DNA from: a virus
Taxonomy: Duplodnaviria > Caudoviricetes
Length of the DNA: 64,000 nucleotides
IMG/VR virus record: IMGVR_UViG_3300033075_001674
Coordinates: 32,001-96,000 of that record
Direction: 5' to 3' (one strand)
In this document: positions 1-64,000 of the stretch, one piece after another
Layout of the letters: every line of letters begins with the position of its first letter
How positions within the stretch are numbered: position 1 is the first letter of the stretch
Translations under genes and position numbers: made by a program
Notes under the pieces: model-generated
The model's database searches: none
What the model saw: only the letters and a program-made list of their open reading frames with translations
Told to the model about the DNA's origin: nothing

Positions 1-284
1 AAAAGAGGTGGCACGTCCCTCTTTCGACACGCAGAAGGGGCGGCCTCTCCCGGGGTGAAGAAGCGGCGTACCTCAAACCCTGGGGGCCCTGACATAAGAA
101 GGGGATGCTACCCGAGCTAACTTGTCACGCGGCACGAAGGCGTTGCTGGACGAGTTCCTAGCGCACCCCCCCGGAGCAGCACGCTGAGGTGCTGAAGGCC
201 CTCAGCGACAGAGTTCCTACGCCGATCCACCAGATCTTCCCCGCCCAGACCTGAAGAAGCGCGCGGAGCGCGGGATAAGGAGGT

Positions 285-1184
285 ATGAACGTACCTACAA
301 TCCCGCGTTCCCGTCTGAGGGGCGCTCTCGTGGAACCCCTCTACGCCTTCCTCCTCGCGAGCAGGAGGTTCACCCGGGGGGAGTCGCGCGTTGTCCTGGT
401 CTCCGACGATGACGCCTGGCTCCTCTGGCTCTCCTGGGCGGTTCAGGTGCACACCCCCAGGGCACTGCCCTGCTCAGCCATCCTCGTGGCAGATACGCCG
501 GGGGAGTACATGCACAACCCCGATCTATGGCCTACGCAGGGGGGCCTGGGGGTTCTGTCGCCCAAGGAGTTTCGGGAGGACCGCTGGCTGAACGACGAGC
601 TTGGCAAGGCTTGGGGGGTCATCCAGCTGTTCAAGCCCCGCCCTTTCCCCGAGGTTCCTCTGCACGAACACCTCGTGGGGTTCGAGGACGCCCGGCGCGG
701 CATTCGTCCCATACTCAAGGTCCTCACCCTCGCCCATGTCTCCTACGAAAACTTGCTGGGGGAACCTCTTCCCGAGGTCCTTGAGTGGGACACCCGCCTA
801 CAGCTGAAACCGGAGCACAAGGGTCTCGTGTTCCCAGGACTGCGGGGGGATGTGGCGTTGTTCGCAAACCTACTCGGCTCAAGCCTGATCGCCTCCGTGC
901 AGGGACCCTTTCGCTCCAGACACATGGACGTCCCCATCGTCTGTGCGTCCCGCCTCCCGGACGGGCAGGGTCGGGGCGTGACGATGGTGGGCGTGGCTCA
1001 CGTTGGCGGCGGACCCAACAAAACCGCAGGCAAGAGCGCCGGCCTCAAGTACGCGGCACTGCTGCCCAAGACCTACGACGACCTCCTCGCCTGGGCGTGG
1101 ACCCACGCACACCTCTCGATGGGGCAGATCGACCTGCTCCTCACCCCATTCCGCAACGACGACAAGGAGCAAACCGATGGGTGA
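285..1184 (+). CDS. hypothetical protein
   Basis: 299-aa ORF with strong SD (AAGGAGG) and GC-rich third positions; no recognised motif. Confidence 0.75.
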   Translation: MNVPTIPRSRLRGALVEPLYAFLLASRRFTRGESRVVLVSDDDAWLLWLSWAVQVHTPRALPCSAILVADTPGEYMHNPDLWPTQGGLGVLSPKEFREDRWLNDELGKAWGVIQLFKPRPFPEVPLHEHLVGFEDARRGIRPILKVLTLAHVSYENLLGEPLPEVLEWDTRLQLKPEHKGLVFPGLRGDVALFANLLGSSLIASVQGPFRSRHMDVPIVCASRLPDGQGRGVTMVGVAHVGGGPNKTAGKSAGLKYAALLPKTYDDLLAWAWTHAHLSMGQIDLLLTPFRNDDKEQTDG

Positions 1185-1932
1185 TAGTCCCCCGCTAGAC
1201 GAAGAGTCGTGGCATGCCTACGACTGCGACGACACGTTCCGGTACGCGCTCGTCTACCACCTTATGAGCCTGATAGGCTCCCAGAAGAAGAGATTCCTGG
1301 TGCAGGGGCCCGCGTATCTGTGCGCCTTGGCGGCGACGGCCCTCGCGCACGCAGGGGCGAAGGTATCTGCGCTCATCGACGCGGAGGACATTCCTCATGC
1401 AGAGTTCTACCAGGAGTCCCTGGAATCCCACATCTCCACCGGGCAGATGGAGGTACTGGTAGGCACCCTGCAGGAGGGGCTCCGCTCCCAGGCATACGAC
1501 GGGGTGATGATCCTGCGGCCCATTCAGGCGGCCGAGGTGACGGAGGTGAGTCATCTGCTGAAGGATGGATCGACTCTGTTTTATTGGGGGGTCATGGATC
1601 CCTTGGGGGAGGAGTTCGGGCTCCCGCCGAAGCGCCTCCTGAGCGACCGCGCTTTCTGGCTCACTCACCCTCCCCTGACGAGTGCGCTCCTGTCCGTCGT
1701 CATGCTGAAGCACGTACCCCGCGCGCCCCTACGTAAAAACCGTTTGCTGTACGAAGTTGAGCGGTTGCTCTTCTCCGGGGATGGGAGCTATTTCTACCCG
1801 TCCTGCCGGATACGCAAGAAAGGGTTCTCTTCTCTCGGAAAGTATCAGGCTACCGGAGCGGAGATCGAGATCCTGGACTCTACCGGCATGCGGGGTGACG
1901 TGCCGATCCTGGGGTCCATGCTTCCCCCTTGA
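1177..1932 (+). CDS. hypothetical protein, possible degenerate SAM-methyltransferase-like fold
   Basis: Start re-called at ATG 1177 (MGDSPP, AAGGAG upstream, overlaps previous stop). Segments ATALAHAGAKVSALID and QAYDGVMI resemble a class I MTase fold, but there is no GxGxG motif. Confidence 0.6.
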   Translation: MGDSPPLDEESWHAYDCDDTFRYALVYHLMSLIGSQKKRFLVQGPAYLCALAATALAHAGAKVSALIDAEDIPHAEFYQESLESHISTGQMEVLVGTLQEGLRSQAYDGVMILRPIQAAEVTEVSHLLKDGSTLFYWGVMDPLGEEFGLPPKRLLSDRAFWLTHPPLTSALLSVVMLKHVPRAPLRKNRLLYEVERLLFSGDGSYFYPSCRIRKKGFSSLGKYQATGAEIEILDSTGMRGDVPILGSMLPP

Positions 1933-1940
1933 GCGGGGTT

Positions 1941-1960
1941 GAAGCGGGGGGCGCTTCTTT
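1941..1960 (+). terminator. possible intrinsic terminator
   Basis: GAAGCG-N5-CGCTTC hairpin followed by TTT, just after the 1932 stop. Confidence 0.3.
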
Positions 1961-1989
1961 AGCTGCGCCAGGCCGAGTACAGTGGGGGG

Positions 1990-3015
1990 GTGCTCTCCCA
2001 CGAAACCCGAGAATCCCTGCACGAGAAGCTGAAGGGCAACCGCTGGACCGCGGGCGTCAACAGCGATGGCTACCCCAAGATGAAGGTCGAGGGTAAGTCG
2101 CGCCTCGCCTCCCACGTCCTGCTGGAGTCTCTGGGCAGGGAGGTCCCCGCCGGGAAGGTGGTGATGCACCGAGACAACAACCCACTGAACCTGGACCCCG
2201 CCAACCTGCGCGTGGGCACCCAGCAGCAGAACCTCAAGCAGATGCGCGATGAGGGCCGAGACAGGCCCCGAGGCGTCAAGCAGGAGCCTGACGTAAAGAA
2301 GGTCGCTCTGTTCAAGGACTTCTGGCGCAAGTGGGCCGCGGCAGGTGGAGGGGGAGGGCGTCCAGCAACCATATACCTCCCCCCGGAGCAAGTCGCAGGT
2401 GTCGTCCCCCACGTCAGCAACCTCCAGGAGTACAACCCCAACCTGCACCAGCAGCAGAACCCCGGGCATTTCATGGAGGGTCCCCGGTCTGCGGGTTTGA
2501 GGGGGCAGGGGATGGCGGACCTGCCTCCGGCGACCCTCCGAAAGCTCCAGGGGATCGCCACCCACTCCGGGATGTCCCTGGAGATGACCAACAACCTCCT
2601 GCGTGGAGCTGTCCCGCAAGGCACCTCCTACGACGCCTTCCTGGACAGCCACGGGAAAAGCATCGGGGCCCGCATGCCCGCCCCTCCCCCGGCTCCGGCC
2701 CCTCCCCCACTCCGCAAAGGCAACTGGCAGAGCCTGATCCAGCAGGCGAACGCGGCGGCGCCACCGGCTCCTGCGCAGGTAACCATAGACGTCCCGCGCC
2801 CCACGGCCCCCCTCCCCACCTCGGGGCAGCCCTCTGCCCCGGCGATGACCCCCCCGGGAGGCATGGCTGCCGTACCGCGCCCTCGTCCCCAGTTCCAACC
2901 CATCAACCCCTCGCCGATGACCGCGGGTCGAAGCGCGGGCTCCGCCCCCCTCCCTCTAGCGGGCCGCCCCTCTGCTCCTATGGGGGGTCTCCGTGGTCTT
3001 GTAGCCAAGCGCTGA
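1990..3015 (+). CDS. HNH-domain protein with Pro/Ala/Gly-rich C-terminal extension
   Basis: N-terminal HNH motif VVMHRDNNPLNLDPANLRVGTQQQN preceded by DGYPKM; the rest is low complexity. Confidence 0.7.
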   Translation: MLSHETRESLHEKLKGNRWTAGVNSDGYPKMKVEGKSRLASHVLLESLGREVPAGKVVMHRDNNPLNLDPANLRVGTQQQNLKQMRDEGRDRPRGVKQEPDVKKVALFKDFWRKWAAAGGGGGRPATIYLPPEQVAGVVPHVSNLQEYNPNLHQQQNPGHFMEGPRSAGLRGQGMADLPPATLRKLQGIATHSGMSLEMTNNLLRGAVPQGTSYDAFLDSHGKSIGARMPAPPPAPAPPPLRKGNWQSLIQQANAAAPPAPAQVTIDVPRPTAPLPTSGQPSAPAMTPPGGMAAVPRPRPQFQPINPSPMTAGRSAGSAPLPLAGRPSAPMGGLRGLVAKR

Positions 3016-3022
3016 GGTAGTC

Positions 3023-3769
3023 ATGCCCCTGACCAACCCGTTCGCCTCCCCTGATGAAGTAAGGGATACCTTTGACCAGGAGTTGGCAGAGGCCCGCCGC
3101 TCCGGGAAGCTGCCGGAGTTCTTCACCTATGCGCTGCGCAAGGAGATCGTCCTGCGCTCCGAGGCGGTGCAGCTGCTCGTGACGAAGCTCGCCGACTGGC
3201 TCGTCCAGGAAACGGAGCTGCGCAATAAAGTGGCCGCCATCGAGGGCAGGCAAGAGGGGGCTGTGGCGCGCCTCGGTAGCCTCGTCTCGGCCCTGGAGGA
3301 GGCAGCGCGGGATCGGGAGGAGCTGCGCAAGGGTATCGAGCAGGTGGCTGCTCTACTCGGCAACTCCCAGACCTCCATCGCTGACTGGCACCGTCGTCAC
3401 GCCTCAGAGCACCGGGATATCCTGATGGCCATCCGCACCCAGTCCCTCCTCTCCCAGAAGAGGAACTCTGAGCTCGCGGGCGCTGTATCCGAGCTCTCCG
3501 GTCTAGTCGGAGAGGCTCTCGGAAGGCTGCACACTCAGGCAGGTGCCTCGACCAGCCAGGCCATGAAGCTGGACAAGCTGGAGAAGGACCACGAGGAGGC
3601 GAAAGAGGAGGTCACCGGCGTCACCCACAAGGTCGCCGTCATCGAGAAGGACGTGGCGAAGGTCCAGTACGCTCTGGCCAAGAAGCTCGGCAAGATCGGC
3701 GGCTACGGCGGGGCCGGGTACATCGTCTTCCGCATCATCGAGCTGATCATCACCTTCCTGGCAAAGTGA
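3023..3769 (+). CDS. coiled-coil protein with C-terminal membrane anchor (possible holin-like)
   Basis: Heptad-rich body ending in GGYGGAGYIVFRIIELIITFLAK; SD GAGGT. Confidence 0.6.
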   Translation: MPLTNPFASPDEVRDTFDQELAEARRSGKLPEFFTYALRKEIVLRSEAVQLLVTKLADWLVQETELRNKVAAIEGRQEGAVARLGSLVSALEEAARDREELRKGIEQVAALLGNSQTSIADWHRRHASEHRDILMAIRTQSLLSQKRNSELAGAVSELSGLVGEALGRLHTQAGASTSQAMKLDKLEKDHEEAKEEVTGVTHKVAVIEKDVAKVQYALAKKLGKIGGYGGAGYIVFRIIELIITFLAK

Positions 3770-5220
3770 TGAAGCTGGCCGACCTCCGCACCGATCCGCT
3801 GCCGCACCAGGAGCGGGTGAAGGAGCGCCTGAAGGGCGACCACCCCGGTCTTGTGGCGGTGCATGGCCTGGGGTCCGGCAAGACCCTCACGGCAATCAAC
3901 GTCCAGGACAGCCTGCGAGCCCCGGCGACTGTGGTCGTGCCCGCGGCGCTGAAGGAGAACTACCGGAAGGAGCAGAGGAAGCACCTGATCGGGGACCCCC
4001 CGCCCACGGAGCTGCAGACGATCCAGGCAGCTGCCTCGCGTAGGGGGGCCACGCCCAACGAGCTGCTGGTGGTGGATGAGGCGCACAAGCTCCGGGACCC
4101 GAACTCGGCTTCGTACCGGGCGATCCGCGACACGAAGCGAGACAAGACGCTGCTCCTGACCGCCTCCCCTTTCTACAACCACCCGCACGACCTCTCACCG
4201 CTGATCAACCTCGCGGCTCAGCAGGACCTGCTCCCCCTCGACCGGAAGAAGTTCGAGGACAAGTACATCGTCCACGAAAGGGCCCGACCGACCTTCACCC
4301 AGATGCTCCGGGGGGTGACCCCCGGAGAGATCCCCCATCTCAACCCGGCAACCGCGGGGGAGCTGCGGAAGATCTACAAGGACTGGACGGACTACCACCC
4401 CTCCTCCCAGGAGGGCTTCCCCCGGGTACGCCGGGAGGACGTGGAGGTCCTGATGTCCCCCGCGCAGAGGGACGTCTACAACACGACGCTCGACAAGGCG
4501 CCCTCCTGGGTGGCGGCCAAGGTGCGAAGCGGCATGCCTCCCTCCAAGCAGGAGATGTCGAACATGGCCGCCTTTCTGAGCGGCCCCCGGCAGGTCGGGG
4601 TCAGCACCGCTGCCTTCTCTCAGGGGGAGGTCCAGTCCCCGAAGATCGACAAGGCATTCGAGCGCATGCAGGCGCTGCTGTCGGGGAACCCCCGCGCCAA
4701 AGGGATCGTCTACTCGAACTACCTGGAGAGCGGGCTCTCCCCCTACAAGCGGAAGCTGGAGGCGGCGAAGATCCCCTTCGGGGAGTTCACCGGGGAGCTG
4801 AGCCCAAAGGAGCGGGACCAGATGGTCCGTGACTACAACGCCGGGAAGCTGCGCGCGTTGCTGCTGTCCAGCGCCGGGGGGGAAGGTCTGGACCTCAAGG
4901 GTACCCGGCTGGTCCAGATGCTTGAACCGCACTGGAACCAGGAGAAGCTCAAGCAGGTGGAGGGGCGGGCGATCCGCTACAAGAGCCACGAGGGCTTGCC
5001 CCCGGAGGAGCAGGAGGTCCTGGTCGAGCAGTACCTGTCGCACCTGGAGCCGAAAACGCGGGAGGGCCTGGCCGCCCTCCTCTTCGGCAAAGAGAGGAAG
5101 AACCGCGCCATCGGCGCGGACGAGTACCTCCACAACATGAGCCGCTCGAAAGGTCGGCTCATAGACGAGTTCCGAGCCCTGCTCCCGCAGCCACCCTTGA
5201 CGGGGCAGGCGGCTTCGTTA
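3769..5220 (+). CDS. SNF2-like superfamily 2 helicase
   Basis: HGLGSGKT, DEAH, TAS, GGEGLDL and QVEGRAIR motifs; TGATG coupling with the upstream gene. Ends at TTA 5218-5220 if TTA is stop, otherwise at TGA 5226. Confidence 0.88.
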
Positions 5221-5311
5221 CGATGAGGCACATGCACTCGTAGCTGCACGCAGCCAGAGATCCTCCGGTGTTTTTATTTCGTAGCCATCCACCTCTACGA
5301 CGGAGACACCG

Positions 5312-5611
5312 ATGAAGACTCTTCCAGAACAGATTGAGGAACACGAGACGTCGCAGCACGTCTTGAGACAGCTGGCGTTGGTACACACCGGACCTGCCCG
5401 GCACGCCTACAACATGCAGCGCCTCGCCCGCAAGGCTTCGGGGCGCGTTCTCTACCTCGCCCTCGCCCTCCTGCGAGGAGTCCCGTACAACGCGCTGGAG
5501 CGGACCTGTGCTGTGCCGCCCTCGGCCTCCGAGATTGCTCAGCTCGCCGGAGTGGGGGAGGAGGTGGCCCTTGGCTGGCTGGAACAAGCTGCGTGTCGTG
5601 ACGCTGCGTGA
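5312..5611 (+). CDS. phage hypothetical protein
   Basis: SD GGAG; segment LALALLRGVPYNALE resembles small phage proteins I recall beside Pth2-like genes (recall, not searched). Confidence 0.65.
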   Translation: MKTLPEQIEEHETSQHVLRQLALVHTGPARHAYNMQRLARKASGRVLYLALALLRGVPYNALERTCAVPPSASEIAQLAGVGEEVALGWLEQAACRDAA

Positions 5612-5969
5612 AGGGTAGGTCGGGTTCCGGGGAGCGCAGGCCATCCACGGAGTCCTGGCCTTCGCCGCAGAACACCCGAAGGAGGAGCAGGCGTGGCGCC
5701 TCTCCTCGAACACCGTCGTCTGGCTAGAGGCGGATGCCGACGAGCTGCAGCAGCTGCTCGACAGTGCCCGAGCCGCCAAAGTGAAGGTGAGCACCTTCCA
5801 CGAACCAGACCTTGCGAACCGACTGACCGTCGTGGCACTCAGCCCCTGCACTCGCGCGTTGAAGCTGACGCGAGGGGTGCCCCTGGCCGGGGTAGTTCAA
5901 GTGGCAGAACACGGGATTCTAAATCCCGACGTGAGGGTTCGAGTCCCTCCCCTGGCTCCGATGAAGTAG
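5571..5969 (+). CDS. Pth2-like peptidyl-tRNA hydrolase with in-frame TAG at 5616-5618 (readthrough candidate or pseudogene)
   Basis: SD GGAGGAGGT then TTG at 5571. Translation MAGWNKLRVVTLREG*VGFRGAQAIHG...NTVVWLE...FHEPDLANRLTVVAL...GVPLA matches the Pth2-type pattern K-x-V-V-x-R...AQxxH...EPD...T. The ORF track only calls it from 5781. Confidence 0.7.
5886..5957 (+). tRNA. tRNA with CUA anticodon (amber suppressor type), Gly-like body
   Basis: Full cloverleaf: acceptor GCCGGGG/CCCTGGC, D arm GTTC/GAAC, anticodon stem CGGGA/TCCCG with loop TT-CTA-AA (5919-5921), 4-nt variable loop, T arm GAGGG-TTCGAGT-CCCTC, discriminator T. CCA is not encoded (CCG follows). Confidence 0.92.
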
Positions 5970-5979
5970 CCTGCAGGGC

Positions 5980-8900
5980 ATGGCCGCTCAGGATATTGTC
6001 GCGTTTCTGCAAGAGCGCGTTCGGGTGTTCGACCAGACCATCGACGTGGAGGCAGGCAGCGACTTCTACCAGAAGGTTTTGCGACCCCTCGCTGGACGGA
6101 TCGGACCCGACCCCTTCACCACCGACACGCGAGCCTTCCTGTTGGAGGTCCTGGGGCGCGAGTACCCTGAGCTGGCGAGCGGCTCGCTCGACGCGTTGGC
6201 AGACGCTCTCGTCCTGCCCATCGAGTCGTTCCTGTCCCCGGTCTCGGCGGAGATCACCCGGATCGGAAGGGGTCTCTCCCTGAAGAACCCGGATCAGCTC
6301 AGCGTCGAGGAGGCGGAAGCCCTGGGAGCCAACCTCCTGGAGGAGCGCTCGGCCGGAGACTTCGCCAAGGGGGTTGTCCGGGTCTACTACCGCAACCCGC
6401 AGGGGCGCACCTTCACCAAGGCCCACGTCTTCAGCACCGAGGACCGACTCACGTTCATCCCCACCGAGGACCAGAGCATCTCGGCGGAGGAGATGCTGGT
6501 GAACCTGGACCCCGTCTCGGGCCTCTACTACGTCACCGTCTCGCTCATCGCGACAGCCCCAGGGGATCAGTACAACATCGACCCCAACTCGATCCGGAGT
6601 GTCCAGGGGTCGCAGGGCCACGAGAAGGTCACCAACCCGTACCGCTTCGTAAACGGTGTGGCGGAACAGACCGCCGAGGAGTTCGTGGACTCCCTGCCAG
6701 ATCGCGCGGGGGCCAAGGGGATGACCCAGCCCACCGGGATCGTCCGGGAGCTCAGCGACGCCTTCCCCATCACACGCATCGCGGTGGTGGGCCACGGCGA
6801 CCCTGAGATGGAGCGGGACATCGCTGAAGGGGGCTCCCTCGGGGAGACCCTGCTCTCGGGGTTCTCGGCAGCTACGACGATGGACTCCGGGGGCCTCCCC
6901 ACGACCACGCTCGTCACGCTTTCCGACGCGGAGGAGGACCTCACCACCCTCGGGAACGGATTGGTGCTCACCATCTCCCACCCGGACATCGAGGGACGCA
7001 CAAAGGACCTTGAAGTCGCACAGGCGCTGAGCAGCACGTCCCTGGAGCTGGCGGAGAGCGTGCTCTACCCGGGGATCTCCGGGGCGTACTGGACTCTCCG
7101 CCGGCGGGAGCTCGTGGTGAGCAACTCCCCGCTCCTGTCCGAGAGGTTCGCCTCGGCCCCCAACAAGGTCCACCTGGGGGGAGCGGTGGACGTTTACCTC
7201 CGGGGAGGGGAGCCCGACAGCACCTCGATGGTGATCGACGTGCTCGACGACGAGCAACCGGTCCTGGAGGGGCTGGACCTGTCAGGGTCCGGCAGCGAGG
7301 TCTACCTGCAGGACCTGGTGCTCTCCACCGACTACGTTTCGGGAGACGCGACCTACCGCTCGGTGCAGAAGATCTGGCAGGAGCGTTGGGCGCTGGAGAT
7401 CCTGGACGGGCCTGCAGCCGGTGTGTATGAGATCCTCGACGTCACCGAGGTCAGCGGCTCCCCCCTGCAGCTCACGCTTTACAGCGAGCTGCCAGCATCT
7501 GCGTCGGGGGCTCGTTGGAGGATCCTCGACGATCTCAACGTCAACCTCCGGGCCCCCAAGAAGATCCGCTACCGCGGCGGGGACATGGAGACCGTGCAGG
7601 GTCTATCGCAGGTGGCCACCTTCGGCCTCACGTCCTTCCTCGACGTCGGAGTGGAGTCGGGGGACACGCTGGAGATCCTCTCGGGGAGAGACAAGGGAAC
7701 CTACCAGGTCACGGCGCTCGCGGGCCCCGGGAGCTCCCGGTTGATCATCAACCAGCCCTTGACCTCCACGGCCTCCAGCGTCCCGTACGTCGTCTACAAA
7801 GAGAACAGCGCCTCCCCGCTGGAGCTACCGATCCTGCGGCTGACGGAGGTCTCTGTGCTGGACAGCTCCGGGCAGGCTCTCGGGGTCACGGTTCCCTACG
7901 GTCCTTGCCTTGGGGCGATCAGCCGCGGGATCACGAACCCGGCTCACGGGATCAAGCTCAGCGTACCGGATGCTCTGCTCGGAATCGTGTCGCAGCGCCT
8001 ACCTTCGGGGGCGAACGTCAGCGGTCGCACGATCTCGATCTTCTTCGAGGAGCTGGGCACCTACTACGTCACGTTCAGCGGGGGGAACCCCGTGAGCGTC
8101 GCGAACATCGTGTCGCAGATCAACGCTGCGGTGGGACGTAACGTGGCCACCAAGGTGGGGGCAGACCGTTTCGGCGTCTTCCCCGTGGGAGGCAAAGAGG
8201 CGCGCATCGTGGGACCCACCTCCTTCCTTCTCAACCCCCTGGATACCCTCTTCGGGGGCAGGTACGCCCTGAGCACCAAGAGCATCCGCAGTGCTTTCTT
8301 CACCAGCACGACCTTCGACGAGCTCAACCCCGCGCTGTCCCTCGACTACGACGTCGTGCAGTTTCAGGATGGGGCACAGGTAGGTGTGCACGGCATCGCC
8401 TCGGTCACGCGTAGGCCTGCTACGGTCCCTGTCACCGCGCTGTTCGATCCAAACGGCCTCATCTCCTCGGTGGAGGGGGGGTTCTTCCCCGAGGCGGATG
8501 TCCGACTCGACCTGGGCTCTCGCTCCATCGGCACCGTGCGCTGCTTCTTCCTGGATCCGGTGAGCGTCGAGTTCGAGTCGACTGCTCGGCTGACCCACAC
8601 CCTCGAGTCCGGCGAGACCTTGCAGTACAAGCCGGACCCCCAGTTCGAGTCCGTGGTCCTGCCCGCTGCACCTGGTGGGTCCAAGCCTCACGACGGGAAC
8701 TGCCTCGGCGGGGACAACGTGTTCAACACCTCGCTGGATCTGCGCGCCAAGGAGGTGCGCAAGGGCGACAAGCTGCGCATCGACTACATCCCTATCTACA
8801 CCTCCGCTCTCGCCGACGTAATCGTGGGGCTGGCGGGCAAGACCCTGCTCCTTTCCTACGGGGGCGAGAGCGCTCAGACCTTGACCTTCGTTCGCGACAG

Positions 8901-9903
8901 CGCAGCGGTTCCATCTACGGACGTCTCCCGAGCCGGGGCCCTCCAGCAGCTGCAGCGTTTCCTCGGCACCGCTGTTACCCTCAACCCGGACACCCGCTTC
9001 AAGATCGATCCGGAATTCCTGCTCTCCCTCAGCAAGTCGGGAACCGCGAACTCCTACCTGGGGCTCTCCACCTCGCAAGACACGTCCAACCAGTCGGCCA
9101 ACGCCGGGACGTACACGATCGACGTGCCAGGAAACCTGGGCTGCACGCTGGTGGAGACGCTCTCCGAAGCCGAAGCCGAGACCCAGTTCTCGATCCTTCG
9201 GGTGGGCAGCCAGCGCCTCGGCAGGACGGAGATGAGCCGGCAAGAGGGGGAGGGCGGGCTCTACTTCATGGACCTGGAGGTTGTGTCCGAGGGCACGGGG
9301 GACGTCTACAACCTGAGCAATCAGGAGGCTTTCTCCGTCGACTCCCACCTGCACGATGGGTACGAGCTCTCCACCGTCGACTCTAGGTACGCCATGTCGA
9401 CCGAGGAGGAGCTGTGGCTGAAGCTGCCTCGCAGGGTCATCCCGCTGGGAAGCGACAACGACCCGGAGCAGGGGGTCTACCTCCTGAACCAACAGCTGCA
9501 GGTGACCGCTGAGGCCAGCAGCGTCGTTCGTGAGGTGCAGGATTACCTCCTCACGGACTTGCACCGGGATGTCTGCGCCTCTCCGCTCGCGATGGCACTC
9601 ACTCCCCACTACGTCTGCTTTTCGCTGGGATACGTCGGGGGACCTACCCCCGACGAGATGGAGAGCGCGTTGAATCGCATGATTCATGCGTTGTTCCCCG
9701 ACGAAGCGCTATCTGCGGACGCCCTTGTTACCCGGGTGTCTCAGCTGGGGGCCGAGACGATGACCTTGCCGCTACGCCTGTTCGCGGTGGTTTCCGACCG
9801 GGATCGAAAGCTCCGCCTCCTCTCCAGCCAGGACAGGCTCTCCATCGGCAGGCAGTCCGCCTTCTACCCTTACCGGATCGCCCTCAGTCGGACTCGGGGG
9901 TGA
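5980..9903 (+). CDS. baseplate J-like wedge protein
   Basis: 1307 aa; N-terminal pattern A.GVVRVY...IATAPGDQYNI...VTNP..F.NG...Q, followed by VVGHGDPEMERD and HLGGAVDVY, typical of large-myophage baseplate J proteins. Confidence 0.75.
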   Translation: MAAQDIVAFLQERVRVFDQTIDVEAGSDFYQKVLRPLAGRIGPDPFTTDTRAFLLEVLGREYPELASGSLDALADALVLPIESFLSPVSAEITRIGRGLSLKNPDQLSVEEAEALGANLLEERSAGDFAKGVVRVYYRNPQGRTFTKAHVFSTEDRLTFIPTEDQSISAEEMLVNLDPVSGLYYVTVSLIATAPGDQYNIDPNSIRSVQGSQGHEKVTNPYRFVNGVAEQTAEEFVDSLPDRAGAKGMTQPTGIVRELSDAFPITRIAVVGHGDPEMERDIAEGGSLGETLLSGFSAATTMDSGGLPTTTLVTLSDAEEDLTTLGNGLVLTISHPDIEGRTKDLEVAQALSSTSLELAESVLYPGISGAYWTLRRRELVVSNSPLLSERFASAPNKVHLGGAVDVYLRGGEPDSTSMVIDVLDDEQPVLEGLDLSGSGSEVYLQDLVLSTDYVSGDATYRSVQKIWQERWALEILDGPAAGVYEILDVTEVSGSPLQLTLYSELPASASGARWRILDDLNVNLRAPKKIRYRGGDMETVQGLSQVATFGLTSFLDVGVESGDTLEILSGRDKGTYQVTALAGPGSSRLIINQPLTSTASSVPYVVYKENSASPLELPILRLTEVSVLDSSGQALGVTVPYGPCLGAISRGITNPAHGIKLSVPDALLGIVSQRLPSGANVSGRTISIFFEELGTYYVTFSGGNPVSVANIVSQINAAVGRNVATKVGADRFGVFPVGGKEARIVGPTSFLLNPLDTLFGGRYALSTKSIRSAFFTSTTFDELNPALSLDYDVVQFQDGAQVGVHGIASVTRRPATVPVTALFDPNGLISSVEGGFFPEADVRLDLGSRSIGTVRCFFLDPVSVEFESTARLTHTLESGETLQYKPDPQFESVVLPAAPGGSKPHDGNCLGGDNVFNTSLDLRAKEVRKGDKLRIDYIPIYTSALADVIVGLAGKTLLLSYGGESAQTLTFVRDSAAVPSTDVSRAGALQQLQRFLGTAVTLNPDTRFKIDPEFLLSLSKSGTANSYLGLSTSQDTSNQSANAGTYTIDVPGNLGCTLVETLSEAEAETQFSILRVGSQRLGRTEMSRQEGEGGLYFMDLEVVSEGTGDVYNLSNQEAFSVDSHLHDGYELSTVDSRYAMSTEEELWLKLPRRVIPLGSDNDPEQGVYLLNQQLQVTAEASSVVREVQDYLLTDLHRDVCASPLAMALTPHYVCFSLGYVGGPTPDEMESALNRMIHALFPDEALSADALVTRVSQLGAETMTLPLRLFAVVSDRDRKLRLLSSQDRLSIGRQSAFYPYRIALSRTRG

Positions 9904-10225
9904 TCCAGGGGGTCTGCTGCGCCAGGGCGATTTCGATGGCTTGGCCCAGGTTCCCCAGCCGCAGGAGGATCCCGGTATTCGGGTCGAACTCGGCGGAGCA
10001 GGCCGAGCAGGTGAGGGTGTAGCGAGGCAGGACGGATCCGGGGGTGTAGACGGAGCGGACTCCGGGGAAGGAGGGGGTACACCTACCCCCGCAGCGTGTG
10101 CAGGGTGTGTTTCGGATGAACACCTGCTCCGCGTTTCTTGTCGCCGCCAGCTCGTCGGGCGTGGTTCGGTGGCTCTCCAAGATAGACCGCAGCTCGTCTT
10201 CGTCCATCTCTTGGTATGCTGGCAT
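9884..10225 (-). CDS. zinc-ribbon hypothetical protein
   Basis: CTRCGG...CSAC..EFDPNTG; start at ATG 10225 with TACCAT 7 nt upstream. Confidence 0.65.
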   Translation of the reverse strand: MPAYQEMDEDELRSILESHRTTPDELAATRNAEQVFIRNTPCTRCGGRCTPSFPGVRSVYTPGSVLPRYTLTCSACSAEFDPNTGILLRLGNLGQAIEIALAQQTPWITPESD

Positions 10226-10232
10226 GAGCGAC

Positions 10233-11720
10233 ATGGTAGCAGCCTTCACGATCAACCAGGATGACGGGGCCGGGGCCGGCACGCTCAACCGTTCGCGGTC
10301 CGGGCTCTGGCGGGACCAGGAGGTGACGCTCGTCGCGGAACTCGCGGGAAGCTACGCCTGGTACCTGCTGGACAAGCCTGGAGGTAGCGCAGCGACGCTC
10401 TCCGGGGCATCCAGCGATACCGCGACCATCACCCCTGATGTGAACGGGACCTACATGATCCGGCTCGTCTGTGGCCGGAGCGTATCGGTCCGTGTGTTCC
10501 GGGTCACCAAGGACTCCGCTGGGAACAGGGACGGTGTGTGGGCGCTTCCCGCCTTCGGCGAGGGGCCCAACGACGACAACGAGGGGGGAAACGAGCGGGG
10601 ATCCACCCCGACGATGGAGGCCATCTTCACGGACATCTGGACCGGGAACTTCCCCGGGGTGGCGGGGTCCGGAAGCTCCAACTTCGTGATCTACACGCAG
10701 GGTGGGGTCGATCTCCTGGAGGGGGAGTACGGTACTTTCGCAGAGGCCCTCACCGCTGCGCAGGCTCTACCTGGGATCGTGACCCTCCTGGTCAACGGGG
10801 ACGAGGACCCCCCGGCGATCCCCGCAGGCACGCATAACCTGGAGCGGCGGATCCGGCTCGTCGGGTTCACCAGCCTCTCCACCGGGGCGATCGATCTGGA
10901 TGTGTCATCTGGCGGGCAGCTTCAGAACGCATTCCACGTCGAAAATCTAAACCTGGTGGGGGAGCTGGGAAACCCGCTCTTCGTCGTGAGCTCGGGGGTG
11001 CAAGACCTTACGTTCGTTCGTTCGGAGAGGAGCGATGTCCCAGAGGGCGACGACCTGATCACCCTGGGGACCGGGACCAACACGCTGCGGGCCATCGAGT
11101 CCAGCTTTTCAACGGACGGGCAGGCCATTGTCAGCCCCTCGCTAGGGAAAGATCTGGTCGTCATCGCGGAGCGGGACTCCTTCTTCAATACGGAGTGCTT
11201 CCACGGTACCGCCGGCGAGCTGTACCTACGGCGAGATGGCACCAGCGTCATAGAGGCTACCGGCTTCTCGGGGACCTTGGTTCAGCAGAGCGGGGCCACC
11301 CGTTCCTTTCGGTTTCAGGCACTGGCCGGGACGGTAGGGAGCGATCCGGCGGACGGCACCAGCTGGACTACGGTTGGGACCGTCTACATCGACCCCGACA
11401 CTCTCGCTAACCCCCAGTTCACCACTCGTTCCTGGCTCTTCCATGCGGACGTCGAGGTGGCGGAAGCGTCCGCCGGCACGGTGCAGTCGAAGGTGCGCCT
11501 GGTGGATGCCTCTCTCACTGCGTTGGGTACGATCACGAGCACGCTAGGTGGCGCCAGCACCTTCCCTCAACACCTCTCCGCGGTGCTGACCGCCGGGGCT
11601 AGCAACGGGCAAGTGCGGTCCACGGGGACTGTCTACCTGGTTCAACTGCAACGACAAGGCGGCTCCGTCGGGGATGTTGCCTTCGTTCACAACGCCTTCG
11701 TCGAGGTATCCTGGAGCTGA
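10233..11720 (+). CDS. virion structural/tail protein with N-terminal PKD-like domain
   Basis: YAWYLLDKPGGSAATLSG...TITPDVNGTYMIRL is PKD-like; beta-rich body. Start is either 10224 or 10233. Confidence 0.65.
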   Translation: MVAAFTINQDDGAGAGTLNRSRSGLWRDQEVTLVAELAGSYAWYLLDKPGGSAATLSGASSDTATITPDVNGTYMIRLVCGRSVSVRVFRVTKDSAGNRDGVWALPAFGEGPNDDNEGGNERGSTPTMEAIFTDIWTGNFPGVAGSGSSNFVIYTQGGVDLLEGEYGTFAEALTAAQALPGIVTLLVNGDEDPPAIPAGTHNLERRIRLVGFTSLSTGAIDLDVSSGGQLQNAFHVENLNLVGELGNPLFVVSSGVQDLTFVRSERSDVPEGDDLITLGTGTNTLRAIESSFSTDGQAIVSPSLGKDLVVIAERDSFFNTECFHGTAGELYLRRDGTSVIEATGFSGTLVQQSGATRSFRFQALAGTVGSDPADGTSWTTVGTVYIDPDTLANPQFTTRSWLFHADVEVAEASAGTVQSKVRLVDASLTALGTITSTLGGASTFPQHLSAVLTAGASNGQVRSTGTVYLVQLQRQGGSVGDVAFVHNAFVEVSWS

Positions 11721-11723
11721 AGC

Positions 11724-12671
11724 ATGCCCCTTCCATCACACGTAAAGACCTGGCAGTTCGAGAACAACGTCGCCATCGCCGCGCAGGGAAGCGCCGAGGC
11801 CTGTGTGGACGCGATGTGGTTGTACGTGAAGGACACCCTCATCAACTTCGCGTCTTCGCCGTGGACCGTGGTGTCCAGCAGCGACGGTGTGACCTCGGGC
11901 GCATCTGACCTCTGGATTGACGCTGGGGACCTCGTTCACCACGGAACCACCCGCTCCTGGATTGTTCTGGAGCAGGTGGGGATGGGGGGCGGCAACTTCC
12001 AGATCTGCATCGACTTCAACTCCTCGACGGCCCACTTCGGTACCGTCGTCATCTCCGCCAACGCGGGCTTCACGGGGGGTTCAACGACCGCGCGCCCTAC
12101 GGCCACCGATGAGTACGTGCTCCTCTCCGTGGCGCAGATGGTGAACCTCTCTTCCGACGTGGGCATACGGTTGTCGATCATGCAGTCGTCAGACGGGCAA
12201 TGCACTCGGATCCTCATGGCCCATACCGGGGCTGTGCGTCTGACGGTGTGCCTGGAGACGCCGCACGAGACGTCTACAGGGTGGAACTACCCCCACGCAG
12301 TTCTTTGGCTTCCGAGCACGGCCACAACGCTGTCAGACCTCGTCGCGACCTACAACTGGAAGGCCCGCATCAACTCCACCAACGCGGTGGCAGTGTCCCT
12401 GGTGGAGGGGTTCTCCACGTACACGGGTCCGGCGGACACCACCTGGGGTAACATCGCGAACGAGGTCAGCGGGGAGTGGCCCATGTGGCCCTTCGCATTC
12501 GCATCGAGCACCGTGGGGGTGCGGGGGCGCCACGGCGCTTTCACTGACCTGCGGCTATGCTCCAGCGCTACTTCAGCGGCAGACACGTACCCCGCTGATG
12601 CCAGCAGGGTCTGGGTCAACTGGGGGGCGCTCATCATGCCCTGGGACGGAGGGGCGGTGAACCTGTCATGA
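11724..12671 (+). CDS. tail-associated structural protein
   Basis: Trp/Ser/Thr-rich beta-type protein within the tail cluster; SD GGAG. Confidence 0.55.
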   Translation: MPLPSHVKTWQFENNVAIAAQGSAEACVDAMWLYVKDTLINFASSPWTVVSSSDGVTSGASDLWIDAGDLVHHGTTRSWIVLEQVGMGGGNFQICIDFNSSTAHFGTVVISANAGFTGGSTTARPTATDEYVLLSVAQMVNLSSDVGIRLSIMQSSDGQCTRILMAHTGAVRLTVCLETPHETSTGWNYPHAVLWLPSTATTLSDLVATYNWKARINSTNAVAVSLVEGFSTYTGPADTTWGNIANEVSGEWPMWPFAFASSTVGVRGRHGAFTDLRLCSSATSAADTYPADASRVWVNWGALIMPWDGGAVNLS

Positions 12672-12946
12672 CGGATCGAGCTGGCGGCGACATGGCGCGC
12701 TCCGACTGGGGCGGTTCTGCCCTGGGCGGTAAGGGGTCGGTGCTGCCGGGCGGAGACGCATCGAACGTCCCTCTTCCGCCCAGCGGATCAACGACCAGGT
12801 ACAAGATGCGAGCGCTGAACAGCCTGGGGGCCCTCGTGTCCTGGACCGTCAACGACGCTCCCGACACCGACGCAAGCGAGTGGGTAGGCGGAAACACGCC
12901 CTTGACCGAAGTCAGCGTGGCCGCTAGCTGGGTCGTGACCGTATAA
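12668..12946 (+). CDS. small hypothetical protein in tail cluster
   Basis: ATGA overlap with the upstream stop; ends TAA. Confidence 0.6.
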   Translation: MTDRAGGDMARSDWGGSALGGKGSVLPGGDASNVPLPPSGSTTRYKMRALNSLGALVSWTVNDAPDTDASEWVGGNTPLTEVSVAASWVVTV

Positions 12947-12985
12947 GAGCTGCCGACCGGGGGCGGGCTACAGTACCCTGCCGGA

Positions 12986-15900
12986 ATGGCAACGACCTGC
13001 TCCTCTCTGCTGGCTTGGGGCTCCTCCTGGGGGTTCGGGTGGGGAGGCCCGTCCTTCACGATCGGCGGCCCGCTGCCCAGTGAGGACCCGTTCACCGACT
13101 TCTGCGTGTGCGGGTCCGCCACGCAACAGCTCGCTTCCTTCGCTGAAGTCACGCTGACCCCTGGGGATGTGGATCACGGGGCCCCCAACGCCGACGGCAG
13201 CTACCGACTCAAAAGCGACGATGGCACCCCCTCGGTCGCCTTCTTCGACAAGGCGGTGGGGGAGAAGTCCACCCTGGAGATCGTGTTCAGCGTGGAAGGG
13301 GAGGCCAAGGACCTCGGCACCACCCAGCAGGCCATGTTCGTCGGGCTGTACGACGACGCACTCTCCTGCGCAGGTCTATTCCTGAGCCCCGCGGGGATCG
13401 CCTACGGGGCTAGCTACGACGACAGCCCCCTGGTCATCCCCAGCTCCGAAGGGCTCATCGTACCCGAGACCACGTACGCCCTTCGGATCGTCGTGGACAA
13501 CGATGTGCGAGCGGTCTTTGTTTACCTCTCCGACTTCGAGTACGCGAAACAACACGGCCCGAAGCTGAAGTTCGTGCTCCCCCTGCTCGACTCCCTGACC
13601 GCCCCTCTTCATGAGGAGGGGGCGTACGTAGCAGTTCTGGGCACGACCTACAGCGTGGAGATCGCGATCCAGTCCATCTGCATGGCCCCGGCCTCCCTCG
13701 TCGACAACTTCCCACCCACGGCAGATCCCGGGAAGGATGTTCGGAGGCTCGGGTTGGCCCCCTTCCGGCTCGACGGGAGCGGGAGCAAGGACCCCGAAGG
13801 AGGCCCCCTCTCCTATGAATGGCGAGCCGTGGCTCTCCCGCCCCTAAGCGCCCACCAGAGCTCCGGGCAGGACGGCCGCACGTTGGCCAGCGTCAGCGGG
13901 TACACCGACAAGCTCTACACGCTTCACGCCGAGGCCGGGGACGACGCCTTCAGCTACTCCGCAGGGGACATCCTGCGCGTGGGGGAGGTGCTCGCTACGA
14001 TCGTGATCGCAGACTCCGATGGGGACGGGGCTTTCTTCCAGGTCACGGAGGAGGTACTGCCGGCGGAGCTCTCGGACGCCCCCTTCCTCCTCATCCGGCA
14101 GGATGGATTCACGGACGCGACGGTGGAGAAGCCCTTGTACTCCCCGGACACGTACGGAGTGCATCGCTTCCAGCTCCGGGTGAGCGACGCCGCCTTCTCG
14201 TCCGACTGGACCTCGCAGATCACGGTGATCCAGCGGAGGGAGACTGCGACAGGTGTTGTGCCTGATACGTCACACCTCTGGACGTACCTGTCGGATACCT
14301 GGGGGCTCCTCGAAGACGCAGGCCGCATCGAGACGTTGTGGTCGTCGGTGGCCCAGGTCCTTGGCGGGGAGATGCTACGTATGCTGCAGGTAGCGGCGTC
14401 GTCCAGCCTGCAGACCATCCCCCGACGGATCGTGCGTAAGTGGTTGAACTACGATCTGCTCCTCCGGGAGCCATTCATGGAACTGACCCGGTGCGAAGCG
14501 AGGTTCTCCGGGGCGGTGTCCGAGGCGCTGGACTCCAAGGGTCTCGACTACGAAGGCGAGACCCTGGTCGTCTACATCCCTGGTCGCACCGACCTCGTGA
14601 CGGTGACCATACCCGCAGGTGACACGCCCCAGGCGCTGGCGACCGCTCTGCAGACCGAGCTGGACTCCGCAACCAACGGCCTCACGGTGACCGCTCAGAA
14701 GAAGGCCCCCAGCTCCTGGGAGCTGTTGCTGCTTGCCCCCTTCCCTTTCATCGTCGTGGCGGGAACCACCGCCCTCTTCACTGTGGGCGATGCCAGCTCC
14801 CCCCTGAACGGCACCGGGGCGGAGCGCATCGACGCCTACACGCTCAAGGTGGGGGTGTCCCTGCTCAATCGGGGGGTAAAGAAAGGGGACCTCCTCAGCG
14901 TAGAGGGCACCGTGGTGCAGGTGAAGAGCCTGCAGGACAACTCCGCTGACCTGTACCGCTTCCAGCGCATCCAGACGGTGGAGGCTCTCCCGCCCTACGC
15001 CGACTCCTGGGAGATCCTTCTGAAGTGCACCTCCCCCCAGCTCAACTTCTGGGGAGGAGGGGTCGTCGCGGGGGACCTGGCGATGGTGAGCGTGAACGGG
15101 TCGCTCATGCGTACCCCCGTCGTGGGCCTCGTGGAAGCGCAGCCATCCGTGTTCGGACTGACCCTCGACGAGAGCCTGGCTGATCTGCTGGGGGCGGAGG
15201 GGAGCAACCTCTACCTCTGGGGGGTGTACCGCCGGTCCTACCTGCCGATCGGGGATGAGGTCGTGTCGGTGCCCACTCTCTCGGTGAACCCCTGGGAGGC
15301 CCGGGAGGTAAACATCCTCCGGCAGCACGTGGACTACTGGATCGATACCTTCCGGGACCAGAAAGTGCTGGCGTTCCGGAGCGGCCTGTTCACCGACGGG
15401 CTGACGACGATCACCACCCCCAGGCTGTGGGCGGAGGACACGCAGCTCGACAACAGCGCAGCGATCGAGGCGAACTTCGGGCTCACCGTGGGGTTGAAGC
15501 GCGAGGATCTGAACGAGGTCAACAACATCGACTACCTCTCTGCGGTGCGCGGGCTGTGGTTCGCTCGGGCCAAAGGGCCTCGCATCGGTAACCTTCGGAT
15601 CGCAGCGCAGATTCTCTTCGGTCTGCCCTTCGCGGAGGAGCGTGGGGTCGTGCAAGAGATCGACCCAAACTACACGCAGGACAGGGGTCGAATCCTCCTG
15701 GCTGACAAGGCCAACCCGGACAACGTGCGGAGCTACACCTACCCCTCCACTCTGAGCGTGGAGGTCAACCCGTCCACCCGGAAGACGTACGTGGTCGGGG
15801 ACGAGGTGGCCCAGTTCGCACCGCTGGTGGAGGGGGTGTCCATCACGGACAACACCAAGAACCCTGCCTGGGCGGACCCCTACGTCTCCCAGGGGGCCCT

Positions 15901-16891
15901 GTCCCGTCTGGAGACCACCCACCTCTACCTGGTGGAGGCGGATGTCACGGCGTTCAACCTCTCCAGCTTGCTGTTCGTCTCGAACTTCCTGCAGCGCATC
16001 TCCCCTGCGCGCACCAAGCCTCTCTTTCTGGTGCGTATGCGCGACCTGACTCCCGACACCGTGGACGTCGAGGATGCCCTGGAGATGACCGGGGTCCTGG
16101 AGCTCTACGAGAGCCCCTACACCAAGCCCTTCTCCTACCCTCTGGACGACATCCCGAACCTGGGGGAGCGAGAGGGGTCGGCCGCTATGTTTGATCAGCC
16201 TGACCCCTCTCCCCCCTGGGTTCTCACAGATCCCCTCGTAGGGGCGTCCCAGAGCAAGTTCGACACCGACATCGACCCTGCTACGGGGGCCCCCGCCACC
16301 TCCGACGACTCTACCCCCTGGGGGTGGGACACCGCCGCCCTGTCGCCGGAGAGCTTGGTGAGCGCGAAGCTCAGCTACGTCCACGCCGGAGGGAATATCC
16401 CAGCAGACCTGGAGGCAGAGCTGCGGGTGGATCAGCCGTTGATGGTAGGAGAGACGCTCCTCTACGGGAGGTCCTGGGTCCCGGCCTTCGGAGAGCTCGG
16501 CTACCAGCTCGGGGGACCGGTCACCTCTGTGGCGCCCCTGTCCGTCGACGCGGCTGAGCTGCGGATCGTAGGGTGGCCCTCTGCGTCCACCTTCGACTAC
16601 GTGGTGAAGATCTTCGTGAACTCGGTCCTGGTATCCACCCTGGAGGTAACCCACACCGCCGACGGTACCTCTCGCTGGTACTGGGGTCCTTCCCCGGCGG
16701 GGGCTACGCTTCCCGGGGGAGGGTTCAGCGTGTCTCCGGGAGATGAGGTCCGAGTCGGCATCTACGCCACCACGGAGGAGCGTTCTCGCCAGAGGCTCAG
16801 GCTCGTCTCGCTGACCCTTGGGGAGGGCGCCTCCTGGACATCCGGGGGACCGCTCGCGGCGGACACCTACGTAATCCACAGAGGTCTGTTA
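12986..16891 (+). CDS. large baseplate/tail protein with PKD-like domain
   Basis: PTADPG...LDGSGSKDPEGGPLSYEW is PKD-like; NFG..VG...YLSAVRGLW...GP...N......GLP resembles baseplate wedge proteins. Ends at TTA 16889-16891 if TTA is stop; standard-code end is 16945. Confidence 0.7.
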
Positions 16892-16902
16892 GGATGCCAG
16901 GC

Positions 16903-17577
16903 ATGCGGCCCAACACCACGGTGCGCCTCGCCAGGAGCAACTTGACGCTCACCGCTTACAACGAGCGGGGTAAGCGCGTCGGGTGGCGCAAGGGGCACAA
17001 CATCTTCCTGACCCTGGGGAGGACCTGGCTCCCCGACCTGGTGAGCTACTCCGCCCTCCCTGCGGGTACCCCGCCCCCTGTGGGGCCCGTTACCCGCACC
17101 GACTCCCGTGGGGTCCGGTACATGGGCCTGGGCATCGGAGGCGATCGGCAGAGCAACCTGGCCCTTGCCGATGCCTCTCCGCTGGTCGATCACTACCCGG
17201 GCACGAACGTCCAGACCGACACAGACCCCGGGGTGGTTGCGCTGGAGCGCCCGGTACGGATCACCGCGGCCACCCCAGGCAGCCCTGCGCTGCCCCCGGG
17301 TTACGACGCGGGGGACGTGTGGCTAGGGCAGATCGCTGCGCCACCCACCAAGCCCAACGCGACGACGGTGAGGTTCTCCCGCCTCTTCACCTCGGGGGAG
17401 GTGGCCTTCGGCCCCTTCACGTCGGTCCCCATCTCGGAGATCGGGTTGTTCCTTCACAGCGACAGCGCGACCTACATCTACACCTACAACAACGCGCCGT
17501 TCGCCTACGACACGTTCGACACCTTCCACATTCGCTCGGGGTTCGGCGTGCTTGCCGAGTGGGAGCTGAGGTTCTGA
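16903..17577 (+). CDS. baseplate/tail collar protein
   Basis: HNIFLTLGR...YMGLGIGG...ISEIGLF...YDTF...WELRF pattern. Start at 16903 (leaderless candidate) or 16894. Confidence 0.65.
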   Translation: MRPNTTVRLARSNLTLTAYNERGKRVGWRKGHNIFLTLGRTWLPDLVSYSALPAGTPPPVGPVTRTDSRGVRYMGLGIGGDRQSNLALADASPLVDHYPGTNVQTDTDPGVVALERPVRITAATPGSPALPPGYDAGDVWLGQIAAPPTKPNATTVRFSRLFTSGEVAFGPFTSVPISEIGLFLHSDSATYIYTYNNAPFAYDTFDTFHIRSGFGVLAEWELRF

Positions 17578-17578
17578 C

Positions 17579-19852
17579 ATGCCGTTCTACCGACACGCAG
17601 CGCCTACCTGGTACGGCGCCGGGACCATCAACCCCTCCACCACGACACCTACCGTTCTCGGCAGCGGGGAGTCCTACATCTTCTGGAACGTCGCTGCGAG
17701 TGGGGCGGGCGGCGCCCCCCAAGGCACCCAGGTGGACAGCGGGGCCTCGCGCTACACCTTCGGGGTCGCTTTCGGGGAGAACGCGGAAGCGCTGTCGGTC
17801 AACAGGGGGTTCAAGGCCCTGTTCCAGAACACCGACTACCTGGACGAGGTGGTGCAGGCGGACCGGGTGCGCGCAGTCACGATCCCGGTGACGTTTGCGA
17901 CCGACACGACCGACCTCACTCTGCCCGCAGACATCTACCTCGGGGCTCTCGGGGCCTCGCTCACGGAGGACCACCTCAAGAACGTTCTCCGCCTGCTCAC
18001 CGAAGAGGGGGTGGAGCTCGTCGACTTCGCCACGTCCACCTTGATCGCCCCGCAGTCTTGCTCGGAGGCGACCTCCCCTCTCTACTCCGCTGGAACGGAG
18101 GTGATCACCTTCGCCGCCGAGGTCCCCGCAGGGGACTACTTGCTGCTCTGCTACGAGCGGGTCAGCTACGCCCAGGCGAGCCGGGAGATTCTACGCCCAC
18201 CGTACCTGAACGCCCTTGCGGGGCTGGATGGCAGAGTTCAGCAGCTCTTCTCGGTCATCCGGGGAGACACCCTGGACCTGGATGCTGCAGTACCGGCCTC
18301 GCTGAGCGTGCTTCTCCGCCGAGGTGTGAACGGGGTGTACAGGTCCGGGTCCACCGCAGCCAGCGTGCCAGCTGAGCTCGTGGACTACTACCCTGCGGTA
18401 ACGGAGACGGATACCGCGGGAGCGGGTGCTTGGTTCCTGCGAGACGGGCCAGCGCTTACCGGCCTCTCCGAGAGCGACCTCTCCGCGGGGGAGCATCTTC
18501 GAGACCCTCTGGGCTCCATGTGGTGGAGCCGGCTGAAAGACACCGACCCGGGCAATGGCACCGGCATCCACCAGTTTGTGGGTGGAAGCCGAGGGTTCGT
18601 GGTGACCTCTGCCACCCCGCTCTCCACAAACGCCGGCAGCATGAACGGAGCCGCTGCCATCGATGCGTTCGCTGCGTTCGTGGAGTCGAACAACTCCCAC
18701 AGCAGCGATACGTACACGCCCACCAAGCTCGCCCTGCCGCTACTTTGCGATCTGCAACGAGTCACCGGCGACGACTTGGTGACCATCTCGGGCGGCAACT
18801 GGTTCACCAAGACCATCTCCCTGGTAGTCCGGTCGGCGCTCTCGGTGGGACAGACCCTGATTGAGATCGAGTGGTCCAACCCCTCGGACCTCCTGGCCCC
18901 CGGTTCGGACCAGCGAAGGGTCTACCGCATCAAGGAGATCGTCAGCGCCACGCAGATCAAGATCATGGCGGTGGACGGGAGCGATGTCGGCCTCCCGGCC
19001 TCCCTCACCTCCGGGACGATCATTCGCTACTACACCCCTACGTTCCTGGCTACCGCAGGCAGCGGTGCAGTGCAGGCCCTCAAGGGCAACCTCAGCAACG
19101 CAGTGCTGGATGCTGGGGTAGTCCTGATGCTGGTGCCTCCGACGGCGTCCTATGACGCGGGCGATGCGGTGCTATTCAAGTCGGCGTATGCAGGGGCCAG
19201 CAGCACCGGGTCCGGAGCCCTCGCTTTCGAGTGGGGGGGCTACGAAGCCAGCGGCGGAGCAAGCTCCGCTTTTACCTACAAGCGCTTGGGCTCTCTGCGG
19301 GGGGATGGGAGCATCGTCCCCACCAGCATCACCTCCGCGAGCGGAACGTTCACCACCCTGGTGGCCCCTACCGCGTACCTCACGACCGTCTCGGCGACGA
19401 CCCTTACCGCCACGACGGGTACTGTCTCCACGCTGACGTCGACCACGGCGTCGATCACCAACGCCCTCCCCTTCGGCCTGCGCATACAGCAGCAGCGGAA
19501 GAAGGTGACGGATCTATCCTCGGTGACCGGCACCGTAGCCATAAATCTCACCGCCATCCTCTACGAGAACCAAGTTGCCAAGGTGGTTTTCTCGGGAACG
19601 GCCTCTCTCACCACCATCACGCTGTACCCCTTTGAGGGCACCCCTGGGTACACCTTCGAGGTGTGGTTCGATCAGCAGACCGCTGCTGCGCAGATCGCCA
19701 ACAACTCCACGACCTGGCCCAGCTTCCTCAAGTTTCGGTCCGAGGCAGACAAGTTGCTGACCGGTGAGGTCGGCTGGATCGACATCTTCACTTTCAACGT
19801 GCTGGCCGTAAACAAGGTCGAAGTCAGCGTTCGCAGGATCAAGGTGAGCTGA
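17579..19852 (+). CDS. putative tail fibre protein
   Basis: N-terminal FGE...VNRGFKAL..NTDYLD anchor-like segment and Thr-rich repeats (VSATTLTATTGTVSTLTSTT); position after baseplate genes. Confidence 0.6.
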   Translation: MPFYRHAAPTWYGAGTINPSTTTPTVLGSGESYIFWNVAASGAGGAPQGTQVDSGASRYTFGVAFGENAEALSVNRGFKALFQNTDYLDEVVQADRVRAVTIPVTFATDTTDLTLPADIYLGALGASLTEDHLKNVLRLLTEEGVELVDFATSTLIAPQSCSEATSPLYSAGTEVITFAAEVPAGDYLLLCYERVSYAQASREILRPPYLNALAGLDGRVQQLFSVIRGDTLDLDAAVPASLSVLLRRGVNGVYRSGSTAASVPAELVDYYPAVTETDTAGAGAWFLRDGPALTGLSESDLSAGEHLRDPLGSMWWSRLKDTDPGNGTGIHQFVGGSRGFVVTSATPLSTNAGSMNGAAAIDAFAAFVESNNSHSSDTYTPTKLALPLLCDLQRVTGDDLVTISGGNWFTKTISLVVRSALSVGQTLIEIEWSNPSDLLAPGSDQRRVYRIKEIVSATQIKIMAVDGSDVGLPASLTSGTIIRYYTPTFLATAGSGAVQALKGNLSNAVLDAGVVLMLVPPTASYDAGDAVLFKSAYAGASSTGSGALAFEWGGYEASGGASSAFTYKRLGSLRGDGSIVPTSITSASGTFTTLVAPTAYLTTVSATTLTATTGTVSTLTSTTASITNALPFGLRIQQQRKKVTDLSSVTGTVAINLTAILYENQVAKVVFSGTASLTTITLYPFEGTPGYTFEVWFDQQTAAAQIANNSTTWPSFLKFRSEADKLLTGEVGWIDIFTFNVLAVNKVEVSVRRIKVS

Positions 19853-20454
19853 TGGAGTTCAGGAACCCACGTGACACCCGGGCCGTATTCGAGCATACCG
19901 GCATAACCCCCACGGCACCTGGCTCCCTCCTATCGAGGGGGGAGCCGGGTCGACCCCACTCCTGGGTAGGGAACCACGTCACCCTCCAGTGGAAGGTCAC
20001 GATACCCGCGATGGCACCCGGAGCAGATGCCGACTTTTCCGGCGCATACCCTGACAAGGCGTTCGTCCACGGGTCGGACCCCTGGCTGGAGCTGTTCGAT
20101 TACGGAGGCTACCCGCTCCTCATCACGGGGGCCTACGTCATGTCCGCGGCCAACCTCGGGTTGGCCTCACCGGGAACGTTCGCGGACATTGGGCTCGGAC
20201 TGCAGGCATTCAGCTCTGATCTCGCCGATAAAACGACGCACTGGTACGAGTTCGGCGGAGCTCAGCTCGACCCCACGGCGGGAAGCCAGTACACGGCAGC
20301 GCGCCTATCCACGAACCTGCAGGGCACCTTGCCCTTGCAGTACACGTTCCCCAAGCTGGGGTTCCGTGCCACCAACCTAGACGGATCCCCTTCCCTATCT
20401 GGGCAGGTCCTCATCGTGGTAGAAGCCCTTGAGTGTGGGCAGCCTTACCCATGA
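19852..20454 (+). CDS. hypothetical protein (tail-associated)
   Basis: TGATG coupling with the fibre gene. Confidence 0.6.
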   Translation: MEFRNPRDTRAVFEHTGITPTAPGSLLSRGEPGRPHSWVGNHVTLQWKVTIPAMAPGADADFSGAYPDKAFVHGSDPWLELFDYGGYPLLITGAYVMSAANLGLASPGTFADIGLGLQAFSSDLADKTTHWYEFGGAQLDPTAGSQYTAARLSTNLQGTLPLQYTFPKLGFRATNLDGSPSLSGQVLIVVEALECGQPYP

Positions 20455-20765
20455 TCGCCGACATCCTCCCCCTCATCCTCAGCGGGGTGGCCGTGCTACT
20501 GGGGCTCCTCTCTGGGGTCGCCTACCTGTCCAGGAAGGGCGGAACCCCGGGACCTGCTCCCGCTCCCCCGGTGCCGTTGCCGGACGTGAAGGTCGTCGAG
20601 AAGGAGATCCGCATCGAGGAGAAGGCCCGCGAAGAACGCGGGGCCCTTGAAGAGAAGCTGCGGGAGAGGGAGGCCCAGGACAAGGCGAAGGTGGAGGAGA
20701 AAGCGAAGGAGGCTGGTACTCTGGAGGAGATCGTCGAGTTGCTGAAGGAGGCTGGGAAGCGATGA
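20451..20765 (+). CDS. N-terminally anchored coiled-coil protein (i-spanin-like candidate)
   Basis: ATGA overlap; N-terminal TM helix, Pro linker, Glu/Lys-rich helix. Confidence 0.5.
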   Translation: MIADILPLILSGVAVLLGLLSGVAYLSRKGGTPGPAPAPPVPLPDVKVVEKEIRIEEKAREERGALEEKLREREAQDKAKVEEKAKEAGTLEEIVELLKEAGKR

Positions 20766-21226
20766 AGCTACGAGATCTAGTGGCCAAGTACGCCAACGAC
20801 GACGAGGAGGAGGAGCTGCACCCGGACTGGGAGCACACCTTCGAGCGAATGCGCCGCCGCACCCCCGACGCAGCGGAGGCGCGCTTCGCTCGCAAGAACC
20901 CCGCGCTCTGGGCGCTGAGCCGGGCCTTCAAGGGCTCGCGCAAAGAAGCCGCGGAGAAGCTGGAGAAGGCAGCTGCCATCCTCAAGGAGGGCGGTTCCTG
21001 GGAGCAGAGCGGGGGAGGAGCGACCCAGGGGGTCTACGCGATGACCCCCGGGGCCCTGAACATCCCCAGCAGCGGGCTCGGCGGCATGCCGACCATGAAC
21101 GCCCTCGTCGGGATGCAGATGCGACCCACGCTGGGAGGCATGCAGCCCATGTTTGGTGGCGGTGGCCAGGGTCTCGTCAACGCCTACAGCTCGATGGCGC
21201 GCGGCGGCTCCCCGGTTGGCTGGTGA
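20762..21226 (+). CDS. hypothetical protein (possible internal virion protein)
   Basis: ATGA overlap; leader MKLRDL shared with the 35195 ORF; Gly/Met-rich tail. Confidence 0.6.
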   Translation: MKLRDLVAKYANDDEEEELHPDWEHTFERMRRRTPDAAEARFARKNPALWALSRAFKGSRKEAAEKLEKAAAILKEGGSWEQSGGGATQGVYAMTPGALNIPSSGLGGMPTMNALVGMQMRPTLGGMQPMFGGGGQGLVNAYSSMARGGSPVGW

Positions 21227-21244
21227 AGCGGGGATAAGAGTCGG

Positions 21245-21700
21245 ATGAAAACCTACATCACCCTCACCCTGCTGCTGTCGATGCTCACTACCACGCTCCC
21301 CAGCTTTGCCGAGCCTCCAACCCCCTGGCGCCCCGAGCCGATTCCGCCGGGGGAAGATGTGATCGTTCCGCTGCGTAAGGAGGGGGCTGCCCCCTTTGAT
21401 GGCGTGCTGTTCGACCCCGACACGGCCAGGCGCTGGGCCGGCTACATCCAGCAGGCCAAGGACGTCGTGGCCCGGGAGAGAGATGCACACGACCGTGTTC
21501 TCGCGATCGAGCTCAAGCGAGCCCGTGACACCCAGGCGCTGCTCCTGGAGGCGAAGAACCGCGACCTGCTCCTGTCTCTGCAGCGCATCCAGGAGCTAGA
21601 GAAGAAGGCAGCCCAGCCCCAGCCGTTCTACCAGACGCCCTGGTTCGGGGCGTCTGTAGCGGCGGTACTGCTTGCGGGGGGCTACCTCCTGTTCAAGTGA
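21245..21700 (+). CDS. secreted/membrane coiled-coil protein (possible lysis accessory)
   Basis: Signal peptide, APFDGVL segment, coiled coil, C-terminal TM helix. Confidence 0.55.
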   Translation: MKTYITLTLLLSMLTTTLPSFAEPPTPWRPEPIPPGEDVIVPLRKEGAAPFDGVLFDPDTARRWAGYIQQAKDVVARERDAHDRVLAIELKRARDTQALLLEAKNRDLLLSLQRIQELEKKAAQPQPFYQTPWFGASVAAVLLAGGYLLFK

Positions 21701-22436
21701 CGGTGCCTGCCTCCTTGGCGCACTCGTGCTCGAAGTCATCGGGCTCCACCCCGAGCATCGCGGTGGCGATCCGGAGCAGCATCCGGTTCTGGACCCGGAT
21801 GTTGTGGTCGAGCCGCTTCACGTGCGCCTCCAGCTCCTCGATGCTCGTCGTGATCCCCGTCTCCTCGCTCTCGATAGCCCCCTCGATACGGGCCGACGCC
21901 TTGAGCAGGATGTCGACCTTGCCCTGGACAGCGCTCGCTTGAGACGCAGCGGTGGCAGCGTTCGAGGCGAGCGTGGCGAACTCCTGGGTGTGCACCACGG
22001 ATACCTCGGGGGCGGGGGCGCCCACAGGTGCGGGCGGGGGAGCGGCCGAGGTAGCCACGGCGCCGGCGGCCCGAGCCTTGCGGCTCTTCGCAGGAGCTGG
22101 TGGCGGGGTAGGTGCGGGATCCGGGTCAGGGGCGATGATGGCCGCCTCCACCGGGGCTTCCTCCATCGGGGGAGGGGCTTCCTCCATCGGGGGAGGCACC
22201 GCGCCGTCGGACCGCACCTTGCGCAGCAGCTCTTGCACGCGCTCCCGGAGGAGCTGGTCCGAGAGCCTCGACACGTCGTGGCGCTCTTCGGGGCCGATCA
22301 TGCCGGCCTTCACCAGATCCGCCAGGAGCAGGAGCAAGGCGAGGCGGGGGTTCTGCTTGCTCTTGAGAACCTGCTCGAACTCCTCGGGACCCATCGCAGC
22401 AGCCGTCTCCAGGGGGATCTTCGCTGCATCGATCAT
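21693..22436 (-). CDS. hypothetical protein (Pro/Ala linker, coiled coil)
   Basis: Start re-called at MIDAAK; contains a 21-bp tandem duplication (PPPMEEA x2). Confidence 0.65.
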   Translation of the reverse strand: MIDAAKIPLETAAAMGPEEFEQVLKSKQNPRLALLLLLADLVKAGMIGPEERHDVSRLSDQLLRERVQELLRKVRSDGAVPPPMEEAPPPMEEAPVEAAIIAPDPDPAPTPPPAPAKSRKARAAGAVATSAAPPPAPVGAPAPEVSVVHTQEFATLASNAATAASQASAVQGKVDILLKASARIEGAIESEETGITTSIEELEAHVKRLDHNIRVQNRMLLRIATAMLGVEPDDFEHECAKEAGTVT

Positions 22437-22444
22437 CGTAGTGC

Positions 22445-22756
22445 TCAACGTTCCATCTCCTCGCGCGCCACACCGTCTTGGGTGGCCACGCAGTACAAGA
22501 CCTGGGACTCGGGACACCCGTAACACGCACGGGGGTCCCCGCTCTTGGCAGGGCACTGGAGCTGTGAGCGGGCGACGCTCCAGTGCTTCAACAGGTACCG
22601 CATGATCCCGTCGCGGAGACGGTTCACGGGGTCCGGTTCGGGGAGGGCAAGACCCTCAAGGGTTTTTTCTAGCTCCTCCGCGCTTGCGTCGCTGCGGGTC
22701 GACAGGCCCGCTCGCTCGCATAGTTGCTTCAGCTCGGTTCTGTTCGGTTGACTCAT
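22445..22756 (-). CDS. hypothetical protein with SAP-like N-terminus and Cys cluster
   Basis: NRTELKQLCERAGL...; C-x8-CxxC-x7-C. Confidence 0.65.
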   Translation of the reverse strand: MSQPNRTELKQLCERAGLSTRSDASAEELEKTLEGLALPEPDPVNRLRDGIMRYLLKHWSVARSQLQCPAKSGDPRACYGCPESQVLYCVATQDGVAREEMER

Positions 22757-23159
22757 ACTTCTCTAGCTCCACACAGGCATGGGGTGCGATCCCCTGGACT
22801 GTGAAACGCTCTACCTCCAGTCTCTGCACCTGGCTGTCGTCCAGCCCGAGTGCCTCGAAGACAGCATCCTCCAGGACCTTGATCCGGTTGGAGATGTCAA
22901 CCGCCTTATGCCGGTGTTCCGCCGCTTTTGGCCAACCCTTGGAGAAGAACAGCTCCGGGGGGCCGAAGAGGTGGATCCGCATGAGAAGGTTGTCATCCCT
23001 CCCCAGCGAAGAGGTGGAGCCCAGGTGCTCCCGCAACACCTCCGCACGCACCTCTACCTTGAACCGCTTGGCCTCTTTCGTGAGAAAGCGACCCTTTCCT
23101 CTGGCCTGGTTCACCCACGCGTGGTTCAGGCTCATCGGGAAGGGGACCACGAGCCTCAT
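22656..23159 (-). CDS. rusA: RusA-like Holliday junction resolvase
   Basis: PMSLNHAW, DISNRIKVLEDA and GLDDSQV are RusA catalytic motifs. Confidence 0.85.
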   Translation of the reverse strand: MRLVVPFPMSLNHAWVNQARGKGRFLTKEAKRFKVEVRAEVLREHLGSTSSLGRDDNLLMRIHLFGPPELFFSKGWPKAAEHRHKAVDISNRIKVLEDAVFEALGLDDSQVQRLEVERFTVQGIAPHACVELEKYESTEQNRAEATMRASGPVDPQRRKRGGARKNP

Positions 23160-23770
23160 CGGGGGAGGCCGAAGGGGGAGGAGTTACCCCCCCTGTTCTG
23201 CGTTTGCAGGAGCACGTCCTGCTCCCGGACGGCCACGTATCGGCTCACCGCGCGAAGACCGGCTTCGATCTTGGAGCGGAACGCCTCCAGCAGGTTGAGG
23301 GTCTGCCGCTCGATCTGTGCCCTGTACTCAGCCTCCACCACCGCGGGGTGAGTGATGACCGTGGTGTCGAGCTCCTCCTGGGTCCTGATCTCCTTCGTCT
23401 TGTAGCGGTGGTAGCCGTTCTTCCGGACGAAGGCTTTCGCCGCTGTCAGCGCGTTCTCCGCCCCGAGCAAGGCGTTCTTCGTCACGGCTACCTTTGTGAC
23501 GATGATGCCGTGCCAGTAGAGAAGCTCGTTGTTGATGCGCTCGTACTCCGCGGTGCTGCTCCTGCCGAGCACCTCCAGGTTCACCGTCGGGAACTCTCGC
23601 TCTGCCTTGGTGTTGAGCAGGGAGTCTACGGGGATCCCGCCCTCCACAAGGCGCTCCCGAACGGTGGAGTCCGTGCTCTGGAAGAGATCAATCCGGGCCT
23701 GGATCTCACTGTCGGGGACGAGGGTTCCCTGCAGCCTGGGCAGCCCGGTGCTGCTGTCGTAATCGCTCAT
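23156..23770 (-). CDS. helical hypothetical protein (possible recombination mediator)
   Basis: Start at MSDYDS via ATGA overlap; lies between nuclease and resolvase genes. Confidence 0.6.
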   Translation of the reverse strand: MSDYDSSTGLPRLQGTLVPDSEIQARIDLFQSTDSTVRERLVEGGIPVDSLLNTKAEREFPTVNLEVLGRSSTAEYERINNELLYWHGIIVTKVAVTKNALLGAENALTAAKAFVRKNGYHRYKTKEIRTQEELDTTVITHPAVVEAEYRAQIERQTLNLLEAFRSKIEAGLRAVSRYVAVREQDVLLQTQNRGGNSSPFGLPR

Positions 23771-24555
23771 TTCTTCCACTCCCACTGGGTTGGGGTCGCA
23801 GGTGAGCCGCTGTCCCTGCACAGGTGCCGGTAGCTGCAGGCCATGCAGGTGCCTGACTTCGCGGCCCCCGGCAGGCTGTAGGGGTTCGTCTCGGCGTTGG
23901 CTTGCAGGATGCGTTGGCGCAGCTTGTCCCAGCGCCCGTGCTCGAACACGTAGGTGAAGGGGACCTTGAACGGGGTCCACTCCCCGGAGGACTTGCTGAC
24001 GTAGGCGAAGTACATCAGGGGTAGGTCCAGGGCGGCCATGTAGACCGTGGCCTGGTCCAGGTGCTCCTCCTTGGGCTCCGTTATCTTCTTCCAGGCGTCG
24101 TGGTCCTCCGTCTTGATCTCCAACCCGATGCGGGCGATAGGCGCCCCCTCATCGTTGTGGAAGGTGAACACCCCGTCGGCCTTGCTGCGCAGGTTGAGCT
24201 CCTTTCCAAGAGAGGTGTCCGCCAGCTCCACCTCCTCCTCGAAGGAGATGTTGCCGGTCTTAGCCCCCACCTTGAGGGCGCTCTGCACCATGTCGTGGAT
24301 GGCGTGGCCCAGGGCGAACCTCTTCTTGAGGTCCACGTTTTTCAGCGAAGGGGGGCCGACCTTGGATGCCCCGTTCAGGGTGAAGCGGACCTTGCGGACG
24401 CAGCTGGCCACCTCGCTGGCGTGAACACCGGGTAGCCTCGCTGGTTTGCTGGCCTCCTGCTCACGCAACCCCTTGTCGTAGAGTGGTTTGGGGTTGAACG
24501 CAGGGTCCTGCAGGATGGCGAAGGCGATTTTTGTGTCTGCGATGGATAGGAACAT
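23767..24555 (-). CDS. PD-(D/E)XK Cas4-like exonuclease
   Basis: ASEVASCVRK, GHAIHD, ADG...LEIKT, QATVYM and C-terminal CMACSYRHLC (four-Cys Fe-S pattern). Confidence 0.85.
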   Translation of the reverse strand: MFLSIADTKIAFAILQDPAFNPKPLYDKGLREQEASKPARLPGVHASEVASCVRKVRFTLNGASKVGPPSLKNVDLKKRFALGHAIHDMVQSALKVGAKTGNISFEEEVELADTSLGKELNLRSKADGVFTFHNDEGAPIARIGLEIKTEDHDAWKKITEPKEEHLDQATVYMAALDLPLMYFAYVSKSSGEWTPFKVPFTYVFEHGRWDKLRQRILQANAETNPYSLPGAAKSGTCMACSYRHLCRDSGSPATPTQWEWKK

Positions 24556-24574
24556 GCTCCCTCAGGAGCATGAG

Positions 24575-24751
24575 TAAGCGGCGCTCGAACGGCTCGCTAC
24601 CGTGGGTGGGACAGCGGGTGACCGGCCCATCCTGGATGACCCGGCTGTTGCACCTCGGGCAGCGAACCTCGGACGCGATCTTCCCCGTGTGCGGGGTGTC
24701 GGTCTCGACGGCGTACTTGCTCATGCCTTCGTTGTCGTTGTGGTTGTGCAT
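24575..24751 (-). CDS. small zinc-ribbon protein
   Basis: CPRC...CPTHGSEPFERR followed by TTA (24577-24575); standard-code end 24461 would overlap the nuclease gene by 95 nt. Start is 24751 or 24724. Confidence 0.65.
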
Positions 24752-24768
24752 GCGTCCAGAATAGACGC

Positions 24769-25281
24769 TTACTTGGCTTCGTACCAGGACTGGGCGAGCG
24801 TGGGCTCAGCCTTGAGCTTCACTCGCATCTTGTGGTTGAGCTTGCGGAACGGATCCTCCATGCAGCACTTGAGCATGCGCATGGCCTCCTCCTTGGTGTC
24901 CTCGGGCCCCTCGGTTATGAGCTCGTCGTGAATCTGGGCGAGCACGTTCCATCCGAGGCGCGTATCGAACCCGTTGTCGTAGAGCTGGATCATGGCCATC
25001 TTCGCGCACTCCGCGGCCGACCCCTGGATCTGGAAGTTGGCTGCCTGCCTCCCAGCCCTCCAGCGCTCGAACTCGTTCGGGCTGCGGGCCTCGGGCAATG
25101 ACCGCCTCCGACCCAGGATGGTCAGCACGTAGAGGTGCTTGTTCAGGAACTCTTGCGTCTCGGAGAAGAAACGCTCGACCGCCGGGTAGGTGTCCATGTA
25201 CTTGCGCATGAGCGCCTCGGCCTCCGTGAGGGAGATGCCGAGGGTGAGGGCCAGCTTCCTCACCTGCATTCCGTAGTTCAG
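24769..25281 (-). CDS. polA: DNA polymerase family A, exon 2
   Basis: LNYGM...TILGRRR...AANFQIQGSAA...QIHDEL (end of motif B and motif C). Confidence 0.92.
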   Translation of the reverse strand: MNYGMQVRKLALTLGISLTEAEALMRKYMDTYPAVERFFSETQEFLNKHLYVLTILGRRRSLPEARSPNEFERWRAGRQAANFQIQGSAAECAKMAMIQLYDNGFDTRLGWNVLAQIHDELITEGPEDTKEEAMRMLKCCMEDPFRKLNHKMRVKLKAEPTLAQSWYEAK

Positions 25282-26013
25282 CGTAGGACTCCCCTGTTTC
25301 CAGGGGTACTGACTATGCCTTCGTGGCCCCGCACCCCTTGCACCGAAGCTGCCTGGCTCCGGTTGGGGTGAACACACCGCCGCAAGAAGAACAAGAACGA
25401 TTCCGAAACACGACCCGAGCCGGCAGATTGCTGGCGCAGCCGTGCAGAAGCTGGTGGCATCGTTTACACATGGGCTGGAGGTTGGCAGGGTCGTTGTTGG
25501 ACCTGTCCTCGTCCCTGTGGTGCACGAGCACCGCTCGCTCTCCGCACCCACACGTTGTGCCGTGGGCGCGGAAGCACAGCTCTCGGTAGTACGCGGGAGA
25601 GCGCCCCCCTGACCAGACAGGGTTCTTCTCTCCTCGCTGATCCCGAGACCGCTTCGGTACGTTCTTCTCTCTCCACTCTTGCTGGAGCTTTTGAGCGCGT
25701 GACTTCCGGCATACGGGACACCTCGGACAGTTCGCCCCCGTGGGAGTGAACGCCGACCCGCAGCCGCACCGTTTCGGTTCGTACACTTTCCGTTGAAGCA
25801 TACCCCGGTGTAGCGCTTTGACGGGACAACGCCCCCCGTATCAAGGATGCCGTGGGCATGACTAGCCTCGCACCTGCGTGTGCGCATCCTTGAGGGCCGG
25901 TGCCGGCCCAAGTCGATACGCTCCTCGGTGGGGAGGAGCACGGTGTTGCCGTGGGCTTTCGCCGTTAGGGTTCGCCGTTTTGAGGGGGTTTTAGTACGGC
26001 CCAACATTCGTCA
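25282..26013 (-). mobile_element. group I intron (IA2-like) in DNA polymerase motif B
   Basis: Exon end GTACGGT pairs with intron GCCGTAC (U.G at the 5' splice site). P4 AAACGGCGAA/AACACCGTG, P6 GCTCCTC/GAGGAGC, P7 GACT/AGTC, extra P7.1 and P7.2 hairpins, P9 CCCCTG-GAAA-CAGGGG, terminal G. Splicing restores KTIAYG|LNYG. Confidence 0.92.
25313..25801 (-). CDS. intron-encoded HNH homing endonuclease
   Basis: VHHRDEDRSNNDPANLQPMCKRCHQLLH, GEKNPVWSGG and two zinc-finger repeats; lies in the P8 loop, with its TAG stop inside J8/7-P7. Confidence 0.85.
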   Translation of the reverse strand: MLQRKVYEPKRCGCGSAFTPTGANCPRCPVCRKSRAQKLQQEWREKNVPKRSRDQRGEKNPVWSGGRSPAYYRELCFRAHGTTCGCGERAVLVHHRDEDRSNNDPANLQPMCKRCHQLLHGCASNLPARVVFRNRSCSSCGGVFTPTGARQLRCKGCGATKA

Positions 26014-27468
26014 ACCGTACGCGATCGTCTTCACAGCTTGCCGTTGGCGGAGTGCTTCGATCGCCCAGGCGTCCAAGTGCGTGAGCTTGCCGGATTTGAG
26101 GTCCTTCTCCAGGGCCTTGGCCTCTTTGAGCTTCTCGTAAGGGGTGCCAAACACGAAGCTCGCGTTCCCCATGTGAGCGTCCAGCCCCTGCTCGAAGATG
26201 CGCAACATCTTCTCGTCGCCACTGGCCTCCGCCAGAAGCATCATCTCCAGCGCGGTGTAGTCGGCTACACCCAGGCAGTACCCTTTCATGTTCGCCACGA
26301 TGGCGCGTCGAATGCCGAAGACGTCGTGATCCGGGTGCACGATGTTTTGTGCGTTGGGGTTCTTCGACGACAGGCGACCCGTCACCGCCTCGTTCTGGTT
26401 GTAGGATGGGTGGATGCGCCCGTAGTTGTCCGCAGCGGCGAGCGCCTTGAGGAAGGTGCCTTTGAGGTTGTGCAAGTGCTTGGCCTCGACGATGAGCTTT
26501 GCTGCAGGGTCTCCGGTCTCCAGGGCCAGCTCTTCCAGCACGCCTTTCTCCGTGGATGGCTTCTGGACCCCAGTCTTGCCGCCGCTCGTCCATTTGCGGA
26601 TCGTGTACCCCCTCTCTTCGTAGAGGTAGTGGGCGATCTGCTCGCTTGCGTGGGGGCTGATGGGCCGCCCCACCGCCTGAGTCAGCCGCCGGATGACCGT
26701 CTCCTCTTCCTTCGTGATCTCGTTGTGGAGACGCTCCACCTCCTTCTGGTCCACCCCCAGACCGAGGCGCTCGTTGATCCAGAGGACCCGGGTGAAGGGG
26801 GCCTCGGTGAGATCGAAGTAGTCCCAGAGGTTCCGGATCTTGTCCTGCACCACGCTCCAGGTGGGCGTCGCCTCCATGCGCTTGCGCAGCTCCTTGTAGA
26901 GCATCAGCGTCCCATAGGCGTCGTTGCAGATGTACTCCAGGAGGCGGTTGAGGTCGGTCTTCTCGGCCGCTCGCAGGCGAGCAGCGATGGTGTCGTTCGG
27001 GTCGCGCGAGTTGGTCTTACCGAAGGTCTCCTCGAAGCCTGCCCAGGTCCAACCGAAGATCTGGTAGTGGATGTCCTTCAGCTTGTGGCTCATGTCCTCG
27101 TACAGCAGAGCGTGTTGCACGGCGATGTCGTTGATCACCCCACGCAGCTGCACCCCGCTGTTGGCGAGCATGTGGAGGTCGAACTTTGCGTTCGCCAGAA
27201 GCCAGCGCCGATCCGGGGATGAACGCATCAGCCGGGTGTACCTTGCGAGCAGGTCAGACCGAAGACCCATCCTTCGGATGCCGCTGTCGGTCTCAGCGGC
27301 GAGGGACCAGTAGACCACGTAGTCCTTCATGTTGTGGAGGCCGGTGGTCTCGGTATCGATGGCGATCTCCTTGCATCGACTCAGGATGTTGCCCAGCTCC
27401 GTGAGGGCGCGCTCGGAAGAGTCGCCGGTGTACCACTCCGCTGCCGGCATGTTCACGTGAATAGCCAT
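26014..27468 (-). CDS. polA: DNA polymerase family A, exon 1 (3'-5' exonuclease and polymerase N-part)
   Basis: DTETTG, NAKFD, YICND exonuclease motifs; TGRLSSKNPNAQN; ADYTALE (motif A); RQAVKTIAYG. SD AGGAG before ATG 27468. Confidence 0.93.
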
Positions 27469-27478
27469 GCTTGCTCCT

Positions 27479-27530
27479 AAAAAGAAGCCCATCCCCAGAC
27501 ACCCGTGAAGGCATGTCTGGGGATGGGCTT
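27479..27530 (-). terminator. intrinsic terminator between SSB and polymerase genes
   Basis: 17-bp perfect inverted repeat (27485-27501 / 27514-27530) followed by CTTTTT on the minus strand. Confidence 0.75.
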
Positions 27531-27553
27531 TGGTCAGGGTTACCTGCTCTGGA

Positions 27554-28669
27554 TCAGAACGGCATGTCGTCCGAGAGGTCCTCCGGCGGAGGCATCACGA
27601 CCTGGGTGCTGCCGTGCGAGGCCATCGCGGGGGGCTTGCCGAAGACCTTCGCCTGCTGCTGGGCGGTGGCGGGGGCCATCTTCTCCAGCAAGTCAGCCGT
27701 CTCGAACAGCGCAGGATCGAACCGCAGCTCCTTGTTCGGGAGTCGCTCATCCTTCATCTCCGCCAGCGGCCTCCAGTCCTTCAGCGTGTAGGCGTAGGGG
27801 GGGCGCTGCCCAGGCTTGGCGGGAGCCCCGGCGACGATCGCCTCCAGCCGAACCGCGGTGTTGAACAGGTGGGCACGGCTGGCCTTCGACTCGCAAGCCG
27901 CACACACGTCACCGTCAGGGGTCGGCATCACCGTGTCCTCGGCCTTGCACACCACGCAGTACCGGCGCAGCTTCTCGTCGATGCTCGCTCCGGAGTCAAC
28001 TCCAGCCCCCCCGAAGAACATCGCGAGGCGAGCCCGGCTGAGAGAGAACAGGAAGGCCATGCCGTGCTTCTGCTTGAGCTTCTGCAGGGCCTCCTTCCCC
28101 TGGGGGGTGCGGAAGTCGGGGAGGCGGGGGTCGCCGCGGAGAACCCACTCCCCGTAGGGGATGTTGGTGGCGGGGTTCACGTTCTTGCCGGCGACCTCGA
28201 AGAAGGTCTCCAGCACGGACATCGAGAGACCGAAGTCCTCGCTGCGGCCCACGGGCCCCTTGTTCTCGTAGTGCCCCCTGCCGGTCACGGGGTCGTCGAT
28301 CCACTCGCGGTTGCGGAAGTAGTCCTCGCAGCCGGAGCAGAGCTGGGATGCCAGCTCGGGGTTGTGGTAGTCCGGACCTCCCGAGCAGTTGAGGAAGGTG
28401 CGCTTTCCGGCGTGGTAGTGCCGGAAGATGCGGAGGAACGGACGGATCACGCGGGTCTCGTTCTTCTCCCGGTCGATAAAGATGTTCTCCCACTCCCCGT
28501 AGTGGAAGACCGCCCAGAAGGGCACGCCCATCTGGGGCTGGAAGTTGCGCAGGAAAGGCGTGCGAGCCTTCCCGCCGCCCCTCCCGGCTCCGGGGAGGTC
28601 AGCGAGGCCGGAGCTGGAGCCTCCGCCGAGGGAGGGGTAGTCATTGGGGTTCTTTCCGAAAGTGGTCAT
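27554..28669 (-). CDS. putative single-stranded DNA-binding protein
   Basis: Acidic C-terminus DLSDDMPF, His/Cys cluster, position between primase and polymerase. Start re-called at MTTFGK. Confidence 0.65.
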   Translation of the reverse strand: MTTFGKNPNDYPSLGGGSSSGLADLPGAGRGGGKARTPFLRNFQPQMGVPFWAVFHYGEWENIFIDREKNETRVIRPFLRIFRHYHAGKRTFLNCSGGPDYHNPELASQLCSGCEDYFRNREWIDDPVTGRGHYENKGPVGRSEDFGLSMSVLETFFEVAGKNVNPATNIPYGEWVLRGDPRLPDFRTPQGKEALQKLKQKHGMAFLFSLSRARLAMFFGGAGVDSGASIDEKLRRYCVVCKAEDTVMPTPDGDVCAACESKASRAHLFNTAVRLEAIVAGAPAKPGQRPPYAYTLKDWRPLAEMKDERLPNKELRFDPALFETADLLEKMAPATAQQQAKVFGKPPAMASHGSTQVVMPPPEDLSDDMPF

Positions 28670-29639
28670 GGGGAGTCCTTGTGGGGGAAATGTAGGGGGC
28701 GCAATGGATGGCCGATTCGGCCTGCGCACGTGTAAGGGTGTCAGGTTGGGGGGTTGGGTACTCGGGGACACGCACCGAGCAGCCGGTGTTCGCGAGACGC
28801 TCGCCGATGGCGAACTTCTTCTTGCCGGCAGCATCGTTGTCCAAGAAGAGGTACAGCGTGCCCCCGAGGCGCTCAAGCAGAGCGTGTTGCTGCTCGGACA
28901 TTGACGAGCCGAGTAGCGCGACCGTGTTCGTGAAGCCGAGCTGCACCAGCCACATGCATGCCTTGAACCCCTCCACCACAAGGATGGGGGCGTCGTAGAC
29001 GTGCATGAGGGCAGACGCCACTCGGTCGTAGTTCCATATGATTTTTCCTTTCTCTTCCAGTGGGGTGCTCGTGATCCCCCACGCCCCGTATTCCCGTTCT
29101 TTGTAGACTTTGTAGCGAGCCGGGTGGTCGTCCAGAGCTCGGCCGCTGAAGCCCACCAGGTTCCCCTGGAAGTCCCGGAGAGGGAACGTGATGCGCAGGT
29201 GCTTCTTGTCGTACCCCAGGTCGAAGGTCCTGAAGGTGCGGTAGCTGAACCCCCAGTCCAGGACGGCTTGCGGCATCCCGGGGTGGGTGTCGAACAGGCC
29301 GAGCACGGACTCAGGGAGCCGGTACCGGGCTTCGATGCGCGGGTCCGTGAGATAGAACCTGCCCTTCGCGGGGCCCTGGACGTCGAGCTCCTCGAAGAGC
29401 TTGGACGAGAGCGTGTCTTCCGGGAGACAGAGCTTGGAGAGCAGCTTGCGCATGCCCCCACCCTCCCCGCAGGTGTGGCAGAACCACTGCCCCGTCTGGA
29501 TCGAGAAGGCGAGGCTGCCCGTACGCTCGGGCCTCCCATCCTTCTGGTGGAACGGGCACACGACCATGAGGTCGTTGGGTCCGCTCCTCCTGCTCACCAC
29601 GAAGAGGGCTCGCGCGAACGCCTCCAGCTCAGGACGCAC
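28641..29639 (-). CDS. DnaG-like DNA primase
   Basis: CPFH...CHTC zinc finger, ITFP...VGFSGR, YKVY, TOPRIM VVEG and LDNDAAG. Confidence 0.9.
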   Translation of the reverse strand: MRPELEAFARALFVVSRRSGPNDLMVVCPFHQKDGRPERTGSLAFSIQTGQWFCHTCGEGGGMRKLLSKLCLPEDTLSSKLFEELDVQGPAKGRFYLTDPRIEARYRLPESVLGLFDTHPGMPQAVLDWGFSYRTFRTFDLGYDKKHLRITFPLRDFQGNLVGFSGRALDDHPARYKVYKEREYGAWGITSTPLEEKGKIIWNYDRVASALMHVYDAPILVVEGFKACMWLVQLGFTNTVALLGSSMSEQQHALLERLGGTLYLFLDNDAAGKKKFAIGERLANTGCSVRVPEYPTPQPDTLTRAQAESAIHCAPYISPTRTPHDHFRKEPQ

Positions 29640-31059
29640 TGCCCACCAGAGCGGTGATCTGGTCAGAGAGGGCGTCGTCGGCGGCTACCTTCTTCCGACG
29701 AGGCTTGGGCTGGGGCTCCGGTGGGGTGTAGGTCGGAGGGTCCATCGTGCTCTCGTCGTCCTCCTGAATGACTCGCTGAGCCTGGCTTTCCTGGATGGCT
29801 TCCAGGAAGGAGAAGTCGGTGCAGGGCACCGCGTTGATGCGGAAGTTGGGCACCGCGGTCTCCCGGGAGGTCCGCCAGAGGATGGTCGCCGTGTTGTCCA
29901 CCTTCGAGGCCGCGACCCTCATCAGGTGCGTGCAGTCCTGCCCCACCGAGTCGGAGAAGGCCACGTCGTCGCTCTCCCCTTCGGTGTCATCGATCGCTGC
30001 CTTGTTGCTGACCTTACGGTTCGCCTGGATGGTCCCGAGCACAGGCACGTGTTCGTAGAGAGCTACGCTACGAAGCGCCCTGCTGATACCCTGCACCCTC
30101 TCGTGATCGGCCTTGGTTTTCTGGGGGCTGCTCATCAGGTAGATGCCGTCGACCACCACGATCCGGGGGCGGTAGTGACGGATCTTGCCGAGGAGCCAGG
30201 CCACGGAGTCCATCCGGGAGGGAGCGTCCTGCCCGCTGACGCAGATGAGCCGGTAGTTCATCTGCTGGACCATCATCTCCACGTCGGCCACGGTCTGCTT
30301 CATCCGGGCGTAGTCGGAGTGGGACAGGTTGTAGGTAGTCAGGTCGGTGTACGGCAGGTTGGCGAGGAAGGCGAGGACGCGGCGCCAGATCTGCTCCTTC
30401 GGCATCTCCTTCGAGTAGACGAGCACGGGGTAGCCCGACAGGAAGTAGAACGACACGAAGAACAGGAGGAGGAAGCTTTTCTTGTTCTTCGGACGTCCGT
30501 AGAGGATCGCGTAATCCTCGTCCTCCATGCCGAGGGTCCAGCGGTTCCTGCGCAGCTCTGGCCAGGGCCAGGGGAGTACGGGCAGCTCCCCCCGCAATCC
30601 CTTGTCGTAGTTCTCCGCCGTGTCCCTGACGCCCGTATCCACCGAGCTGTCCGCGTTCTCGTGTCCCTGGTTCAGCAGCTCGGCTATCTGCTCCTGCACC
30701 CCTGCCAGGTAGGACAGGATGTTGGGGTTGTAGTTGTCGGTGAGGTCCCGGCTCATCCTCGCCCCGAGTGCCCGAGCCTCCCGTACCGCGCTCCCTTGCT
30801 TGCATGCCGCCACGAGGTCCTGGATGCGAGCGCTCCCGGGATCAGGGAGCTCGATCTCCGGGAAGTAGGAGGAGACCATGCTGAGCGAAGGGGTCTGTCC
30901 TCTGGTGGCGGCGTTCTCGTAGTAGTCCTGCAGGAACCCGTAGACGATGTTCCCCTCACCGGTAGCCAGGTGTTTCTCCGACAGCCCCCGCGCAGCGAGA
31001 TCGCCGAAGTTGCCCTCGCGGATGGTCTTGGAGAGCAGGATGAGGTCCAGGTTGCTCAC
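29629..31059 (-). CDS. DnaB-like replicative helicase
   Basis: YGRPKNKKS (variant Walker A), YSKEM, VVDGIYLM, QANR and AFSDSVGQD motifs. Confidence 0.87.
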   Translation of the reverse strand: MSNLDLILLSKTIREGNFGDLAARGLSEKHLATGEGNIVYGFLQDYYENAATRGQTPSLSMVSSYFPEIELPDPGSARIQDLVAACKQGSAVREARALGARMSRDLTDNYNPNILSYLAGVQEQIAELLNQGHENADSSVDTGVRDTAENYDKGLRGELPVLPWPWPELRRNRWTLGMEDEDYAILYGRPKNKKSFLLLFFVSFYFLSGYPVLVYSKEMPKEQIWRRVLAFLANLPYTDLTTYNLSHSDYARMKQTVADVEMMVQQMNYRLICVSGQDAPSRMDSVAWLLGKIRHYRPRIVVVDGIYLMSSPQKTKADHERVQGISRALRSVALYEHVPVLGTIQANRKVSNKAAIDDTEGESDDVAFSDSVGQDCTHLMRVAASKVDNTATILWRTSRETAVPNFRINAVPCTDFSFLEAIQESQAQRVIQEDDESTMDPPTYTPPEPQPKPRRKKVAADDALSDQITALVGSAS

Positions 31060-31403
31060 TTCGCGTCCTCCAGGAAGTCGTTGATGCTCGGAACGTTCAC
31101 ACCCCCTGGAGACGCCTTCTCCAGGGGGGAGGTGAAGACAGGAGGGGCAGCGGGGGTTTCCGTAGCGGGCGTCTCCGCAGGGGTGGTGGCGCCGACCATC
31201 TTGCAGACTTCGATCTCCACGAGGCGCACCAGCTTCGCGTGCAGCTCCCTGATCTCCGGCGTGATGGGCACCTTCCTTGGCACCCCGGGGATGACGACCT
31301 CCATCCCCTCGTAGAAGTGAACCGTTGCGGTGAGGGAGAGCCCCTCGAACGTCACGTTCGACGCTGCCGCCACGGTAGCCTTGCCCAGCAGTGCTTCAAT
31401 CAT
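31056..31403 (-). CDS. hypothetical protein
   Basis: Coupled to both neighbours; SD GAGGAG. Confidence 0.65.
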   Translation of the reverse strand: MIEALLGKATVAAASNVTFEGLSLTATVHFYEGMEVVIPGVPRKVPITPEIRELHAKLVRLVEIEVCKMVGATTPAETPATETPAAPPVFTSPLEKASPGGVNVPSINDFLEDAK

Positions 31404-31848
31404 GCGGTCTCCTCGTTGGCAGACCGTAGCGCTCGATGCGGGTGAACGAGGTGCTACGGGTAGTCAGAGTCTTCGCATCCTCCTCGGAGATCAAGTCTTC
31501 GCGCACCGCCTTGCGCAAAGCCTCGGAAGAAAGCGTGGGTTCCAGGTCCACCGAGCCACCGAGCTCGATGATCCGGTCGGGCCCCGCCTCCTCCATGAGC
31601 TTGCGGAGGGCCGGAGGGTTGATGCGCTGTGAGGAGGAGGTCTTCTGGAAGGGGCCGAGCGACTTGTCTCCGCGCCTCGCGTGGGTCTCCAGCGCATCCA
31701 GGGACTCTTTGAGTTCCTTGATCATGTCCTCCATGTGCTCCACGAGATCTGGGTTCATGGCGCAGAAGCGCTCCCAGGCCCTCTGCGCGGACTCGTAGCG
31801 TTCGAGGGCAGCTTGCTCTTCTTCGGTGTAGGGTTTGTTGTCTTCCAT
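31396..31848 (-). CDS. hypothetical protein
   Basis: Start re-called at MEDNKP (GGAGG SD, TGATG overlap). Confidence 0.7.
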   Translation of the reverse strand: MEDNKPYTEEEQAALERYESAQRAWERFCAMNPDLVEHMEDMIKELKESLDALETHARRGDKSLGPFQKTSSSQRINPPALRKLMEEAGPDRIIELGGSVDLEPTLSSEALRKAVREDLISEEDAKTLTTRSTSFTRIERYGLPTRRPHD

Positions 31849-32642
31849 CACGCCTCCCGTGAGATCTTCTCTCGAAGTTTCCACATGCTCAGCGCCCGCT
31901 GCAGGCAGCGGACCAGGACCATCTTCTCGCGATCGATATCCTCGCTGGCCCCGTAGGTCTGAACGTCTCGCATGCTGGGCCCCAGCAGCGCTCGGTACTC
32001 GACCACGTTGGGCTTCATGGGGTAGACCATCTGCCCCTTTGCCTTCCTGCCCCAGACCCCCTTGGGGGTGAGAGCGGGGACCTTGGTCATCCCGAGGATG
32101 GGGACCGGATACATCTTCCCCGGGGAGAGGTCTGCTGCACGAGGGTTGAGCGCCCGGAGGGCCCCCGTGCCGAGCGCGATGATCAAGAACGGATCGCGCA
32201 GGTACACCTCCTCGTGCAGGCGCTCCCTGCACGCATCGGTGGAGATCTTCTGGGGCTCCACGTCGCGCACTCGCTGCACGCCGTACTTGTCGAGCAAGGG
32301 GGCCTGGTTGGCCCCCAGGATGAGGGCACAACATCGACACGCCAGCGAGTGGGTGATGGCGTAGGGGATCTCCTTGTTTTCGGCCATCACGTTGTGGATC
32401 GGCTTGTACTTGCTGTGCGTACCGGGGGTCCCGGTGGCTTCCTCGCTCTCGCCCGCAGGCTCCACCACGAACAGGAGGCCTGGCGTAGGGACCACCTGCC
32501 CCAGAGCGATGCGCGGGGGGCTGAGCATGCGGCGCACATCCACGATGGTCCGCGCGTTACGAAGCGTGCCGAGGTGACATCGCGTGCATCCGTCCCACTT
32601 CAGCTCAAACTTGCGGGACAGCGTTGAGGGGTCGGTTGTCAA
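31848..32642 (-). CDS. family-4 uracil-DNA glycosylase-like protein (degenerate motifs)
   Basis: CTRCHL, LLFVVEPAGESE, C..RL.EE...DP.LIIALG..AL. Confidence 0.7.
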   Translation of the reverse strand: MTTDPSTLSRKFELKWDGCTRCHLGTLRNARTIVDVRRMLSPPRIALGQVVPTPGLLFVVEPAGESEEATGTPGTHSKYKPIHNVMAENKEIPYAITHSLACRCCALILGANQAPLLDKYGVQRVRDVEPQKISTDACRERLHEEVYLRDPFLIIALGTGALRALNPRAADLSPGKMYPVPILGMTKVPALTPKGVWGRKAKGQMVYPMKPNVVEYRALLGPSMRDVQTYGASEDIDREKMVLVRCLQRALSMWKLREKISREA

Positions 32643-34023
32643 ACGGTTGTTCTCCTCCGGCCTCTTCAGGCCAGTGCTTGAGTAGACGTTGTACGTCGAC
32701 GCACTTCCGCTCCAGCAGCGGGTGTGCGTCGCGCAGGATGAATACCCGGGGCCGCTTCCCGGGCAGGAAGCGGCAGGGCCTGCCGAGGATCTGCTGGAGC
32801 GTGTCGGGATCGCTCACGGGCTCCAGCAGCAACACGGTGTCGAGCTCCTCATCGTCGTACCCTTCGCGCCCGTAGGAGCGATAGGCAAACGTGAGGCGGG
32901 AGCGCCGCCTCTGCAACTCCCGGGGCACCTCCGCGGACAAGATGCCGATCTCGGGGGAGGCGTCCAGGGCCCGTCGAAACATCCAGGGACGGTTGTCGAC
33001 GGTGACCTCGGCCTCGATCCCGGAGTAGGCCAGCGCGAGATGTGCGAGAGAGGTCAGGCTGGCGGAGAGCACGAGGATCTTTTTGTTCGGCTGCGAAAGC
33101 ACCCATCGAAGCAGGCGCACGCACCCCGCCTTCCTCTCCGGGAGAGACCCTACCCTGCCGGCCAGCTCGGCCCAGGTTTTCTCCGCGTTGTCTCCTGGTT
33201 GTGGGCGTTCCCAGATGACGGTCTGCCCGGTCTTCAGGAAGGTTACCCGGGGTCGTAGGGGGGCCTGCAGGTTCCGGTGCAGGATGGGGCCCAGGTGGTA
33301 CTTGCGCAGGATGTCCAGTCCATCCCTGCGCTCGGGTGTGGCCGTCAGCGCGATTCGCTTCCCGGAGAAAGCCTCGGCGCAGGCCGTGTAGGTTGCGGCG
33401 TGTACGTGGTGTGCCTCGTCGAACACCACCTGCCCGAAGCGCCCCTCACAGGGGGTGACTCGACCCGCACGGGCCGCCGATGCCAGGGCAGTGTACGTAG
33501 ACAGCACGAAGGGCGCAGTCTCCAGGAGGCCGCTCTTCGAGGTCAGCAGCGGGATCTTGCCCGAGAGCCCCAGGAATCGTACAGCGGACTCCCACCACTG
33601 ATGCAGCAGGTCCAGGTTGTCGGCGACCACGATGGCGGGGCGCTGCGAAGCGGCGATGGCGTGCAGAGCCACCACCGTTTTCCCGGCCCCGCAGTAGAGT
33701 TGCAGAACACCGCCGAGGTTGGCGGCAGCCAGCGCTTGCGCTGCGGGGACCTGGACCGGCTTCTCGGGGTTGCGCAAGTCGAGCTGGATGTTGCAGCTGA
33801 ACCGGGCGACCTCACCTGTGAAACGGCGATCGTCGGTGATCTCCAGGTTCAGCTGCTTCGGGAGGAAGAGCATCGCCCTCGGAACCAGTAGATACCCGTC
33901 TGCTTCGTGGAAGAGGGGACCCCCCGCCCCTCCATCTTGCAGCGACGACTTCAGGACGCGAAGCGCTGCAGGATCGATGGAGGAGAGGGGGAGCCACAGA
34001 TGGCGGCGGAGGTAAGCGGTCAT
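32605..34023 (-). CDS. superfamily 2 DEAH helicase (XPB/UvsW-like)
   Basis: CGAGKT, DEAH, TATPERRDG, EGYD and QILGR motifs; start at 34023 or 34032. Confidence 0.87.
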   Translation of the reverse strand: MTAYLRRHLWLPLSSIDPAALRVLKSSLQDGGAGGPLFHEADGYLLVPRAMLFLPKQLNLEITDDRRFTGEVARFSCNIQLDLRNPEKPVQVPAAQALAAANLGGVLQLYCGAGKTVVALHAIAASQRPAIVVADNLDLLHQWWESAVRFLGLSGKIPLLTSKSGLLETAPFVLSTYTALASAARAGRVTPCEGRFGQVVFDEAHHVHAATYTACAEAFSGKRIALTATPERRDGLDILRKYHLGPILHRNLQAPLRPRVTFLKTGQTVIWERPQPGDNAEKTWAELAGRVGSLPERKAGCVRLLRWVLSQPNKKILVLSASLTSLAHLALAYSGIEAEVTVDNRPWMFRRALDASPEIGILSAEVPRELQRRRSRLTFAYRSYGREGYDDEELDTVLLLEPVSDPDTLQQILGRPCRFLPGKRPRVFILRDAHPLLERKCVDVQRLLKHWPEEAGGEQPFDNRPLNAVPQV

Positions 34024-34570
34024 CCTCGTCATCGTCGTTCAACCACGGGACGTTCGCCACGAAGGAGGCGCCCTGCAGCATCGCGCCCACGATGCCTGCT
34101 CGAGCGACCTCGGCGGCGAAGCGCCTGGTTTTCGAGTGCCGGCGATGCTCCTGCGCCGGCAAGCGTGAGGCCACCTGCGGCGCAACTGCGTCGTAGGTCA
34201 CCGGCGACATAGCCCCGGTGGGCACGACCCCTGCTGCGGCTGCGCCCATCGCTGCGGCCTTGTTCGCCTTGACGGGGGCAGCGGTCCGGTCAGGGGGAGG
34301 GGAGGAATCCCCCGGGAGGCTGTACGGGCTCCCGCTCTGCTGTGTCGGCGCGGGGTTGTTGGTCTTCCGGACGATGTAGGCCGCTGGCAGGGTCTTGCTG
34401 AAGTTGGACGCCTTGACCCCCAGGCAGGCCGCGCGCATGTCGCAGGGGTTGGTCCGGGTCCCCGACGCGGTGATGCCGCCTCCGACGCACATCGTCTTCG
34501 CGGCAGAGTATGTGCCGAAGCAGGGGTACTTCTGCTCCACGTCGGTGCTGTTGGTGTAGAGCTGGGCCAT
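34013..34570 (-). CDS. hypothetical protein with Cys-rich N-terminus
   Basis: SD GAAAGGA. Ends ...WLNDDDEDDR-TTA (34015-34013); standard-code end 33812 would overlap the helicase gene by more than 200 nt. Confidence 0.65.
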
Positions 34571-34608
34571 TCGTTCCTTTCGGGAGGGGTTGTTGGTACT
34601 CTCTGGGC

Positions 34609-35193
34609 ATGAAGCTCCTCGACGGAACCGTGATCGACGTGCAGGACGACTCTCGCGGAGAGGTGTTGCGGGGCGTCTTTCCAGAGCAGGCCCTTATTCC
34701 CGATTCGATCAAAGTTGCGATGCCCCTGAAGCGCCTTTCGGACATGGAAGACGCTCACTTCGCGCTCGTTTTCGACAACGAAGGGCAGCATCACCGCAAG
34801 TTCGCCTGCATCGACGAGGGCCACACGGTCCTGAGCGCCATCTACTTCATGAAGACGGCGCACCGTCTTCCACGCGAGGCCCAGAAGATGGCCGCGCAAG
34901 GGATCGTGGAGTCCTGCGAGCGGTATGACCTGCCCTACCCCGCCGTCATGGTGAAGATCGCGAACGACGAGGCTTACCTGGCGGGGGACGTCCGGGGGGT
35001 AGCGGTCCTGCCCACGGAGAAGGCCGCCGGGCTCCTGGGCACCCTGGCCAGCGTGGGGCAGAAGGGGCTGGACTGGGCGGTCAGCAACCCCGGCAAGGCG
35101 CTCGGAACCGCGATGACGGGGCTGTCGGTGGTCAACACCGGCTCCGAGATCAAGAACAACCTCAAGAACCTCTCTTCCACGGTGGGCGGCTTA
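34609..35193 (+). CDS. putative head-associated protein (DUF6582-like domain)
   Basis: DAHFALV...RKFACID...SAIYF and several KxA motifs. Ends at TTA 35191-35193, one base before the next ATG; standard-code end is 35298. Confidence 0.65.
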
Positions 35194-35194
35194 G

Positions 35195-37399
35195 ATGAAA
35201 CTCAGGGACTTGGCAGAGAAGAGTGCTGCCCGGAGGATCGACAAGATCGTCCTCCAAGGACGACGGGCTGCACCCGCTGTGATGGAGGAGCTGGCTAACC
35301 GAGCCCGAGGTATCTTGCCCAAGGGGGTGAGAGCTCAGCTGCGGCATCGGCCGGGGCGTCTGCCCGAGCAGGAGGGGGTCTCCGATCTGAAAAGGCTCCT
35401 GGATAGGAAAGTTCAGGTAGGCCCTCTGCGGGATCAGCTGGACTTCGAGATCTCCAGGAGGCACGAGCTCAACGGGGACCCCTTCACTGACATCAGTAAG
35501 TTGGGTCCCGCCACGACCGGAGAGGAGCTGAAAGATCTCTTCGATCGCACTGGGAGCGTTCAAGCGGTCAGAGCTGCAATCACTCACCCTAACGCCCCTC
35601 CCGAGCTCCACGCCTGGGGACAGAACGTCTACCCGGAGTTCAGCAACGTCCCTGCCCATGCTTCAGGGGGGTTGCCTGGTGCCGTGGAGCCGTACGTCGA
35701 GATGTCCAAGCTCATGAACCCGCTTGCTTTCGAGCCCGGCGCGAACCGTCCTGCACGTGGGCCCGCCGCGCCGAATCCTGTTCAGCACACCAAAAACTGG
35801 GCGGGGGTAGGCGAGATCTCCCTCGAAAACGCCTCCCCCAACCTACAAGCTCGTATTTTGGAGAAGGGTCTGCCTGCGCGAGGGACGCAGGCGGCGGAGG
35901 ATCTGGAGTTCGACCTGAAGTACCTGGCGAATGGGGGGCACACGGAAAAGGACGTACGCAGGCACCTGCTCCCAAAAAGCAAGCAGGAGATCATGCGAGA
36001 CAGGGCCATCGCCCGCAATGCCCTCCCTGAGTTTGCGGACGCCATGCACCCGCGTTCGGTGGCCGAAGCTCAAGCGGCACACCGAGCTGCGCTTGACGCA
36101 GAGTCGCGCGCCTTCCGTGCCGAGCTCCGCGAGGAGACTCCGCACTACAGCCAGTTCAAGGCAGACACCCTCGCGCAGAAGTTCAAACAGCACGAGAAGC
36201 AGCACGGCACAGTCTCCGCTCGCGACGCGTTCAAAGCACAGCTCGCTGAGCTGGAGGAAGAAGCGCGGACGGACCTCCTAGACGCTTCTCTGCTGGAGCG
36301 CATGCGCGCTAGCTCGCACCCCGAAGACATCCCCCCACCTGCCCCTGCTGCAGCTACCCCTCCGATCTCACCTGCGGAGTTCGCGCCTACACCCTCCCCT
36401 CCTCCCGCACCGGTCCTTGCCGGAGCCCCCACGATTCAACCCTCGCATGCCACCTCCTCCGCTGTATCCCCGGAGGGCCCGGGTATCGGCGCAGGCACGC
36501 TCGCTGCGGGTCTGGGCGGTGTGGCCCTTCTCGGTGGAGCTGGCGCGTACGCTGCTTCGCGCAAGAAGAAGGAGGACGAGAAGACCGCGGACCTGGGCGG
36601 CTCCCGCCCGATGGCGTACGGGGCGCTGCCCCAGCCGAAGAAGCCCCTCAGCCCACCCACTACCCCGGTGACGAAGCAAGCCATGACCCTCGACCTGACG
36701 AACAAGGAGGCTCCCTCCCTCCCGGGAGTGAAGCTCGCCGACACCCACTTCGCCCTCGGTACCCACTACCCCATCACCGCCCCCACGCAGGTGAAGATGG
36801 CGTGCGCGTACTTCGAGGAGCACGTCAACGCCTTCCCTCCGGAGCACCGCAGGGAGTTCGCCTACAACCTCTGCAAGCGCGCCTCCGAGCTCGGATTCCC
36901 TGAGTGGCTGGGGGAGAGCGCTCGCATCTACGGGGGAGAGCCCACCGAGGACCTGGACACCATCAAGCGCGCCTTCCACTCCCGACAGGAGTACCTGCCC
37001 TGGGACGACGACGAGAAGCGGGAGAGGGGGCTCGCTCTCCTCGACAAGCTGGAGCCCAAGCTCGCCTACATCACCCCCAGCCAGCGAGTCGACGCGCTGA
37101 CCACGTTCGACCGCGCCTTCGGGCTAGACCGGCTCTACAGCCAGGGGCACCTGGAGGACCCCCACCGGGCCTTGACGCAGAAGTGGGCGGAGGCACCCAC
37201 CTTCTCCGAGGTTGTCGACGGCCTGACCGTCCTGGAAGATGACCTGGTGCACCTCGCTACGAAGCGTCCGACCCTGAAGGAGCACTTCAGTGACGAGATC
37301 GTCGAGAAGATGCAGGTCAACCCCGTGGCCACCTTCAAGAGCCTCCCTGCCCCTTTGAAGGTCCTGATGGCGCGCTGCGCGAAGTCCATGACGGACTGA
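35195..37399 (+). CDS. putative head/internal virion protein
   Basis: 734 aa with a Gly/Ala hydrophobic segment, KxA motifs and a C-terminal domain similar to the 34609 protein. Confidence 0.65.
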   Translation: MKLRDLAEKSAARRIDKIVLQGRRAAPAVMEELANRARGILPKGVRAQLRHRPGRLPEQEGVSDLKRLLDRKVQVGPLRDQLDFEISRRHELNGDPFTDISKLGPATTGEELKDLFDRTGSVQAVRAAITHPNAPPELHAWGQNVYPEFSNVPAHASGGLPGAVEPYVEMSKLMNPLAFEPGANRPARGPAAPNPVQHTKNWAGVGEISLENASPNLQARILEKGLPARGTQAAEDLEFDLKYLANGGHTEKDVRRHLLPKSKQEIMRDRAIARNALPEFADAMHPRSVAEAQAAHRAALDAESRAFRAELREETPHYSQFKADTLAQKFKQHEKQHGTVSARDAFKAQLAELEEEARTDLLDASLLERMRASSHPEDIPPPAPAAATPPISPAEFAPTPSPPPAPVLAGAPTIQPSHATSSAVSPEGPGIGAGTLAAGLGGVALLGGAGAYAASRKKKEDEKTADLGGSRPMAYGALPQPKKPLSPPTTPVTKQAMTLDLTNKEAPSLPGVKLADTHFALGTHYPITAPTQVKMACAYFEEHVNAFPPEHRREFAYNLCKRASELGFPEWLGESARIYGGEPTEDLDTIKRAFHSRQEYLPWDDDEKRERGLALLDKLEPKLAYITPSQRVDALTTFDRAFGLDRLYSQGHLEDPHRALTQKWAEAPTFSEVVDGLTVLEDDLVHLATKRPTLKEHFSDEIVEKMQVNPVATFKSLPAPLKVLMARCAKSMTD

Positions 37400-37432
37400 C
37401 GTTCCCAGGGTCAGGGGTGGTAGGCTCAGCGC

Positions 37433-38230
37433 ATGCACCCCCTACCCTCCTTCGAGCAGGAGCTGAAAGACGTGGAGGAGTTCCTGGCGCTCCACGCCCC
37501 CAGCGACTCCGAGCTCCAGTCGATGGACGAGTCCACGGTGGTCGAGGTGGAGATCGACCCAGCCAACGTGGAGGAGCGGCAGCACCTGGTCAACCCGGTG
37601 CACGAGCCGAAGCTGACGAGGGAGACCCTGATCCAGCGCAGCGACGCCCACCCGCTGGTGCTGTCGCTGATGCTCTTCGATCGCTTCGAGGAGTCCTGGC
37701 TAACCTGGGACACCGAGGCGCTGATCGACGAGGTGAGCAGCCTCTACGGCACCCCCCACCCGGTGAACCTGGGGAAGCTCAGCGCCGCCCAGGCGGCCTA
37801 CACCAAGACCGCTGCCTGGGAGGAGTGGCACTACTTCCTCCTCACCCTCCAGGCGTTCAACGACGAGATGGTTGACCCCGACCACTACCGCCCGCCCACG
37901 GTGGAGGAGGTGGGGGTGGCGGTCGACATGCTCCGGCTGATCGACGACAAGTCCACCTACTCCCTGGAGGTGCAGACCTTCAACGTGAGCGTGCTGCGCT
38001 GGCACCAGTGGCTCTACCCGCCGGACAACCTGGAGAAGGCGGTCCCCCCGGGGACGGACCTGCACCCCTGCGATAGCAGGCGGGTGGAGCTGATGCGGAA
38101 GCACCCTGACATGATCGACGAATCCCTTGAGGGGTTCTTCGCGTCGCGCCTCCACGAGTACGACCTTCACATGCAAATGATGCGCAAACGTCTACAGCAG
38201 CAGCTGGCTGTCGTACGGAGGGCAGGATGA
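37433..38230 (+). CDS. hypothetical protein
   Basis: Strong GC third-position bias; TAGGCT 6 nt upstream of the ATG. Confidence 0.75.
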   Translation: MHPLPSFEQELKDVEEFLALHAPSDSELQSMDESTVVEVEIDPANVEERQHLVNPVHEPKLTRETLIQRSDAHPLVLSLMLFDRFEESWLTWDTEALIDEVSSLYGTPHPVNLGKLSAAQAAYTKTAAWEEWHYFLLTLQAFNDEMVDPDHYRPPTVEEVGVAVDMLRLIDDKSTYSLEVQTFNVSVLRWHQWLYPPDNLEKAVPPGTDLHPCDSRRVELMRKHPDMIDESLEGFFASRLHEYDLHMQMMRKRLQQQLAVVRRAG

Positions 38231-39195
38231 GCCTGATCGAAGCGAGATTCACTCCTGAGCAGCAGGAGAAGGTGGCGAGACTGCGAGAGGACCTTCGCAG
38301 CTGGGAGACCAAGGAGGCGGCCCCATTCACCGCTTCCCGGGTCTTGACCCCGGCGCTTGCGGGCGCAGGCCTTGGGGCGTTCCACGAGTTCGCCAACAAG
38401 ACCCTTGATGCCCGCGACCAGGGGGAGACCTGGGGGGACTCGCTGCGAAGCGGGGCCCGAGGCGCTCTACGCGGAGCTGGGGTAGGGGCTGCGGCTGGAG
38501 CTGCAGCAGGAGCTATCTCCCCGAACCTTGGGGAGAGGACGACCAACTTCGCCAAGGGCGTTCTCCACAACGTGACCGGGTGGAAGCCCAAGGGGGGCCT
38601 GGCGGCCCTCGGCACCGGGTCCTCCGTCGAGAAGAAGCGGCTGCAAAGCATGATCGCTGGCGGCGCTGACCCGGAGCACATCCTCAACCAGCAGAAGCAG
38701 CTCGCCGCTCTTCAGGCGGTCGAGGACAAGGGACTCACGAGCCTGCCCGGCATGGCGAAGGGCCTGCTCGACCCCCGCCGAACCTTCGACACCCTGCGCA
38801 CCAGCAAGAACTACATCACCCACGGGCTGGACGGCATGGGCAAGGCGTTCCTTGGCGGAGGTGTGGCTCTCTCCGTGCTGCCGGCCCTCACCGAGCCCGA
38901 CAAGACGCCCGAAGAGAGGGTGCGCATGGCGGCGAGACCGCTGGCCGGGATGCTCCTCACCTCCCCCCTGCAGGCCGCCACCAGCCAGGCTTCCGGCAAC
39001 CCGGGCCTCGGCTCGATGGTGGAGGGCATGCTCCACAACCAGTTCTCCAGTGCGCCAGGAAGGATCCTGTCCCGCCCGGTCGACCAGCTCATCGCGCCGA
39101 AGGAGCGGTGGCAGGAACCCCCTGGGATGCCACAGCGGATGTCGCGGTACTCCGCTTACGATGTCTCCCCGCACCACACCTCGGACAACACATGA
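38227..39195 (+). CDS. putative internal virion protein with glycine-zipper segments
   Basis: GAGVGAAAGAAAG; KVA/KEA motifs; ATGA overlaps at both ends. Confidence 0.65.
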   Translation: MSLIEARFTPEQQEKVARLREDLRSWETKEAAPFTASRVLTPALAGAGLGAFHEFANKTLDARDQGETWGDSLRSGARGALRGAGVGAAAGAAAGAISPNLGERTTNFAKGVLHNVTGWKPKGGLAALGTGSSVEKKRLQSMIAGGADPEHILNQQKQLAALQAVEDKGLTSLPGMAKGLLDPRRTFDTLRTSKNYITHGLDGMGKAFLGGGVALSVLPALTEPDKTPEERVRMAARPLAGMLLTSPLQAATSQASGNPGLGSMVEGMLHNQFSSAPGRILSRPVDQLIAPKERWQEPPGMPQRMSRYSAYDVSPHHTSDNT

Positions 39196-41117
39196 GCGAG
39201 CTATACTCGTCCTCCTACAGCAGGAGCCGCGGACGCATCCAGGGCGGTGCGTCGAACGCCATCTCCTACCCGCACCCGTGGTTCGACGTCGCCACGACGT
39301 ACATGCCGGCGAGCATTCAGTCGCTCTTCCGGCAGCTGCGGGAGTTCTTCCTGCTCAACGGGTTCTTCCACACCGTCGTAACGAAGCTGGCTCAGTATCC
39401 GCTGACCGACCTGATCTTCGACGACAAGGACAGGGACACCGCCCACAAGTGGGACGCCTTCTTCAAGGACACGCTGCGGTTCCGCTCGTTCCAGCTGGAG
39501 GTCGGGCTCGACTACTACGTCTACGGGAACGCGCTCGTCACACTCCGCTACCCGCTGGTGAAGTGGCTCCGCTGCACGGAGTGCAAGTCCGAGAGGGCCG
39601 CCCACACCTGCAGGAGCCACTGGGTCTACCGGGGCTACGAGTTCCACTACACCTGTGACAAGTGCGCGCACGACGATCCAGCGGAGGTACGCGACGAGTC
39701 GGTGCGCATCCCTGAGCAGGTGCGCCTCCTTCGGCTGGACCCCGAGCTCGTGCAGATCCGGTACAACCCTCTGACGCGAGAGCGTACCTACTACATGAGC
39801 ATCCACGGGCAGCTTCGGTCTGACGTGATGATGGGGCGCAAGGATGTCGTGGAGAACCTCCCACAGGTCTACCTCGACGCCTGCAAGCGAAACGAGATGG
39901 TGGTGATCCCCGCCGCCGAGGTGTTCCACATGGCCCGCCCCACGGTAAGCGGGTTCGACCCGGGGTGGGGGTGCCCCCTGCTGCTGCCGGTCCTCAAGGA
40001 GGCATTTCAGCTGCAGGTGATGCGCAAGGCGCAGGAGACTGTGCTCCTGGAGCACCTGGTGCCGCTTCGCGTGCTCTACCCGCAGCCTGCCAGCAGCACG
40101 AGCGACCCCTTCGCCACGGTCCCCCTCCCCCTCTGGAAGGAGCACATGGCGAAGGAGATCGCTCGGTGGAGGTGGGACCCAGCCTACATCCCGATCCTCC
40201 CGCTCCCTGTGGGCCAGCAGGCCGTAGGGGGCGACGGCAAGGCCCTCATGGTTCAGCCAGAGATGCAGGCCCTGATCGAGCACATCGTGGTCTGCCTCGG
40301 GGTCCCGAAGGAGTTCATCTTCGGGGGGGCCAGCTGGAGCGGGAGCAACGTCTCTCTCCGCACCGTCGAGAACATGTTCCTCGACTACATCGAGATGCAG
40401 CTCGACCTGGTGAAGTTCATCCAACGCAAGGTGCAGCCCATCGCCGAGTGGCCCCAGAGCCCCGCCAAGTTCAAGCCCTTCCGTATGGCGGACGACATCC
40501 TGCGCAAGCAGTGGCTCACCGGCCTTGTTCAGGCGGGTTATCTGTCCCAGACCTCCTTGCTTGAGGAAGCGGACTTCGACGCCCACCGGGAGGCTCAACG
40601 CCGCAAGGACGAGACCAAGCAGCAGATGGAGGCCACGAAGACTCAGCAACTGGCTCAAGCAAAGATGCAGCAGGAAGTCCAGCGCATCAACACCGAGACC
40701 CAGATCGAGCAGATGCAGGCTCAGCAGCGCGCCCAGAACCAGCTGCAGCAAGAGCAGATGGCTCAACAGCAACAGCAGCAGGAACAGGCATCCCAGCAGC
40801 AGAACGAGATGGCTCAGCAGCAACAAGCCGCTGCTGAGAAGAGCATGGCCCCGACCTTCGAGCAGATCGTCGGGTCCAAGCTCAACGGGGGTCAGCTGCC
40901 TGGCGCAGACATCGCCACGATGGCGAGCCTTCTGGCCGAGCAGATTGCTGCCTTGCCCCAGCACATGCAGCCATCTGCCCTGGCGAACCTGGGCCAGACC
41001 GGTGGCCCGGAGCTGCAGCAAGAGGTGCAGAGGCGCGTGGGTGGAGCAGTGGCCAACGGAATCAACGTCGGCAAACCCGACCCAGAGCAGCGTCCTCCTC
41101 GTAGACCCCAGAGCTAA
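39192..41117 (+). CDS. portal protein
   Basis: V.KLAQYP, GLDYYVYGNALV, VFHMARP...GWG.P, LGVPKEFIFGG; CxxC...CxxC insertion and Gln-rich tail. Start at 39192 via ATGA overlap. Confidence 0.8.
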   Translation: MSELYSSSYSRSRGRIQGGASNAISYPHPWFDVATTYMPASIQSLFRQLREFFLLNGFFHTVVTKLAQYPLTDLIFDDKDRDTAHKWDAFFKDTLRFRSFQLEVGLDYYVYGNALVTLRYPLVKWLRCTECKSERAAHTCRSHWVYRGYEFHYTCDKCAHDDPAEVRDESVRIPEQVRLLRLDPELVQIRYNPLTRERTYYMSIHGQLRSDVMMGRKDVVENLPQVYLDACKRNEMVVIPAAEVFHMARPTVSGFDPGWGCPLLLPVLKEAFQLQVMRKAQETVLLEHLVPLRVLYPQPASSTSDPFATVPLPLWKEHMAKEIARWRWDPAYIPILPLPVGQQAVGGDGKALMVQPEMQALIEHIVVCLGVPKEFIFGGASWSGSNVSLRTVENMFLDYIEMQLDLVKFIQRKVQPIAEWPQSPAKFKPFRMADDILRKQWLTGLVQAGYLSQTSLLEEADFDAHREAQRRKDETKQQMEATKTQQLAQAKMQQEVQRINTETQIEQMQAQQRAQNQLQQEQMAQQQQQQEQASQQQNEMAQQQQAAAEKSMAPTFEQIVGSKLNGGQLPGADIATMASLLAEQIAALPQHMQPSALANLGQTGGPELQQEVQRRVGGAVANGINVGKPDPEQRPPRRPQS

Positions 41118-41119
41118 AG

Positions 41120-41146
41120 AAACGCCCCCCGAGGGGGGAGGGCGCT
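41120..41146. terminator. possible terminator hairpin between convergent genes
   Basis: C-run/G-run hairpin (CGCCCCCC GA GGGGGG) in the 29-nt gap. Confidence 0.35.
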
Positions 41147-42298
41147 TCACCCCTTGATCCGGACCACCGTGCCGGGTCCCGGTGGGTCGGCATCGGTGAA
41201 CAGCCCCCACACGATGGGGAAGGGGGTGTACTCCACCTTGTCCCCGTACCCGTCGGTCAGGTAGAGGAGCAACCCGATCTCCTCGCCCCGAGCGATCAGC
41301 TGCTGGATGGGCCAGCTGAAGCAGGTACCCCCGCGCCCCCTCCACGAGAACCCTGCGTTCCGTAGAGCTTCGGGGGTGACCTCCTCGCTGCTGACCAGAG
41401 CGACATCTGCCTGATGGAGGGAGCAGATGTCGAGACCCACGTCATCCATCGCAGCCGCAGCTTCCCTGCAGCACGCCTTCAGAAGGTTGCTGTGCATCGA
41501 CCCGGAGGTGTCGACGAGGATGGTGAAGACCGACCGCTCCGCGATCCCTGCGGGCAGAATCACCTCGTCGTCGATGAAGCTGCGGCGATGCGGCCTGCTG
41601 TAGGTGAACCCGTCGTGCCCGCGCAACCTGCTCAGCTCCCCCCGGAGGGAGTGCTTCAACAGCTCCTGCCAGGAGAGGGTGGATGTCTCTCCGCACAGGT
41701 CAGCCAGGTGCTCCATGTGTCCGCCGTAGAGCCCGCGGTCTCTCGTGGGGATCGCCTTAGCAACCCTCCCGAGCGCGGACTTCACGACAGAGCGCCCCTT
41801 CCCCTCCTTCGAGTAGCGGGACTCAAGCTCCGGGGCAGCGGTGCACTCCCCGCCCCCGCACCCACTGCAGGGGGCGGCACTACCCCCTTGCTGGAGCAGG
41901 AGCTTGTAGTATTCCAGCGTCCCCAGGTGCGGAGGGAGCCCCAGGGTCTCCGGGAGGATCACCCCCTCCACCAACGCCTTGCCCAGCGAGCGCCCCACCG
42001 AGTTGATGTACGCGTCTGCAGCGAGGTTGAGGATGTGGTGGTTGACCCCCTCCCCCAGCACCGCCCTGGCGGCAAAAGTGGTGCTGACGTGCATCACCTC
42101 GTGCCAGAGCAAGAACGACCTCTCCGGCAGGGGGCGCTGAGAGAAGAACGTGGGGTTGATGAAGAGGAGCATGCTCTCGCTCACAGCGAGCGTCGCCACC
42201 TCTTCCGTGAAGATGGGCACGAGCTCGTAGACGATGTGCGAGAAGTAAGGCTCGGCATTCAGCAGATGGCGCCGAGCATCGGCCAACCCCGTGGTCAC
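41147..42298 (-). CDS. HExxH metallopeptidase-like plus vWA domain protein (DUF2201-like)
   Basis: WHEVMH, NLAAD, DTSGSM (MIDAS), GRGGT and LTDGYG; GTGA overlap with the ATPase stop. Confidence 0.85.
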   Translation of the reverse strand: MTTGLADARRHLLNAEPYFSHIVYELVPIFTEEVATLAVSESMLLFINPTFFSQRPLPERSFLLWHEVMHVSTTFAARAVLGEGVNHHILNLAADAYINSVGRSLGKALVEGVILPETLGLPPHLGTLEYYKLLLQQGGSAAPCSGCGGGECTAAPELESRYSKEGKGRSVVKSALGRVAKAIPTRDRGLYGGHMEHLADLCGETSTLSWQELLKHSLRGELSRLRGHDGFTYSRPHRRSFIDDEVILPAGIAERSVFTILVDTSGSMHSNLLKACCREAAAAMDDVGLDICSLHQADVALVSSEEVTPEALRNAGFSWRGRGGTCFSWPIQQLIARGEEIGLLLYLTDGYGDKVEYTPFPIVWGLFTDADPPGPGTVVRIKG

Positions 42299-43500
42299 GG
42301 AGCGGCCTCTCGGTAGAGGCGCACATCCATGCCCTGGGAGATGCGCAGGATCTTCGAGACCACGGGGCGCAGGTGCGCCGGACCAGAGAGCAGGGACACC
42401 GGGAAGTGCTTGCACAGGGACTTCACCACGCCCGTCACCAGGTCCTTGCCCTCCGCCGCCAACATATCCTCGCATACCTTCAGGATGTGCATCGCCTGGC
42501 CCACCTTGTCCGCCTCAGGCAGAGCGCGGTACGTTGTGGAGTCGACGTACTGACGAACGCTCTGCATCACGGCGTACATGATGTCGAGCCTGCGCGCGTT
42601 GGGTGACCACCCCCCAGAGACGACGGTGTGCAGCGGAGGCAGGTCCGCTGCCATCAGGTACTGGAGGAACGCCTCGGCGATCTTCTTCCCCAGAAGCCCC
42701 TCCGCGAACGACACCTTCACGTCCTGGAACCCCAGGACGCTGCACGTGGCCAACGCGTTGAGCGCGAGGTGCCATGTCCGAGGGGATGGGTAGGCACCGC
42801 TGATGTCTGGGCTCCCGGCCGCCGGGGTTACCTGCAGGAAGGTCGGGTTGGTCTGCATGAAGGCGTGAATCGCCATCAGCAGCTGCGACCGCTCCCGGTC
42901 GAAGTGAGTCTCCATCTGGCTGCGCAGGTCCTTGAGCTGCAGGGGTGTCCGGTCTGCGGGGTCCTGGGCCAGCCGCTCTACCCAGTTGTCCGGGGAGGAC
43001 ATCTCGTACTCGATGTGGCACAGGCGGTTGGCCTGGGAGGAGGGGAGCACCCGCCCTCCCGCGGACAGGTGTGGGGGGTTGAGGGTCGCGAAGATGCGGA
43101 TGCCCGGGGGGAGGATCCTTCGGCACCACATCCGTTCGTAGATGATGCGGTTGACGGCGGCCGACAGCGCTCGGTTGGAGTTGAGCTCATCGAGGACGAT
43201 GATTCCCTCCCCCACCTCGATCATCTCCAGCACCTCCTGGTTGTCCGATAGACGTTCCAGGTACCCGCTGGGGTGCCGAACGACGATCCCGTTGAGGTCC
43301 TCTGTCTCGCAGGACTCGATGGGGAACGCGTAGTGCAGCATCCCCGTCTCACGGGCGAGCGAGCTGAACATCGCGGATTTCCCACACCCCGGGGGGCCGT
43401 GCACCGCGAGAGGTAGACCGAGCGGGCCCTTGTAGGCGGCGTACCCCTCGCCGTAGATCCAGGCAGGGGTGAGAAGAGCAGCGTAGAGCAGTTTTTCCAT
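42295..43500 (-). CDS. MoxR-like AAA+ ATPase
   Basis: GPPGCGKS, LDEL, ATLNP, NRL and PSPRTW motifs; paired with a vWA gene. Confidence 0.87.
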   Translation of the reverse strand: MEKLLYAALLTPAWIYGEGYAAYKGPLGLPLAVHGPPGCGKSAMFSSLARETGMLHYAFPIESCETEDLNGIVVRHPSGYLERLSDNQEVLEMIEVGEGIIVLDELNSNRALSAAVNRIIYERMWCRRILPPGIRIFATLNPPHLSAGGRVLPSSQANRLCHIEYEMSSPDNWVERLAQDPADRTPLQLKDLRSQMETHFDRERSQLLMAIHAFMQTNPTFLQVTPAAGSPDISGAYPSPRTWHLALNALATCSVLGFQDVKVSFAEGLLGKKIAEAFLQYLMAADLPPLHTVVSGGWSPNARRLDIMYAVMQSVRQYVDSTTYRALPEADKVGQAMHILKVCEDMLAAEGKDLVTGVVKSLCKHFPVSLLSGPAHLRPVVSKILRISQGMDVRLYREAAP

Positions 43501-43512
43501 TTGTTTACCTCG

Positions 43513-44115
43513 CTACTGCTGCCTGTGACAGGAGCAGTGGCACGTGGGGTTGTTGTTGCGCCAGCACTTGCTGTGGCAGCACAGCGAGCACTCCCCGTTC
43601 TCATCGATGCGCATGTCCGGAAGGGAGGGGGTGTCGGGATCGTTTGTGAGCTGAGTCTCCATCTCTGCGATGCAGCAGAGGCACGCGACTCCATGCAGCT
43701 CCTCGCCGGGGACCTCGGACAACATCACCTCCCCGTTGGGGGCCATGTCCCCTGAGACGGAGGCGATGCGGTAGCAGGCCTCTCCCAGCAGAACCTCTGC
43801 TCCGCAGAACTCGCACAGGCCGATGGAGGAGTCAGCGAGCTCTTTACGCTCTGACAAGTTCCAGACACGCGCGTCCTCCACCCGCACAGGGTTCACGTCG
43901 ACGGCCTGCTCGACGAGCACGTCGTACACGTCCTCCATGTGGGTATCGCACAGCAGGAGCTGCGGAACGTGGTACTCCCCTAGCAGCTCAAGCCCGTCGG
44001 GGACGATGAGGGGCGGGGTGTCGGGGAGGAGACGCACCCGCTGAACCAGGTGCATCGTGTGGCGCAGCGTCCCGCACAGGGAGCAGCTAAGCGAGCCGTT
44101 TCTCGAATGGTCCAT
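43513..44115 (-). CDS. Cys-rich hypothetical protein
   Basis: Several CxxC pairs; ends at a TAG that is in frame with the downstream ATPase. Confidence 0.65.
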   Translation of the reverse strand: MDHSRNGSLSCSLCGTLRHTMHLVQRVRLLPDTPPLIVPDGLELLGEYHVPQLLLCDTHMEDVYDVLVEQAVDVNPVRVEDARVWNLSERKELADSSIGLCEFCGAEVLLGEACYRIASVSGDMAPNGEVMLSEVPGEELHGVACLCCIAEMETQLTNDPDTPSLPDMRIDENGECSLCCHSKCWRNNNPTCHCSCHRQQ

Positions 44116-44672
44116 CTACGAGAGATCCTTTCTCGGCTGGGGTCTGGGCCCCGGCCGTTTGCGTCGCAGTCAGCGACGAGAACGAACGTCTGCATGTACG
44201 GGGTGCTGCCGCTCTCGATGACCGTGCGGGTGAGGGTGGTGCCTGCGGGGATGGGTGTGGCGGCCTGGGCCCTGGTTTCGTAGCGGAGGACGCACTCCCG
44301 GAGGTGGAGATCGTCCTCACTCTCAGCGGTCTCGAAGTACGGGCCCAGCCACCTGTCCGCTGAAGGTGGATAGAACCTCTCCGTGGGGCACCAGGGGATG
44401 GGCTCGCCTGGCTGGGCGAGGTTGAGGATCACCTCGACATCCCGCTGACAGAAGAAGGTGACCGCCCCAGAAGAGGTGATGCACCGAAACCTCAAGCCCA
44501 GGGACATCGCGGTGGGGTCGCGAGCGAAGGCGTTGGTGATGGTGTAGCGGGAGTCTTCCCCGCGCAGAGGGTTGCGGATCGACAGGCCGAGGAAGTCCAG
44601 AGGCAACTCGATGAGGTTGCTCTTCGGGATCCGATGGTACTCGGCCCTCTCTGGGTCAATCAGCGACGCCAC
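44088..44672 (-). CDS. hypothetical protein
   Basis: GTG 44672 with SD AAAGGA; lies between two in-frame TTA codons (44678 and 44090) of track ORF 43980..44825. Confidence 0.55.
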
Positions 44673-44675
44673 GGC

Positions 44676-44825
44676 TAATCCTTTCTCCGAGGAGGGCTCG
44701 GGCGGCGAGGAGGGCGAGGAGGAAGATGGCGTTGAGGAAGAGTCGCAAGGTTCGGGGTCTCCCAGGAGGAGCTGAAGGAGGAGGACGAACCACCCCCCGC
44801 TGCTTTCGTTGTGGTCGGTAGGCAT
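44676..44825 (-). CDS. possible small Ser/Pro-rich peptide
   Basis: 49 codons from ATG 44825 to TTA 44678-44676; a separate gene only if TTA is stop. Confidence 0.3.
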
Positions 44826-44901
44826 GGTGAGATTGCGGCCACGAGAGGCTGCGCACTCTTATGCCTGCGGGTCCCGAGATTTGCCGTAAACTTGAGACCG
44901 C

Positions 44902-47900
44902 ATGGCAACGCTCGATCCCCACGAAGACTTCCAGGAAACGCTCAAGGCGGTCACCAGCGGTCTGCAGGAGGCGTTCCCCATCAAGGGTCGAACCTCCTCG
45001 CTACACCTCGTAAGCGTGCACGCAGGGCAGATGCCCGACCCGGAAGACATCGGTTCGCAGTACGCAACCCGGGTTGCGGGCAAGAGCTGGATGACCCCAA
45101 TCCAGGGTGTCATCGAGCTCCGAGACAACGAGACCGGTAAGGTCTTGATGACCCAGAAGACGCGCCTGATGTCGATCCCGTCTATGACCAAGCGCTTCTC
45201 CTTCATCTACAACGGCCAGGAGCACCAGTCCGCCAACCAGTGGCAGCTCAAGCCGGGGGTCTTCGCTCGTCGCCAGGACAACGGGGAGCTGGAGGCGCGG
45301 TTCAACGTGGTCAACCGTGCGGCCTTCAAGATGAAGTTGGACCCGCAGAGCCAGCTGTTCCACGTCGAGTACAAGAAGGCGAACCTGCCCGCGTACCCGC
45401 TTCTGCGGGCGATGGGGGTCTCTGACCAGCAGATGGAAGAGTCCTGGGGCAAGCAGGTCTTCGAGGCCAACAAGAAGGTCAAGCGGCAGGCCGGAGTGCT
45501 CGCGCAGTTCTACCGCACCAGCACCAACGGGAAAGCCCCCCCGGAGAGCGAGGAGGACCTGGCGGCACACCTGCGCCAGGTGATGAAGGAGTCGAAGGTG
45601 CGCCCCGAGGTGGTCAAGCAGACCCTGGCCCACGAGGTAGACCACGTGGACCACACGCTCATGCTGAACGCCGGCACGAAGCTGCTCGCCGTGCAGAACG
45701 GCGCCCCCGAGGATGACCGTGACTCGCTGATCTACAAGACGCTGCGCTCCACCGGGGACTTCCTGAAAGACCAGATCCAGGCCTCCAGCCGCAACCTGGC
45801 CATGAAGGTGCAGCGCCAGCTGAACAAGGGCGACCTCAAGGACATCCGCCACGCCTTCAAGCCAGGGCTCTACGACGACGCGGTTCGCAGGCTTTTCCAG
45901 AGCTCCCTGGTCAACCCCGCGAAGCAGATCAACCCGGTCGACATGATCGGGACGGCCATGCAGACGACCATCATGGGGCCCGGAGGAATCAAGAGCGACA
46001 TCCAGGTCACCGACGCGGCCAAGGAGATCAACCCCAGCCAGTTCGGCATGATCGACCCCCTCACCACCCCGGAGGGAGGGGCCACCGGCATCTCGCTGCG
46101 TCTACCCATCGGGGTGAAGCGGATCGGCGACCAGCCCCACATCCCCGTCTACAGCATCAAGCAGAAGAAGACGATCTACGTGAACCCCGCCCAGATGATG
46201 GCGGCCAAGAAGGTGTTCGCCGACGAGGTGGAGTACCGCAACGGGGTCCCCCACCCCCTGCGAGAGAAGGTGAAGGCGCTCGGCAAGGGCAACGAGCCCG
46301 AGGTCATCTCGTTCCACGAAGCGGACTACGTGATGAAGGACCCCAGCCAGGTCTACGGCACGACGGTCAACCTCGTCCCCTTCCTGCAGAACAACTCGGG
46401 TGGTCGTGTGTCGATGGCCAGCCGGCACATCGAGCAGAGCATCTCCCTGCGGGACAGGGACAAGCCCTTGGTGCGGGTGAACGCGCCCGGAGGAACACAC
46501 ACCTTCGAGGAGATGATCGGCCACCAGAGCGCCCACACCGCCCCAGTGGACGGAAGGGTCACCAGGGTCACTGCGGACGCGATCCACGTGGCGGATGCCT
46601 CCGGCAAGGAGCACAAGGTCCACCTCTACAACAACTATCCCGTCAACGACGCCAAGAGCGTCTTGCACTCCACCCCGCTTGTGAAGGTGGGAGATGCCGT
46701 CAAGAAGGGCGGCGTGGTGGCGGACAACAACTACACCCGAGATGGTGTGCTCGCGCTCGGTAAGAACCTCCGCACGGCATTCATGAGCTACCACGGCCTG
46801 AACTTCGAGGACGGTATCGTCATCACGGAGTCTGCGGCCAAGAAGCTGACCAGCAACCACCTCCACAAGGAGATGCTCCCTATCCCGGAGGTGAACAACC
46901 AGCTGATCTTCGACGCCAAGAAGTTTCAGGCTGCCCACCCGCTGGCGTTCTCCAAGGACCAGCTGGGGCACATCGGCGCGGATGGCGTCGCGAAGGTGGG
47001 GGCCAAGATCCGCCCCGGTGACCCGCTGGTGCTGGCGATGCAGCCGTACCAGCTCAAGGATCGAACCGGCATCGGAGCAATCCGCAAGAGCCTCACGAAC
47101 CAGCTGGTCGACAAGAGCCTGCGCTGGGAGTCGGATGTGCCGGGGGAAGTTGTATCTGTCCACCGGAACGATCAGGGCATCCACGTCCACGTGCGCACCG
47201 AGGAGCCTGTGCGCGTAGGCGACAAGCTCTCCCACCGCCACGGCGGCAAGGGCATCATCACCAGCATCCTCCCGGACAAGGACGCCCCTCGCAGCAAGGA
47301 CGGGAAGCCCGTGGACATCCTGTTCCAGCCGGGCGGTCTCGGCGGGCGCATGAATATCGGGCAGGTCCTCGAAGCACAGGCCGGGAAGATCGCCGAGAAG
47401 ACCGGCAAGCCGTACTTCGTCAAGAACTTCGACCCGAAGGTCCAGGATTGGACCCGTCACATGATGGGAGAGCTCAAGAAGCACGGGCTCTCGGACACCG
47501 AGGAGCTGTTCGACCCCAAGACCGGCATCTCCTACGGGCAGGTGATGACGGGCCCCATCCACTTCCTGAAGCTCGTCCACCAGATGGACAAGAAGGAGTC
47601 GATGCGGAGCGGCATGTCTCTGCCCAGGGTACAGAGCAAGGAGAAGTACGACCCCACGACCCTGCAGCCCGCCAGCGGCGGCGGGACCGGAGGGCAGTCC
47701 TGGGGGCAGCTCGGCATCTACGCTCTGCTGGCGCACGGGGCCAAGGGGATCCTGCGCGAGAGTATGACCTACAAGAGCGAGGGTGAGGACCCGGAGACCA
47801 ACGAGGCCAAGCGGTGGAGGTCCCAGCACAACGAGGTCTGGAACGCCATCCAGTCGGGGCAGCCCCTCCCTCCCCCGAAGCCCACCTTCTCGTTCCACCG

Positions 47901-50900
47901 CTTCACCGAGCTCATCAAGGGCGCGGGCATCAACGTGGACAAGAAGGGGGACGAGTTCGTGCTGTCCCCTCTCACCAACAGCCACATCCTCAAGATGAGC
48001 AAGGGGGAGATCTCCGACCCCACGGCCGTGGTGCACTCCAAGCGCGACGAGAACGGGGTCTTCAAGACCATCAAGGGCGGGCTCTTCGACGACAAGATCA
48101 CCGGAGGACACGGCGGCACTGGCTGGTCCCACGTGAAGCTGCCGGAGCCCATGCCCAACCCGATCTTCGAGGAGCCCATCAAGAAGATCCTCGGCATCAC
48201 GGAGACCACCTACCAGGCCCTGGTGGAGGGCAAGCAGGGGGTCAACCCGCTGACAGGGAAGATCGGCCCCTACGAGCGCGGGTTCCTCGTAGGGGGCTCG
48301 GCGTTCAAGAAGCTCCTCGGGAAGATCGACGTCTCAAAGGAGCTGGCCGCCACGAAGAAGGCCCTCGACTCGGCCAAGCCCTCCCAGGTCAACCCGCTCT
48401 ACAAGAAAGCCCGGTACCTCCAGGGGCTGGAGAAGACAGGGATGCGCCCCGACGAGGCGTACGTGCTCGACTACCTGCCCATCGTGCCCCCCAAGCTCCG
48501 CCCTCTGTCCAACCTGGACGACGGAGCGCTGCACTACGACGGTATCAACGGCATGTACAACCAGCTGGGGCAGCTCACGAACGCGATGAACCACCCATCG
48601 CAGAAGATGCTCCCCGATCAGTACAAGGCCGAGGGGCGCAGGGCTCTCTACGACGGGGTGTCCGCTCTCTTCGGTACAGCTGCTCTACCCGAGGGAGCCA
48701 AGGACAAGGGCATCCTCCACATGATCGCCGGCAGCCAGCCGAAGCGCGGTATCGCCCAGAAGGGCCTACTCTCCCGCAGGCAGGATGCCTCGGCCCGCGC
48801 CACGATCATCCCTGAGCCGAAGCTCGGGCTCGACGAGATCGGGCTACCCAAGGAGATGGCCATGACCATCCTCCGCCCACAGCTCGTGCGTCAGCTTGTG
48901 GTGCAGGGGAGCGCCAAGGATGAGCTGGCAGCGCAGAACCTCCTGGCGGAGGCCCACAAGGGCAAGGAGGACCCCTCCATCCAGTCCGCCCTCAACAACC
49001 TGGCGAACAACGAGCTCGTCATCTCGAAGCGTGACCCTGCGCTGTGGAAGTACAGCGTGCAGGCGTTTCGTCCGCGCATCGTTGAGGGTAAGGCGATCCG
49101 GATTCACCCGCTTGTGACCGGGGGATTCAATGCCGACTTCGACGGCGACAGCGCCAAAGGGCTGGTGCATGTTGAAGTTTCTACGGAAACCGGGAACAAG
49201 GAGGAGATGCCACACCTCGGATCCCTTCCTGTTCATGGGCTCATCAACCTTCGTGACTTTCCCCGCCAGCAACTCCTTCGGGATGACGGGCGCGTAGCGG
49301 TTTACAGCGTGCCGGAGGGGGTGGTGGTGCCCTCCCACCTCAACGGGGTCGGCATCGTGCGGATGCCAGTCACCGAGTTTTCCATCCACCGTGACTGCCC
49401 TCTCTGGAGGGTGACCAGCCGTGCGGGCCGGTTGCTGGAGGTAAGCGAAGACCACTCCCTGGCCACCCTCGACATGAACACCCTGGACGTCGTGGAGACC
49501 AAGGCGTCGGGAAGCGAGGGCAAGGTCTTCCCTGTCATGCGCGCCCTCGCCCACTCTCACGGCAAGGACGCGTGGGACACCTCCTGCTTCGAGGGTGTCT
49601 CGGAGAGGGGCTACCCTCTTCCCCAGTTCCCTCTCACCAAAGCATCCGGTTGGTTCCTGGGGGCGATGGTTGGGGATGGGTGGGTGAGCGACACATCCAA
49701 GTACACAAACGGCACAGCCATGCAGATCAGTTTGGCTTACGGGGCGAGGGGGGTTGAGGTAGCAGCCCGGTGGGGGTCCTTCCTGGATAACCTCGTCCCC
49801 GAGATTGCCAAACGATCCTACCGAAACGAGCACGAGTTCGAGGGGAAGCCCGCTCTCTCCTTCCGCGACACTGTGACCCACTCCGCTCTCGGGCGTCTCC
49901 TCCAGGAGCAGCTCGGGCACGGGGCCCGGAACAAGCACCTGCCCCTCGACTTCCTGGAGTGGAACGAGCAGGCACGTCGGGGCCTGCTCGCTGGTCTGCT
50001 GGACACGGATGGCTCGGTGACCTGGGTGCACGCGGCGACCAAGAACAAGCCTCAGTTCCAGGCCGCCTACCACACCACCTCCGCACAGCTCGCCATCGAG
50101 GTCGTATTGCTCTGCCAGTCCCTTGGCATCGTCGCCAGCTACACCGAGTACGCGAAGCGGGACGGGCTCGCCTACAACATCTTCCTGTCCACCTCCACGA
50201 TGCAGGAGGCCACCTGGCTGGACCTGGCCCATCCGGAAAAGAAGGAGGCCCTGGAGCGGCTCTGGGGGAGCGAGCCTGTGATCTCGGGCAGGGGGGACTG
50301 GGTGCCCATGCCCCCGGCTGTCCGGAGCATTCTGCTCACGGAGCTCCGCAAGAAGGGGGCTGCCCGCAAGGAGAAGACCGAGGAGGGCAAGCGCGCTTTC
50401 AGCCTCTACGTGGTACTGAAGAAAGAGGAGCCCATCATCACGCGGGAGACCTTTGCCCTGCTCACCGAGATGCTCGGGGATGCGGTGTGCAGCGAAGGGC
50501 TGATGTCCTCGTGGTACGCGCTCTGCACCAACCCCACGCTCTCCTGGGATGTGGTGGAGACGGCGGAGGACACGGGGGAGCTCCACGAGATGTACGACCT
50601 CACCGTTCCGGACTCCTACACCTTCACGATGGCCAATGGCGCCGTGGTCTGGGACACCATGAGTGTGCAAGCCGTGCTCTCCGACGAGGCAAAGCGCGAC
50701 GCGGCTCGCATGCTCCCCAGCAAGAACATCTTCAGCGAGAGCACCGGAGGGGTGGCCTACCTGCCCTCGATGGAGTCTCTCCTGGGACTCCACCGTCTGT
50801 CCCTTGTCGGGCAGTCGAAGGGCGCCTCTTTTAGCCACGACAAGGACGCCATCGCGGCCCTGCACCAGAAGAAGGTGAGCCTCGATGAGCAGATCAAGGT

Positions 50901-53900
50901 CGGGGGTGTAACCACTACCCCCGGGCGAGTCCTGCTCGCTTCGGCGGTGCCGGACGAGATGCGGAACAAGATCCTCACCGACTTCTCCCTGGAGCTGAAC
51001 AAGAAGGGCGTGAACGCCGTCTTCACCGAGATCGGGAAGAACCACGCCCCGAGGTTCGCTGCGCTGGCCGACAAGCTGAAGGATCTGGGGTACGACACCT
51101 CGACGGGCATCATCAACACCCCCCTGGCCCCCCAGGGCAAGGTCGGGGTGGGCACCCACTCCTTCAAGCTGTCGGACTTCATCGCCGACACCGCCTCTCG
51201 CGACCCTCACCTGCACGCCGCGGACAAGGAGGTGGAGGAGCTGAAGAAGAAAGGTCTTCGACCCGAGGAGCTGAAGCGCCAGATGGCCGAGGCATACCTG
51301 CGGGCGGACGTGGCCATCCAGAAGCAGCACGCAGCCTCCGGGAAGATGCAGGACAACGCGCTAGGCAAGATGACCCGGGCGGGCATGAAGCCCAGCAAGG
51401 ACCAGTACAAGCAGATGGTCCTGGCTCCGATGGTGATGACCAACTCCAAGGGAGAGCTCATCCCCGTACCCGTGCGCCGCAGCTACGGGGAGGGTGTGGA
51501 CCAGATGGGCTACACCGTGCAGCAGGAGGGCGCGCGCAGCGGCACCATCAAGAAGGTGCAGGAGGTACAGGAGCCCGGGTACATGACCAAGCTGCTGCAG
51601 AACACCTCGATGCACACCCTCATCGACACCCACGACTGCGGCACCCAGAAGGGCCTCCTGGTGGGAGTGGGGGACTACGACATCATGGATCGCCACCTGG
51701 CCACCCCCCTCAAGCTCAAGGGGCTGGACCTGCCCGGGGGGACTCTGCTCAGCAAGGACATCGTGGATCGAATCCGCAAGGTCGACCCGTCCGCGAAGCT
51801 GGTGGTTCGCTCCCCGCTTCACTGCCACTCTGAGAAGGGTGTCTGCCAGAAGTGCTACGGGCTAGACGCCAACGGCAAGCACCTGACGGTGGGATCCAAC
51901 GTGGGTGTTCTGAGCGCACACACGCTTGGAGAGCGCGCGGTGCAGCTCACGCTGAAGGCGTTCCACTGCCTCCACGAGCACTCCCTTGTGCTCGTTCGGC
52001 ACAAGGGCAGGGTCTACCACACCACGCTCCGCGCTGTGTTCGAGGGTTCTCCCGGGACGGAGCCCGAGGTCCGGATCCCCCAGGATCTCGAGGTGTGGGG
52101 GCCGGAGGGGTGGGTTCGCGTGTTGAGCGCGAGCCGCCACCTGCAAGAGCCTGGGACCCAGATGGTCTTTGCGCGTACACGCTCCGGCTTCGGCCTCCTC
52201 AGCCAGGACAACCACCCCCACATGCTCGCAGAGAACCTGGCGGTCTGCGAGCGGTGCGGCACCTACCCCAAGCGAAGCAACGGAGGAAAGCAGCACTACT
52301 GCCGGCGCTGCGGGCGAACCTGGCAGGGCGAGCTCCCGGAGCCAGAAGACTTCCAGATGGTCATGCCGTCCGAGCTCTCGGAGAAGTCCCACACCGCCAA
52401 GGTGAGCTGGGGGCCGAGCCCCACCGAGCAGAACCCACCCCTGCGCTCAGGTTGGCTCGCGGGCATGTTCTGCGCAGAAGGGTACATTCACGCGCAGAAC
52501 CGGGAGCAGGGTTCGTATGTGATCGGCTTCGGTATCTCCCAGAACCAGGGCACCCCGGTTTACACCAAGCTCGGAGCGTGCCTGGCCCAGGAGTTCCCGG
52601 AGGCCAGGTTGGGGGCTCGACCCAGGGCCTTCCAGGTCTACGGCCGGGAGCGAGGTCTTTTCTTCGAGAAGACGTTCGGGAGGTACTCCCGGAACAAGGG
52701 GCTGCCGGAGGGGTGGAGCGGTTTGCCTGTGGATTGGTTGGCGGACTTCGTCTCCGGCGTCTTCGATGGGGACGGCACCCTGGTCTCCACCAAGGACAGC
52801 GCCTGGAAAGTTGGAAGGATCGACACCACCAGCTACTTGCTGGCGCAACAACTCCACCACATCTTGCGCTCCAGAGGGGTCCACTCCCGAGTGCTCCTCT
52901 CACCGTGGCGCAAGGCATCTCTGCACCAGGGGTTCGCCGTCACCTTCCCCATCACGGCAGAAGCGAAAGAGATGCTCTCCTCCGCGCTGAAGTTGGCGAA
53001 CGTGGAGGCTCGTCCCCACGGAAACGAGGAGCGGTTCGGAGAAGTGGTGGATTACGTGCGCCCCGTGCGGTTCGGGGCGCCTCCCTGGGTGTACGACCTT
53101 GAGACGGAGACCAGCACGCTCTGCGTCAACAACGTGTGGACCCACAACTCCGGCGGAGTCGCTTCGGCAGGCGGAGGCGCCATCGGGTCTTTCGGTCGCC
53201 TGGAGCAGCTGACCTACCTCCCCGACCAGATCCCCAACTCCGCGGTGCACGCGAACGTGTCGGGCAAGATCACCAAGATCGAGCCAACCCCCACGGGAAC
53301 GAACATCTGGGTGGGGCAGCACATGCACTTCGTGGGCAAGGACAGCAAGGGCAACCCCCTGCACGAGAAGCAGGAGGGGGTGTTCCACACCAAGCCCTGG
53401 AGCCCCCCGCAGGTGGGCAAGGAGGTGAAGCCCGGAGACTTCCTCTCGGACCCCAACCGCACCCACCTCAACCCCCACCGCTTCTTCGAGGCCACCAAGA
53501 GCATGGACAGGGTGCAAGAGAAGCTCGCCGAGGAAATGCACGGCCTTTACGCAGACGAAGGCGTGCGCAAGCGTGCTGTCGAGGTGGTGGTGCGCAGCAT
53601 GGGCAACCTGACCCAGATCGAGCACCCGGGCGGCAGCCCCGACTTCCTGCGGGGGCAGACCTACTCCCGTTCCGCGGTGGAGCAACTCAACAAGGAGCTC
53701 AAGGCCAAGGGTCAGCCCCTGGTGGTCCACAAGCCGGTCTTGCGCGGGGTGAACCTGCTGCCCCTCGACATGACCACCGACTGGATGGCCCGCCTCAACC
53801 ACCAGAAGCTGCGCGGCACCATGATGGAGGGCGCTGCGCAGGGCTGGGCCAGCGACATCCACGGCCGACACCCCGTCCCGGGGCTCATGTACGGAGCCGA

Positions 53901-53955
53901 GTTCGGGCGCAAGAGCATGGATCCTCGGAAGGCAGGCAAGACCAACTTCTACTAA
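44902..53955 (+). CDS. rpoBC: phage multisubunit-type RNA polymerase, fused beta and beta' subunits, with two inteins
   Basis: Beta motifs GPGG, TPEG, NFED, GDKLSHRHGGKG, RMNIGQ and LKLVH; beta' motifs LPIVPPKLRP, NADFDGD, GYMTKLL, QLTLKAFH and C-terminal Zn site. About 2121 aa after intein removal. Confidence 0.95.
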   Translation: MATLDPHEDFQETLKAVTSGLQEAFPIKGRTSSLHLVSVHAGQMPDPEDIGSQYATRVAGKSWMTPIQGVIELRDNETGKVLMTQKTRLMSIPSMTKRFSFIYNGQEHQSANQWQLKPGVFARRQDNGELEARFNVVNRAAFKMKLDPQSQLFHVEYKKANLPAYPLLRAMGVSDQQMEESWGKQVFEANKKVKRQAGVLAQFYRTSTNGKAPPESEEDLAAHLRQVMKESKVRPEVVKQTLAHEVDHVDHTLMLNAGTKLLAVQNGAPEDDRDSLIYKTLRSTGDFLKDQIQASSRNLAMKVQRQLNKGDLKDIRHAFKPGLYDDAVRRLFQSSLVNPAKQINPVDMIGTAMQTTIMGPGGIKSDIQVTDAAKEINPSQFGMIDPLTTPEGGATGISLRLPIGVKRIGDQPHIPVYSIKQKKTIYVNPAQMMAAKKVFADEVEYRNGVPHPLREKVKALGKGNEPEVISFHEADYVMKDPSQVYGTTVNLVPFLQNNSGGRVSMASRHIEQSISLRDRDKPLVRVNAPGGTHTFEEMIGHQSAHTAPVDGRVTRVTADAIHVADASGKEHKVHLYNNYPVNDAKSVLHSTPLVKVGDAVKKGGVVADNNYTRDGVLALGKNLRTAFMSYHGLNFEDGIVITESAAKKLTSNHLHKEMLPIPEVNNQLIFDAKKFQAAHPLAFSKDQLGHIGADGVAKVGAKIRPGDPLVLAMQPYQLKDRTGIGAIRKSLTNQLVDKSLRWESDVPGEVVSVHRNDQGIHVHVRTEEPVRVGDKLSHRHGGKGIITSILPDKDAPRSKDGKPVDILFQPGGLGGRMNIGQVLEAQAGKIAEKTGKPYFVKNFDPKVQDWTRHMMGELKKHGLSDTEELFDPKTGISYGQVMTGPIHFLKLVHQMDKKESMRSGMSLPRVQSKEKYDPTTLQPASGGGTGGQSWGQLGIYALLAHGAKGILRESMTYKSEGEDPETNEAKRWRSQHNEVWNAIQSGQPLPPPKPTFSFHRFTELIKGAGINVDKKGDEFVLSPLTNSHILKMSKGEISDPTAVVHSKRDENGVFKTIKGGLFDDKITGGHGGTGWSHVKLPEPMPNPIFEEPIKKILGITETTYQALVEGKQGVNPLTGKIGPYERGFLVGGSAFKKLLGKIDVSKELAATKKALDSAKPSQVNPLYKKARYLQGLEKTGMRPDEAYVLDYLPIVPPKLRPLSNLDDGALHYDGINGMYNQLGQLTNAMNHPSQKMLPDQYKAEGRRALYDGVSALFGTAALPEGAKDKGILHMIAGSQPKRGIAQKGLLSRRQDASARATIIPEPKLGLDEIGLPKEMAMTILRPQLVRQLVVQGSAKDELAAQNLLAEAHKGKEDPSIQSALNNLANNELVISKRDPALWKYSVQAFRPRIVEGKAIRIHPLVTGGFNADFDGDSAKGLVHVEVSTETGNKEEMPHLGSLPVHGLINLRDFPRQQLLRDDGRVAVYSVPEGVVVPSHLNGVGIVRMPVTEFSIHRDCPLWRVTSRAGRLLEVSEDHSLATLDMNTLDVVETKASGSEGKVFPVMRALAHSHGKDAWDTSCFEGVSERGYPLPQFPLTKASGWFLGAMVGDGWVSDTSKYTNGTAMQISLAYGARGVEVAARWGSFLDNLVPEIAKRSYRNEHEFEGKPALSFRDTVTHSALGRLLQEQLGHGARNKHLPLDFLEWNEQARRGLLAGLLDTDGSVTWVHAATKNKPQFQAAYHTTSAQLAIEVVLLCQSLGIVASYTEYAKRDGLAYNIFLSTSTMQEATWLDLAHPEKKEALERLWGSEPVISGRGDWVPMPPAVRSILLTELRKKGAARKEKTEEGKRAFSLYVVLKKEEPIITRETFALLTEMLGDAVCSEGLMSSWYALCTNPTLSWDVVETAEDTGELHEMYDLTVPDSYTFTMANGAVVWDTMSVQAVLSDEAKRDAARMLPSKNIFSESTGGVAYLPSMESLLGLHRLSLVGQSKGASFSHDKDAIAALHQKKVSLDEQIKVGGVTTTPGRVLLASAVPDEMRNKILTDFSLELNKKGVNAVFTEIGKNHAPRFAALADKLKDLGYDTSTGIINTPLAPQGKVGVGTHSFKLSDFIADTASRDPHLHAADKEVEELKKKGLRPEELKRQMAEAYLRADVAIQKQHAASGKMQDNALGKMTRAGMKPSKDQYKQMVLAPMVMTNSKGELIPVPVRRSYGEGVDQMGYTVQQEGARSGTIKKVQEVQEPGYMTKLLQNTSMHTLIDTHDCGTQKGLLVGVGDYDIMDRHLATPLKLKGLDLPGGTLLSKDIVDRIRKVDPSAKLVVRSPLHCHSEKGVCQKCYGLDANGKHLTVGSNVGVLSAHTLGERAVQLTLKAFHCLHEHSLVLVRHKGRVYHTTLRAVFEGSPGTEPEVRIPQDLEVWGPEGWVRVLSASRHLQEPGTQMVFARTRSGFGLLSQDNHPHMLAENLAVCERCGTYPKRSNGGKQHYCRRCGRTWQGELPEPEDFQMVMPSELSEKSHTAKVSWGPSPTEQNPPLRSGWLAGMFCAEGYIHAQNREQGSYVIGFGISQNQGTPVYTKLGACLAQEFPEARLGARPRAFQVYGRERGLFFEKTFGRYSRNKGLPEGWSGLPVDWLADFVSGVFDGDGTLVSTKDSAWKVGRIDTTSYLLAQQLHHILRSRGVHSRVLLSPWRKASLHQGFAVTFPITAEAKEMLSSALKLANVEARPHGNEERFGEVVDYVRPVRFGAPPWVYDLETETSTLCVNNVWTHNSGGVASAGGGAIGSFGRLEQLTYLPDQIPNSAVHANVSGKITKIEPTPTGTNIWVGQHMHFVGKDSKGNPLHEKQEGVFHTKPWSPPQVGKEVKPGDFLSDPNRTHLNPHRFFEATKSMDRVQEKLAEEMHGLYADEGVRKRAVEVVVRSMGNLTQIEHPGGSPDFLRGQTYSRSAVEQLNKELKAKGQPLVVHKPVLRGVNLLPLDMTTDWMARLNHQKLRGTMMEGAAQGWASDIHGRHPVPGLMYGAEFGRKSMDPRKAGKTNFY
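49150..50655 (+). mobile_element. intein 1 (LAGLIDADG), atypical Ser...Trp-Asp/Thr junctions
   Basis: NADFDGD|SAKG...VSEDH...LGAMVGDG...LAGLLDTDG...MYDLTV...ANGAVVWD|TMSV; 502 aa. Confidence 0.88.
51967..53148 (+). mobile_element. intein 2 (LAGLIDADG plus zinc ribbon) in the trigger loop
   Basis: KAFH|CLHE...QDNHP...LAGMFCAEG...SGVFDGDG...VYDLET...THN|SGG; 394 aa. Confidence 0.92.
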
Positions 53956-53964
53956 GATGCCCGC

Positions 53965-55176
53965 ATGACGATGAGCGGTGGGGTACTCCCCGAGAACCCA
54001 GGGGCCCGGATGCCGGAGATGATCGACGCCACGGTCGAGAACTCCTACCCGGACCGCTGGATGGTCGACGTCTCGGCGGCGAACGGGCGCCGGTGGTTCC
54101 CGAAGGTCGTGGTGCTGAACCCCTACCTACACCACGAGGGAGGGGCAGGGATGTCCTTCACCCCACCCCCCGGCACACGGGGGGTCCTGCTGCTCCTGTC
54201 GGACGGCAGCCCCCCTGCGTTCCTGCCCGGTCTCCCGAACATGCGCCCCTCCTCGGGGGAGCCAGGGGTGCCCCAGGGCGGCAAGGAGGGGACGAAGACC
54301 CCGCTGCAGGAGGCCAGCATGGCCAAGCAGCCGCCCAATGAGCCGCGCTTCGATAACAACCGCCCCCCTCAAGCCGACGGGGATCAATGCTGGCGGGGAG
54401 GCGAGGGGCAGGGGGTGGAGATCCTGGTGGGGGGCGTGGTGCGCTCGTACGCAGGCCCGCTTTGTCAGACCATCTGGGACGTGCGGGGGAAGCGTACCTC
54501 CGCTTGCAGAACCTCGGTCGACTGGTGGGAGGGCGGAGCAGACGCTCAGCGTCGACGCAGCCTCCAGGGAGCCACCACCTACGAGACCACCCACGCCTTC
54601 CGGGTGAAGGCCACGGAGACCCACGCCAGCTTGCGCGTCCGGGAGGGCAAGTCGCTCCTGGGAGAGCCCGACGGCTTCAACGCTACCGAGGCCGCAGCTC
54701 TGGCGGGTCTCGACCTCGATGACGGCGTGATGGAGATGAGCATCAGCCCCGAGGGCTTCTCCAGCTACGACGGCGAGGCGGTGAGCGAGCAGACCCGCAA
54801 CAAGAGCGTGTTCCGCATGCTCGTGACCCTGGGCGGGGGCCTGCTGATCCGGGCTCTGCAGGCCGTGGTGCTCAAGCTGAAGAGCAAGCTGCGCATCGAG
54901 GTGGAGGGGGATATCGTCCTCAGCTCCAAGGGCCGCATCATCCTCGACGGCAAGCAGGGGGTCACCCTGGTCTCCGACGGCGGGCTGAAGCTCCAGGGCG
55001 CTCTCACCCAGGTAGGGGGCGGGGATAAGGGGGTGGCCCGGCAGGGCGACCAGATCCTGTGCACCATCCCTCCGGGGACCACGGTGGGTGGAGCCCTGCT
55101 CGCCCTGCCCCCGGGTCTGTCCTTCTTCTCCGCCACCATCACCAGCCCCGGCAGCCCGGACTTCAAGGTAGGCTGA
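53965..55176 (+). CDS. baseplate spike / gpV-like protein
   Basis: OB-like N-terminus, beta-repeat C-terminus (GDIVLSSKGRIILDG) and VARQGD. Confidence 0.6.
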   Translation: MTMSGGVLPENPGARMPEMIDATVENSYPDRWMVDVSAANGRRWFPKVVVLNPYLHHEGGAGMSFTPPPGTRGVLLLLSDGSPPAFLPGLPNMRPSSGEPGVPQGGKEGTKTPLQEASMAKQPPNEPRFDNNRPPQADGDQCWRGGEGQGVEILVGGVVRSYAGPLCQTIWDVRGKRTSACRTSVDWWEGGADAQRRRSLQGATTYETTHAFRVKATETHASLRVREGKSLLGEPDGFNATEAAALAGLDLDDGVMEMSISPEGFSSYDGEAVSEQTRNKSVFRMLVTLGGGLLIRALQAVVLKLKSKLRIEVEGDIVLSSKGRIILDGKQGVTLVSDGGLKLQGALTQVGGGDKGVARQGDQILCTIPPGTTVGGALLALPPGLSFFSATITSPGSPDFKVG

Positions 55177-55179
55177 GGG

Positions 55180-55806
55180 ATGCCCACCCCGCTGACCCTG
55201 CTCGCCCAAGGCACGCTGGCCGACGTCAACATCGGAGCCAAGGCCGCTGTGCTCGCCATCCTCCCCCTGATCGCGCAGCTCGACCTGCAGCTGGGTGCGG
55301 AGTTCGGACTCGGTCAGCTCAAGGCAGAGATCCAGGCGAGACTCAAGGCGGCGCTGGAGGGGGCGGTCCAGATCACGGCCCCCTCCGCCTCCCTGCTCGT
55401 CGCGCTCCAGGGCGCGCTGCAGAGCGTGGTGGCCCTGCAGGCCGCCCTCAACGCCGGAGGGGTGCTGACTCCCCCGGGGATCTCCGCCAGCGGCAGCCTC
55501 CAGGTGATAGCGGATCTTCAAGCCAGGCTCACCGGTCTGCAGCTGCTGCTGGACCTGGCGGCAGGCGTGCGTCTGCAGGGGGCCAACCTGGTGGGGGCCC
55601 TCAACGCCGCTCTGAGCGTGGGCCCGGTCGCTCTCTACGGCGCCACGGGGCAGCTGCTACCAGAGCTCCTCTCGCAGATCAACGGGGCGGACTACGCCTC
55701 GGTGGGCATCAACAACACGGACACCTGCGACGCCCTGCTCCTCTTGAGCAAAGCACCCGGCTTCAACGCTGCAGCCGGCTTGCTCTTCGTAGTTCCCCCA
55801 GCCTGA
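55180..55806 (+). CDS. Ala/Leu-rich helical virion protein
   Basis: Follows the spike gene; strong codon bias. Confidence 0.6.
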   Translation: MPTPLTLLAQGTLADVNIGAKAAVLAILPLIAQLDLQLGAEFGLGQLKAEIQARLKAALEGAVQITAPSASLLVALQGALQSVVALQAALNAGGVLTPPGISASGSLQVIADLQARLTGLQLLLDLAAGVRLQGANLVGALNAALSVGPVALYGATGQLLPELLSQINGADYASVGINNTDTCDALLLLSKAPGFNAAAGLLFVVPPA

Positions 55807-55821
55807 GTACAATGAGGACCC

Positions 55822-57882
55822 ATGACCACGAAGCTCTTCCTGCCGGTCACCGAGGATGCTCCCGAGAAGCATGCCGCCGCCATGACCAAGCTCCCTCTCG
55901 ACCCCCAGCAGTGGCCAGCCGCTCTTTACCAGAAAGCGGTGGAGGTCCTGCCGGAGCTGGCGGAGTACGACCTCAACATCGCTCTCGACCAGCAAGACAT
56001 GTCTTCGGCCACCGCTCTGGGGGCTGTGCTGGTCTCGCTGAAGCAGGCCCCTTCGCTGGACATCATGGGCCAGGTTCGCCCCACCGCCCCGGGCAAGACC
56101 CTGCGCATCCCGATCCTGATCCTGCGCGGGCAGCTCTACCCCCTCGATCTTCTCGTGGTCCCGGACTCCCGGGGCGGGGAGGCCCGCACCGTCCCCCTCA
56201 CCCCCCGCCGGCTGCGCGCCGCCCTCTTCCGCAGCGACATCTTCCAGACCACCAGCCAGCCCCCGGGTCCCTCCAACCTTGCCGGCCTCCTCTACCCGAG
56301 CAGCCGCGACACCTTCTACGGCGGCAACTCCTCGATCAACCAGAAGCAGGCCTCCCTGCTGGAGGACCTGCTCGTCGAGGGGGCAGACCAGGAGGGGCTC
56401 AGGGCCAAGGTGGCCCAGCACAAGGGCTTCGCGGACAACCCCGCGGCTCGCCCGGCTCTCGAAGCCCTGCTGTCCACCTACGAGAAGGTGGCCAACGTGG
56501 AATGGAATCCCACGGCGCTGCAGATCCTGAAGATCGACTCCGACACCTACGTGGTGAAGTCGGCGAACACGGAATGCTGGGAGCCCAGGGCTCGCACCCT
56601 GTCGAGGGCGGAGCTCATCAAGGAGGCGAGCCCCGAGGAGATCGCTGTTCTCGACACCGAGGGCGAGATCCTCGATGGTCCGGAGACCGCGGCAGGCGAG
56701 ATGGCCGAAGAGCCGGAGGTCCACGTCATCTCCACCCCCGGGGTGGCCAAGGTCACCTCCATCGAAGGCATGCCGATGGTGGGGCTCGTCCTACCCTCCC
56801 TCTTCGACCTCACGGGGCTCCTGGTCCCCATCGGCCTCTTCATGGGTGAGGCGACCGCGCTGGCCCCCGAGATCTACGGGGAGCTGATCGACACCCAGGT
56901 CCCCCCGCATGACGTCGCGAGCGATCCCTCCGGCTACGGCTTCTTCCTACAGACCGAGGGCGAGACGAGGGGCACCGTCCCGATGAGCATCGTCACCAGG
57001 GTGACCACCTCCCAGGGCAGCGCCTGGCTGGTCAGGACCGAGGACGGCAGCACCGGCATGATCGACTACACCGTGGGGGCGAGGAAGCCCTTCGCCACCG
57101 ACGGCGTGCTCCACCTGCCCCACACCTTCCGGTGGATGCCCCTGCCAGCCACCAAGGTGCAGCTCGCCGGCGGAGCTCCCTCGGGCGAGGAGGAGGATCC
57201 GCTCTTCGATGGCCTCACCGAAGACGAGGAGGGGGGAGGGCCGGGCTCGCCCGTCCTGGAGAAGAAGGCTGCCCTGCGCAAGCTCGCCTCCCGCAGGGTG
57301 GACCTCCGCTACCACGGCGCGGACACCTGGAGCGTCTCGGGCCCCCTGCTGGAGAAGGTGGGGGGTCGCTACGACCTCAACGAAGAGGATACGAGGCTGC
57401 TGCTGATCTCCGCCGGCCTGAGCAAGCAGGCGATGGCGAGCGTGATGGTCAAGGCGGCCACCACGGGCGGCAAGGTGCGGATCCTCGCCGGGGTGGAGCA
57501 GTTCACCCCCCCCGCCTCCCACATCAAGGCAGCCCAGGAGAAGAAGGCATCGCTCCGGTTCTCTGCCCCGCTGCCCCCCGGGCTCGACCTCGACGCCGGC
57601 ATCAAGATCGCCGCGGAGTTCCAGGACGGCGACACCATCGACAGCTTGCTCGGTCTGTCGCTCCTCACCCCCGACAACATCTCCACCTTCGTGACGCACA
57701 TCGTGGAGATGGAGAAGGTGCAGGCGATCCTGTGCGATGCCCTGCTCGCATCCAGGTTGGGGCTCAAGGCCTTCGATGAGTCCTCGCTGGAGAAGGCGGT
57801 CCAGGGGATGGAGGCGGCGATCGAGGGCACCTACCTGCTTCGTTTTCAGCAAGGAGGTTCTACCGTATCCTCGAACCTATGA
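55822..57882 (+). CDS. putative virion structural protein
   Basis: 686 aa, many KxA motifs, C-terminal TIDSLLGLSLLTPDNI..F segment. Confidence 0.65.
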   Translation: MTTKLFLPVTEDAPEKHAAAMTKLPLDPQQWPAALYQKAVEVLPELAEYDLNIALDQQDMSSATALGAVLVSLKQAPSLDIMGQVRPTAPGKTLRIPILILRGQLYPLDLLVVPDSRGGEARTVPLTPRRLRAALFRSDIFQTTSQPPGPSNLAGLLYPSSRDTFYGGNSSINQKQASLLEDLLVEGADQEGLRAKVAQHKGFADNPAARPALEALLSTYEKVANVEWNPTALQILKIDSDTYVVKSANTECWEPRARTLSRAELIKEASPEEIAVLDTEGEILDGPETAAGEMAEEPEVHVISTPGVAKVTSIEGMPMVGLVLPSLFDLTGLLVPIGLFMGEATALAPEIYGELIDTQVPPHDVASDPSGYGFFLQTEGETRGTVPMSIVTRVTTSQGSAWLVRTEDGSTGMIDYTVGARKPFATDGVLHLPHTFRWMPLPATKVQLAGGAPSGEEEDPLFDGLTEDEEGGGPGSPVLEKKAALRKLASRRVDLRYHGADTWSVSGPLLEKVGGRYDLNEEDTRLLLISAGLSKQAMASVMVKAATTGGKVRILAGVEQFTPPASHIKAAQEKKASLRFSAPLPPGLDLDAGIKIAAEFQDGDTIDSLLGLSLLTPDNISTFVTHIVEMEKVQAILCDALLASRLGLKAFDESSLEKAVQGMEAAIEGTYLLRFQQGGSTVSSNL

Positions 57883-59120
57883 TCACAGACACGCCTTGCC
57901 GGAGGTACCTCCTGCACCTGATGCTGGGGGGTAAGACCGTCCAGCAGGTTGAGGATCACGCCCTGGAGATGGGGCTCGACTACGGCAGCATCCAGCTGCT
58001 GGTCCTCATCCGGGAGAGGGGGGCGCCCCCGGAGGTGTTCCGGCCCCGAGACCTCAACCACCGACCGAGCCAGGAGTTCCTGGAGTCCGTGGGGCTGCTC
58101 GGCAACTTCCCTCGCCTCAGCCGCGAGGGGGGCGCGGCGTTCCAGCTCCACCAGAACCCGAGGGCCAGAGAGATCCTGGAGCTCGGGTTGCTGGGCAGGA
58201 TGCCGATCCACGAGATCCTCAGCTTGCTCGCGGAGAGCAAGGTCCGCACCCGCGTGGAGGTGCTCGAAGCCTACGCCCACCTCTTCTGGGATGTGGCCGG
58301 CATGGACTCCACGGAGCTCAGGGCCCTGCTGCACCTGAGAACGCCCGATGTCGCCCGGCTCCAGAAGCTCTCGGCCCTGCAGGATAGCCGGGAGGCCGAG
58401 GCAGGCATGCCCGTGGCGGTCACCCCCCAGCGTGGAGGGGGTGGGGGTGGAAGGCCCGACGCCAACTCGCTGCCCCTGCCCTACGAGACCCTCACCCCCG
58501 AGCGGCCCACCCCGTCGGAGCTGCGGCAGAGCAGGCAGTGGCGCGCCCACGGAAAGCGGGACTTCGTACGCCAGCTGGCCAGGAGTATGCCCCTGCACGA
58601 GCGGGCACGGCAGGCCGACGCCCTGAAGCGTGCACACTACAGCGACCCCAGGCTCACCATCTCCAGCCTGCCGGCGAGCCCTCTGACGGTCGCACTTACA
58701 CGGTCCTACCTGGGGATGCAGATGGACCGCCTGGACTTGAAGAAGGCCTACGAGGTGCTCCACCACCTGGTCTTCCACCGCACTGTGGAGCAGGCGGTGA
58801 GCAACCACCCCGAAGCCCCACTGCGCCTGGGATCTCTGCTCAGCAGCGCAGCCACGCTGGTCCGCATCCAGAAAGAGCTCGGAGCAGGCACCGCCTCCCT
58901 GCAGAACCAGATCCAGGTCATGGCGCTGCAGACCAACCTGGAGGGGCACTACGGCAGCCCCAACGAGCTCACCGGCGGTCACCACAACCTCGACCCCTAC
59001 TCCGACGCCGACAGCGCCAACCTCAAGGAGATCACCGGCAAGGGCGCGGGACGCACGGCCAACCAGGTCACCACGGTGGATGCCGATGAGGAAGAGGAGG
59101 ACGAGGAGACCGTGGGGTTA
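57879..59120 (+). CDS. hypothetical protein
   Basis: Acidic tail DADEEEEDEETVG followed by TTA 59118-59120; standard-code end 59276 would overlap the next gene by 121 nt. Confidence 0.65.
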
Positions 59121-59155
59121 TGGCGTGGAGGGGGTAGCTGTGTGAGGATCGCGGA

Positions 59156-59821
59156 ATGCTCGACCAGCAAGACCTCAACGACTTCCGGGAGGAGTCTCGG
59201 AACGTCCCCACCCCCACCCAGGCGACCAAGGACCCCCACCGCCTGCACTTCGACCTCTTCCACGCAGACGTCGTGATCCGGGGCTCCTCCCTCATCCTGC
59301 AGATCCACCTTCCCTACCCGCTGCTCAAGGGGGAGAAGATCCCCTCCTGGTGGGAGGACGAGGACGGGCTGTTCGCCAGGGTGCTGAGCGACACCGCCAT
59401 CAAGTTCTTCGGCGAGGGGAGGACCTCGGACCTGCGCGCCACCCACACCTCCACGGAGAACGGCGGACCCCTGCCCCTCGACTCCTGGTATCTCGAAGCC
59501 AGGAACGAGTCGATCTGGGCCTTCACCACCCCGCTAGAAGAGCGCGCCAATCAGCTTCTGACCTTGCTGGAGGAGAAGCTGCGTGCCGCCCTGACGGAGG
59601 CGAAGCTCCAGATCCCGAACGCCGAGGGCCCTCCGTACGGGGAGGCTGCGTCGAGCCCGAAGGTCTTCCTGGCTCGCTACAACATGATGCGGGACTACGG
59701 GGGCTGGAGGGAGGTGGAGGCGTGGGCGGATGCCCTCCACCAGCGCTGTGACTACCCGGCTCGCCTCCTCCAGCCGATGCTCCAGGCTGCGAAGGCGAGG
59801 GAGGCCAGCACGGTCCTCTGA
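59156..59821 (+). CDS. hypothetical protein
   Basis: SD GAGGA; strong codon bias. Confidence 0.7.
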   Translation: MLDQQDLNDFREESRNVPTPTQATKDPHRLHFDLFHADVVIRGSSLILQIHLPYPLLKGEKIPSWWEDEDGLFARVLSDTAIKFFGEGRTSDLRATHTSTENGGPLPLDSWYLEARNESIWAFTTPLEERANQLLTLLEEKLRAALTEAKLQIPNAEGPPYGEAASSPKVFLARYNMMRDYGGWREVEAWADALHQRCDYPARLLQPMLQAAKAREASTVL

Positions 59822-60086
59822 GGGCTATCTTACGATTCCCCACCCTTGCCACCCTCACCTCCACGATCCCCGCCTCCTCCAGCAACGCCTGGGCGAAAGC
59901 GACCGCCTGTTCCTGCGCTCCCCGGGGAAGCAGCAGGGTCAGCTCTCGCCGTACGGGCAGGTCCTCGTCCTGACTCCGATCACCCTCCTCTCGAACCCGA
60001 TCGCCCCAGGTGTCCCTGAACACGACCGTCGCCCCTCCCCACAGGAGCTTGCGCACCACCTCACCCCAGGAGCTCTGATCCACCAT
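59523..60086 (-). CDS. possible hypothetical protein filling the 59821-60085 gap
   Basis: The first ~90 codons look coding (GC third positions), but the frame runs about 300 nt antisense into the upstream gene. Confidence 0.35.
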   Translation of the reverse strand: MVDQSSWGEVVRKLLWGGATVVFRDTWGDRVREEGDRSQDEDLPVRRELTLLLPRGAQEQAVAFAQALLEEAGIVEVRVARVGNRKIALRGPCWPPSPSQPGASAGGGEPGSHSAGGGHPPTPPPPSSPRSPASCCSEPGRPSGSTQPPRTEGPRRSGSGASPPSGRHAASPPARSEADWRALLAGW

Positions 60087-63000
60087 GATTACCGGGAAGT
60101 TTGACCAGCGCTGGTACAGCGGCAAGGAGCAGGAGCAGCGGGTCTCCTCCCAGATCGAACGCTACGATCCCGACGAGGAGGACCAGCTCGAAGAAAGCTG
60201 GAAGCACGACTCCTTCTGGGAGCAAGAGGGCGAATCCCTGGGAAATCTGCCCAGTATACCCTCCTTCAAGATGAGCGATTTCATCACAAGGATCCTGCGC
60301 ATCCCGAATAAGAAGGGCGCGTACGCTCCTTTTTCCTTTGAGGGTCGGGCTCATTTGCCAGCCATCTACGATACCCCGGCTCGCTTCATCCTTCTCTGTT
60401 GCGCCAGGCAGGTGGAGAAGTGCGTTAGCTTGCGCACGCCCATTCTCACAACGAATGGGTTGCTCCGCGCCTCGGAGATTTCCGAGGGGGATGTGGTCCT
60501 AAGCTACGACACCCGTACCTCAAAGCTCGTATGGAAGCCGGTGCTATGGAAGAGCCCTACGGTACGCAAGCCCGCTCTTCGGATAACCCTCCAAGGAGGA
60601 GCGCAGGTGGTTTGTGGGGAGGATCATCCGTTCAGGGGGTACCGTCAGTGGATACTCGCCAAGGACCTGGTGAAGGGCAGTCGGGTAGAAGTGGCGAACG
60701 AAACCCCGGAGATCCCGGGGTCTATGGAAGTACCTGTCGAAGACGTGGTTCGAGCCGGAGTGTTCGACGCGCTTCGGCTAATGGGGGTGGCTGCGCACGC
60801 TGAACCCCGGCCCTTCCTGTCGTGTACTGTCCGGCACCGTCATCAGATAGTCCCGCTTCTCGAAGACGTCCTCTACCAGGTGGCCGAACCGTTCGAGGGA
60901 AAGTACCGGGTCCCGAAGGGCAGGTGGACTGTCTGGCTGCGGGGTAAACTCGGGGCCGTCCTCGCTGAGCGGAAAGGCAAGGGCTTTTCCAGCAACCTGA
61001 GCTGCAAGGCAGGGGTCCGCTCCGCCCGGGTGGCCGTGAAGGCGATGTGGTTGATCGCGGGCGTGCTCTCGGAGCGGGCCAACCGATCTGGTTCCCTGGA
61101 GATGCACATCGACGTCGGGAACGAGGAGGAGGCCGAGGAGGTGCGGGCGATCCACCTCATGGCCGGGATCGAGCTCAGCACAGTGAAGCACCAGCACGGC
61201 CCCGGGGGAGCGGGAGGGGTGTGGTGGCGGATGCGCCCCATCGGACGGGGGAAGCGGAAGCTGCTCTCCCTCCTGCCCAGGGAGCTGGTGAGCGACTTCC
61301 CGGAAGCCGACCCCTACTGGGAGGACGACACCCTCCCCCCGCAGTGGGCTTCGAGCATGCAGCGGGTCTACTCGGAGCGGGTCCCGGAACGGCGAGACCT
61401 GGAACACGGCTGGTACGGTAAGAAAAGACCCGGCCAGAGAGGGCGGCAGGGACGCAAGGGGTCGCGCTCCCCCTCGCTCTCCCTCTCCAGGGTCCGAGGG
61501 GAGGAGGCGATCGAGACCCTCCTGCAGGTGGAGGGCGCACACCCCGAGGAGCTGTACCTGCTCAAGCGGGAGCTGGAGGCCCCGACTCGGTGGAGCCGGG
61601 TCATGTCGGTGGAGCCCCTTGGAGAGATGGAGATGGTGGACTTCGAGGTGGAGGGGACGCACACCTTCGTCGCCAACGGGGCCATCACCCACAACAGCAC
61701 GTACCTCGGCAACCGACTGCTCGTCAGCTCGGTCGCTTACCCGGGCTACAAGAGCCTCTACGTCAGCCCGAGCTCCATCCAGACCAAGACTTTTAGCTCC
61801 GACCGTCTGCGCAACCCCATCGAGACCTCGCCCTTCCTGCAGGACTTCGCCAGGGCCGGAGGCGTGCAGAACGTGCTGGAGATGGAGTTCGGCAACTCCA
61901 GCAAGATCACGATGCGGTCTGCGTACCTAAGCGCAGACCGGTGCCGCGGTATCCCGGCGTACCTGCTCTGCATGGACGAGTTCCAGGACCTGCTGCCAGA
62001 GCACATCCCGGTCATCGAGCCCTGTACCTCCCACGCCCCTCGGGATTACCGCGTCCACCTCTACGCCGGCACCCCGAAGAGCTTCGACAACAACATGGAG
62101 TTCTACAGGTCGGGGTTCTCCGCCGACCGGCCGATGTCGACGATGGGCGAGTGGATGGTGCCCTGCGACCACTGCGGGGTGAAGGGGCCTGGCGGTTGGA
62201 GGTTCTGGCAGAGCCTCGGGGTGAAGAACATCCAGAAGAAAGGTCTGTCCTGCTCTCAGTGCGGGGGAAGCCTGGACCCCCAGCACGCAGACGCTCGCTG
62301 GGTACATCAACAGGCAGACGGGCGGTTCGAGAGCTACCGCATCCCGCAGCTGATGGTGCCCTGGCGCCCCTGGGACGAGCTCTACACCGACTACATCAAC
62401 TTCGATAACGCCAAGTTCCACAACGAGGTGCTCGGGCTGTCGATGGACAACCACCAGCGCCCGCTCAGCATGTCGGAGATGCGCGACTGCTGCGACCCCC
62501 GGCTGCCGATGGCGCTCAAGGACGCCTTCCTGCCCGAGAAGTGGGGTGACCACATCTTCATGGGCGTCGACTGGGGCAGCGGCACGCTGAGCTACACCGT
62601 CATGACGCTCGCTACCTACGTCGGCGGCATCTTCACGATCTTCTACATGCAGCGCTTCACGGGAAGGCTGCTGGACGTGCAGGAGCAGATCGACCACGTG
62701 CTCCACACGCTGCGCAGGTTCAAGGTCGTCGTCTGCGGCACCGACTTCGGTTACGGGGCCCAGAACAACGACCACCTCATCCGCTGGTACGGCCGTGACA
62801 GGATCGCGGTCTATCAGCACCTCGGACGCGTCACCAAGAAGATCGCCTTCGACCCCAGGATGCAGCGCTTCAAGGTGTTCCGCTCGGCCGTGATGGCCGA
62901 CTTCATCAACATGATCAAGCGCAAGAACATCCGCTTTCCTCGCTGGGAGGACATGCGGGAGCCCTTCGCCAAGGACTTCTGCAACATCACCTCGGAGCTG

Positions 63001-63189
63001 AGCGAGACGCAGCAGATGATGATCTACAGCCACCGCCCGGACCGCCCGGATGACAGCTTCCACTCCGCCCTCTACTGCCTCATGGCAAGCACGCTGGTTG
63101 TGCAGCGCCCCGACATCTTCTCGCCGCTGCACAACAGCTACCGGCAGGGCCCGGTGCGAGAACTGGGGGGGCCCGTAGATCAGGGCTAA
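60085..63189 (+). CDS. terL: terminase large subunit (GpA-like) with intein
   Basis: PFSFEGR, RQVEK|ST (Walker A), DEFQD, GTP, CxxC...CxxC, GVDWG and PDDSFH motifs. Confidence 0.9.
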   Translation: MITGKFDQRWYSGKEQEQRVSSQIERYDPDEEDQLEESWKHDSFWEQEGESLGNLPSIPSFKMSDFITRILRIPNKKGAYAPFSFEGRAHLPAIYDTPARFILLCCARQVEKCVSLRTPILTTNGLLRASEISEGDVVLSYDTRTSKLVWKPVLWKSPTVRKPALRITLQGGAQVVCGEDHPFRGYRQWILAKDLVKGSRVEVANETPEIPGSMEVPVEDVVRAGVFDALRLMGVAAHAEPRPFLSCTVRHRHQIVPLLEDVLYQVAEPFEGKYRVPKGRWTVWLRGKLGAVLAERKGKGFSSNLSCKAGVRSARVAVKAMWLIAGVLSERANRSGSLEMHIDVGNEEEAEEVRAIHLMAGIELSTVKHQHGPGGAGGVWWRMRPIGRGKRKLLSLLPRELVSDFPEADPYWEDDTLPPQWASSMQRVYSERVPERRDLEHGWYGKKRPGQRGRQGRKGSRSPSLSLSRVRGEEAIETLLQVEGAHPEELYLLKRELEAPTRWSRVMSVEPLGEMEMVDFEVEGTHTFVANGAITHNSTYLGNRLLVSSVAYPGYKSLYVSPSSIQTKTFSSDRLRNPIETSPFLQDFARAGGVQNVLEMEFGNSSKITMRSAYLSADRCRGIPAYLLCMDEFQDLLPEHIPVIEPCTSHAPRDYRVHLYAGTPKSFDNNMEFYRSGFSADRPMSTMGEWMVPCDHCGVKGPGGWRFWQSLGVKNIQKKGLSCSQCGGSLDPQHADARWVHQQADGRFESYRIPQLMVPWRPWDELYTDYINFDNAKFHNEVLGLSMDNHQRPLSMSEMRDCCDPRLPMALKDAFLPEKWGDHIFMGVDWGSGTLSYTVMTLATYVGGIFTIFYMQRFTGRLLDVQEQIDHVLHTLRRFKVVVCGTDFGYGAQNNDHLIRWYGRDRIAVYQHLGRVTKKIAFDPRMQRFKVFRSAVMADFINMIKRKNIRFPRWEDMREPFAKDFCNITSELSETQQMMIYSHRPDRPDDSFHSALYCLMASTLVVQRPDIFSPLHNSYRQGPVRELGGPVDQG
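60421..61695 (+). mobile_element. intein in terminase Walker A, endonuclease apparently degenerate
   Basis: RQVEK|CVS...GEDHPF...MVDFEVEGTHTFVANGAITHN|STY; 425 aa. Confidence 0.92.
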
Positions 63190-63222
63190 ATCCGGCATGA
63201 GGGTGTTGAAAGGAACACCCTC

Positions 63223-63573
63223 ATGTCCAACGCCCAAACCCTCAGCCTCTCCGCCTCCGGGGACAGCCTCACCGCTCTCCACTCGATCCTCCAATCCCAA
63301 CCCTTCGGGGATTCTCAGCCACGCTTCCTCCGGTACATGGTCCCGCGGGCAGGGTCCATCGTCCTCCTCCAGGGAAGCACACAGCAAGCCCTGCCCTTCC
63401 CCCTCAGCTCGGGGGAGCAGGTTGCGGCCTTCCTCTCCGCGTGGTTCCTGGGGGCTCAAGCGCAAGAGGACCCGGAAGCCGAGGATGAGACGCAGAAGGT
63501 TACCCGGGGCTGGCAGCTGAGCTGGACCCCCCAAGTGCTCACCTTCTCCTGCGTCTGGATCGTGTCCGGGTGA
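63223..63573 (+). CDS. hypothetical protein
   Basis: SD AAAGGA; GTGA overlap with the next gene. Confidence 0.6.
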   Translation: MSNAQTLSLSASGDSLTALHSILQSQPFGDSQPRFLRYMVPRAGSIVLLQGSTQQALPFPLSSGEQVAAFLSAWFLGAQAQEDPEAEDETQKVTRGWQLSWTPQVLTFSCVWIVSG

Positions 63574-63968
63574 GCGCGAATGAGATCCAGGAGGTGTACA
63601 GCGACATCGACCACCTCCTCAACGAACTTCGCATCGCTCGGCCACCCAGGTCCACCCTCCTCCGCGCCGAGATTCACGATCTGCGTAAGCGGCTGGAAGG
63701 GCTAGCCTTGGACCCCGGACTTCCCCTTCCAGTGCTGGTGGTAGAGCTGCAGCACGGTCGCGGGTGGGATAACCCCGCCCTGGCGCTGTATCTCCTGGCT
63801 GACCCGCTGCTGTCCGCGTCGGTTGCGCCGTACTCCTTGCTGATCGGTCTCTCCACCAGGTGCGGGGTGACCGCCCCCGTAGGCGCCCTTATCGACCTTA
63901 CGCATTACGGGCAGTGGGGCGATCTCGCGCTGGCCCTTCACCGCGCATCACAGAAAGGATCCACGTGA
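63570..63968 (+). CDS. hypothetical protein
   Basis: GTGA coupling at both ends. Confidence 0.6.
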   Translation: MSANEIQEVYSDIDHLLNELRIARPPRSTLLRAEIHDLRKRLEGLALDPGLPLPVLVVELQHGRGWDNPALALYLLADPLLSASVAPYSLLIGLSTRCGVTAPVGALIDLTHYGQWGDLALALHRASQKGST

Positions 63969-64000
63969 CAAGTAAGGCAGCTGGAACCCCTACAACCCGC

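What the first reader, a model, noticed from the sequence alone, without database searches (positions are those of the whole stretch)
5218..59120. TTA (UUA) appears to act as a stop codon: candidate new phage genetic code
Seen in sequence: a by-eye scan of all called genes (roughly 20,000 codons) found in-frame TTA at only 8 sites, all at gene boundaries: 5218(+), 16889(+), 24577(-), 34015(-), 35191(+), 44090(-), 44678(-), 59118(+). Six of these sit where the standard code forces a junk tail deep into the next co-directional gene (overlaps of about 43-52, 95, 212, 104, 136 and 121 nt). Stopping at TTA gives ordinary junctions instead, e.g. TTA-G-ATG at 35191, TTA-GG-ATG at 16889, acidic tails DDDEDDR* and EEEEDEETVG*, and PFERR*. 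At 5218 a TGA follows two codons later. At 44678 TTA lies between an SD and a GTG start. Other AT-rich codons (ATA, CTA, AGA, TCA, TTT) do occur inside genes. Established: UUA=stop is known from Thraustochytrium mitochondria (NCBI table 23), while known phage recodings go stop-to-sense (tables 4, 15). Inference: a sense-to-stop reassignment, either by a release factor that reads UUA or by stalling at an unassigned codon followed by rescue. I know of no phage or bacterial precedent. Caveat: two long overlaps (RusA and the 59523 ORF) are not explained by TTA.
Basis: partly seen in the sequence, partly recalled or inferred. Interest (0 to 1): 0.97.

Follow-up and report, generated by a model that had tools for sequence, protein, structure and literature searches.

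The report
Leucine codon TTA ends phage genes
In this uncultured high-GC phage and its nearest relatives, the leucine codon TTA never occurs inside genes and sits exactly where sister phages have TGA or TAG, so it very probably works as a fourth stop codon, a code change I found published only for organelles.

Summary
Observation confirmed. The window is part of a 108-kb IMG/VR phage contig (65% GC, about 59% complete).

- **Position of TTA.** With a gene model that allows TTA as a stop, there are 0 internal TTA in 34,071 codons. Twenty well-scoring genes (22 in all) end in TTA; 0.14 would be expected by chance.
The site at 44678 lies in a 5' leader.
- **Gene-model test.** Adding TTA as a stop raises the gene-model score and halves the long overlaps. 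Six control codons do not.
- **Sister genomes.** In a syntenic sister phage (40-75% amino-acid identity), homologues end with TGA or TAG at or within a few residues of the TTA column, and the reverse also holds. Tails after TTA, up to 98 residues, are never conserved.
- **Independent assemblies.** Four further assemblies of the clade from other samples show the same pattern, so this is not an assembly artefact.
- **Distant relatives.** Relatives at about 46% identity use TTA as leucine.

The mechanism is not shown. The contig has no release-factor gene. Its only tRNA is an amber suppressor, yet TAG still ends genes. The family is associated with Myxococcales genome bins, which makes a host release factor that also reads UUA my preferred reading.

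The scan has found the same thing before in at least eight other phage genomes. I found no publication of it for phages or bacteria.

The parts
3766..5220 (+). SNF2/helicase gene ending in TTA (5218-5220). TGA follows two codons later.
   Evidence: Pfam Helicase_C and SNF2-rel_dom. Homologues in G001-G003 end within a few residues of this point.
12986..16891 (+). 1301-aa gene ending in TTA (16889-16891). The next gene starts at 16903.
   Evidence: The table-11 tail of 17 codons has low coding potential and overlaps the next gene by 43 nt.
24575..24751 (-). 58-aa gene ending ...PFERR-TTA (TTA at 24577-24575).
   Evidence: The G004 homologue ends ...PFER-TGA. The gene is missed by table-11 calling.
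34013..34570 (-). 185-aa gene ending ...DDDEDDR-TTA (34015-34013).
   Evidence: The G004 homologue (194 aa) ends with TAG within a few residues. The 66-aa table-11 tail is not conserved.
34609..35193 (+). 194-aa gene ending ...STVGG-TTA (35191-35193), then G, then the ATG of the next gene.
   Evidence: The G004 homologue ends ...PMVGQ-TGA at exactly the same column.
44088..44672 (-). 194-aa gene ending ...RETAR-TTA (44090-44088).
   Evidence: The G004 homologue ends ...VSTTK-TAG at exactly the same column.
44676..44678 (-). TTA between the SD and the GTG start of the 44672 gene. It is not a gene end.
   Evidence: The upstream ORF is low-complexity and uninformative.
57879..59120 (+). 413-aa gene ending ...EEDEETVG-TTA (59118-59120).
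   Evidence: Homologues of 406 and 423 aa end in the same acidic tail. P0002 itself has TTA there. The 51-aa table-11 tail is not conserved.
5886..5959 (+). The only tRNA of the contig: anticodon CUA (amber suppressor type), U73, no long variable arm.
   Evidence: ARAGORN. Rfam tRNA, 64 bits.
5571..5885 (+). PTH2-like peptidyl-tRNA hydrolase ORF with in-frame TAG at 5616-5618. The ORF runs into the tRNA.
   Evidence: Pfam PF01981, E = 2.5e-4, 21.7 bits, below the cut-off of 23. It aligns with the PTH2 genes of G001-G003. Coding potential 0.25 per codon, GC3 0.81.

Best explanation
UUA is a fourth translation-termination signal in this phage clade. About one gene in five ends with TTA instead of TGA, TAA or TAG. 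The protein ends there, and the next gene starts at the usual distance after it.

Shown: TTA occupies stop positions and only stop positions.

Inferred: release is carried out by a class-I release factor that accepts U as well as A or G at the second codon position. That factor would be supplied by the host, probably a myxobacterial lineage, or less likely encoded in the missing 41% of the phage genome. The phage genome would then have drifted between TAA and TTA.
For: **Position of TTA**
- Under table 11, 11 of 15 in-frame TTA lie in the last 55 codons (P = 1.6e-6). Rare control codons are evenly spread.
- With TTA as a stop there are 0 internal TTA in 34,071 codons. Twenty robust genes end in TTA against 0.14 expected.

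**Gene model**
- Adding TTA as a stop raises the score from 11,590 to 11,988. Summed long overlaps fall from 880 to 396 nt, and hidden small genes appear.
- Six control codons give no such gain: at most +26, and four lower the score.
- In a scan for coding sequence upstream and non-coding sequence downstream, TTA behaves like TAA, TAG and TGA.

**Homologues in the syntenic sister phage G004**
- Exact column matches: ...STVGG-TTA against ...PMVGQ-TGA, and ...RETAR-TTA against ...VSTTK-TAG.
- Near matches: PFERR-TTA against PFER-TGA. In the other direction, G004 ...RLYEGA-TTA against G000 ...RLYREAAP-TGA.
- Tails after TTA of up to 66 aa are unconserved.

**Other independent assemblies**
- L035, L036, L051 and L054 have in-frame TTA only at gene ends. 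The one exception, in L035, lies upstream of the likely true start.
- The L051 endolysin has TTA at codon 326 of a 424-codon table-11 ORF, while its homologues are 317-347 aa.

**No back-up stops**
- Distances from TTA to the next standard stop match the distances seen after ordinary stops (Mann-Whitney p = 0.54), so there is no selection for back-up stops.

**Same-frame neighbours are separate genes**
- Homologues of g13 correspond to g13 alone.
- The PNK3P domain starts at g103's own ATG, and a standard stop precedes that ATG in G004.

**Source of the release factor**
- No RF-1 domain gene in G000-G004. No tRNA-Leu(UAA) on the contig.
- Family relatives sit in two Myxococcales or Deltaproteobacteria MAGs.
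- In G000, TAA plus TTA (31 of 111 stops) roughly equals the TAA share of relatives G002 and G003 (about 30%).
Against: - There is no protein, ribosome-profiling or read-level evidence.
- The reading factor is not identified. The contig is only about 59% complete and the host is unknown.
- My two screens of about 400 Myxococcota genomes found no genome that uses TTA as a stop.
- The Myxococcales MAG that holds a distant relative has a tRNA-Leu(UAA).
- At the end of the 55822-57882 gene, G000 has GTA plus four codons plus TGA, where L036 has TTA plus four codons plus TGA. TTA could be read as a sense codon in that short tail.
- No known bacterial RF1 or RF2 reads U at the second codon position (own knowledge).
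Confidence: 0.6

Rival explanations
1. UUA is an unassigned or 'hungry' codon in the infected cell, because tRNA-Leu(UAA) is absent, scarce or destroyed. Ribosomes stall there, and the finished protein is released by a rescue route rather than by a codon-reading release factor. Candidate routes are ArfB-type hydrolysis, ribosome splitting followed by peptidyl-tRNA hydrolase, or trans-translation.
For: - TTA is the rarest codon in such genomes. A 70%-GC Myxococcales MAG has 2 in-frame TTA in 60,000 codons.
- The phage family carries a PTH2-type peptidyl-tRNA hydrolase next to its tRNAs, and G000 has a copy.
- Distant relatives G001-G003 each encode a tmRNA.
- Unassigned codons are known to be resolved by rescue systems (PMC6207430, listed).
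- Pro precedes TTA in 5 of 20 cases, against 6% Pro overall.
Against: - Rescue is slow, and tmRNA tagging normally leads to degradation. That is hard to reconcile with one gene in five, including a helicase and large structural-size proteins.
- There is no enrichment of back-up stops after TTA.
- PTH2 and tmRNA also occur in relatives that read TTA as Leu, so they are not specific to the trait.
- The Pro enrichment is not significant against ordinary stops (Fisher p = 0.13).
Confidence: 0.25
2. TTA is still read as leucine. The genes have lost their stops (TAA or TGA mutated to TTA), and the C-terminal tails and fusions are really made and tolerated.
For: - A single base change turns TAA or TGA into TTA.
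- One short tail has the same geometry in G000 (GTA) and L036 (TTA).
- Distant relatives read TTA as Leu.
Against: - Stop loss should give many different sense codons, yet only TTA is seen, at 20-22 gene ends here and at further ends in five other assemblies.
- There is no internal TTA in 34,071 codons.
- Tails have non-coding composition and are never conserved.
- Three cases would fuse unrelated neighbouring genes.
Confidence: 0.04
3. UUA triggers programmed recoding, either a frameshift or translational bypassing as proposed for the Streptomyces phage Hau3 terminase, and so joins the upstream ORF to downstream sequence.
For: UUA-dependent bypassing has been proposed, with partial experimental support, in an actinophage terminase (PMC10732093).
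Against: - Here the proteins are complete at TTA, because homologues stop there with ordinary stops.
- Downstream genes are different proteins with their own SD and start.
- The base after TTA is A or G in only 6 of 20 cases, so a +1 shift does not create a stop.
Confidence: 0.03
4. The TTA is not what the ribosome sees. It could be an assembly or sequencing artefact, a DNA modification misread as T, or mRNA editing of UUA to UAA.
For: - In G000, TAA plus TTA equals the TAA share in relatives.
- Read-level data could not be inspected.
Against: - The same pattern appears at different sites in six assemblies of the clade from different samples and pipelines (IMG/VR twice, Logan three times, NCBI once).
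- It appears in genes on both strands.
- Ordinary TAA stops coexist with TTA.
- 89 off-frame TTA occur normally.
- No U-to-A editing is known (own knowledge).
Confidence: 0.04

Closest known systems
NCBI translation table 23 (Thraustochytrium/labyrinthulean mitochondria): UUA = stop
   Same: The same codon changes from Leu to a terminator. It is used alongside the standard stops and was inferred from gene ends and homologue alignments.
   Different: That case is an organelle with a tiny gene set and its own release factor. This is a roughly 185-kb double-stranded DNA phage clade (65% GC) that depends on a bacterial translation system. There is no evolutionary connection.
Stop-codon-recoded phages (TAG to Gln, code 15; TGA to Trp, code 4)
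   Same: A phage lineage whose code departs from table 11, so that standard gene calling fails. A suppressor-type tRNA(CUA) is present on this contig.
   Different: The direction is opposite: here sense becomes stop, not stop becomes sense. TAG still terminates genes here. Only one small ORF, the PTH2-like one, contains an in-frame TAG.
UUA as a regulatory hungry codon in Streptomyces (bldA) and UUA-induced bypassing in the phage Hau3 terminase (PMC10732093)
   Same: A very rare UUA in a high-GC system placed at the ends of ORF segments. The consequences depend on the availability of tRNA-Leu(UAA).
   Different: There UUA sits inside one conserved protein and translation resumes downstream. 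Here the protein is complete at UUA and the next ORF is an unrelated gene with its own start.
Vertebrate mitochondrial AGA/AGG termination, and unassigned codons in high-GC bacteria such as Micrococcus luteus (own knowledge, not checked here)
   Same: Sense codons that fell out of use and end translation, either through a specialised release factor or through stalling.
   Different: None of these involves UUA or a phage. In M. luteus, unassigned codons are not used as regular gene ends.

Membership tests
Genetic code with UUA = stop (as in NCBI table 23) | In-frame TTA is absent from conserved internal positions. | tested here: met
   0 internal TTA in 34,071 codons. G004, L035, L036, L051 and L054 have none inside genes either.
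Genetic code with UUA = stop (as in NCBI table 23) | TTA aligns with the standard stops of homologues, and downstream sequence is not conserved. | tested here: met
   There are exact column matches with TGA and TAG, and tails of up to 98 aa without homology.
Genetic code with UUA = stop (as in NCBI table 23) | No cognate tRNA-Leu(UAA), and a release factor able to read UUA. | tested here: inconclusive
   The contig has no tRNA-Leu(UAA) and no RF gene. However, the contig is 59% complete and the host is unknown.
Genetic code with UUA = stop (as in NCBI table 23) | Proteins physically end at UUA. | not testable with these tools
   This needs proteomics or ribosome profiling.
Stop-codon-recoded phage (TAG as sense, code 15-like) | In-frame TAG inside many conserved genes. 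| tested here: not met
   TAG behaves as a stop. The homologue of g77 ends with TGA at the TAG column. Homologues of the InPase protein end near its TAG. Only the PTH2-like ORF has an internal TAG.
Stop-codon-recoded phage (TAG as sense, code 15-like) | Phage-encoded suppressor tRNA. | tested here: met
   tRNA(CUA) at 5886-5959.
UUA-induced translational bypassing (Hau3 terminase type) | UUA plus a short non-coding gap interrupts one conserved protein. | tested here: not met
   The upstream proteins are complete, and the downstream ORFs are separate genes with their own starts.

The most novel reading that the evidence does not exclude
A free-living bacterial lineage, probably within Myxococcota, and several unrelated phage lineages that infect it use a genetic code in which UUA is a stop codon read by an altered release factor. 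This would be the first sense-to-stop reassignment outside organelles. This phage clade acquired the trait when it moved onto that host.
Probability: 0.4. Interest if true: 0.95.

Novelty: new variant of a known kind. Interest (0 to 1): 0.9.

Why it matters
All published code changes in phages and bacteria turn stops into sense codons or swap sense codons. A sense codon that becomes a stop is known only from a few organelles.

- **Termination.** If UUA ends translation here, some bacterial-type termination system must recognise a U at the second codon position, or an efficient non-canonical release route must exist. Either would be new biology of termination.
- **Annotation.** Table-11 annotation of such phages is wrong for about one gene in five. 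It produces junk tails, false fusions, artificial overlaps and missed small genes.
- **Gene flow and host range.** A fourth stop codon would be a barrier to gene exchange and a marker of host range.
- **A natural precedent.** It is a natural counterpart to engineered recoded organisms.

Tried and rejected
- **TAG as a sense codon.**
  - The genome-wide scan shows TAG behaving as a stop.
  - The proposed read-through fusing the InPase protein with the next gene is rejected, because homologues end near the TAG (no support).
- **Phage release factor.** No RF-1 domain in G000-G004.
- **Other RNAs.** Rfam finds only the tRNA.
- **PTH2 as a clade-specific factor.** PTH2 is family-wide, including in relatives that read TTA as Leu.
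- **Kinase-phosphatase fusion across a TTA.** The upstream ORF has no kinase match, and the phosphatase domain starts at its own ATG.
- **+1 frameshift or quadruplet reading.** The base after TTA is C in 10 cases, G in 6, T in 4 and A in 0.
- **Host search.**
  - A tRNA-Leu(UAA) BLAST across 400 Myxococcota genomes was too noisy to use.
  - A GGAG-N-TTATG pattern screen picked out genomes that are merely lower in GC or that use TTA as an ordinary sense codon.
  - MAGs G005 and G006, which hold distant relatives, show no TTA-stop signal.
- **More clade members.** Three further scans of IMG/VR and one of JGI metagenomes returned only G004.
- **Phage collection.** DNA similarity to deposited phages: none.


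Full report
**What the DNA is.**
The window is bases 32,001-96,000 of a single 108,475-bp contig. It is an IMG/VR virus record, linear, estimated 59% complete by CheckV, with 65% GC. It resembles no deposited phage at the DNA level. Pfam hits include DNA polymerase A, a DnaB-type helicase, primase, RusA, SNF2 and DEAD helicases, a gpA-type large terminase with an intein, a PG_binding_1 endolysin, and a polynucleotide 3'-phosphatase. The G004/L035 homologue of the 3017-aa protein carries RNA polymerase Rpb1 and Rpb2 domains, so that protein looks like a fused beta/beta' polymerase.

**Checking the observation.**
No gene finder was available, so I built one. It uses codon log-odds trained on long high-GC3 ORFs, a Shine-Dalgarno bonus, and dynamic programming with an overlap penalty.
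- Under table 11 it genes and 34,449 codons, with only 15 in-frame TTA.
- Eleven of these lie 2-52 codons before the stop. The background rate is 16% (binomial P = 1.6e-6).
- ATA, AAT, TAT, AGT and ATT are spread evenly along genes.
- Three of the four 'internal' TTA are followed within a few codons by an ATG or GTG start in the same frame, two of them with a clear SD. Coding potential drops after TTA.
The site at 44678 lies in a 5' leader.

**Re-prediction with TTA as a stop.**
- The score rises from 11,590 to 11,988.
- Summed overlaps longer than 10 nt fall from 880 to 396 nt.
- Small genes that table 11 hides appear, for example one ending in TTATG, which overlaps the next start.
- 22 genes end in TTA. 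The stop tally is TGA 72, TTA 22, TAA 9, TAG 8.
- Declaring CTA, ATA, AAT, TAT, ATT or AGT a stop gives no such gain (at most +26), and four of the six lower the score.
- Under this model there is no internal TTA in 34,071 codons. Twenty robust genes end in TTA, against 0.14 expected from the off-frame rate of 0.13%.
- The distance from TTA to the next standard in-frame stop (median 34.5 codons) does not differ from the same distance after ordinary stops (median 28; p = 0.54). Sequence after TTA therefore looks like ordinary post-stop sequence.

**Comparative evidence.**
- *Distant relatives.* G001-G003 are about 190 kb, 54-60% GC, with 46-47% helicase identity. They use TTA as leucine. A TTA in G001 aligns to a conserved Leu column, TTA as a stop lowers their gene score, and G001 carries a tRNA-Leu(UAA).
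- *The sister phage.* G004 (47.6 kb, 66% GC) is syntenic with 40 G000 genes at 26-75% identity, mostly 40-75%. It has four in-frame TTA, all 1-34 codons before the table-11 stop.
- *C-terminal alignments.* These are decisive.
  - ...STVGG-TTA against ...PMVGQ-TGA, same column.
  - ...RETAR-TTA against ...VSTTK-TAG, same column.
  - PFERR-TTA against PFER-TGA.
  - DDDEDDR-TTA against a TAG a few residues away.
  - EEDEETVG-TTA against TETEEKV-TGA.
  - In the other direction, G004 ...RLYEGA-TTA against G000 ...RLYREAAP-TGA.
- *Tails.* Tails of up to 66 aa have no counterpart.
- *Other assemblies.* Further assemblies from other samples behave the same way.
  - L036 (NCBI metagenome) has two in-frame TTA, both at gene ends. 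One lies in the same acidic tail as the window's 59118 site.
  - The L051 endolysin has TTA at codon 326 of a 424-codon table-11 ORF, while homologues are 317-347 aa.
  - The homologues of one gene end ...SLFDL-TTA (G000), ...SLFGL-TTA (L051) and ...GLQF-TGA (L054) at one column.
- *One weak counter-hint.* At the end of the 55822-57882 gene, G000 has GTA plus four codons plus TGA, where L036 has TTA plus four codons plus TGA.

**What this excludes.**
- Six assemblies of the clade from different samples, with TTA at different sites and on both strands, argue against an artefact.
- Random stop loss would give many different codons, not only TTA.
- Frameshifting or bypassing is not needed, because the proteins are complete at TTA and the downstream genes are different proteins with their own starts. 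The base after TTA (C 10, G 6, T 4, A 0) does not create a +1 stop.
- The three same-frame pairs are separate genes by homology and by domain boundaries.

**Mechanism.**
- The contig and its relatives have no RF-1 domain gene, and Rfam finds no RNA other than one tRNA.
- That tRNA has anticodon CUA, U73 and a short variable arm.
- TAG nevertheless behaves as a stop. One TAG aligns with a TGA in G004, and homologues of the InPase protein end near its TAG.
- The only internal TAG is in a PTH2-like ORF directly upstream of the tRNA. It aligns to the Pro of DLP(R/K)G in the relatives' PTH2 genes.
- PTH2 next to tRNA arrays, and a tmRNA gene, are family-wide and also occur in relatives that read TTA as Leu. 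They are therefore not specific to the trait.
- Relatives of the polymerase gene lie in two MAGs labelled Myxococcales and Deltaproteobacteria.
- In those MAGs TTA is either almost unused (2 in 60,000 codons, with tRNA-Leu(UAA) present) or an ordinary sense codon.
- My two phylum-wide screens did not find a host that uses TTA as a stop.
- My preferred reading is a release factor, most likely the host's, that also accepts UUA. Stall-and-rescue at an unassigned codon is the main rival. Neither is shown.

**Earlier scan notes and literature.**
- First-stage notes on this genome list the same TTA sites.
- Follow-up notes on at least eight other phage genomes of several lineages reached the same conclusion.
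- Two of those notes claim a small myxobacterial group with an altered release factor as host. I could not verify that claim. It fits my independent Myxococcales link.
- Four full-text searches found no report of UUA or TTA as a stop in phages or bacteria. The nearest items are table 23, UUA hungry-codon bypassing in a Streptomyces phage (PMC10732093), and rescue at unassigned codons (PMC6207430).

**Verdict.**
That TTA ends proteins I hold at about 0.9. That a release factor reads it, about 0.6. It is a new variant of a known kind (sense-to-stop reassignment), not published for any phage or bacterium as far as I could find.

Noticed in passing
window 5571-5969: A PTH2-like peptidyl-tRNA hydrolase ORF has an in-frame TAG at codon 16 (5616-5618). 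It has no stop of its own before it runs into the amber-suppressor tRNA (5886-5959). The frame closes only at the TAG at 5967-5969. RNase P processing of the tRNA would leave a non-stop mRNA.
   Followed up: partly
window 44902-53955: A single 3017-aa ORF. Its homologue in G004/L035 (3363 aa) carries RNA polymerase Rpb2 and Rpb1 domains and a faint LAGLIDADG (homing endonuclease/intein-type) hit, so the ORF looks like a fused beta/beta' polymerase.
   Followed up: partly
window 60085-63189: A large terminase (gpA ATPase) containing an intein. The homologue in G004 is about 400 aa longer.
   Followed up: no
G001:65726-66086, G002:140813-141154, G003:39712-40054 (whole-genome coordinates of the relatives): The distant relatives each encode a one-piece tmRNA (tags ending ...LRAA and ...AQAA in G003 and G001), 12-35 tRNAs, and a PTH2 gene beside the tRNA arrays.
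   Followed up: partly
window 22656-22756: A 101-nt overlap between two co-directional genes near RusA is not explained by TTA. A similar overlap of 74 nt is conserved in G004, so it may be real.
   Followed up: partly
L143-L157 (Myxococcota genomes G166, G056, G192): These three 66-70% GC genomes use in-frame internal TTA at 2-2.5 per 1000 codons. That is 10-60 times the rate in other Myxococcota genomes of similar GC (G005, G140). This is an unexplained codon-usage oddity.
   Followed up: no
L048, L049 (phage-like contigs in Myxococcales/Deltaproteobacteria MAGs): About 14,000 codons contain no in-frame TTA and no TAA stop at all.
   Followed up: no
window 25269-26011: A 741-nt stretch has no confident gene call. 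It lies inside a long table-11 ORF on the minus strand (24769-26007). Two ORFs match DNA_pol_A and one matches HNH_3 among the 47 ORFs surveyed across the contig, which hints at a split or invaded polymerase gene.
   Followed up: no

Follow-up and report, generated by a model that had tools for sequence, protein, structure and literature searches.

Does a phage gene that is interrupted by an amber codon, and that carries an amber-reading tRNA in its own 3' end, represent a gene in decay or a gene that is translated only while its tRNA is active? The question is raised by a locus in the window, i.e. the stretch of 64,000 nucleotides analysed here (positions 32,001 to 96,000 of the IMG/VR virus record IMGVR_UViG_3300033075_001674, Caudoviricetes). 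An earlier note on this DNA had proposed a self-contained cassette in which a hydrolase resembling peptidyl-tRNA hydrolase 2 (Pth2) is made only when the suppressor tRNA is active. As judged from sequence comparisons, the locus looks like a natural translational switch and not like a broken gene, and it is probably a self-gated cassette, the proteins of which would be made only while its tRNA overrides UAG.

Results

Layout of the locus

The features on which the argument depends are the following.

5197..5224, plus strand: promoter-like site (TTGACG, 16 nt, TACGAT), a consensus match only
5223..5315, plus strand: leader ORF, the ATG of which (5223) overlaps the stop codon of the helicase gene; ATG 5232 is an alternative start
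5256..5322, plus strand: predicted RNA hairpin, in which the codons for D-P-P-V-F-L pair with the Shine-Dalgarno sequence (SD) GGAG at 5302-5305 and the AUG at 5312-5314
5312..5611, plus strand: gene for a 99-aa all-helical protein, the last 41 nt of which also belong to the Pth2-like gene
5571..5969, plus strand: Pth2-fold gene with a TTG start, a domain end near 5888 and a 27-aa tail that runs through the tRNA gene
5616-5618, plus strand: in-frame TAG, codon 16 of the Pth2-like gene, followed by G
5886-5959, plus strand: tRNA(CUA), UAG-reading, with its anticodon CTA at 5919-5921 (ARAGORN and Rfam)
5967-5969, plus strand: second TAG, 8 nt past the end of the tRNA, at which the Pth2-like frame terminates

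The Pth2-like gene is built as first described, with a strong SD (GGAGG, 5560-5564) 6 nt upstream of TTG 5571, the TAG at codon 16, and a frame that runs on through the tRNA to a second TAG. The residues K-L-R-V-V before the internal TAG align with the first beta strand of relatives, and a search for a functional start beyond it found no in-frame ATG, GTG or TTG between 5619 and 5780, that is, from the TAG to codon 71; the gene thus cannot simply begin after the TAG. In the structure the TAG falls where the loop after strand 1 meets helix 1, in the alignment column that varies most across the family in this region (P, S, A, D, T, K, E, N), so that any residue inserted at codon 16 should be tolerated.

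The tRNA is well supported by Rfam (RF00005, 64.2 bits against a gathering score of 29) and by ARAGORN, which assigns CTA to anticodon position 34. At minimum energy it folds into a clean cloverleaf; the variable arm is short, base 73 is U and CCA is not encoded. It is the sole tRNA of the window, in which neither ARAGORN nor Rfam found a second one. A BLAST comparison with phage tRNAs gave mixed matches (Met, Asn, Trp, His) that are uninformative on its identity, and the discriminator base varies between relatives, being U73 in the window, G73 in locus L002, which holds the closest relative, and A73 in L003. The tRNA does begin where the protein domain ends, as had been claimed: its first triplet, GCC at 5886-5888, is the codon for the Ala of the family's C-terminal L-P-L-A motif. 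It follows from this geometry, which L002 has in common with the window, that excision of the tRNA would leave a Pth2-like mRNA with no stop codon.

Fold and family of the product

The suspected likeness to Pth2 is real, being weak for the single sequence and strong by family profile and predicted structure. Pfam PF01981 matches the window protein alone at 21.7 bits (E 2.4e-4), below the cut-off of 23, and precomputed PF01981 matches exist for some relatives. An exhaustive profile search gathered 1355 clusters of Pth2-like relatives, and a family profile built from 79 sequences matches solved Pth2 structures, 2zv3 at E 9.3e-12 and then 1rzw, 1wn2, 1q7s and 1xty. The AlphaFold model of the product (pLDDT 96.5, pTM 0.89) has Pth2 structures as its best Foldseek matches (2zv3, 1q7s, 3erj, 1wn2, 1xty; most at TM 0.76-0.82), and at E <= 0.001 Pth2 entries make up 12 of 14 among the matches listed (TM 0.6-0.8). 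Profile and model together make a firm case that the product would adopt the Pth2 alpha/beta fold.

Activity is a separate matter. The catalytic Lys and Asp of archaeal Pth2 are K18 and D86 in the Sulfolobus enzyme. The Asp aligns with the near-invariant E78-P79-D80 of the phage family; the Lys position is variable in that family, and is F or R in the window. Since the catalytic Lys is not kept, a Pth2-like activity of the phage proteins is uncertain.

Signs of selection on the interrupted gene

The window gene aligns without gaps, at 65% identity, with its closest relative, P0001 on L002. The downstream motifs noticed earlier are intact, and all invariant or near-invariant family residues are kept (Q23, H26, W42, N47, F76, E78, P79, D80, T86, P92). 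The dN/dS ratio against L002, the calculation of which had been proposed, is about 0.3 for the part after the TAG and about 0.4 for the part before it. By these comparisons the gene is not decayed. The codon-16 TAG itself is known in the window phage only: the closest relative has GCT at the corresponding codon, and L003, L005, L022 and L029 have no internal TAG, so that the conservation looked for in relatives is absent.

This absence is what the strongest rival explanation builds on, namely that the TAG is a recent nonsense mutation which has either created a young pseudogene or is neutral by virtue of the neighbouring suppressor, with no selection for gating. A single base change turns many of the codons common in high-GC genomes into TAG, other high-GC relatives lack the TAG as well, and the frame's lack of a stop ahead of the tRNA might count as another defect. 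The intact relative L002 nevertheless lacks that stop too, and a gene free of indels, with every conserved residue in place and dN/dS at about 0.3, does not resemble a pseudogene. We regard a recent nonsense mutation as unlikely, also in view of the genome-wide, comparative and leader data below.

That the TAG stems from faulty assembly or sequencing, or from a minority variant of the metagenome, is far less probable still. The TAG is seen in one single metagenomic contig, but all three of its bases differ from the GCT of the relative, amid many other substitutions, the same operon holds a second and conserved TAG in its leader, and the phenomenon recurs across many independent assemblies.

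In-frame stop codons elsewhere in the genome

The contig (108 kb, IMG/VR, 65% G+C, about 59% complete) was scanned with a codon model trained on its own long genes, every stop codon being examined. Gene boundaries excepted, the TAG of the Pth2-like gene is the sole internal TAG in the 108 kb with a coding signal on both sides. On the sequence available we conclude that the window phage is not generally recoded, since no other credible internal TAG occurs in these 108 kb of an about 59%-complete contig. In-frame TAGs in a sizeable share of genes, which would characterize a code-15-like phage, are not found here; they occur in the Pth2-like gene and the leader only. That the one credible internal TAG lies in the very gene that adjoins the matching tRNA also speaks against a chance nonsense mutation.

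The same gene-specific pattern is seen in other phages. In LR756501 (50 kb examined) and G002 (all 88.6 kb) no internal TAG is credible except that of the Pth2-like gene. In G001 (80 kb) the TAG of the Pth2-like gene is the sole flagged TAG once gene boundaries, tRNAs read as protein and weak, ambiguous matches are set aside, and in G003 (all 116.7 kb) one gene boundary was flagged and nothing more. Across these five phage genomes or large regions, the window phage included, there is no further credible internal TAG outside the Pth2-like cassette.

Could the phage nonetheless be partially recoded in a code-15-like manner, with the Pth2-like gene as one of several affected genes and the others hidden in the unseen part of the genome or in read-through fusions? 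The incompleteness of the contig leaves room for this, TAG is a minority stop in the genome, and two genes of the contig that terminate in TAG, at genome positions 29023 and 31405 (window -2977 and -595; L131 273-4559), each continue in frame into the next ORF with no further stop in between, so that read-through at both would give one protein of 1428 aa, its InPase domain spanning residues 1054-1160. Each of these TAGs has an ATG 7 to 13 codons beyond it, however, and they may be ordinary gene ends; the idea that TAG 31405 splits a domain was ruled out because the InPase domain, the sole Pfam domain of the fusion, ends before it. With no second internal TAG of two-sided coding signal in the contig, and with the gene-specific pattern repeated in four other phage genomes or large regions, partial recoding appears highly improbable. 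One consideration counts against gating: about five credible genes of the contig terminate in TAG, and a strong suppressor would extend them.

As a side observation, the window also holds a 3017-aa ORF (44902-53955) with RNA polymerase beta-like (Rpb2_6) and beta-prime-like (Rpb1) domains and a LAGLIDADG domain in between, and a large terminase (60085-63189) that contains an intein-splicing domain.

The tRNA and the amber codon in relatives

The earlier note had asked whether related phages keep the linkage of gene and tRNA, and they do. L002 has the same synteny, with a tRNA(CUA) that overlaps the 3' end of the gene and a frame that stops at a TAG inside the tRNA. In L003-L005 (about 50% identity) the gene ends in TAG and the tRNA(CUA) begins 12 nt later, and in L029 an antisense tRNA(CUA) lies across the 3' end of the gene (L029 2516-2604). 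The mycobacteriophage ScoobyDoobyDoo has a tRNA(CUA) 180 nt downstream of a gene annotated 'peptidyl tRNA hydrolase'. Records of huge phages show ochre (UUA) or amber tRNAs near the Pth2-like gene, and one pair of IMG/VR viral contigs an opal (UCA) tRNA. A survey of 80 further IMG/VR loci showed a tRNA within 2.5 kb at 72 of them and a suppressor tRNA, often the sole tRNA, at 47. Three proteins that are near in the profile search (P0005, P0007, P0008) have no tRNA within 2 kb of their genes.

In-frame TAGs recur together with this linkage. They were found in 47 of 88 non-redundant Pth2-like loci, mostly at codon 3 to 6 and with no start codon after them; most low-GC relatives have an ATG, one to four codons, the TAG and then the conserved K-L strand, with no intervening start. 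A tRNA(CUA) lies within 2.5 kb of 36 of the 47 gated genes (11 are without), compared with 10 of the TAG-less genes (31 without), an association with Fisher p 1.5e-6 over the 88 loci if shared ancestry is ignored. TAG-less relatives have a sense codon at the gate position. In several Pth2-like genes a second TAG lies further into the frame, at a codon that differs between lineages, and independent in-frame TAGs at other codons occur in the Pth2-like genes of at least four other lineages, which speaks against a recent nonsense mutation in the window. In 50 of 51 cases a purine follows the gate TAG; a purine after UAG is the context of best amber suppression. The claim that the hydrolase is made only with an active suppressor is thus supported in one part, the recurrent TAGs that accompany tRNA(CUA), and lacks support in another, the codon-16 TAG not being conserved.

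Some candidate regularities were dropped. The terminal stop of the gene is the codon of the neighbouring suppressor in the window, L002, L003/L005 and L022, but this fails in ScoobyDoobyDoo (TAA), L007 (TGA with a UUA tRNA), L009 (TAG with a UCA tRNA), L017 and L026. P0112 (on L027) was taken for a simple start miscall until a TAG gate was seen in L027, and the N-terminally short P0123, considered as a hidden TAG case, overlaps a tRNA instead. Further searches for close relatives were negative: none was found in IMG/VR with the Pth2-like protein and the downstream 1307-aa protein as queries, a DNA search with 5200-6100 against the phage collection gave no match, and 185,579 species genomes contained no related prophage.

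Further observations concern loci of other designs. Downstream of the TAG-less Pth2-like genes of L085, L093, L100, L101 and L108, which start M-A-T-I-K with no stop, tRNAs lie at about 0.7-1.8 kb and stand in for tRNA(CUA) in this higher-GC subgroup. ARAGORN calls them Glu(UUC) or gives odd loops; several apparently have an 8-nt anticodon loop, and all have UUUCAA, which contains the opal-reading triplet UCA. Genes resembling tRNAs, with 6- or 8-nt anticodon loops, neighbour the genes of L013, L016, L018 and L020. In L018 an in-frame TGA (630-640) sits immediately ahead of the conserved K-L strand, and no start codon follows the TGA. The 5' end of the gene in L028 must begin within a tRNA-Ile(AAT) (128-230). 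In L022 a phage tmRNA gene follows the tRNA(CUA) by 38 nt (3220-3688), and the adjoining Pth2-like gene ends in TAG. The low-GC relative L077 has a TAA at the N-terminal gate position (about 2490) with no tRNA within 2.5 kb. In ScoobyDoobyDoo (L001 2938-2946) an in-frame GTG-TAG directly precedes the annotated GTG start of gp79 and may be a remnant or variant of an early gate.

The upstream leader and the 99-aa gene

The TAG that the clade does share lies one gene upstream, in the leader, outside the coordinates of the earlier note, and it is present in relatives that have no codon-16 TAG. The leader peptide reads M-H-S (or M-R-H-M-H-S from ATG 5223), the TAG at 5241-5243, then L-H-A-A-R-D-P-P, with R-D-P-P encoded at 5256-5267, and further codons up to a TGA (5313-5315) that overlaps the ATG (5312) of the 99-aa gene as ATGA. 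The same design, a few codons, a TAG and R-[G/A/D]-P-P 4-9 codons later, is also found in L002, L003/L004, L029, L126 and L128, and the leader is kept in six lineages of the high-GC clade. A conserved TAG in the leader of the same operon is a further point against the recent nonsense mutation. A TTA codon lies at 5274-5276, just past the arrest-like motif.

The window leader has RDPP as its motif; L002 has RAPP, and RGPP is the form in L003, L029, L126 and L128. Arrest by RAPP and RGPP has been demonstrated by experiment and hardly depends on the upstream context, and in ApdA and ApdP the RDPP variant is partly permissive (PMC12992588). The window thus has the weakest arrest motif of the three. 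Its hairpin is predicted at -32.9 kcal/mol with a modest z-score of -3.5; the equivalent in L002 has a 16-bp arm, -42.3 kcal/mol and z -6.9, and the hairpins of L003 and L029 are of the same plan but have weak z-scores. One promoter-like site was found upstream against 0.1 expected in shuffles, and because its second hexamer ends 7 nt before ATG 5232 the transcript may be leaderless.

The 99-aa gene is kept ahead of the Pth2-like gene at seven loci, with homologues in L002, L003, L029, L126, L127 and L129. The AlphaFold model of the protein (pLDDT 79.5) has no clear structural match; Pfam and PHROGs gave no significant family, and Atlas and Foldseek only weak HTH-like resemblances. Specific to the window are the codon-16 gate, the physical overlap of gene and tRNA seen also in the layout of L002, and the combination of leader gate, internal gate and TAG terminator.

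Discussion

A model of the switch

We propose that 5223-5969 would act as one operon, comprising a UAG-gated leader, the 99-aa helical protein, the Pth2-fold protein and the overlapping tRNA(CUA). With no active suppressor, ribosomes would halt at the leader UAG, leaving the hairpin to mask the SD and AUG of the 99-aa gene, and those initiating on the Pth2-like gene would halt at codon 16. Production and charging of the tRNA would let a ribosome read the leader UAG and arrive at R-D-P-P, where its pausing could melt the hairpin and allow translation of the downstream genes. The Pth2-like protein would require a second read-through, at codon 16, and because two read-throughs are needed its amount is proposed to rise steeply with suppressor activity. 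Most likely the putative enzyme would hydrolyse ester-linked tRNA (peptidyl- or N-blocked aminoacyl-tRNA) that accumulates when stop codons are overridden. The earlier speculation that it releases chains dropped off at UUA received no support from any of our analyses.

A more elaborate idea, which we consider improbable, is that the self-gated cassette works as a homeostat for stop-codon override through three possible couplings. First, ribosomes that read through codon 16 could block folding and RNase P processing of the tRNA, a negative feedback. Secondly, excision of the tRNA could leave a Pth2-like mRNA that ends at the last conserved codons with no stop, and the enzyme could then, by analogy with ArfA, avoid being tagged by tmRNA only if read-through products keep the rescue system saturated. 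Thirdly, the Pth2-like protein may free the short peptidyl-tRNA arrested at R-D-P-P of the leader and so reset the switch.

Many phages of standard code carry 'orphan' suppressor tRNAs with no known target, and the cassette would supply one, namely the tRNA's own neighbouring genes. If our reading is true, the locus is a natural circuit of small size: through stop codons, a tRNA turns on an enzyme of translation quality control, and in the high-GC clade a known kind of ribosome-arrest motif has been re-used downstream of a stop. It would also show how a phage manages the cost of overriding the stop signals of its host, may represent a first step towards full stop-codon recoding, and would provide a ready-made orthogonal part for amber-controlled expression. 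Cultured relatives for direct study exist among the Myrna-like mycobacteriophages.

Comparison with known systems

A full-text literature search found no published description of a PTH2 with a suppressor tRNA or of this switch. The type of cassette is thus apparently undescribed, PTH2-like genes near phage tRNAs and recoded phages each being already known.

The window protein resembles archaeal and eukaryotic Pth2 (PF01981; 2zv3, 1wn2, 1xty and 1q7s, Bit1) in its fold, at TM about 0.8, and in the Q..H helix motif common to both. It differs in having only about 20% identity and a Gly-Lys loop that is two residues shorter and without the catalytic Lys.

Circuits of a related logic are found among bacterial termination and rescue factors. 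RF2, encoded by prfB, is autoregulated via an in-frame UGA, and ArfA is the product of a non-stop mRNA. As in the cassette, the synthesis of a termination or rescue factor depends on the handling of a stop codon or of a missing one; the difference is that the prfB and ArfA circuits sense the factor's own activity or the capacity of tmRNA, whereas the cassette would sense the co-encoded suppressor tRNA.

In recoded phages with their own suppressor tRNAs, on average 26-71% of genes have in-frame stops, and it has been proposed that stop-bearing genes, translatable only after the tRNA appears, form a timing switch; the 'code change' genes themselves use the standard code, and a hydrolase goes unmentioned (Borges et al., 10.1101/2021.08.26.457843). 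The window is similar in that a phage tRNA would override a stop codon of the host. It differs in that the remaining genome is in standard code, the in-frame TAGs being confined to the leader and the Pth2-like gene of the cassette.

The tRNA arrays of cluster C mycobacteriophages carry PTH2-like genes, as reported by Morgado and Vicente in 2018 with no mention of suppressor tRNAs or in-frame stops (PMC5966550). The same protein family is thus found beside phage tRNAs in both, and gp79 of ScoobyDoobyDoo, 35% identical to the window protein, is followed by a tRNA(CUA). In the window, unlike in those arrays, the tRNA(CUA) is the sole tRNA and overlaps the gene.

Finally, the leader has its counterparts in the arrest peptides with RAPP or RGPP motifs (ApdA, ApdP, SecM; PMC10951233, PMC12992588), where R-[A/G/D]-P-P is likewise encoded in a small ORF upstream and the arrest region base-pairs, in a hairpin, with the SD of the following gene. 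The known arrest peptides monitor protein export and are released by a pull on the nascent chain (PMC10951233, PMC12992588). The window leader differs from them in that its nascent chain at the motif would have about 11 to 14 residues and no signal peptide, and in that the motif is predicted to be reached only past read-through of a UAG.

What the first reader, a model, noticed from the sequence alone, without database searches (positions are those of the whole stretch)
5886..5957. Amber suppressor-type tRNA (CUA) with a Gly-like body
Seen: an intact cloverleaf with anticodon CTA, U73, G1-C72/C2-G71 and a 4-nt variable loop. It resembles bacterial tRNA-Gly and lacks the tRNA-Pyl architecture. 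TAG is rare as a stop here (5969, 25313, 43513) compared with dozens of TGA. Large genes are not broken by TAG, so this is not a full table-15 recoding. Established: TAG-recoded phages generally insert Gln. Inference: partial or regulatory amber suppression, or an early stage of swapping UAG for UUA in the stop set.
Basis: partly seen in the sequence, partly recalled or inferred. Interest (0 to 1): 0.8.

Follow-up and report, generated by a model that had tools for sequence, protein, structure and literature searches.

The report
Phage amber-suppressor tRNA sensing cassette
An uncultured high-GC phage carries a real, conserved tRNA that reads the UAG stop codon, set in a small operon whose leader peptide and Pth2-type hydrolase gene themselves contain UAG. 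It therefore looks like a self-monitoring, partial stop-codon override, not a new genetic code or a glycine-type tRNA.

Summary
The tRNA is real: ARAGORN places it at 5886-5959, Rfam scores it 64.2 bits, and the anticodon CUA lies at 5919-5921. It is the only tRNA on the 108-kb contig, which is about 59% complete.

Three related phages keep it at the same spot with an invariant UUCUAAA loop. Eleven of its 21 stem pairs show compensatory changes, so it is under selection as a tRNA.

"Gly-like" is not supported. U73 is unique to this genome (the orthologues have G73), and the nearest bacterial bodies are Trp, Gly, Thr and Lys about equally.

TAG is not recoded. It ends about five credible genes, and one of these stops was confirmed through homologue lengths. 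I found no TAG inside large genes.

The tRNA's likely clients lie in its own cassette:
- A leader ORF conserved in all four phages: a start codon, UAG within four codons, then a RAPP-type arrest motif (RDPP, RAPP or RGPP).
- In this genome only, TAG at codon 16 of the adjacent Pth2-fold gene, whose frame runs into the tRNA.

Pth2-like genes sit beside stop-reading tRNAs (CUA, UUA or UCA) in eight of twelve lineages sampled, including cluster C mycobacteriophages.

This scan has reported the same "suppressor-gated Pth2" cassette many times on other DNA. I found no published description. The function is inferred, and nothing here is experimental.

The parts
5886..5959 (+). tRNA with anticodon CUA (5919-5921). 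Positions 1-73 are 5886-5957, with U73 at 5957; CC follows at 5958-5959 and no A76 is encoded.
   Evidence: ARAGORN; Rfam tRNA 64.2 bits; orthologues with the same anticodon loop and 11/21 covarying pairs.
5571..5969 (+). Pth2-fold gene. The domain spans 5571-5888, with an in-frame TAG at 5616-5618 (codon 16). There is no stop before the tRNA, so the frame runs through it to TAG 5967-5969.
   Evidence: Translation; Pfam PTH2 E = 6e-4, 20.4 bits, below the cut-off of 23; alignment with orthologues, where the TAG column holds A/S/P; profile hit to PDB Pth2 1wn2, E = 5.6e-5; AlphaFold model with pLDDT 96.2 matching Pth2 structures at TM 0.78-0.83, with strand beta1 (residues 7-12) lying before the TAG.
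5232..5315 (+). Leader ORF: ATG, two codons, TAG (5241-5243), then five codons on an RDPP motif, later a TTA. It ends at a TGA that overlaps the ATG (5312) of the next gene.
   Evidence: Sequence and translation. The same layout (start, early TAG, R-[A/G/D]-P-P) is present in L004, L005 and L007, with different Arg codons.
5197..5224 (+). Promoter-like site TTGACG-16-TACGAT just upstream of the leader.
   Evidence: Consensus scan: 1 found against 0.1 expected. Similar TTGAC[AG]-17-TAnnnT elements precede the leaders of L004, L005 and L007 (read by eye).
5312..5611 (+). Conserved 99-aa ORF of unknown function between the leader and the Pth2-like gene. It overlaps the Pth2-like start.
   Evidence: ORF list; homologous ORFs of about 100 aa at the same place in L004, L005 and L007; only a faint HHH hit in Pfam.
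5980..9903 (+). Baseplate_J-like 1307-aa gene immediately downstream. It served as the synteny anchor for finding relatives.
   Evidence: Homologues of 72-28% identity, some carrying PF04865; loci L004-L010.
43513..43515 (-). Example of a TAG that is a genuine terminator. It is followed by GAGG, then ATG, of the next gene in the same frame.
   Evidence: Sequence. The read-through fusion searched against 1.84 billion proteins found only separate ~200-aa and ~400-aa homologues.

Best explanation
This is a functional, phage-encoded amber-suppressor tRNA that works at a partial level inside an otherwise ordinary use of TAG as a stop. It is the last element of a small cassette that is probably one transcript. 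The order is: promoter-like site, short leader ORF, 99-aa ORF, Pth2-fold gene, tRNA.

Shown: the tRNA, its anticodon loop and its position are conserved. The leader in all four related phages has UAG within its first four codons, followed in the same frame by a conserved RAPP-type ribosome-arrest motif. In this genome the Pth2-like gene also needs UAG read-through at codon 16, because the essential first beta strand lies upstream of the TAG.

Inferred: ribosomes reach the arrest motif only when the tRNA out-competes RF1. The leader would therefore report suppressor activity and tune translation of the downstream genes. In this genome the Pth2-like protein would be made only when the tRNA is active.

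The Pth2-like protein most likely deals with peptidyl-tRNA or acylated tRNA produced by, or belonging to, the suppression process. A host synthetase charges the tRNA with an unknown residue. G73 in the orthologues, U35 and a single-base distance from CCA, CUG and CUU anticodons make Gln, Trp or Lys more likely than Gly.
For: - tRNA quality.
- Orthologous tRNAs with an invariant UUCUAAA loop in L004, L005 and L007, whose neighbouring protein is 72, 61 and 48% identical. 94% of stem cells pair and 11/21 pairs change on both sides; 0/500 shuffles reach this.
- Leader ORFs: MHS-UAG-LHAA-RDPP in the window, MR-UAG-LIKNP-RAPP in L004, VL-UAG-LLPRS-RDPP in L005, and V-UAG-LRFSFPPP-RGPP in L007. The Arg codons are AGA, CGA, CGT and CGC, so the frame after the UAG is conserved at the peptide level.
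- RAPP and RGPP are robust arrest motifs. RDPP is partially permissive and is strongly avoided in proteomes (PMC12992588, PMC10951233).
- In the Pth2-like gene, the TAG column aligns with A/S/P and the N-terminal segment is conserved. The fold is confirmed, with beta1 upstream of the TAG, and there is no in-frame start after the TAG until 5781.
- TAG is otherwise a stop. It is about half as frequent as composition predicts: 5 of 84 standard stops against 13.8% off-frame.
- A stop-reading tRNA is the nearest tRNA to a Pth2-like gene, within about 1 kb, in 8 of 12 lineages sampled. These include the cultured phages Cane17 and Phabba.
Against: - There are no expression, charging or read-through data.
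- The Pth2-like TAG is present only in this genome, not in L004, L005 or L007. It could be a tolerated nonsense mutation or an assembly error.
- L005 also has an ATG-initiated leader frame without a TAG.
- RDPP, the motif in this genome, is a weaker arrest motif than RAPP or RGPP.
- The promoter is only a consensus match.
- At least five genes still end in TAG, so strong suppression should be costly.
- In Cane17 the TAG just before the annotated GTG start may be incidental, because the RBS spacing fits the GTG.
- The phages with UUA or UCA tRNAs (L011, L021, L015) show no cognate stop inside their Pth2-like genes.
- The catalytic Lys of canonical Pth2 is not conserved in this family.
- The contig is about 59% complete.
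Confidence: 0.6

Rival explanations
1. The tRNA is a general-purpose suppressor with no dedicated client. It could serve host takeover by read-through of host TAG-ended genes, or buffer nonsense mutations in the phage. The TAGs in the leader and the Pth2-like gene would then be incidental, and the Pth2-like gene would sit next to it only because Pth2 genes lie among phage tRNA genes.
For: - Suppressor tRNAs without identifiable targets are reported in the standard-code jumbo phages XacN1 and Atu_ph07 (PMC5852040, PMC6102473).
- PTH2-like genes are known inside cluster C tRNA arrays (PMC5966550).
- The Pth2-like TAG is not conserved in the orthologues.
Against: - The leader keeps an early UAG plus an in-frame RxPP in 4 of 4 orthologous cassettes, with synonymous Arg changes.
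- Where several tRNAs are present, it is the suppressor that sits nearest the Pth2-like gene.
- In this contig the suppressor is the only tRNA.
Confidence: 0.17
2. The tRNA marks a genetic-code transition. UAG would be on its way out as a stop and towards a sense meaning, while UUA takes over as a terminator.
For: - 24 of 26 in-frame TTAs that follow coding sequence have no coding potential downstream. The other two precede a same-frame gene.
- 20 of 105 genes end at TTA, and doing so gives tidy gene junctions.
- TAG stops are about two-fold depleted.
- The leaders of the window and of L004 contain both a UAG and a UUA.
Against: - TAG is still a verified terminator, and sense TAGs are confined to the cassette.
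- TTA-ended genes occur in L006, which lacks the cassette at this locus.
- The same Pth2-like/suppressor pairing occurs in cluster C mycobacteriophages. I did not examine TTA use in those phages.
- No mechanism links a CUA anticodon to UUA.
Confidence: 0.1
3. The tRNA and the Pth2-like protein together form a release-factor-independent termination or rescue device. The tRNA would decode the stop codon and the hydrolase would free the peptide from it. This would explain why CUA, UUA and UCA tRNAs all pair with this protein.
For: - The association holds across all three stop anticodons.
- The Pth2 fold is confirmed.
- The ORF is physically fused to the tRNA gene in the window, L004 and L005.
Against: - Pth enzymes act on free peptidyl-tRNA, not on ribosome-bound peptidyl-tRNA (established knowledge).
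- The window's own Pth2-like gene and the leaders need read-through, not termination, at UAG.
- The catalytic Lys is not conserved.
Confidence: 0.06
4. The phage has fully recoded TAG to an amino acid (table 15 type).
For: A CUA tRNA is present and TAG stops are scarce.
Against: - There are no in-frame TAGs in large or conserved genes of this genome or of L004-L007.
- Coding density is normal under table 11.
- One TAG is a verified terminator.
Confidence: 0.02
5. The tRNA is a decayed or non-functional tRNA-like remnant.
For: No full CCA is encoded. U73 differs from the orthologues. The tRNA overlaps an ORF.
Against: The covariance score is high. The anticodon loop is conserved and compensatory stem changes span four genomes.
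Confidence: 0.03

Closest known systems
Suppressor tRNAs of standard-code jumbo phages: Xanthomonas phage XacN1 (two CUA tRNAs), Agrobacterium phage Atu_ph07 (UCA), Klebsiella phage phiKp24 (UUA)
   Same: A phage-encoded tRNA reads a stop codon in a genome that still uses that codon as a terminator. Those phages also encode peptidyl-tRNA hydrolases (PMC5852040, PMC6102473, PMC8386662).
   Different: In those reports no client genes were found and no link to the hydrolase was drawn. Here the tRNA is the only tRNA on the contig, abuts the hydrolase-like gene, and has candidate clients in its own cassette.
Cluster C mycobacteriophages (Bixzunavirus Cane17, Myrnavirus Phabba): 'peptidyl tRNA hydrolase' followed by 'tRNA-OTHER'
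   Same: The Pth2-like subfamily is the same: tblastn with relatives P0045 and P0070 gives 32-38% identity. The first tRNA downstream reads UAG, 250 nt away in Cane17 and about 130 nt away in Phabba.
   Different: There the pair sits at the head of a large tRNA array. A TAG lies just before the annotated GTG start, but whether it is part of the ORF is ambiguous. I did not look for an RxPP leader there.
TAG-recoded (code 15) phages: crAss-like, Lak and others (Borges et al., bioRxiv 10.1101/2021.08.26.457843)
   Same: A phage-encoded CUA tRNA, with stop-codon read-through proposed as a regulatory device.
   Different: Those phages are low-GC gut phages with many in-frame TAGs in late genes, read as Gln. 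This phage is 65% GC, TAG remains a stop, and in-frame TAGs are confined to the cassette.
RAPP-type arrest-peptide leaders (ApdA, ApdP, ApcA, SecM; PMC7897499, PMC10951233, PMC12992588)
   Same: A short upstream ORF carrying R-A/G/D-P-P sits just before the gene it could regulate.
   Different: Known examples sense protein export and have no stop codon in front of the motif. Here access to the motif is gated by an early UAG, so the sensed quantity would be suppressor-tRNA activity.
prfB (RF2) autoregulation through an in-frame UGA
   Same: An in-frame stop codon inside a translation-factor gene makes the gene's output depend on how that stop is being decoded.
   Different: prfB uses a +1 frameshift and senses release-factor level. 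Here it would be read-through by a dedicated tRNA.

Membership tests
Functional amber-suppressor tRNA | Canonical cloverleaf scoring above the tRNA covariance-model threshold | tested here: met
   Rfam RF00005 64.2 bits against 29; ARAGORN cloverleaf.
Functional amber-suppressor tRNA | 7-nt anticodon loop with U33, C34-U35-A36 and a purine at position 37 | tested here: met
   The loop UUCUAAA at 5917-5923 is identical in L004, L005 and L007. ARAGORN offers an alternative 8-nt loop for L007.
Functional amber-suppressor tRNA | Evolutionary conservation with compensatory stem changes | tested here: met
   11 of 21 pairs change on both sides and 94% of cells are paired; 0/500 shuffles reach this.
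Functional amber-suppressor tRNA | Genes that require UAG read-through | tested here: met
   Pth2-like codon 16; leader ORFs with a UAG followed by an in-frame conserved RxPP in 4 of 4 genomes.
Functional amber-suppressor tRNA | Demonstrated aminoacylation and suppression | not testable with these tools
   Needs a reporter assay, tRNA-seq and mass spectrometry.
TAG-recoded phage (NCBI table 15 type) | Numerous in-frame TAGs in conserved or large genes | tested here: not met
   None in this contig or in the homologous genes of L004-L007.
TAG-recoded phage (NCBI table 15 type) | TAG no longer terminates genes | tested here: not met
   About 5 credible TAG-ended genes. The one at 43513 was verified by homologue lengths.
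tRNA-Pyl | Pyl architecture: 6-bp anticodon stem, 3-nt variable loop, small D-loop without G18-G19 | tested here: not met
   The tRNA has a 5-bp stem, a 4-nt variable region, a D-loop AAGTGGCA containing GG, and a standard T-loop. ARAGORN's 'Pyl' label is only its name for a cta anticodon.
tRNA-Pyl | Accompanying pylS and pylBCD genes | not tested
   Only about 20 proteins were scanned with Pfam, and none was Pyl-related.
tRNA-Gly-derived body | U73 with G1-C72, C2-G71 and G3-C70 | tested here: not met
   The window has U73, G1-C72 and C2-G71 but C3-G70. The orthologues have G73.
tRNA-Gly-derived body | Nearest cellular tRNAs are tRNA-Gly | tested here: inconclusive
   Among 120 bacterial tRNAs sharing the D-arm and T-loop: Asn 30, Gly(CCC) 23, Trp 22, Thr 14, Lys 14, Gly(UCC) 7. 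Best identities are Trp 56/72 and Gly, Thr and Lys 55/72.
Pth2 peptidyl-tRNA hydrolase (PF01981), for the neighbouring gene | Pfam match above the gathering score | tested here: not met
   The window protein scores 20.4 bits against 23. Most of the 59 relatives carry a precomputed PF01981 hit.
Pth2 peptidyl-tRNA hydrolase (PF01981), for the neighbouring gene | Pth2 fold | tested here: met
   Model pLDDT 96.2. Foldseek top hits are 2zv3, 1q7s, 1wn2, 3erj and 1xty at TM 0.78-0.83. Profile against PDB: E = 5.6e-5.
Pth2 peptidyl-tRNA hydrolase (PF01981), for the neighbouring gene | Catalytic residues (the Lys of GKGK and the Asp of DAG-T in archaeal Pth2; recalled from the literature) | tested here: inconclusive
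   The Lys column is variable. An acidic residue (E78) and D80 are near-invariant in the motif F-[HR]-E-P-D.
Suppressor-tRNA-gated Pth2-like cassette (this scan's earlier category) | Pth2-like gene within about 1 kb of a stop-reading tRNA | tested here: met
   The gap is 0 nt here. The same holds in 8 of 12 lineages sampled.
Suppressor-tRNA-gated Pth2-like cassette (this scan's earlier category) | Early in-frame cognate stop in the Pth2-like gene and/or its leader | tested here: met
   - Met in the window: Pth2-like codon 16 and leader codon 4.
- Leader only in L004, L005 and L007.
- Clear in LR756500 (ATG-AAG-TAG).
- Ambiguous in L012, Cane17 and Phabba.
- Absent from the Pth2-like genes of the UUA and UCA carriers.

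The most novel reading that the evidence does not exclude
The cassette is an autoregulated sensor of amber suppression. A UAG placed in front of a RAPP-type arrest motif would let the ribosome measure how well the phage's own tRNA(CUA) competes with RF1, and the result would set the output of a Pth2-type hydrolase (and perhaps of the tRNA transcript itself). In this phage the circuit would operate alongside UUA used as a fourth terminator, so the virus would be actively managing a non-standard set of stop signals.
Probability: 0.3. Interest if true: 0.8.

Novelty: new variant of a known kind. Interest (0 to 1): 0.6.

Why it matters
Suppressor tRNAs in phages that keep the standard code have been noted for years without any identified target or purpose. 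Here the candidate targets are visible in the sequence. One is a conserved leader in which UAG guards a ribosome-arrest motif. The other is a Pth2-type gene that cannot be made without read-through.

That turns "why do standard-code phages carry suppressor tRNAs?" into an experiment that can be run with a reporter and a cloned 0.8-kb cassette. The same gene pair exists in cultured cluster C mycobacteriophages, so genetics in Mycobacterium smegmatis is possible.

The cassette would also be a natural, compact part for controlling amber suppression in high-GC hosts. It may bear on how stop-codon reassignment begins.

Tried and rejected
- **Cultured-phage searches.** Megablast of 4000-9000, tblastn of the 1307-aa neighbour and blastn of the tRNA against 50,697 phage records gave no relatives. 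The only tRNA hits were weak ones to tRNA-Met, Asn, Trp and His.
- **IMG/VR scans.** Scans with the neighbour protein, an exact tRNA pattern and the Pth2-like alignment found nothing.
- **Metagenome scan.** It gave one extra locus, L011.
- **Genome-contig scan with the alignment.** It found nothing.
- **The genome search 'relatives' and 'handles'.** These are not available for this virus record or for the Logan, ENA and JGI loci.
- **Release-factor domain PF00472 in the contig.** No hit. The same first-look search also missed the weak PTH2 match, so this negative is uninformative.
- **Read-through fusion at TAG 43513.** Rejected, because all homologues are separate proteins.
- **Same-frame junctions at genome 29023 and 31405.** Each is followed by its own start codon; the second also has a GGAGGG ribosome-binding site. 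A TTA lies 11 codons before the first. I treat them as ordinary gene boundaries.
- **Identity of the inserted amino acid.** It cannot be inferred. The only alignable TAG column holds A, S or P.
- **Script machine.** It was lost, so later ORF checks were done with the translate tool, and no exact binomial values were computed.
Full report
**1. The object**

ARAGORN reports a single tRNA in the window, at 5886-5959 on the + strand, with anticodon cta. It is also the only tRNA in the whole 108,475-bp contig. Rfam's tRNA model scores it 64.2 bits against a gathering score of 29, with E = 1.8e-13.

Read directly from the sequence and from ARAGORN's drawing, its features are:
- Acceptor stem G1-C72, C2-G71, C3-G70, G4-U69, then three G-C pairs.
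- Discriminator U at 5957, followed by C-C-G, so the CCA is not fully encoded.
- A D-loop containing GG, a 4-nt variable region and the T-loop TTCGAGT.
- A 5-bp anticodon stem closing the loop UUCUAAA.

It has none of the peculiarities of tRNA-Pyl. ARAGORN's "Pyl" label is only its name for a cta anticodon.

The contig is an IMG/VR virus record of 65% G+C. CheckV puts it at about 59% complete, so "only tRNA" holds for the part that is held.

**2. Conservation**

The contig has no close relatives among cultured phages. The 1307-aa Baseplate_J-like protein just downstream has metagenomic homologues, and I fetched their contigs.

In the three relatives that share the local gene order, a tRNA sits at the same place. 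These are L004, L005 and L007, with neighbour-protein identities of 72, 61 and 48%. All carry the identical anticodon loop UUCUAAA.

On the four-sequence alignment, 94% of stem cells form standard pairs and 11 of 21 pairs show changes on both sides. None of 500 shuffles and no slid register comes close. The tRNA is therefore under selection as a tRNA, and CUA is its ancestral anticodon in this clade.

L006 (55% identity) has neither the tRNA nor the preceding gene at this locus. Three more distant relatives (L008-L010) have no tRNA nearby.

**3. Identity of the body**

The evidence against it:
- U73 is unique to this genome. L004 (which encodes G73-CCA), L005 and L007 all have G73.
- Position 3-70 is C-G here, not G-C.
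- The anticodon lacks the C35 and C36 that GlyRS relies on (established knowledge).

A pattern scan of 185,579 species genomes for the shared D-arm and T-loop returned 120 tRNAs. They were Asn 30, Gly(CCC) 23, Trp 22, Thr 14, Lys(CUU) 14, Gly(UCC) 7 and a few others. The most similar were two tRNA-Trp(CCA) at 56/72 identities, then Gly, Thr and Lys at 55/72.

The body is thus generic. UUCUAAA is one base from the Trp loop UUCCAAA and one from the Lys loop UUCUUAA. The residue carried cannot be read from the sequence.

**4. Is TAG recoded? No.**

I trained a codon-potential model on 25 long ORFs and looked at every in-frame stop-like codon that follows coding sequence. Only 3 of 24 TAGs have coding potential downstream, and all three lie at gene junctions.

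A gene model built the same way gives 105 genes ending in TGA 70, TTA 20, TAA 9 and TAG 6. One of the six TAG cases is the frame that runs through the tRNA. tblastn of all these genes against L004-L007 shows no in-frame TAG in the homologues.

Two same-frame TAG junctions caught my eye. At 43513 (- strand) the TAG is followed by GAGG and an ATG. I read the two ORFs through as one 606-aa protein and searched 1.84 billion representative proteins. Every homologue covers only the ~200-aa part or only the ~400-aa part, and none is fused. That TAG is a genuine terminator. The junctions at genome 29023 and 31405 are each followed by their own start codon (the second also by a GGAGGG site), and the first is preceded by a TTA.

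TAG is somewhat scarce. It accounts for 5 of 84 standard stops, against 13.8% of off-frame stop triplets. That is roughly two standard deviations below expectation.

**5. The neighbourhood: a Pth2-fold gene fused to the tRNA**

The frame 5571-5969 translates to a 106-residue domain ending in GVPLA exactly at the first codon of the tRNA. It has a TAG at codon 16 (5616-5618), and there is no stop until the TAG at 5967-5969 beyond the tRNA.

The evidence that it is a Pth2-family protein:
- Pfam gives PTH2 at E = 6e-4, below the curated cut-off.
- The orthologues align over the full length.
- A profile of them finds 59 relatives, most carrying PF01981, and hits solved Pth2 structures (1wn2, E = 5.6e-5).
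- An AlphaFold model has pLDDT 96.2 and pTM 0.89. It superposes on the Pth2 structures 2zv3, 1q7s, 1wn2, 3erj and 1xty at TM 0.78-0.83.

The first beta strand (residues 7-12) lies upstream of the TAG, and the next in-frame start codon is at 5781. The protein therefore cannot be made without reading the UAG. The TAG column holds Ala, Ser and Pro in the orthologues, so this TAG is specific to this genome.

In the window, L004 and L005 the ORF has no stop before the tRNA. It ends at different stops inside or after the tRNA. L007 has a TGA 25 nt before the tRNA.

**6. A conserved leader with UAG in front of an arrest motif**

The cassette begins after a promoter-like TTGACG-16-TACGAT at 5197-5224. 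Next comes a short ORF at 5232-5315. It reads ATG, two codons, TAG, then five codons later R-D-P-P, later a TTA, and finally a TGA overlapping the ATG of the 99-aa gene.

The three orthologous cassettes have the same construction behind similar TTGAC[AG]-17-TAnnnT elements:
- L004: MR-UAG-LIKNP-RAPP, ending in a TGA that overlaps the next GTG start.
- L005: VL-UAG-LLPRS-RDPP.
- L007: V-UAG-LRFSFPPP-RGPP, ending at a TAA before the next gene's ribosome-binding site.

The Arg codon is AGA, CGA, CGT or CGC, so the frame downstream of the UAG is conserved at the peptide level. That only makes sense if the UAG is read through.

RAPP and RGPP are the strongest known members of the RAPP-like class of ribosome-arrest motifs. 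RDPP is "partially permissive" and is among the most avoided tetrapeptides in bacterial proteomes (PMC12992588, PMC10951233).

This conserved leader, not the Pth2-like TAG, is the best evidence that the tRNA has a dedicated regulatory client. One caveat applies: L005 also offers an ATG-initiated frame without a TAG.

**7. The pairing elsewhere**

I looked at the nearest tRNA to Pth2-like genes of this subfamily in other lineages. The subfamily motifs are KLY-VTR-DL, SNTVV, F-[HR]-E-P-D and GLPLA.

| Lineage | Nearest tRNA |
|---|---|
| L011 | UUA, 87 nt downstream |
| L012-14 | CUA, about 300 nt downstream |
| L015-17 | UCA, about 820 nt downstream, opposite strand |
| LR756500 | CUA, about 800 nt away |
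| LR745208 | UUA, about 100 nt away |
| Mycobacterium phage Cane17 | CUA, 250 nt downstream, first of a 20-tRNA array, annotated "tRNA-OTHER" |
| Phabba | CUA, about 130 nt downstream |
| L018 | an odd tRNA with a 9-nt loop |
| L019, LR745206, LR756504 | none nearby |

Counting this clade, that makes 8 of 12 lineages. This is far more than the rarity of suppressor tRNAs would allow by chance, although shared ancestry of the pair cannot be excluded.

Early cognate stops inside the Pth2-like ORF are less consistent:
- Clear in the window and in LR756500, which reads ATG-AAG-TAG with no other canonical start.
- Ambiguous in L012, Cane17 and Phabba. In Cane17 the RBS spacing fits the annotated GTG just after the TAG.
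- Absent in L004, L005 and L007, and in the UUA and UCA carriers.

**8. Earlier notes of this scan**

A word search shows that this scan has reported "suppressor-tRNA-gated Pth2-like" cassettes many times on other DNA. A later internal check priced the bold reading at about 20/100. These are unchecked AI notes.

They changed my reading of the window's codon-16 TAG from "tolerated nonsense mutation" to "possibly part of a recurrent design", and they prompted the tests in sections 6 and 7. My own tests support the leader part strongly for this clade and the Pth2-gating part only partly.

**9. Literature**

I found reports of suppressor tRNAs without known targets in standard-code phages (PMC5852040, PMC6102473, PMC8386662). 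PTH2 is recorded in jumbo phages and in cluster C tRNA arrays (PMC7824862, PMC5966550). Stop-codon recoding with suppressor tRNAs is described in bioRxiv 10.1101/2021.08.26.457843, which does not mention hydrolases.

I found no description of the pairing or of a UAG-gated arrest leader. The library is limited to open-access papers.

**10. TTA**

I can confirm independently that TTA behaves like a terminator here:
- 24 of 26 in-frame TTAs after coding sequence have no coding potential downstream. The other two precede a same-frame gene.
- Using TTA as a stop gives tight gene junctions.
- Relatives L004, L006 and L007 show the same pattern.

By raw count alone TTA is not anomalous: 5 occurrences in 19,585 training codons, against about 9 expected from the CTA/CTG ratio. 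I see no mechanistic link between a CUA anticodon and UUA. L006 has TTA-ended genes without the cassette at this locus.

**11. Verdict**

The interpretation "partial or regulatory amber suppression" is the best-supported reading, and it now has concrete candidate clients. "Gly-like" is not supported, and the "UAG for UUA swap" is not shown. Function remains inferred.

Noticed in passing
whole contig; e.g. window 5218, 16889, 35191, 59118: TTA lies at the end of coding potential in about 20 of 105 genes and never inside one. Relatives L004, L006 and L007 show the same. This is another finding of the scan; I re-tested it only with my own codon-potential model.
   Followed up: partly
window 24769-27492 (-): The DNA polymerase A gene is split. 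The exonuclease plus the first half of the polymerase domain lie at 26011-27492. The second half lies at 24769-26007 in the same frame after a TGA. About 240 residues are inserted, and an HNH-endonuclease-like ORF (25313-25801, ending in TAG) sits in another frame. This suggests a mobile-element or intron-type insertion.
   Followed up: no
genome 29044-31407 (L002 14044-16407): A 787-aa protein has a C-terminal InPase domain. Its residues ~300-390 match pieces of other genes (HNH_3-containing) in L006 and L007, suggesting an intein or homing-endonuclease insertion.
   Followed up: no
window 5886-5969; L004 3719-3745; L005 980-1015: The Pth2-like ORF has no stop codon before the tRNA. It ends at a TAG after the tRNA in the window, at a TAG inside the tRNA in L004, and at the TAA formed by the anticodon loop in L005. 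RNase P cleavage of the tRNA would leave a stop-less Pth2 message.
   Followed up: partly
L004 3719-3792, L005 980-1052, L007 9908-9980: Three of the four orthologous tRNAs have a mismatched 27-43 pair, giving an effectively 4-bp anticodon stem. ARAGORN alternatively reads L007 with an 8-nt loop and anticodon 'ctaa'. A 2026 NAR paper (PMC13092985) links 4-bp anticodon stems to stop-codon reading.
   Followed up: no
L012 8437-8513; L018 9472-9546: Other odd tRNAs lie near Pth2-like genes. One has an 8-nt loop ('ttaa'). The other has a 9-nt anticodon loop and is called Tyr(ata) by ARAGORN.
   Followed up: no
L011 3536-3608 and L015 11146-11221 (-): The ochre (UUA) and opal (UCA) tRNAs next to Pth2-like genes in two unrelated contigs share the acceptor stem GCUCCU..., A73 and G37. 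They look like one tRNA lineage with different stop anticodons.
   Followed up: no
window 44902-53955: A 3017-aa ORF. I did not examine it.
   Followed up: no
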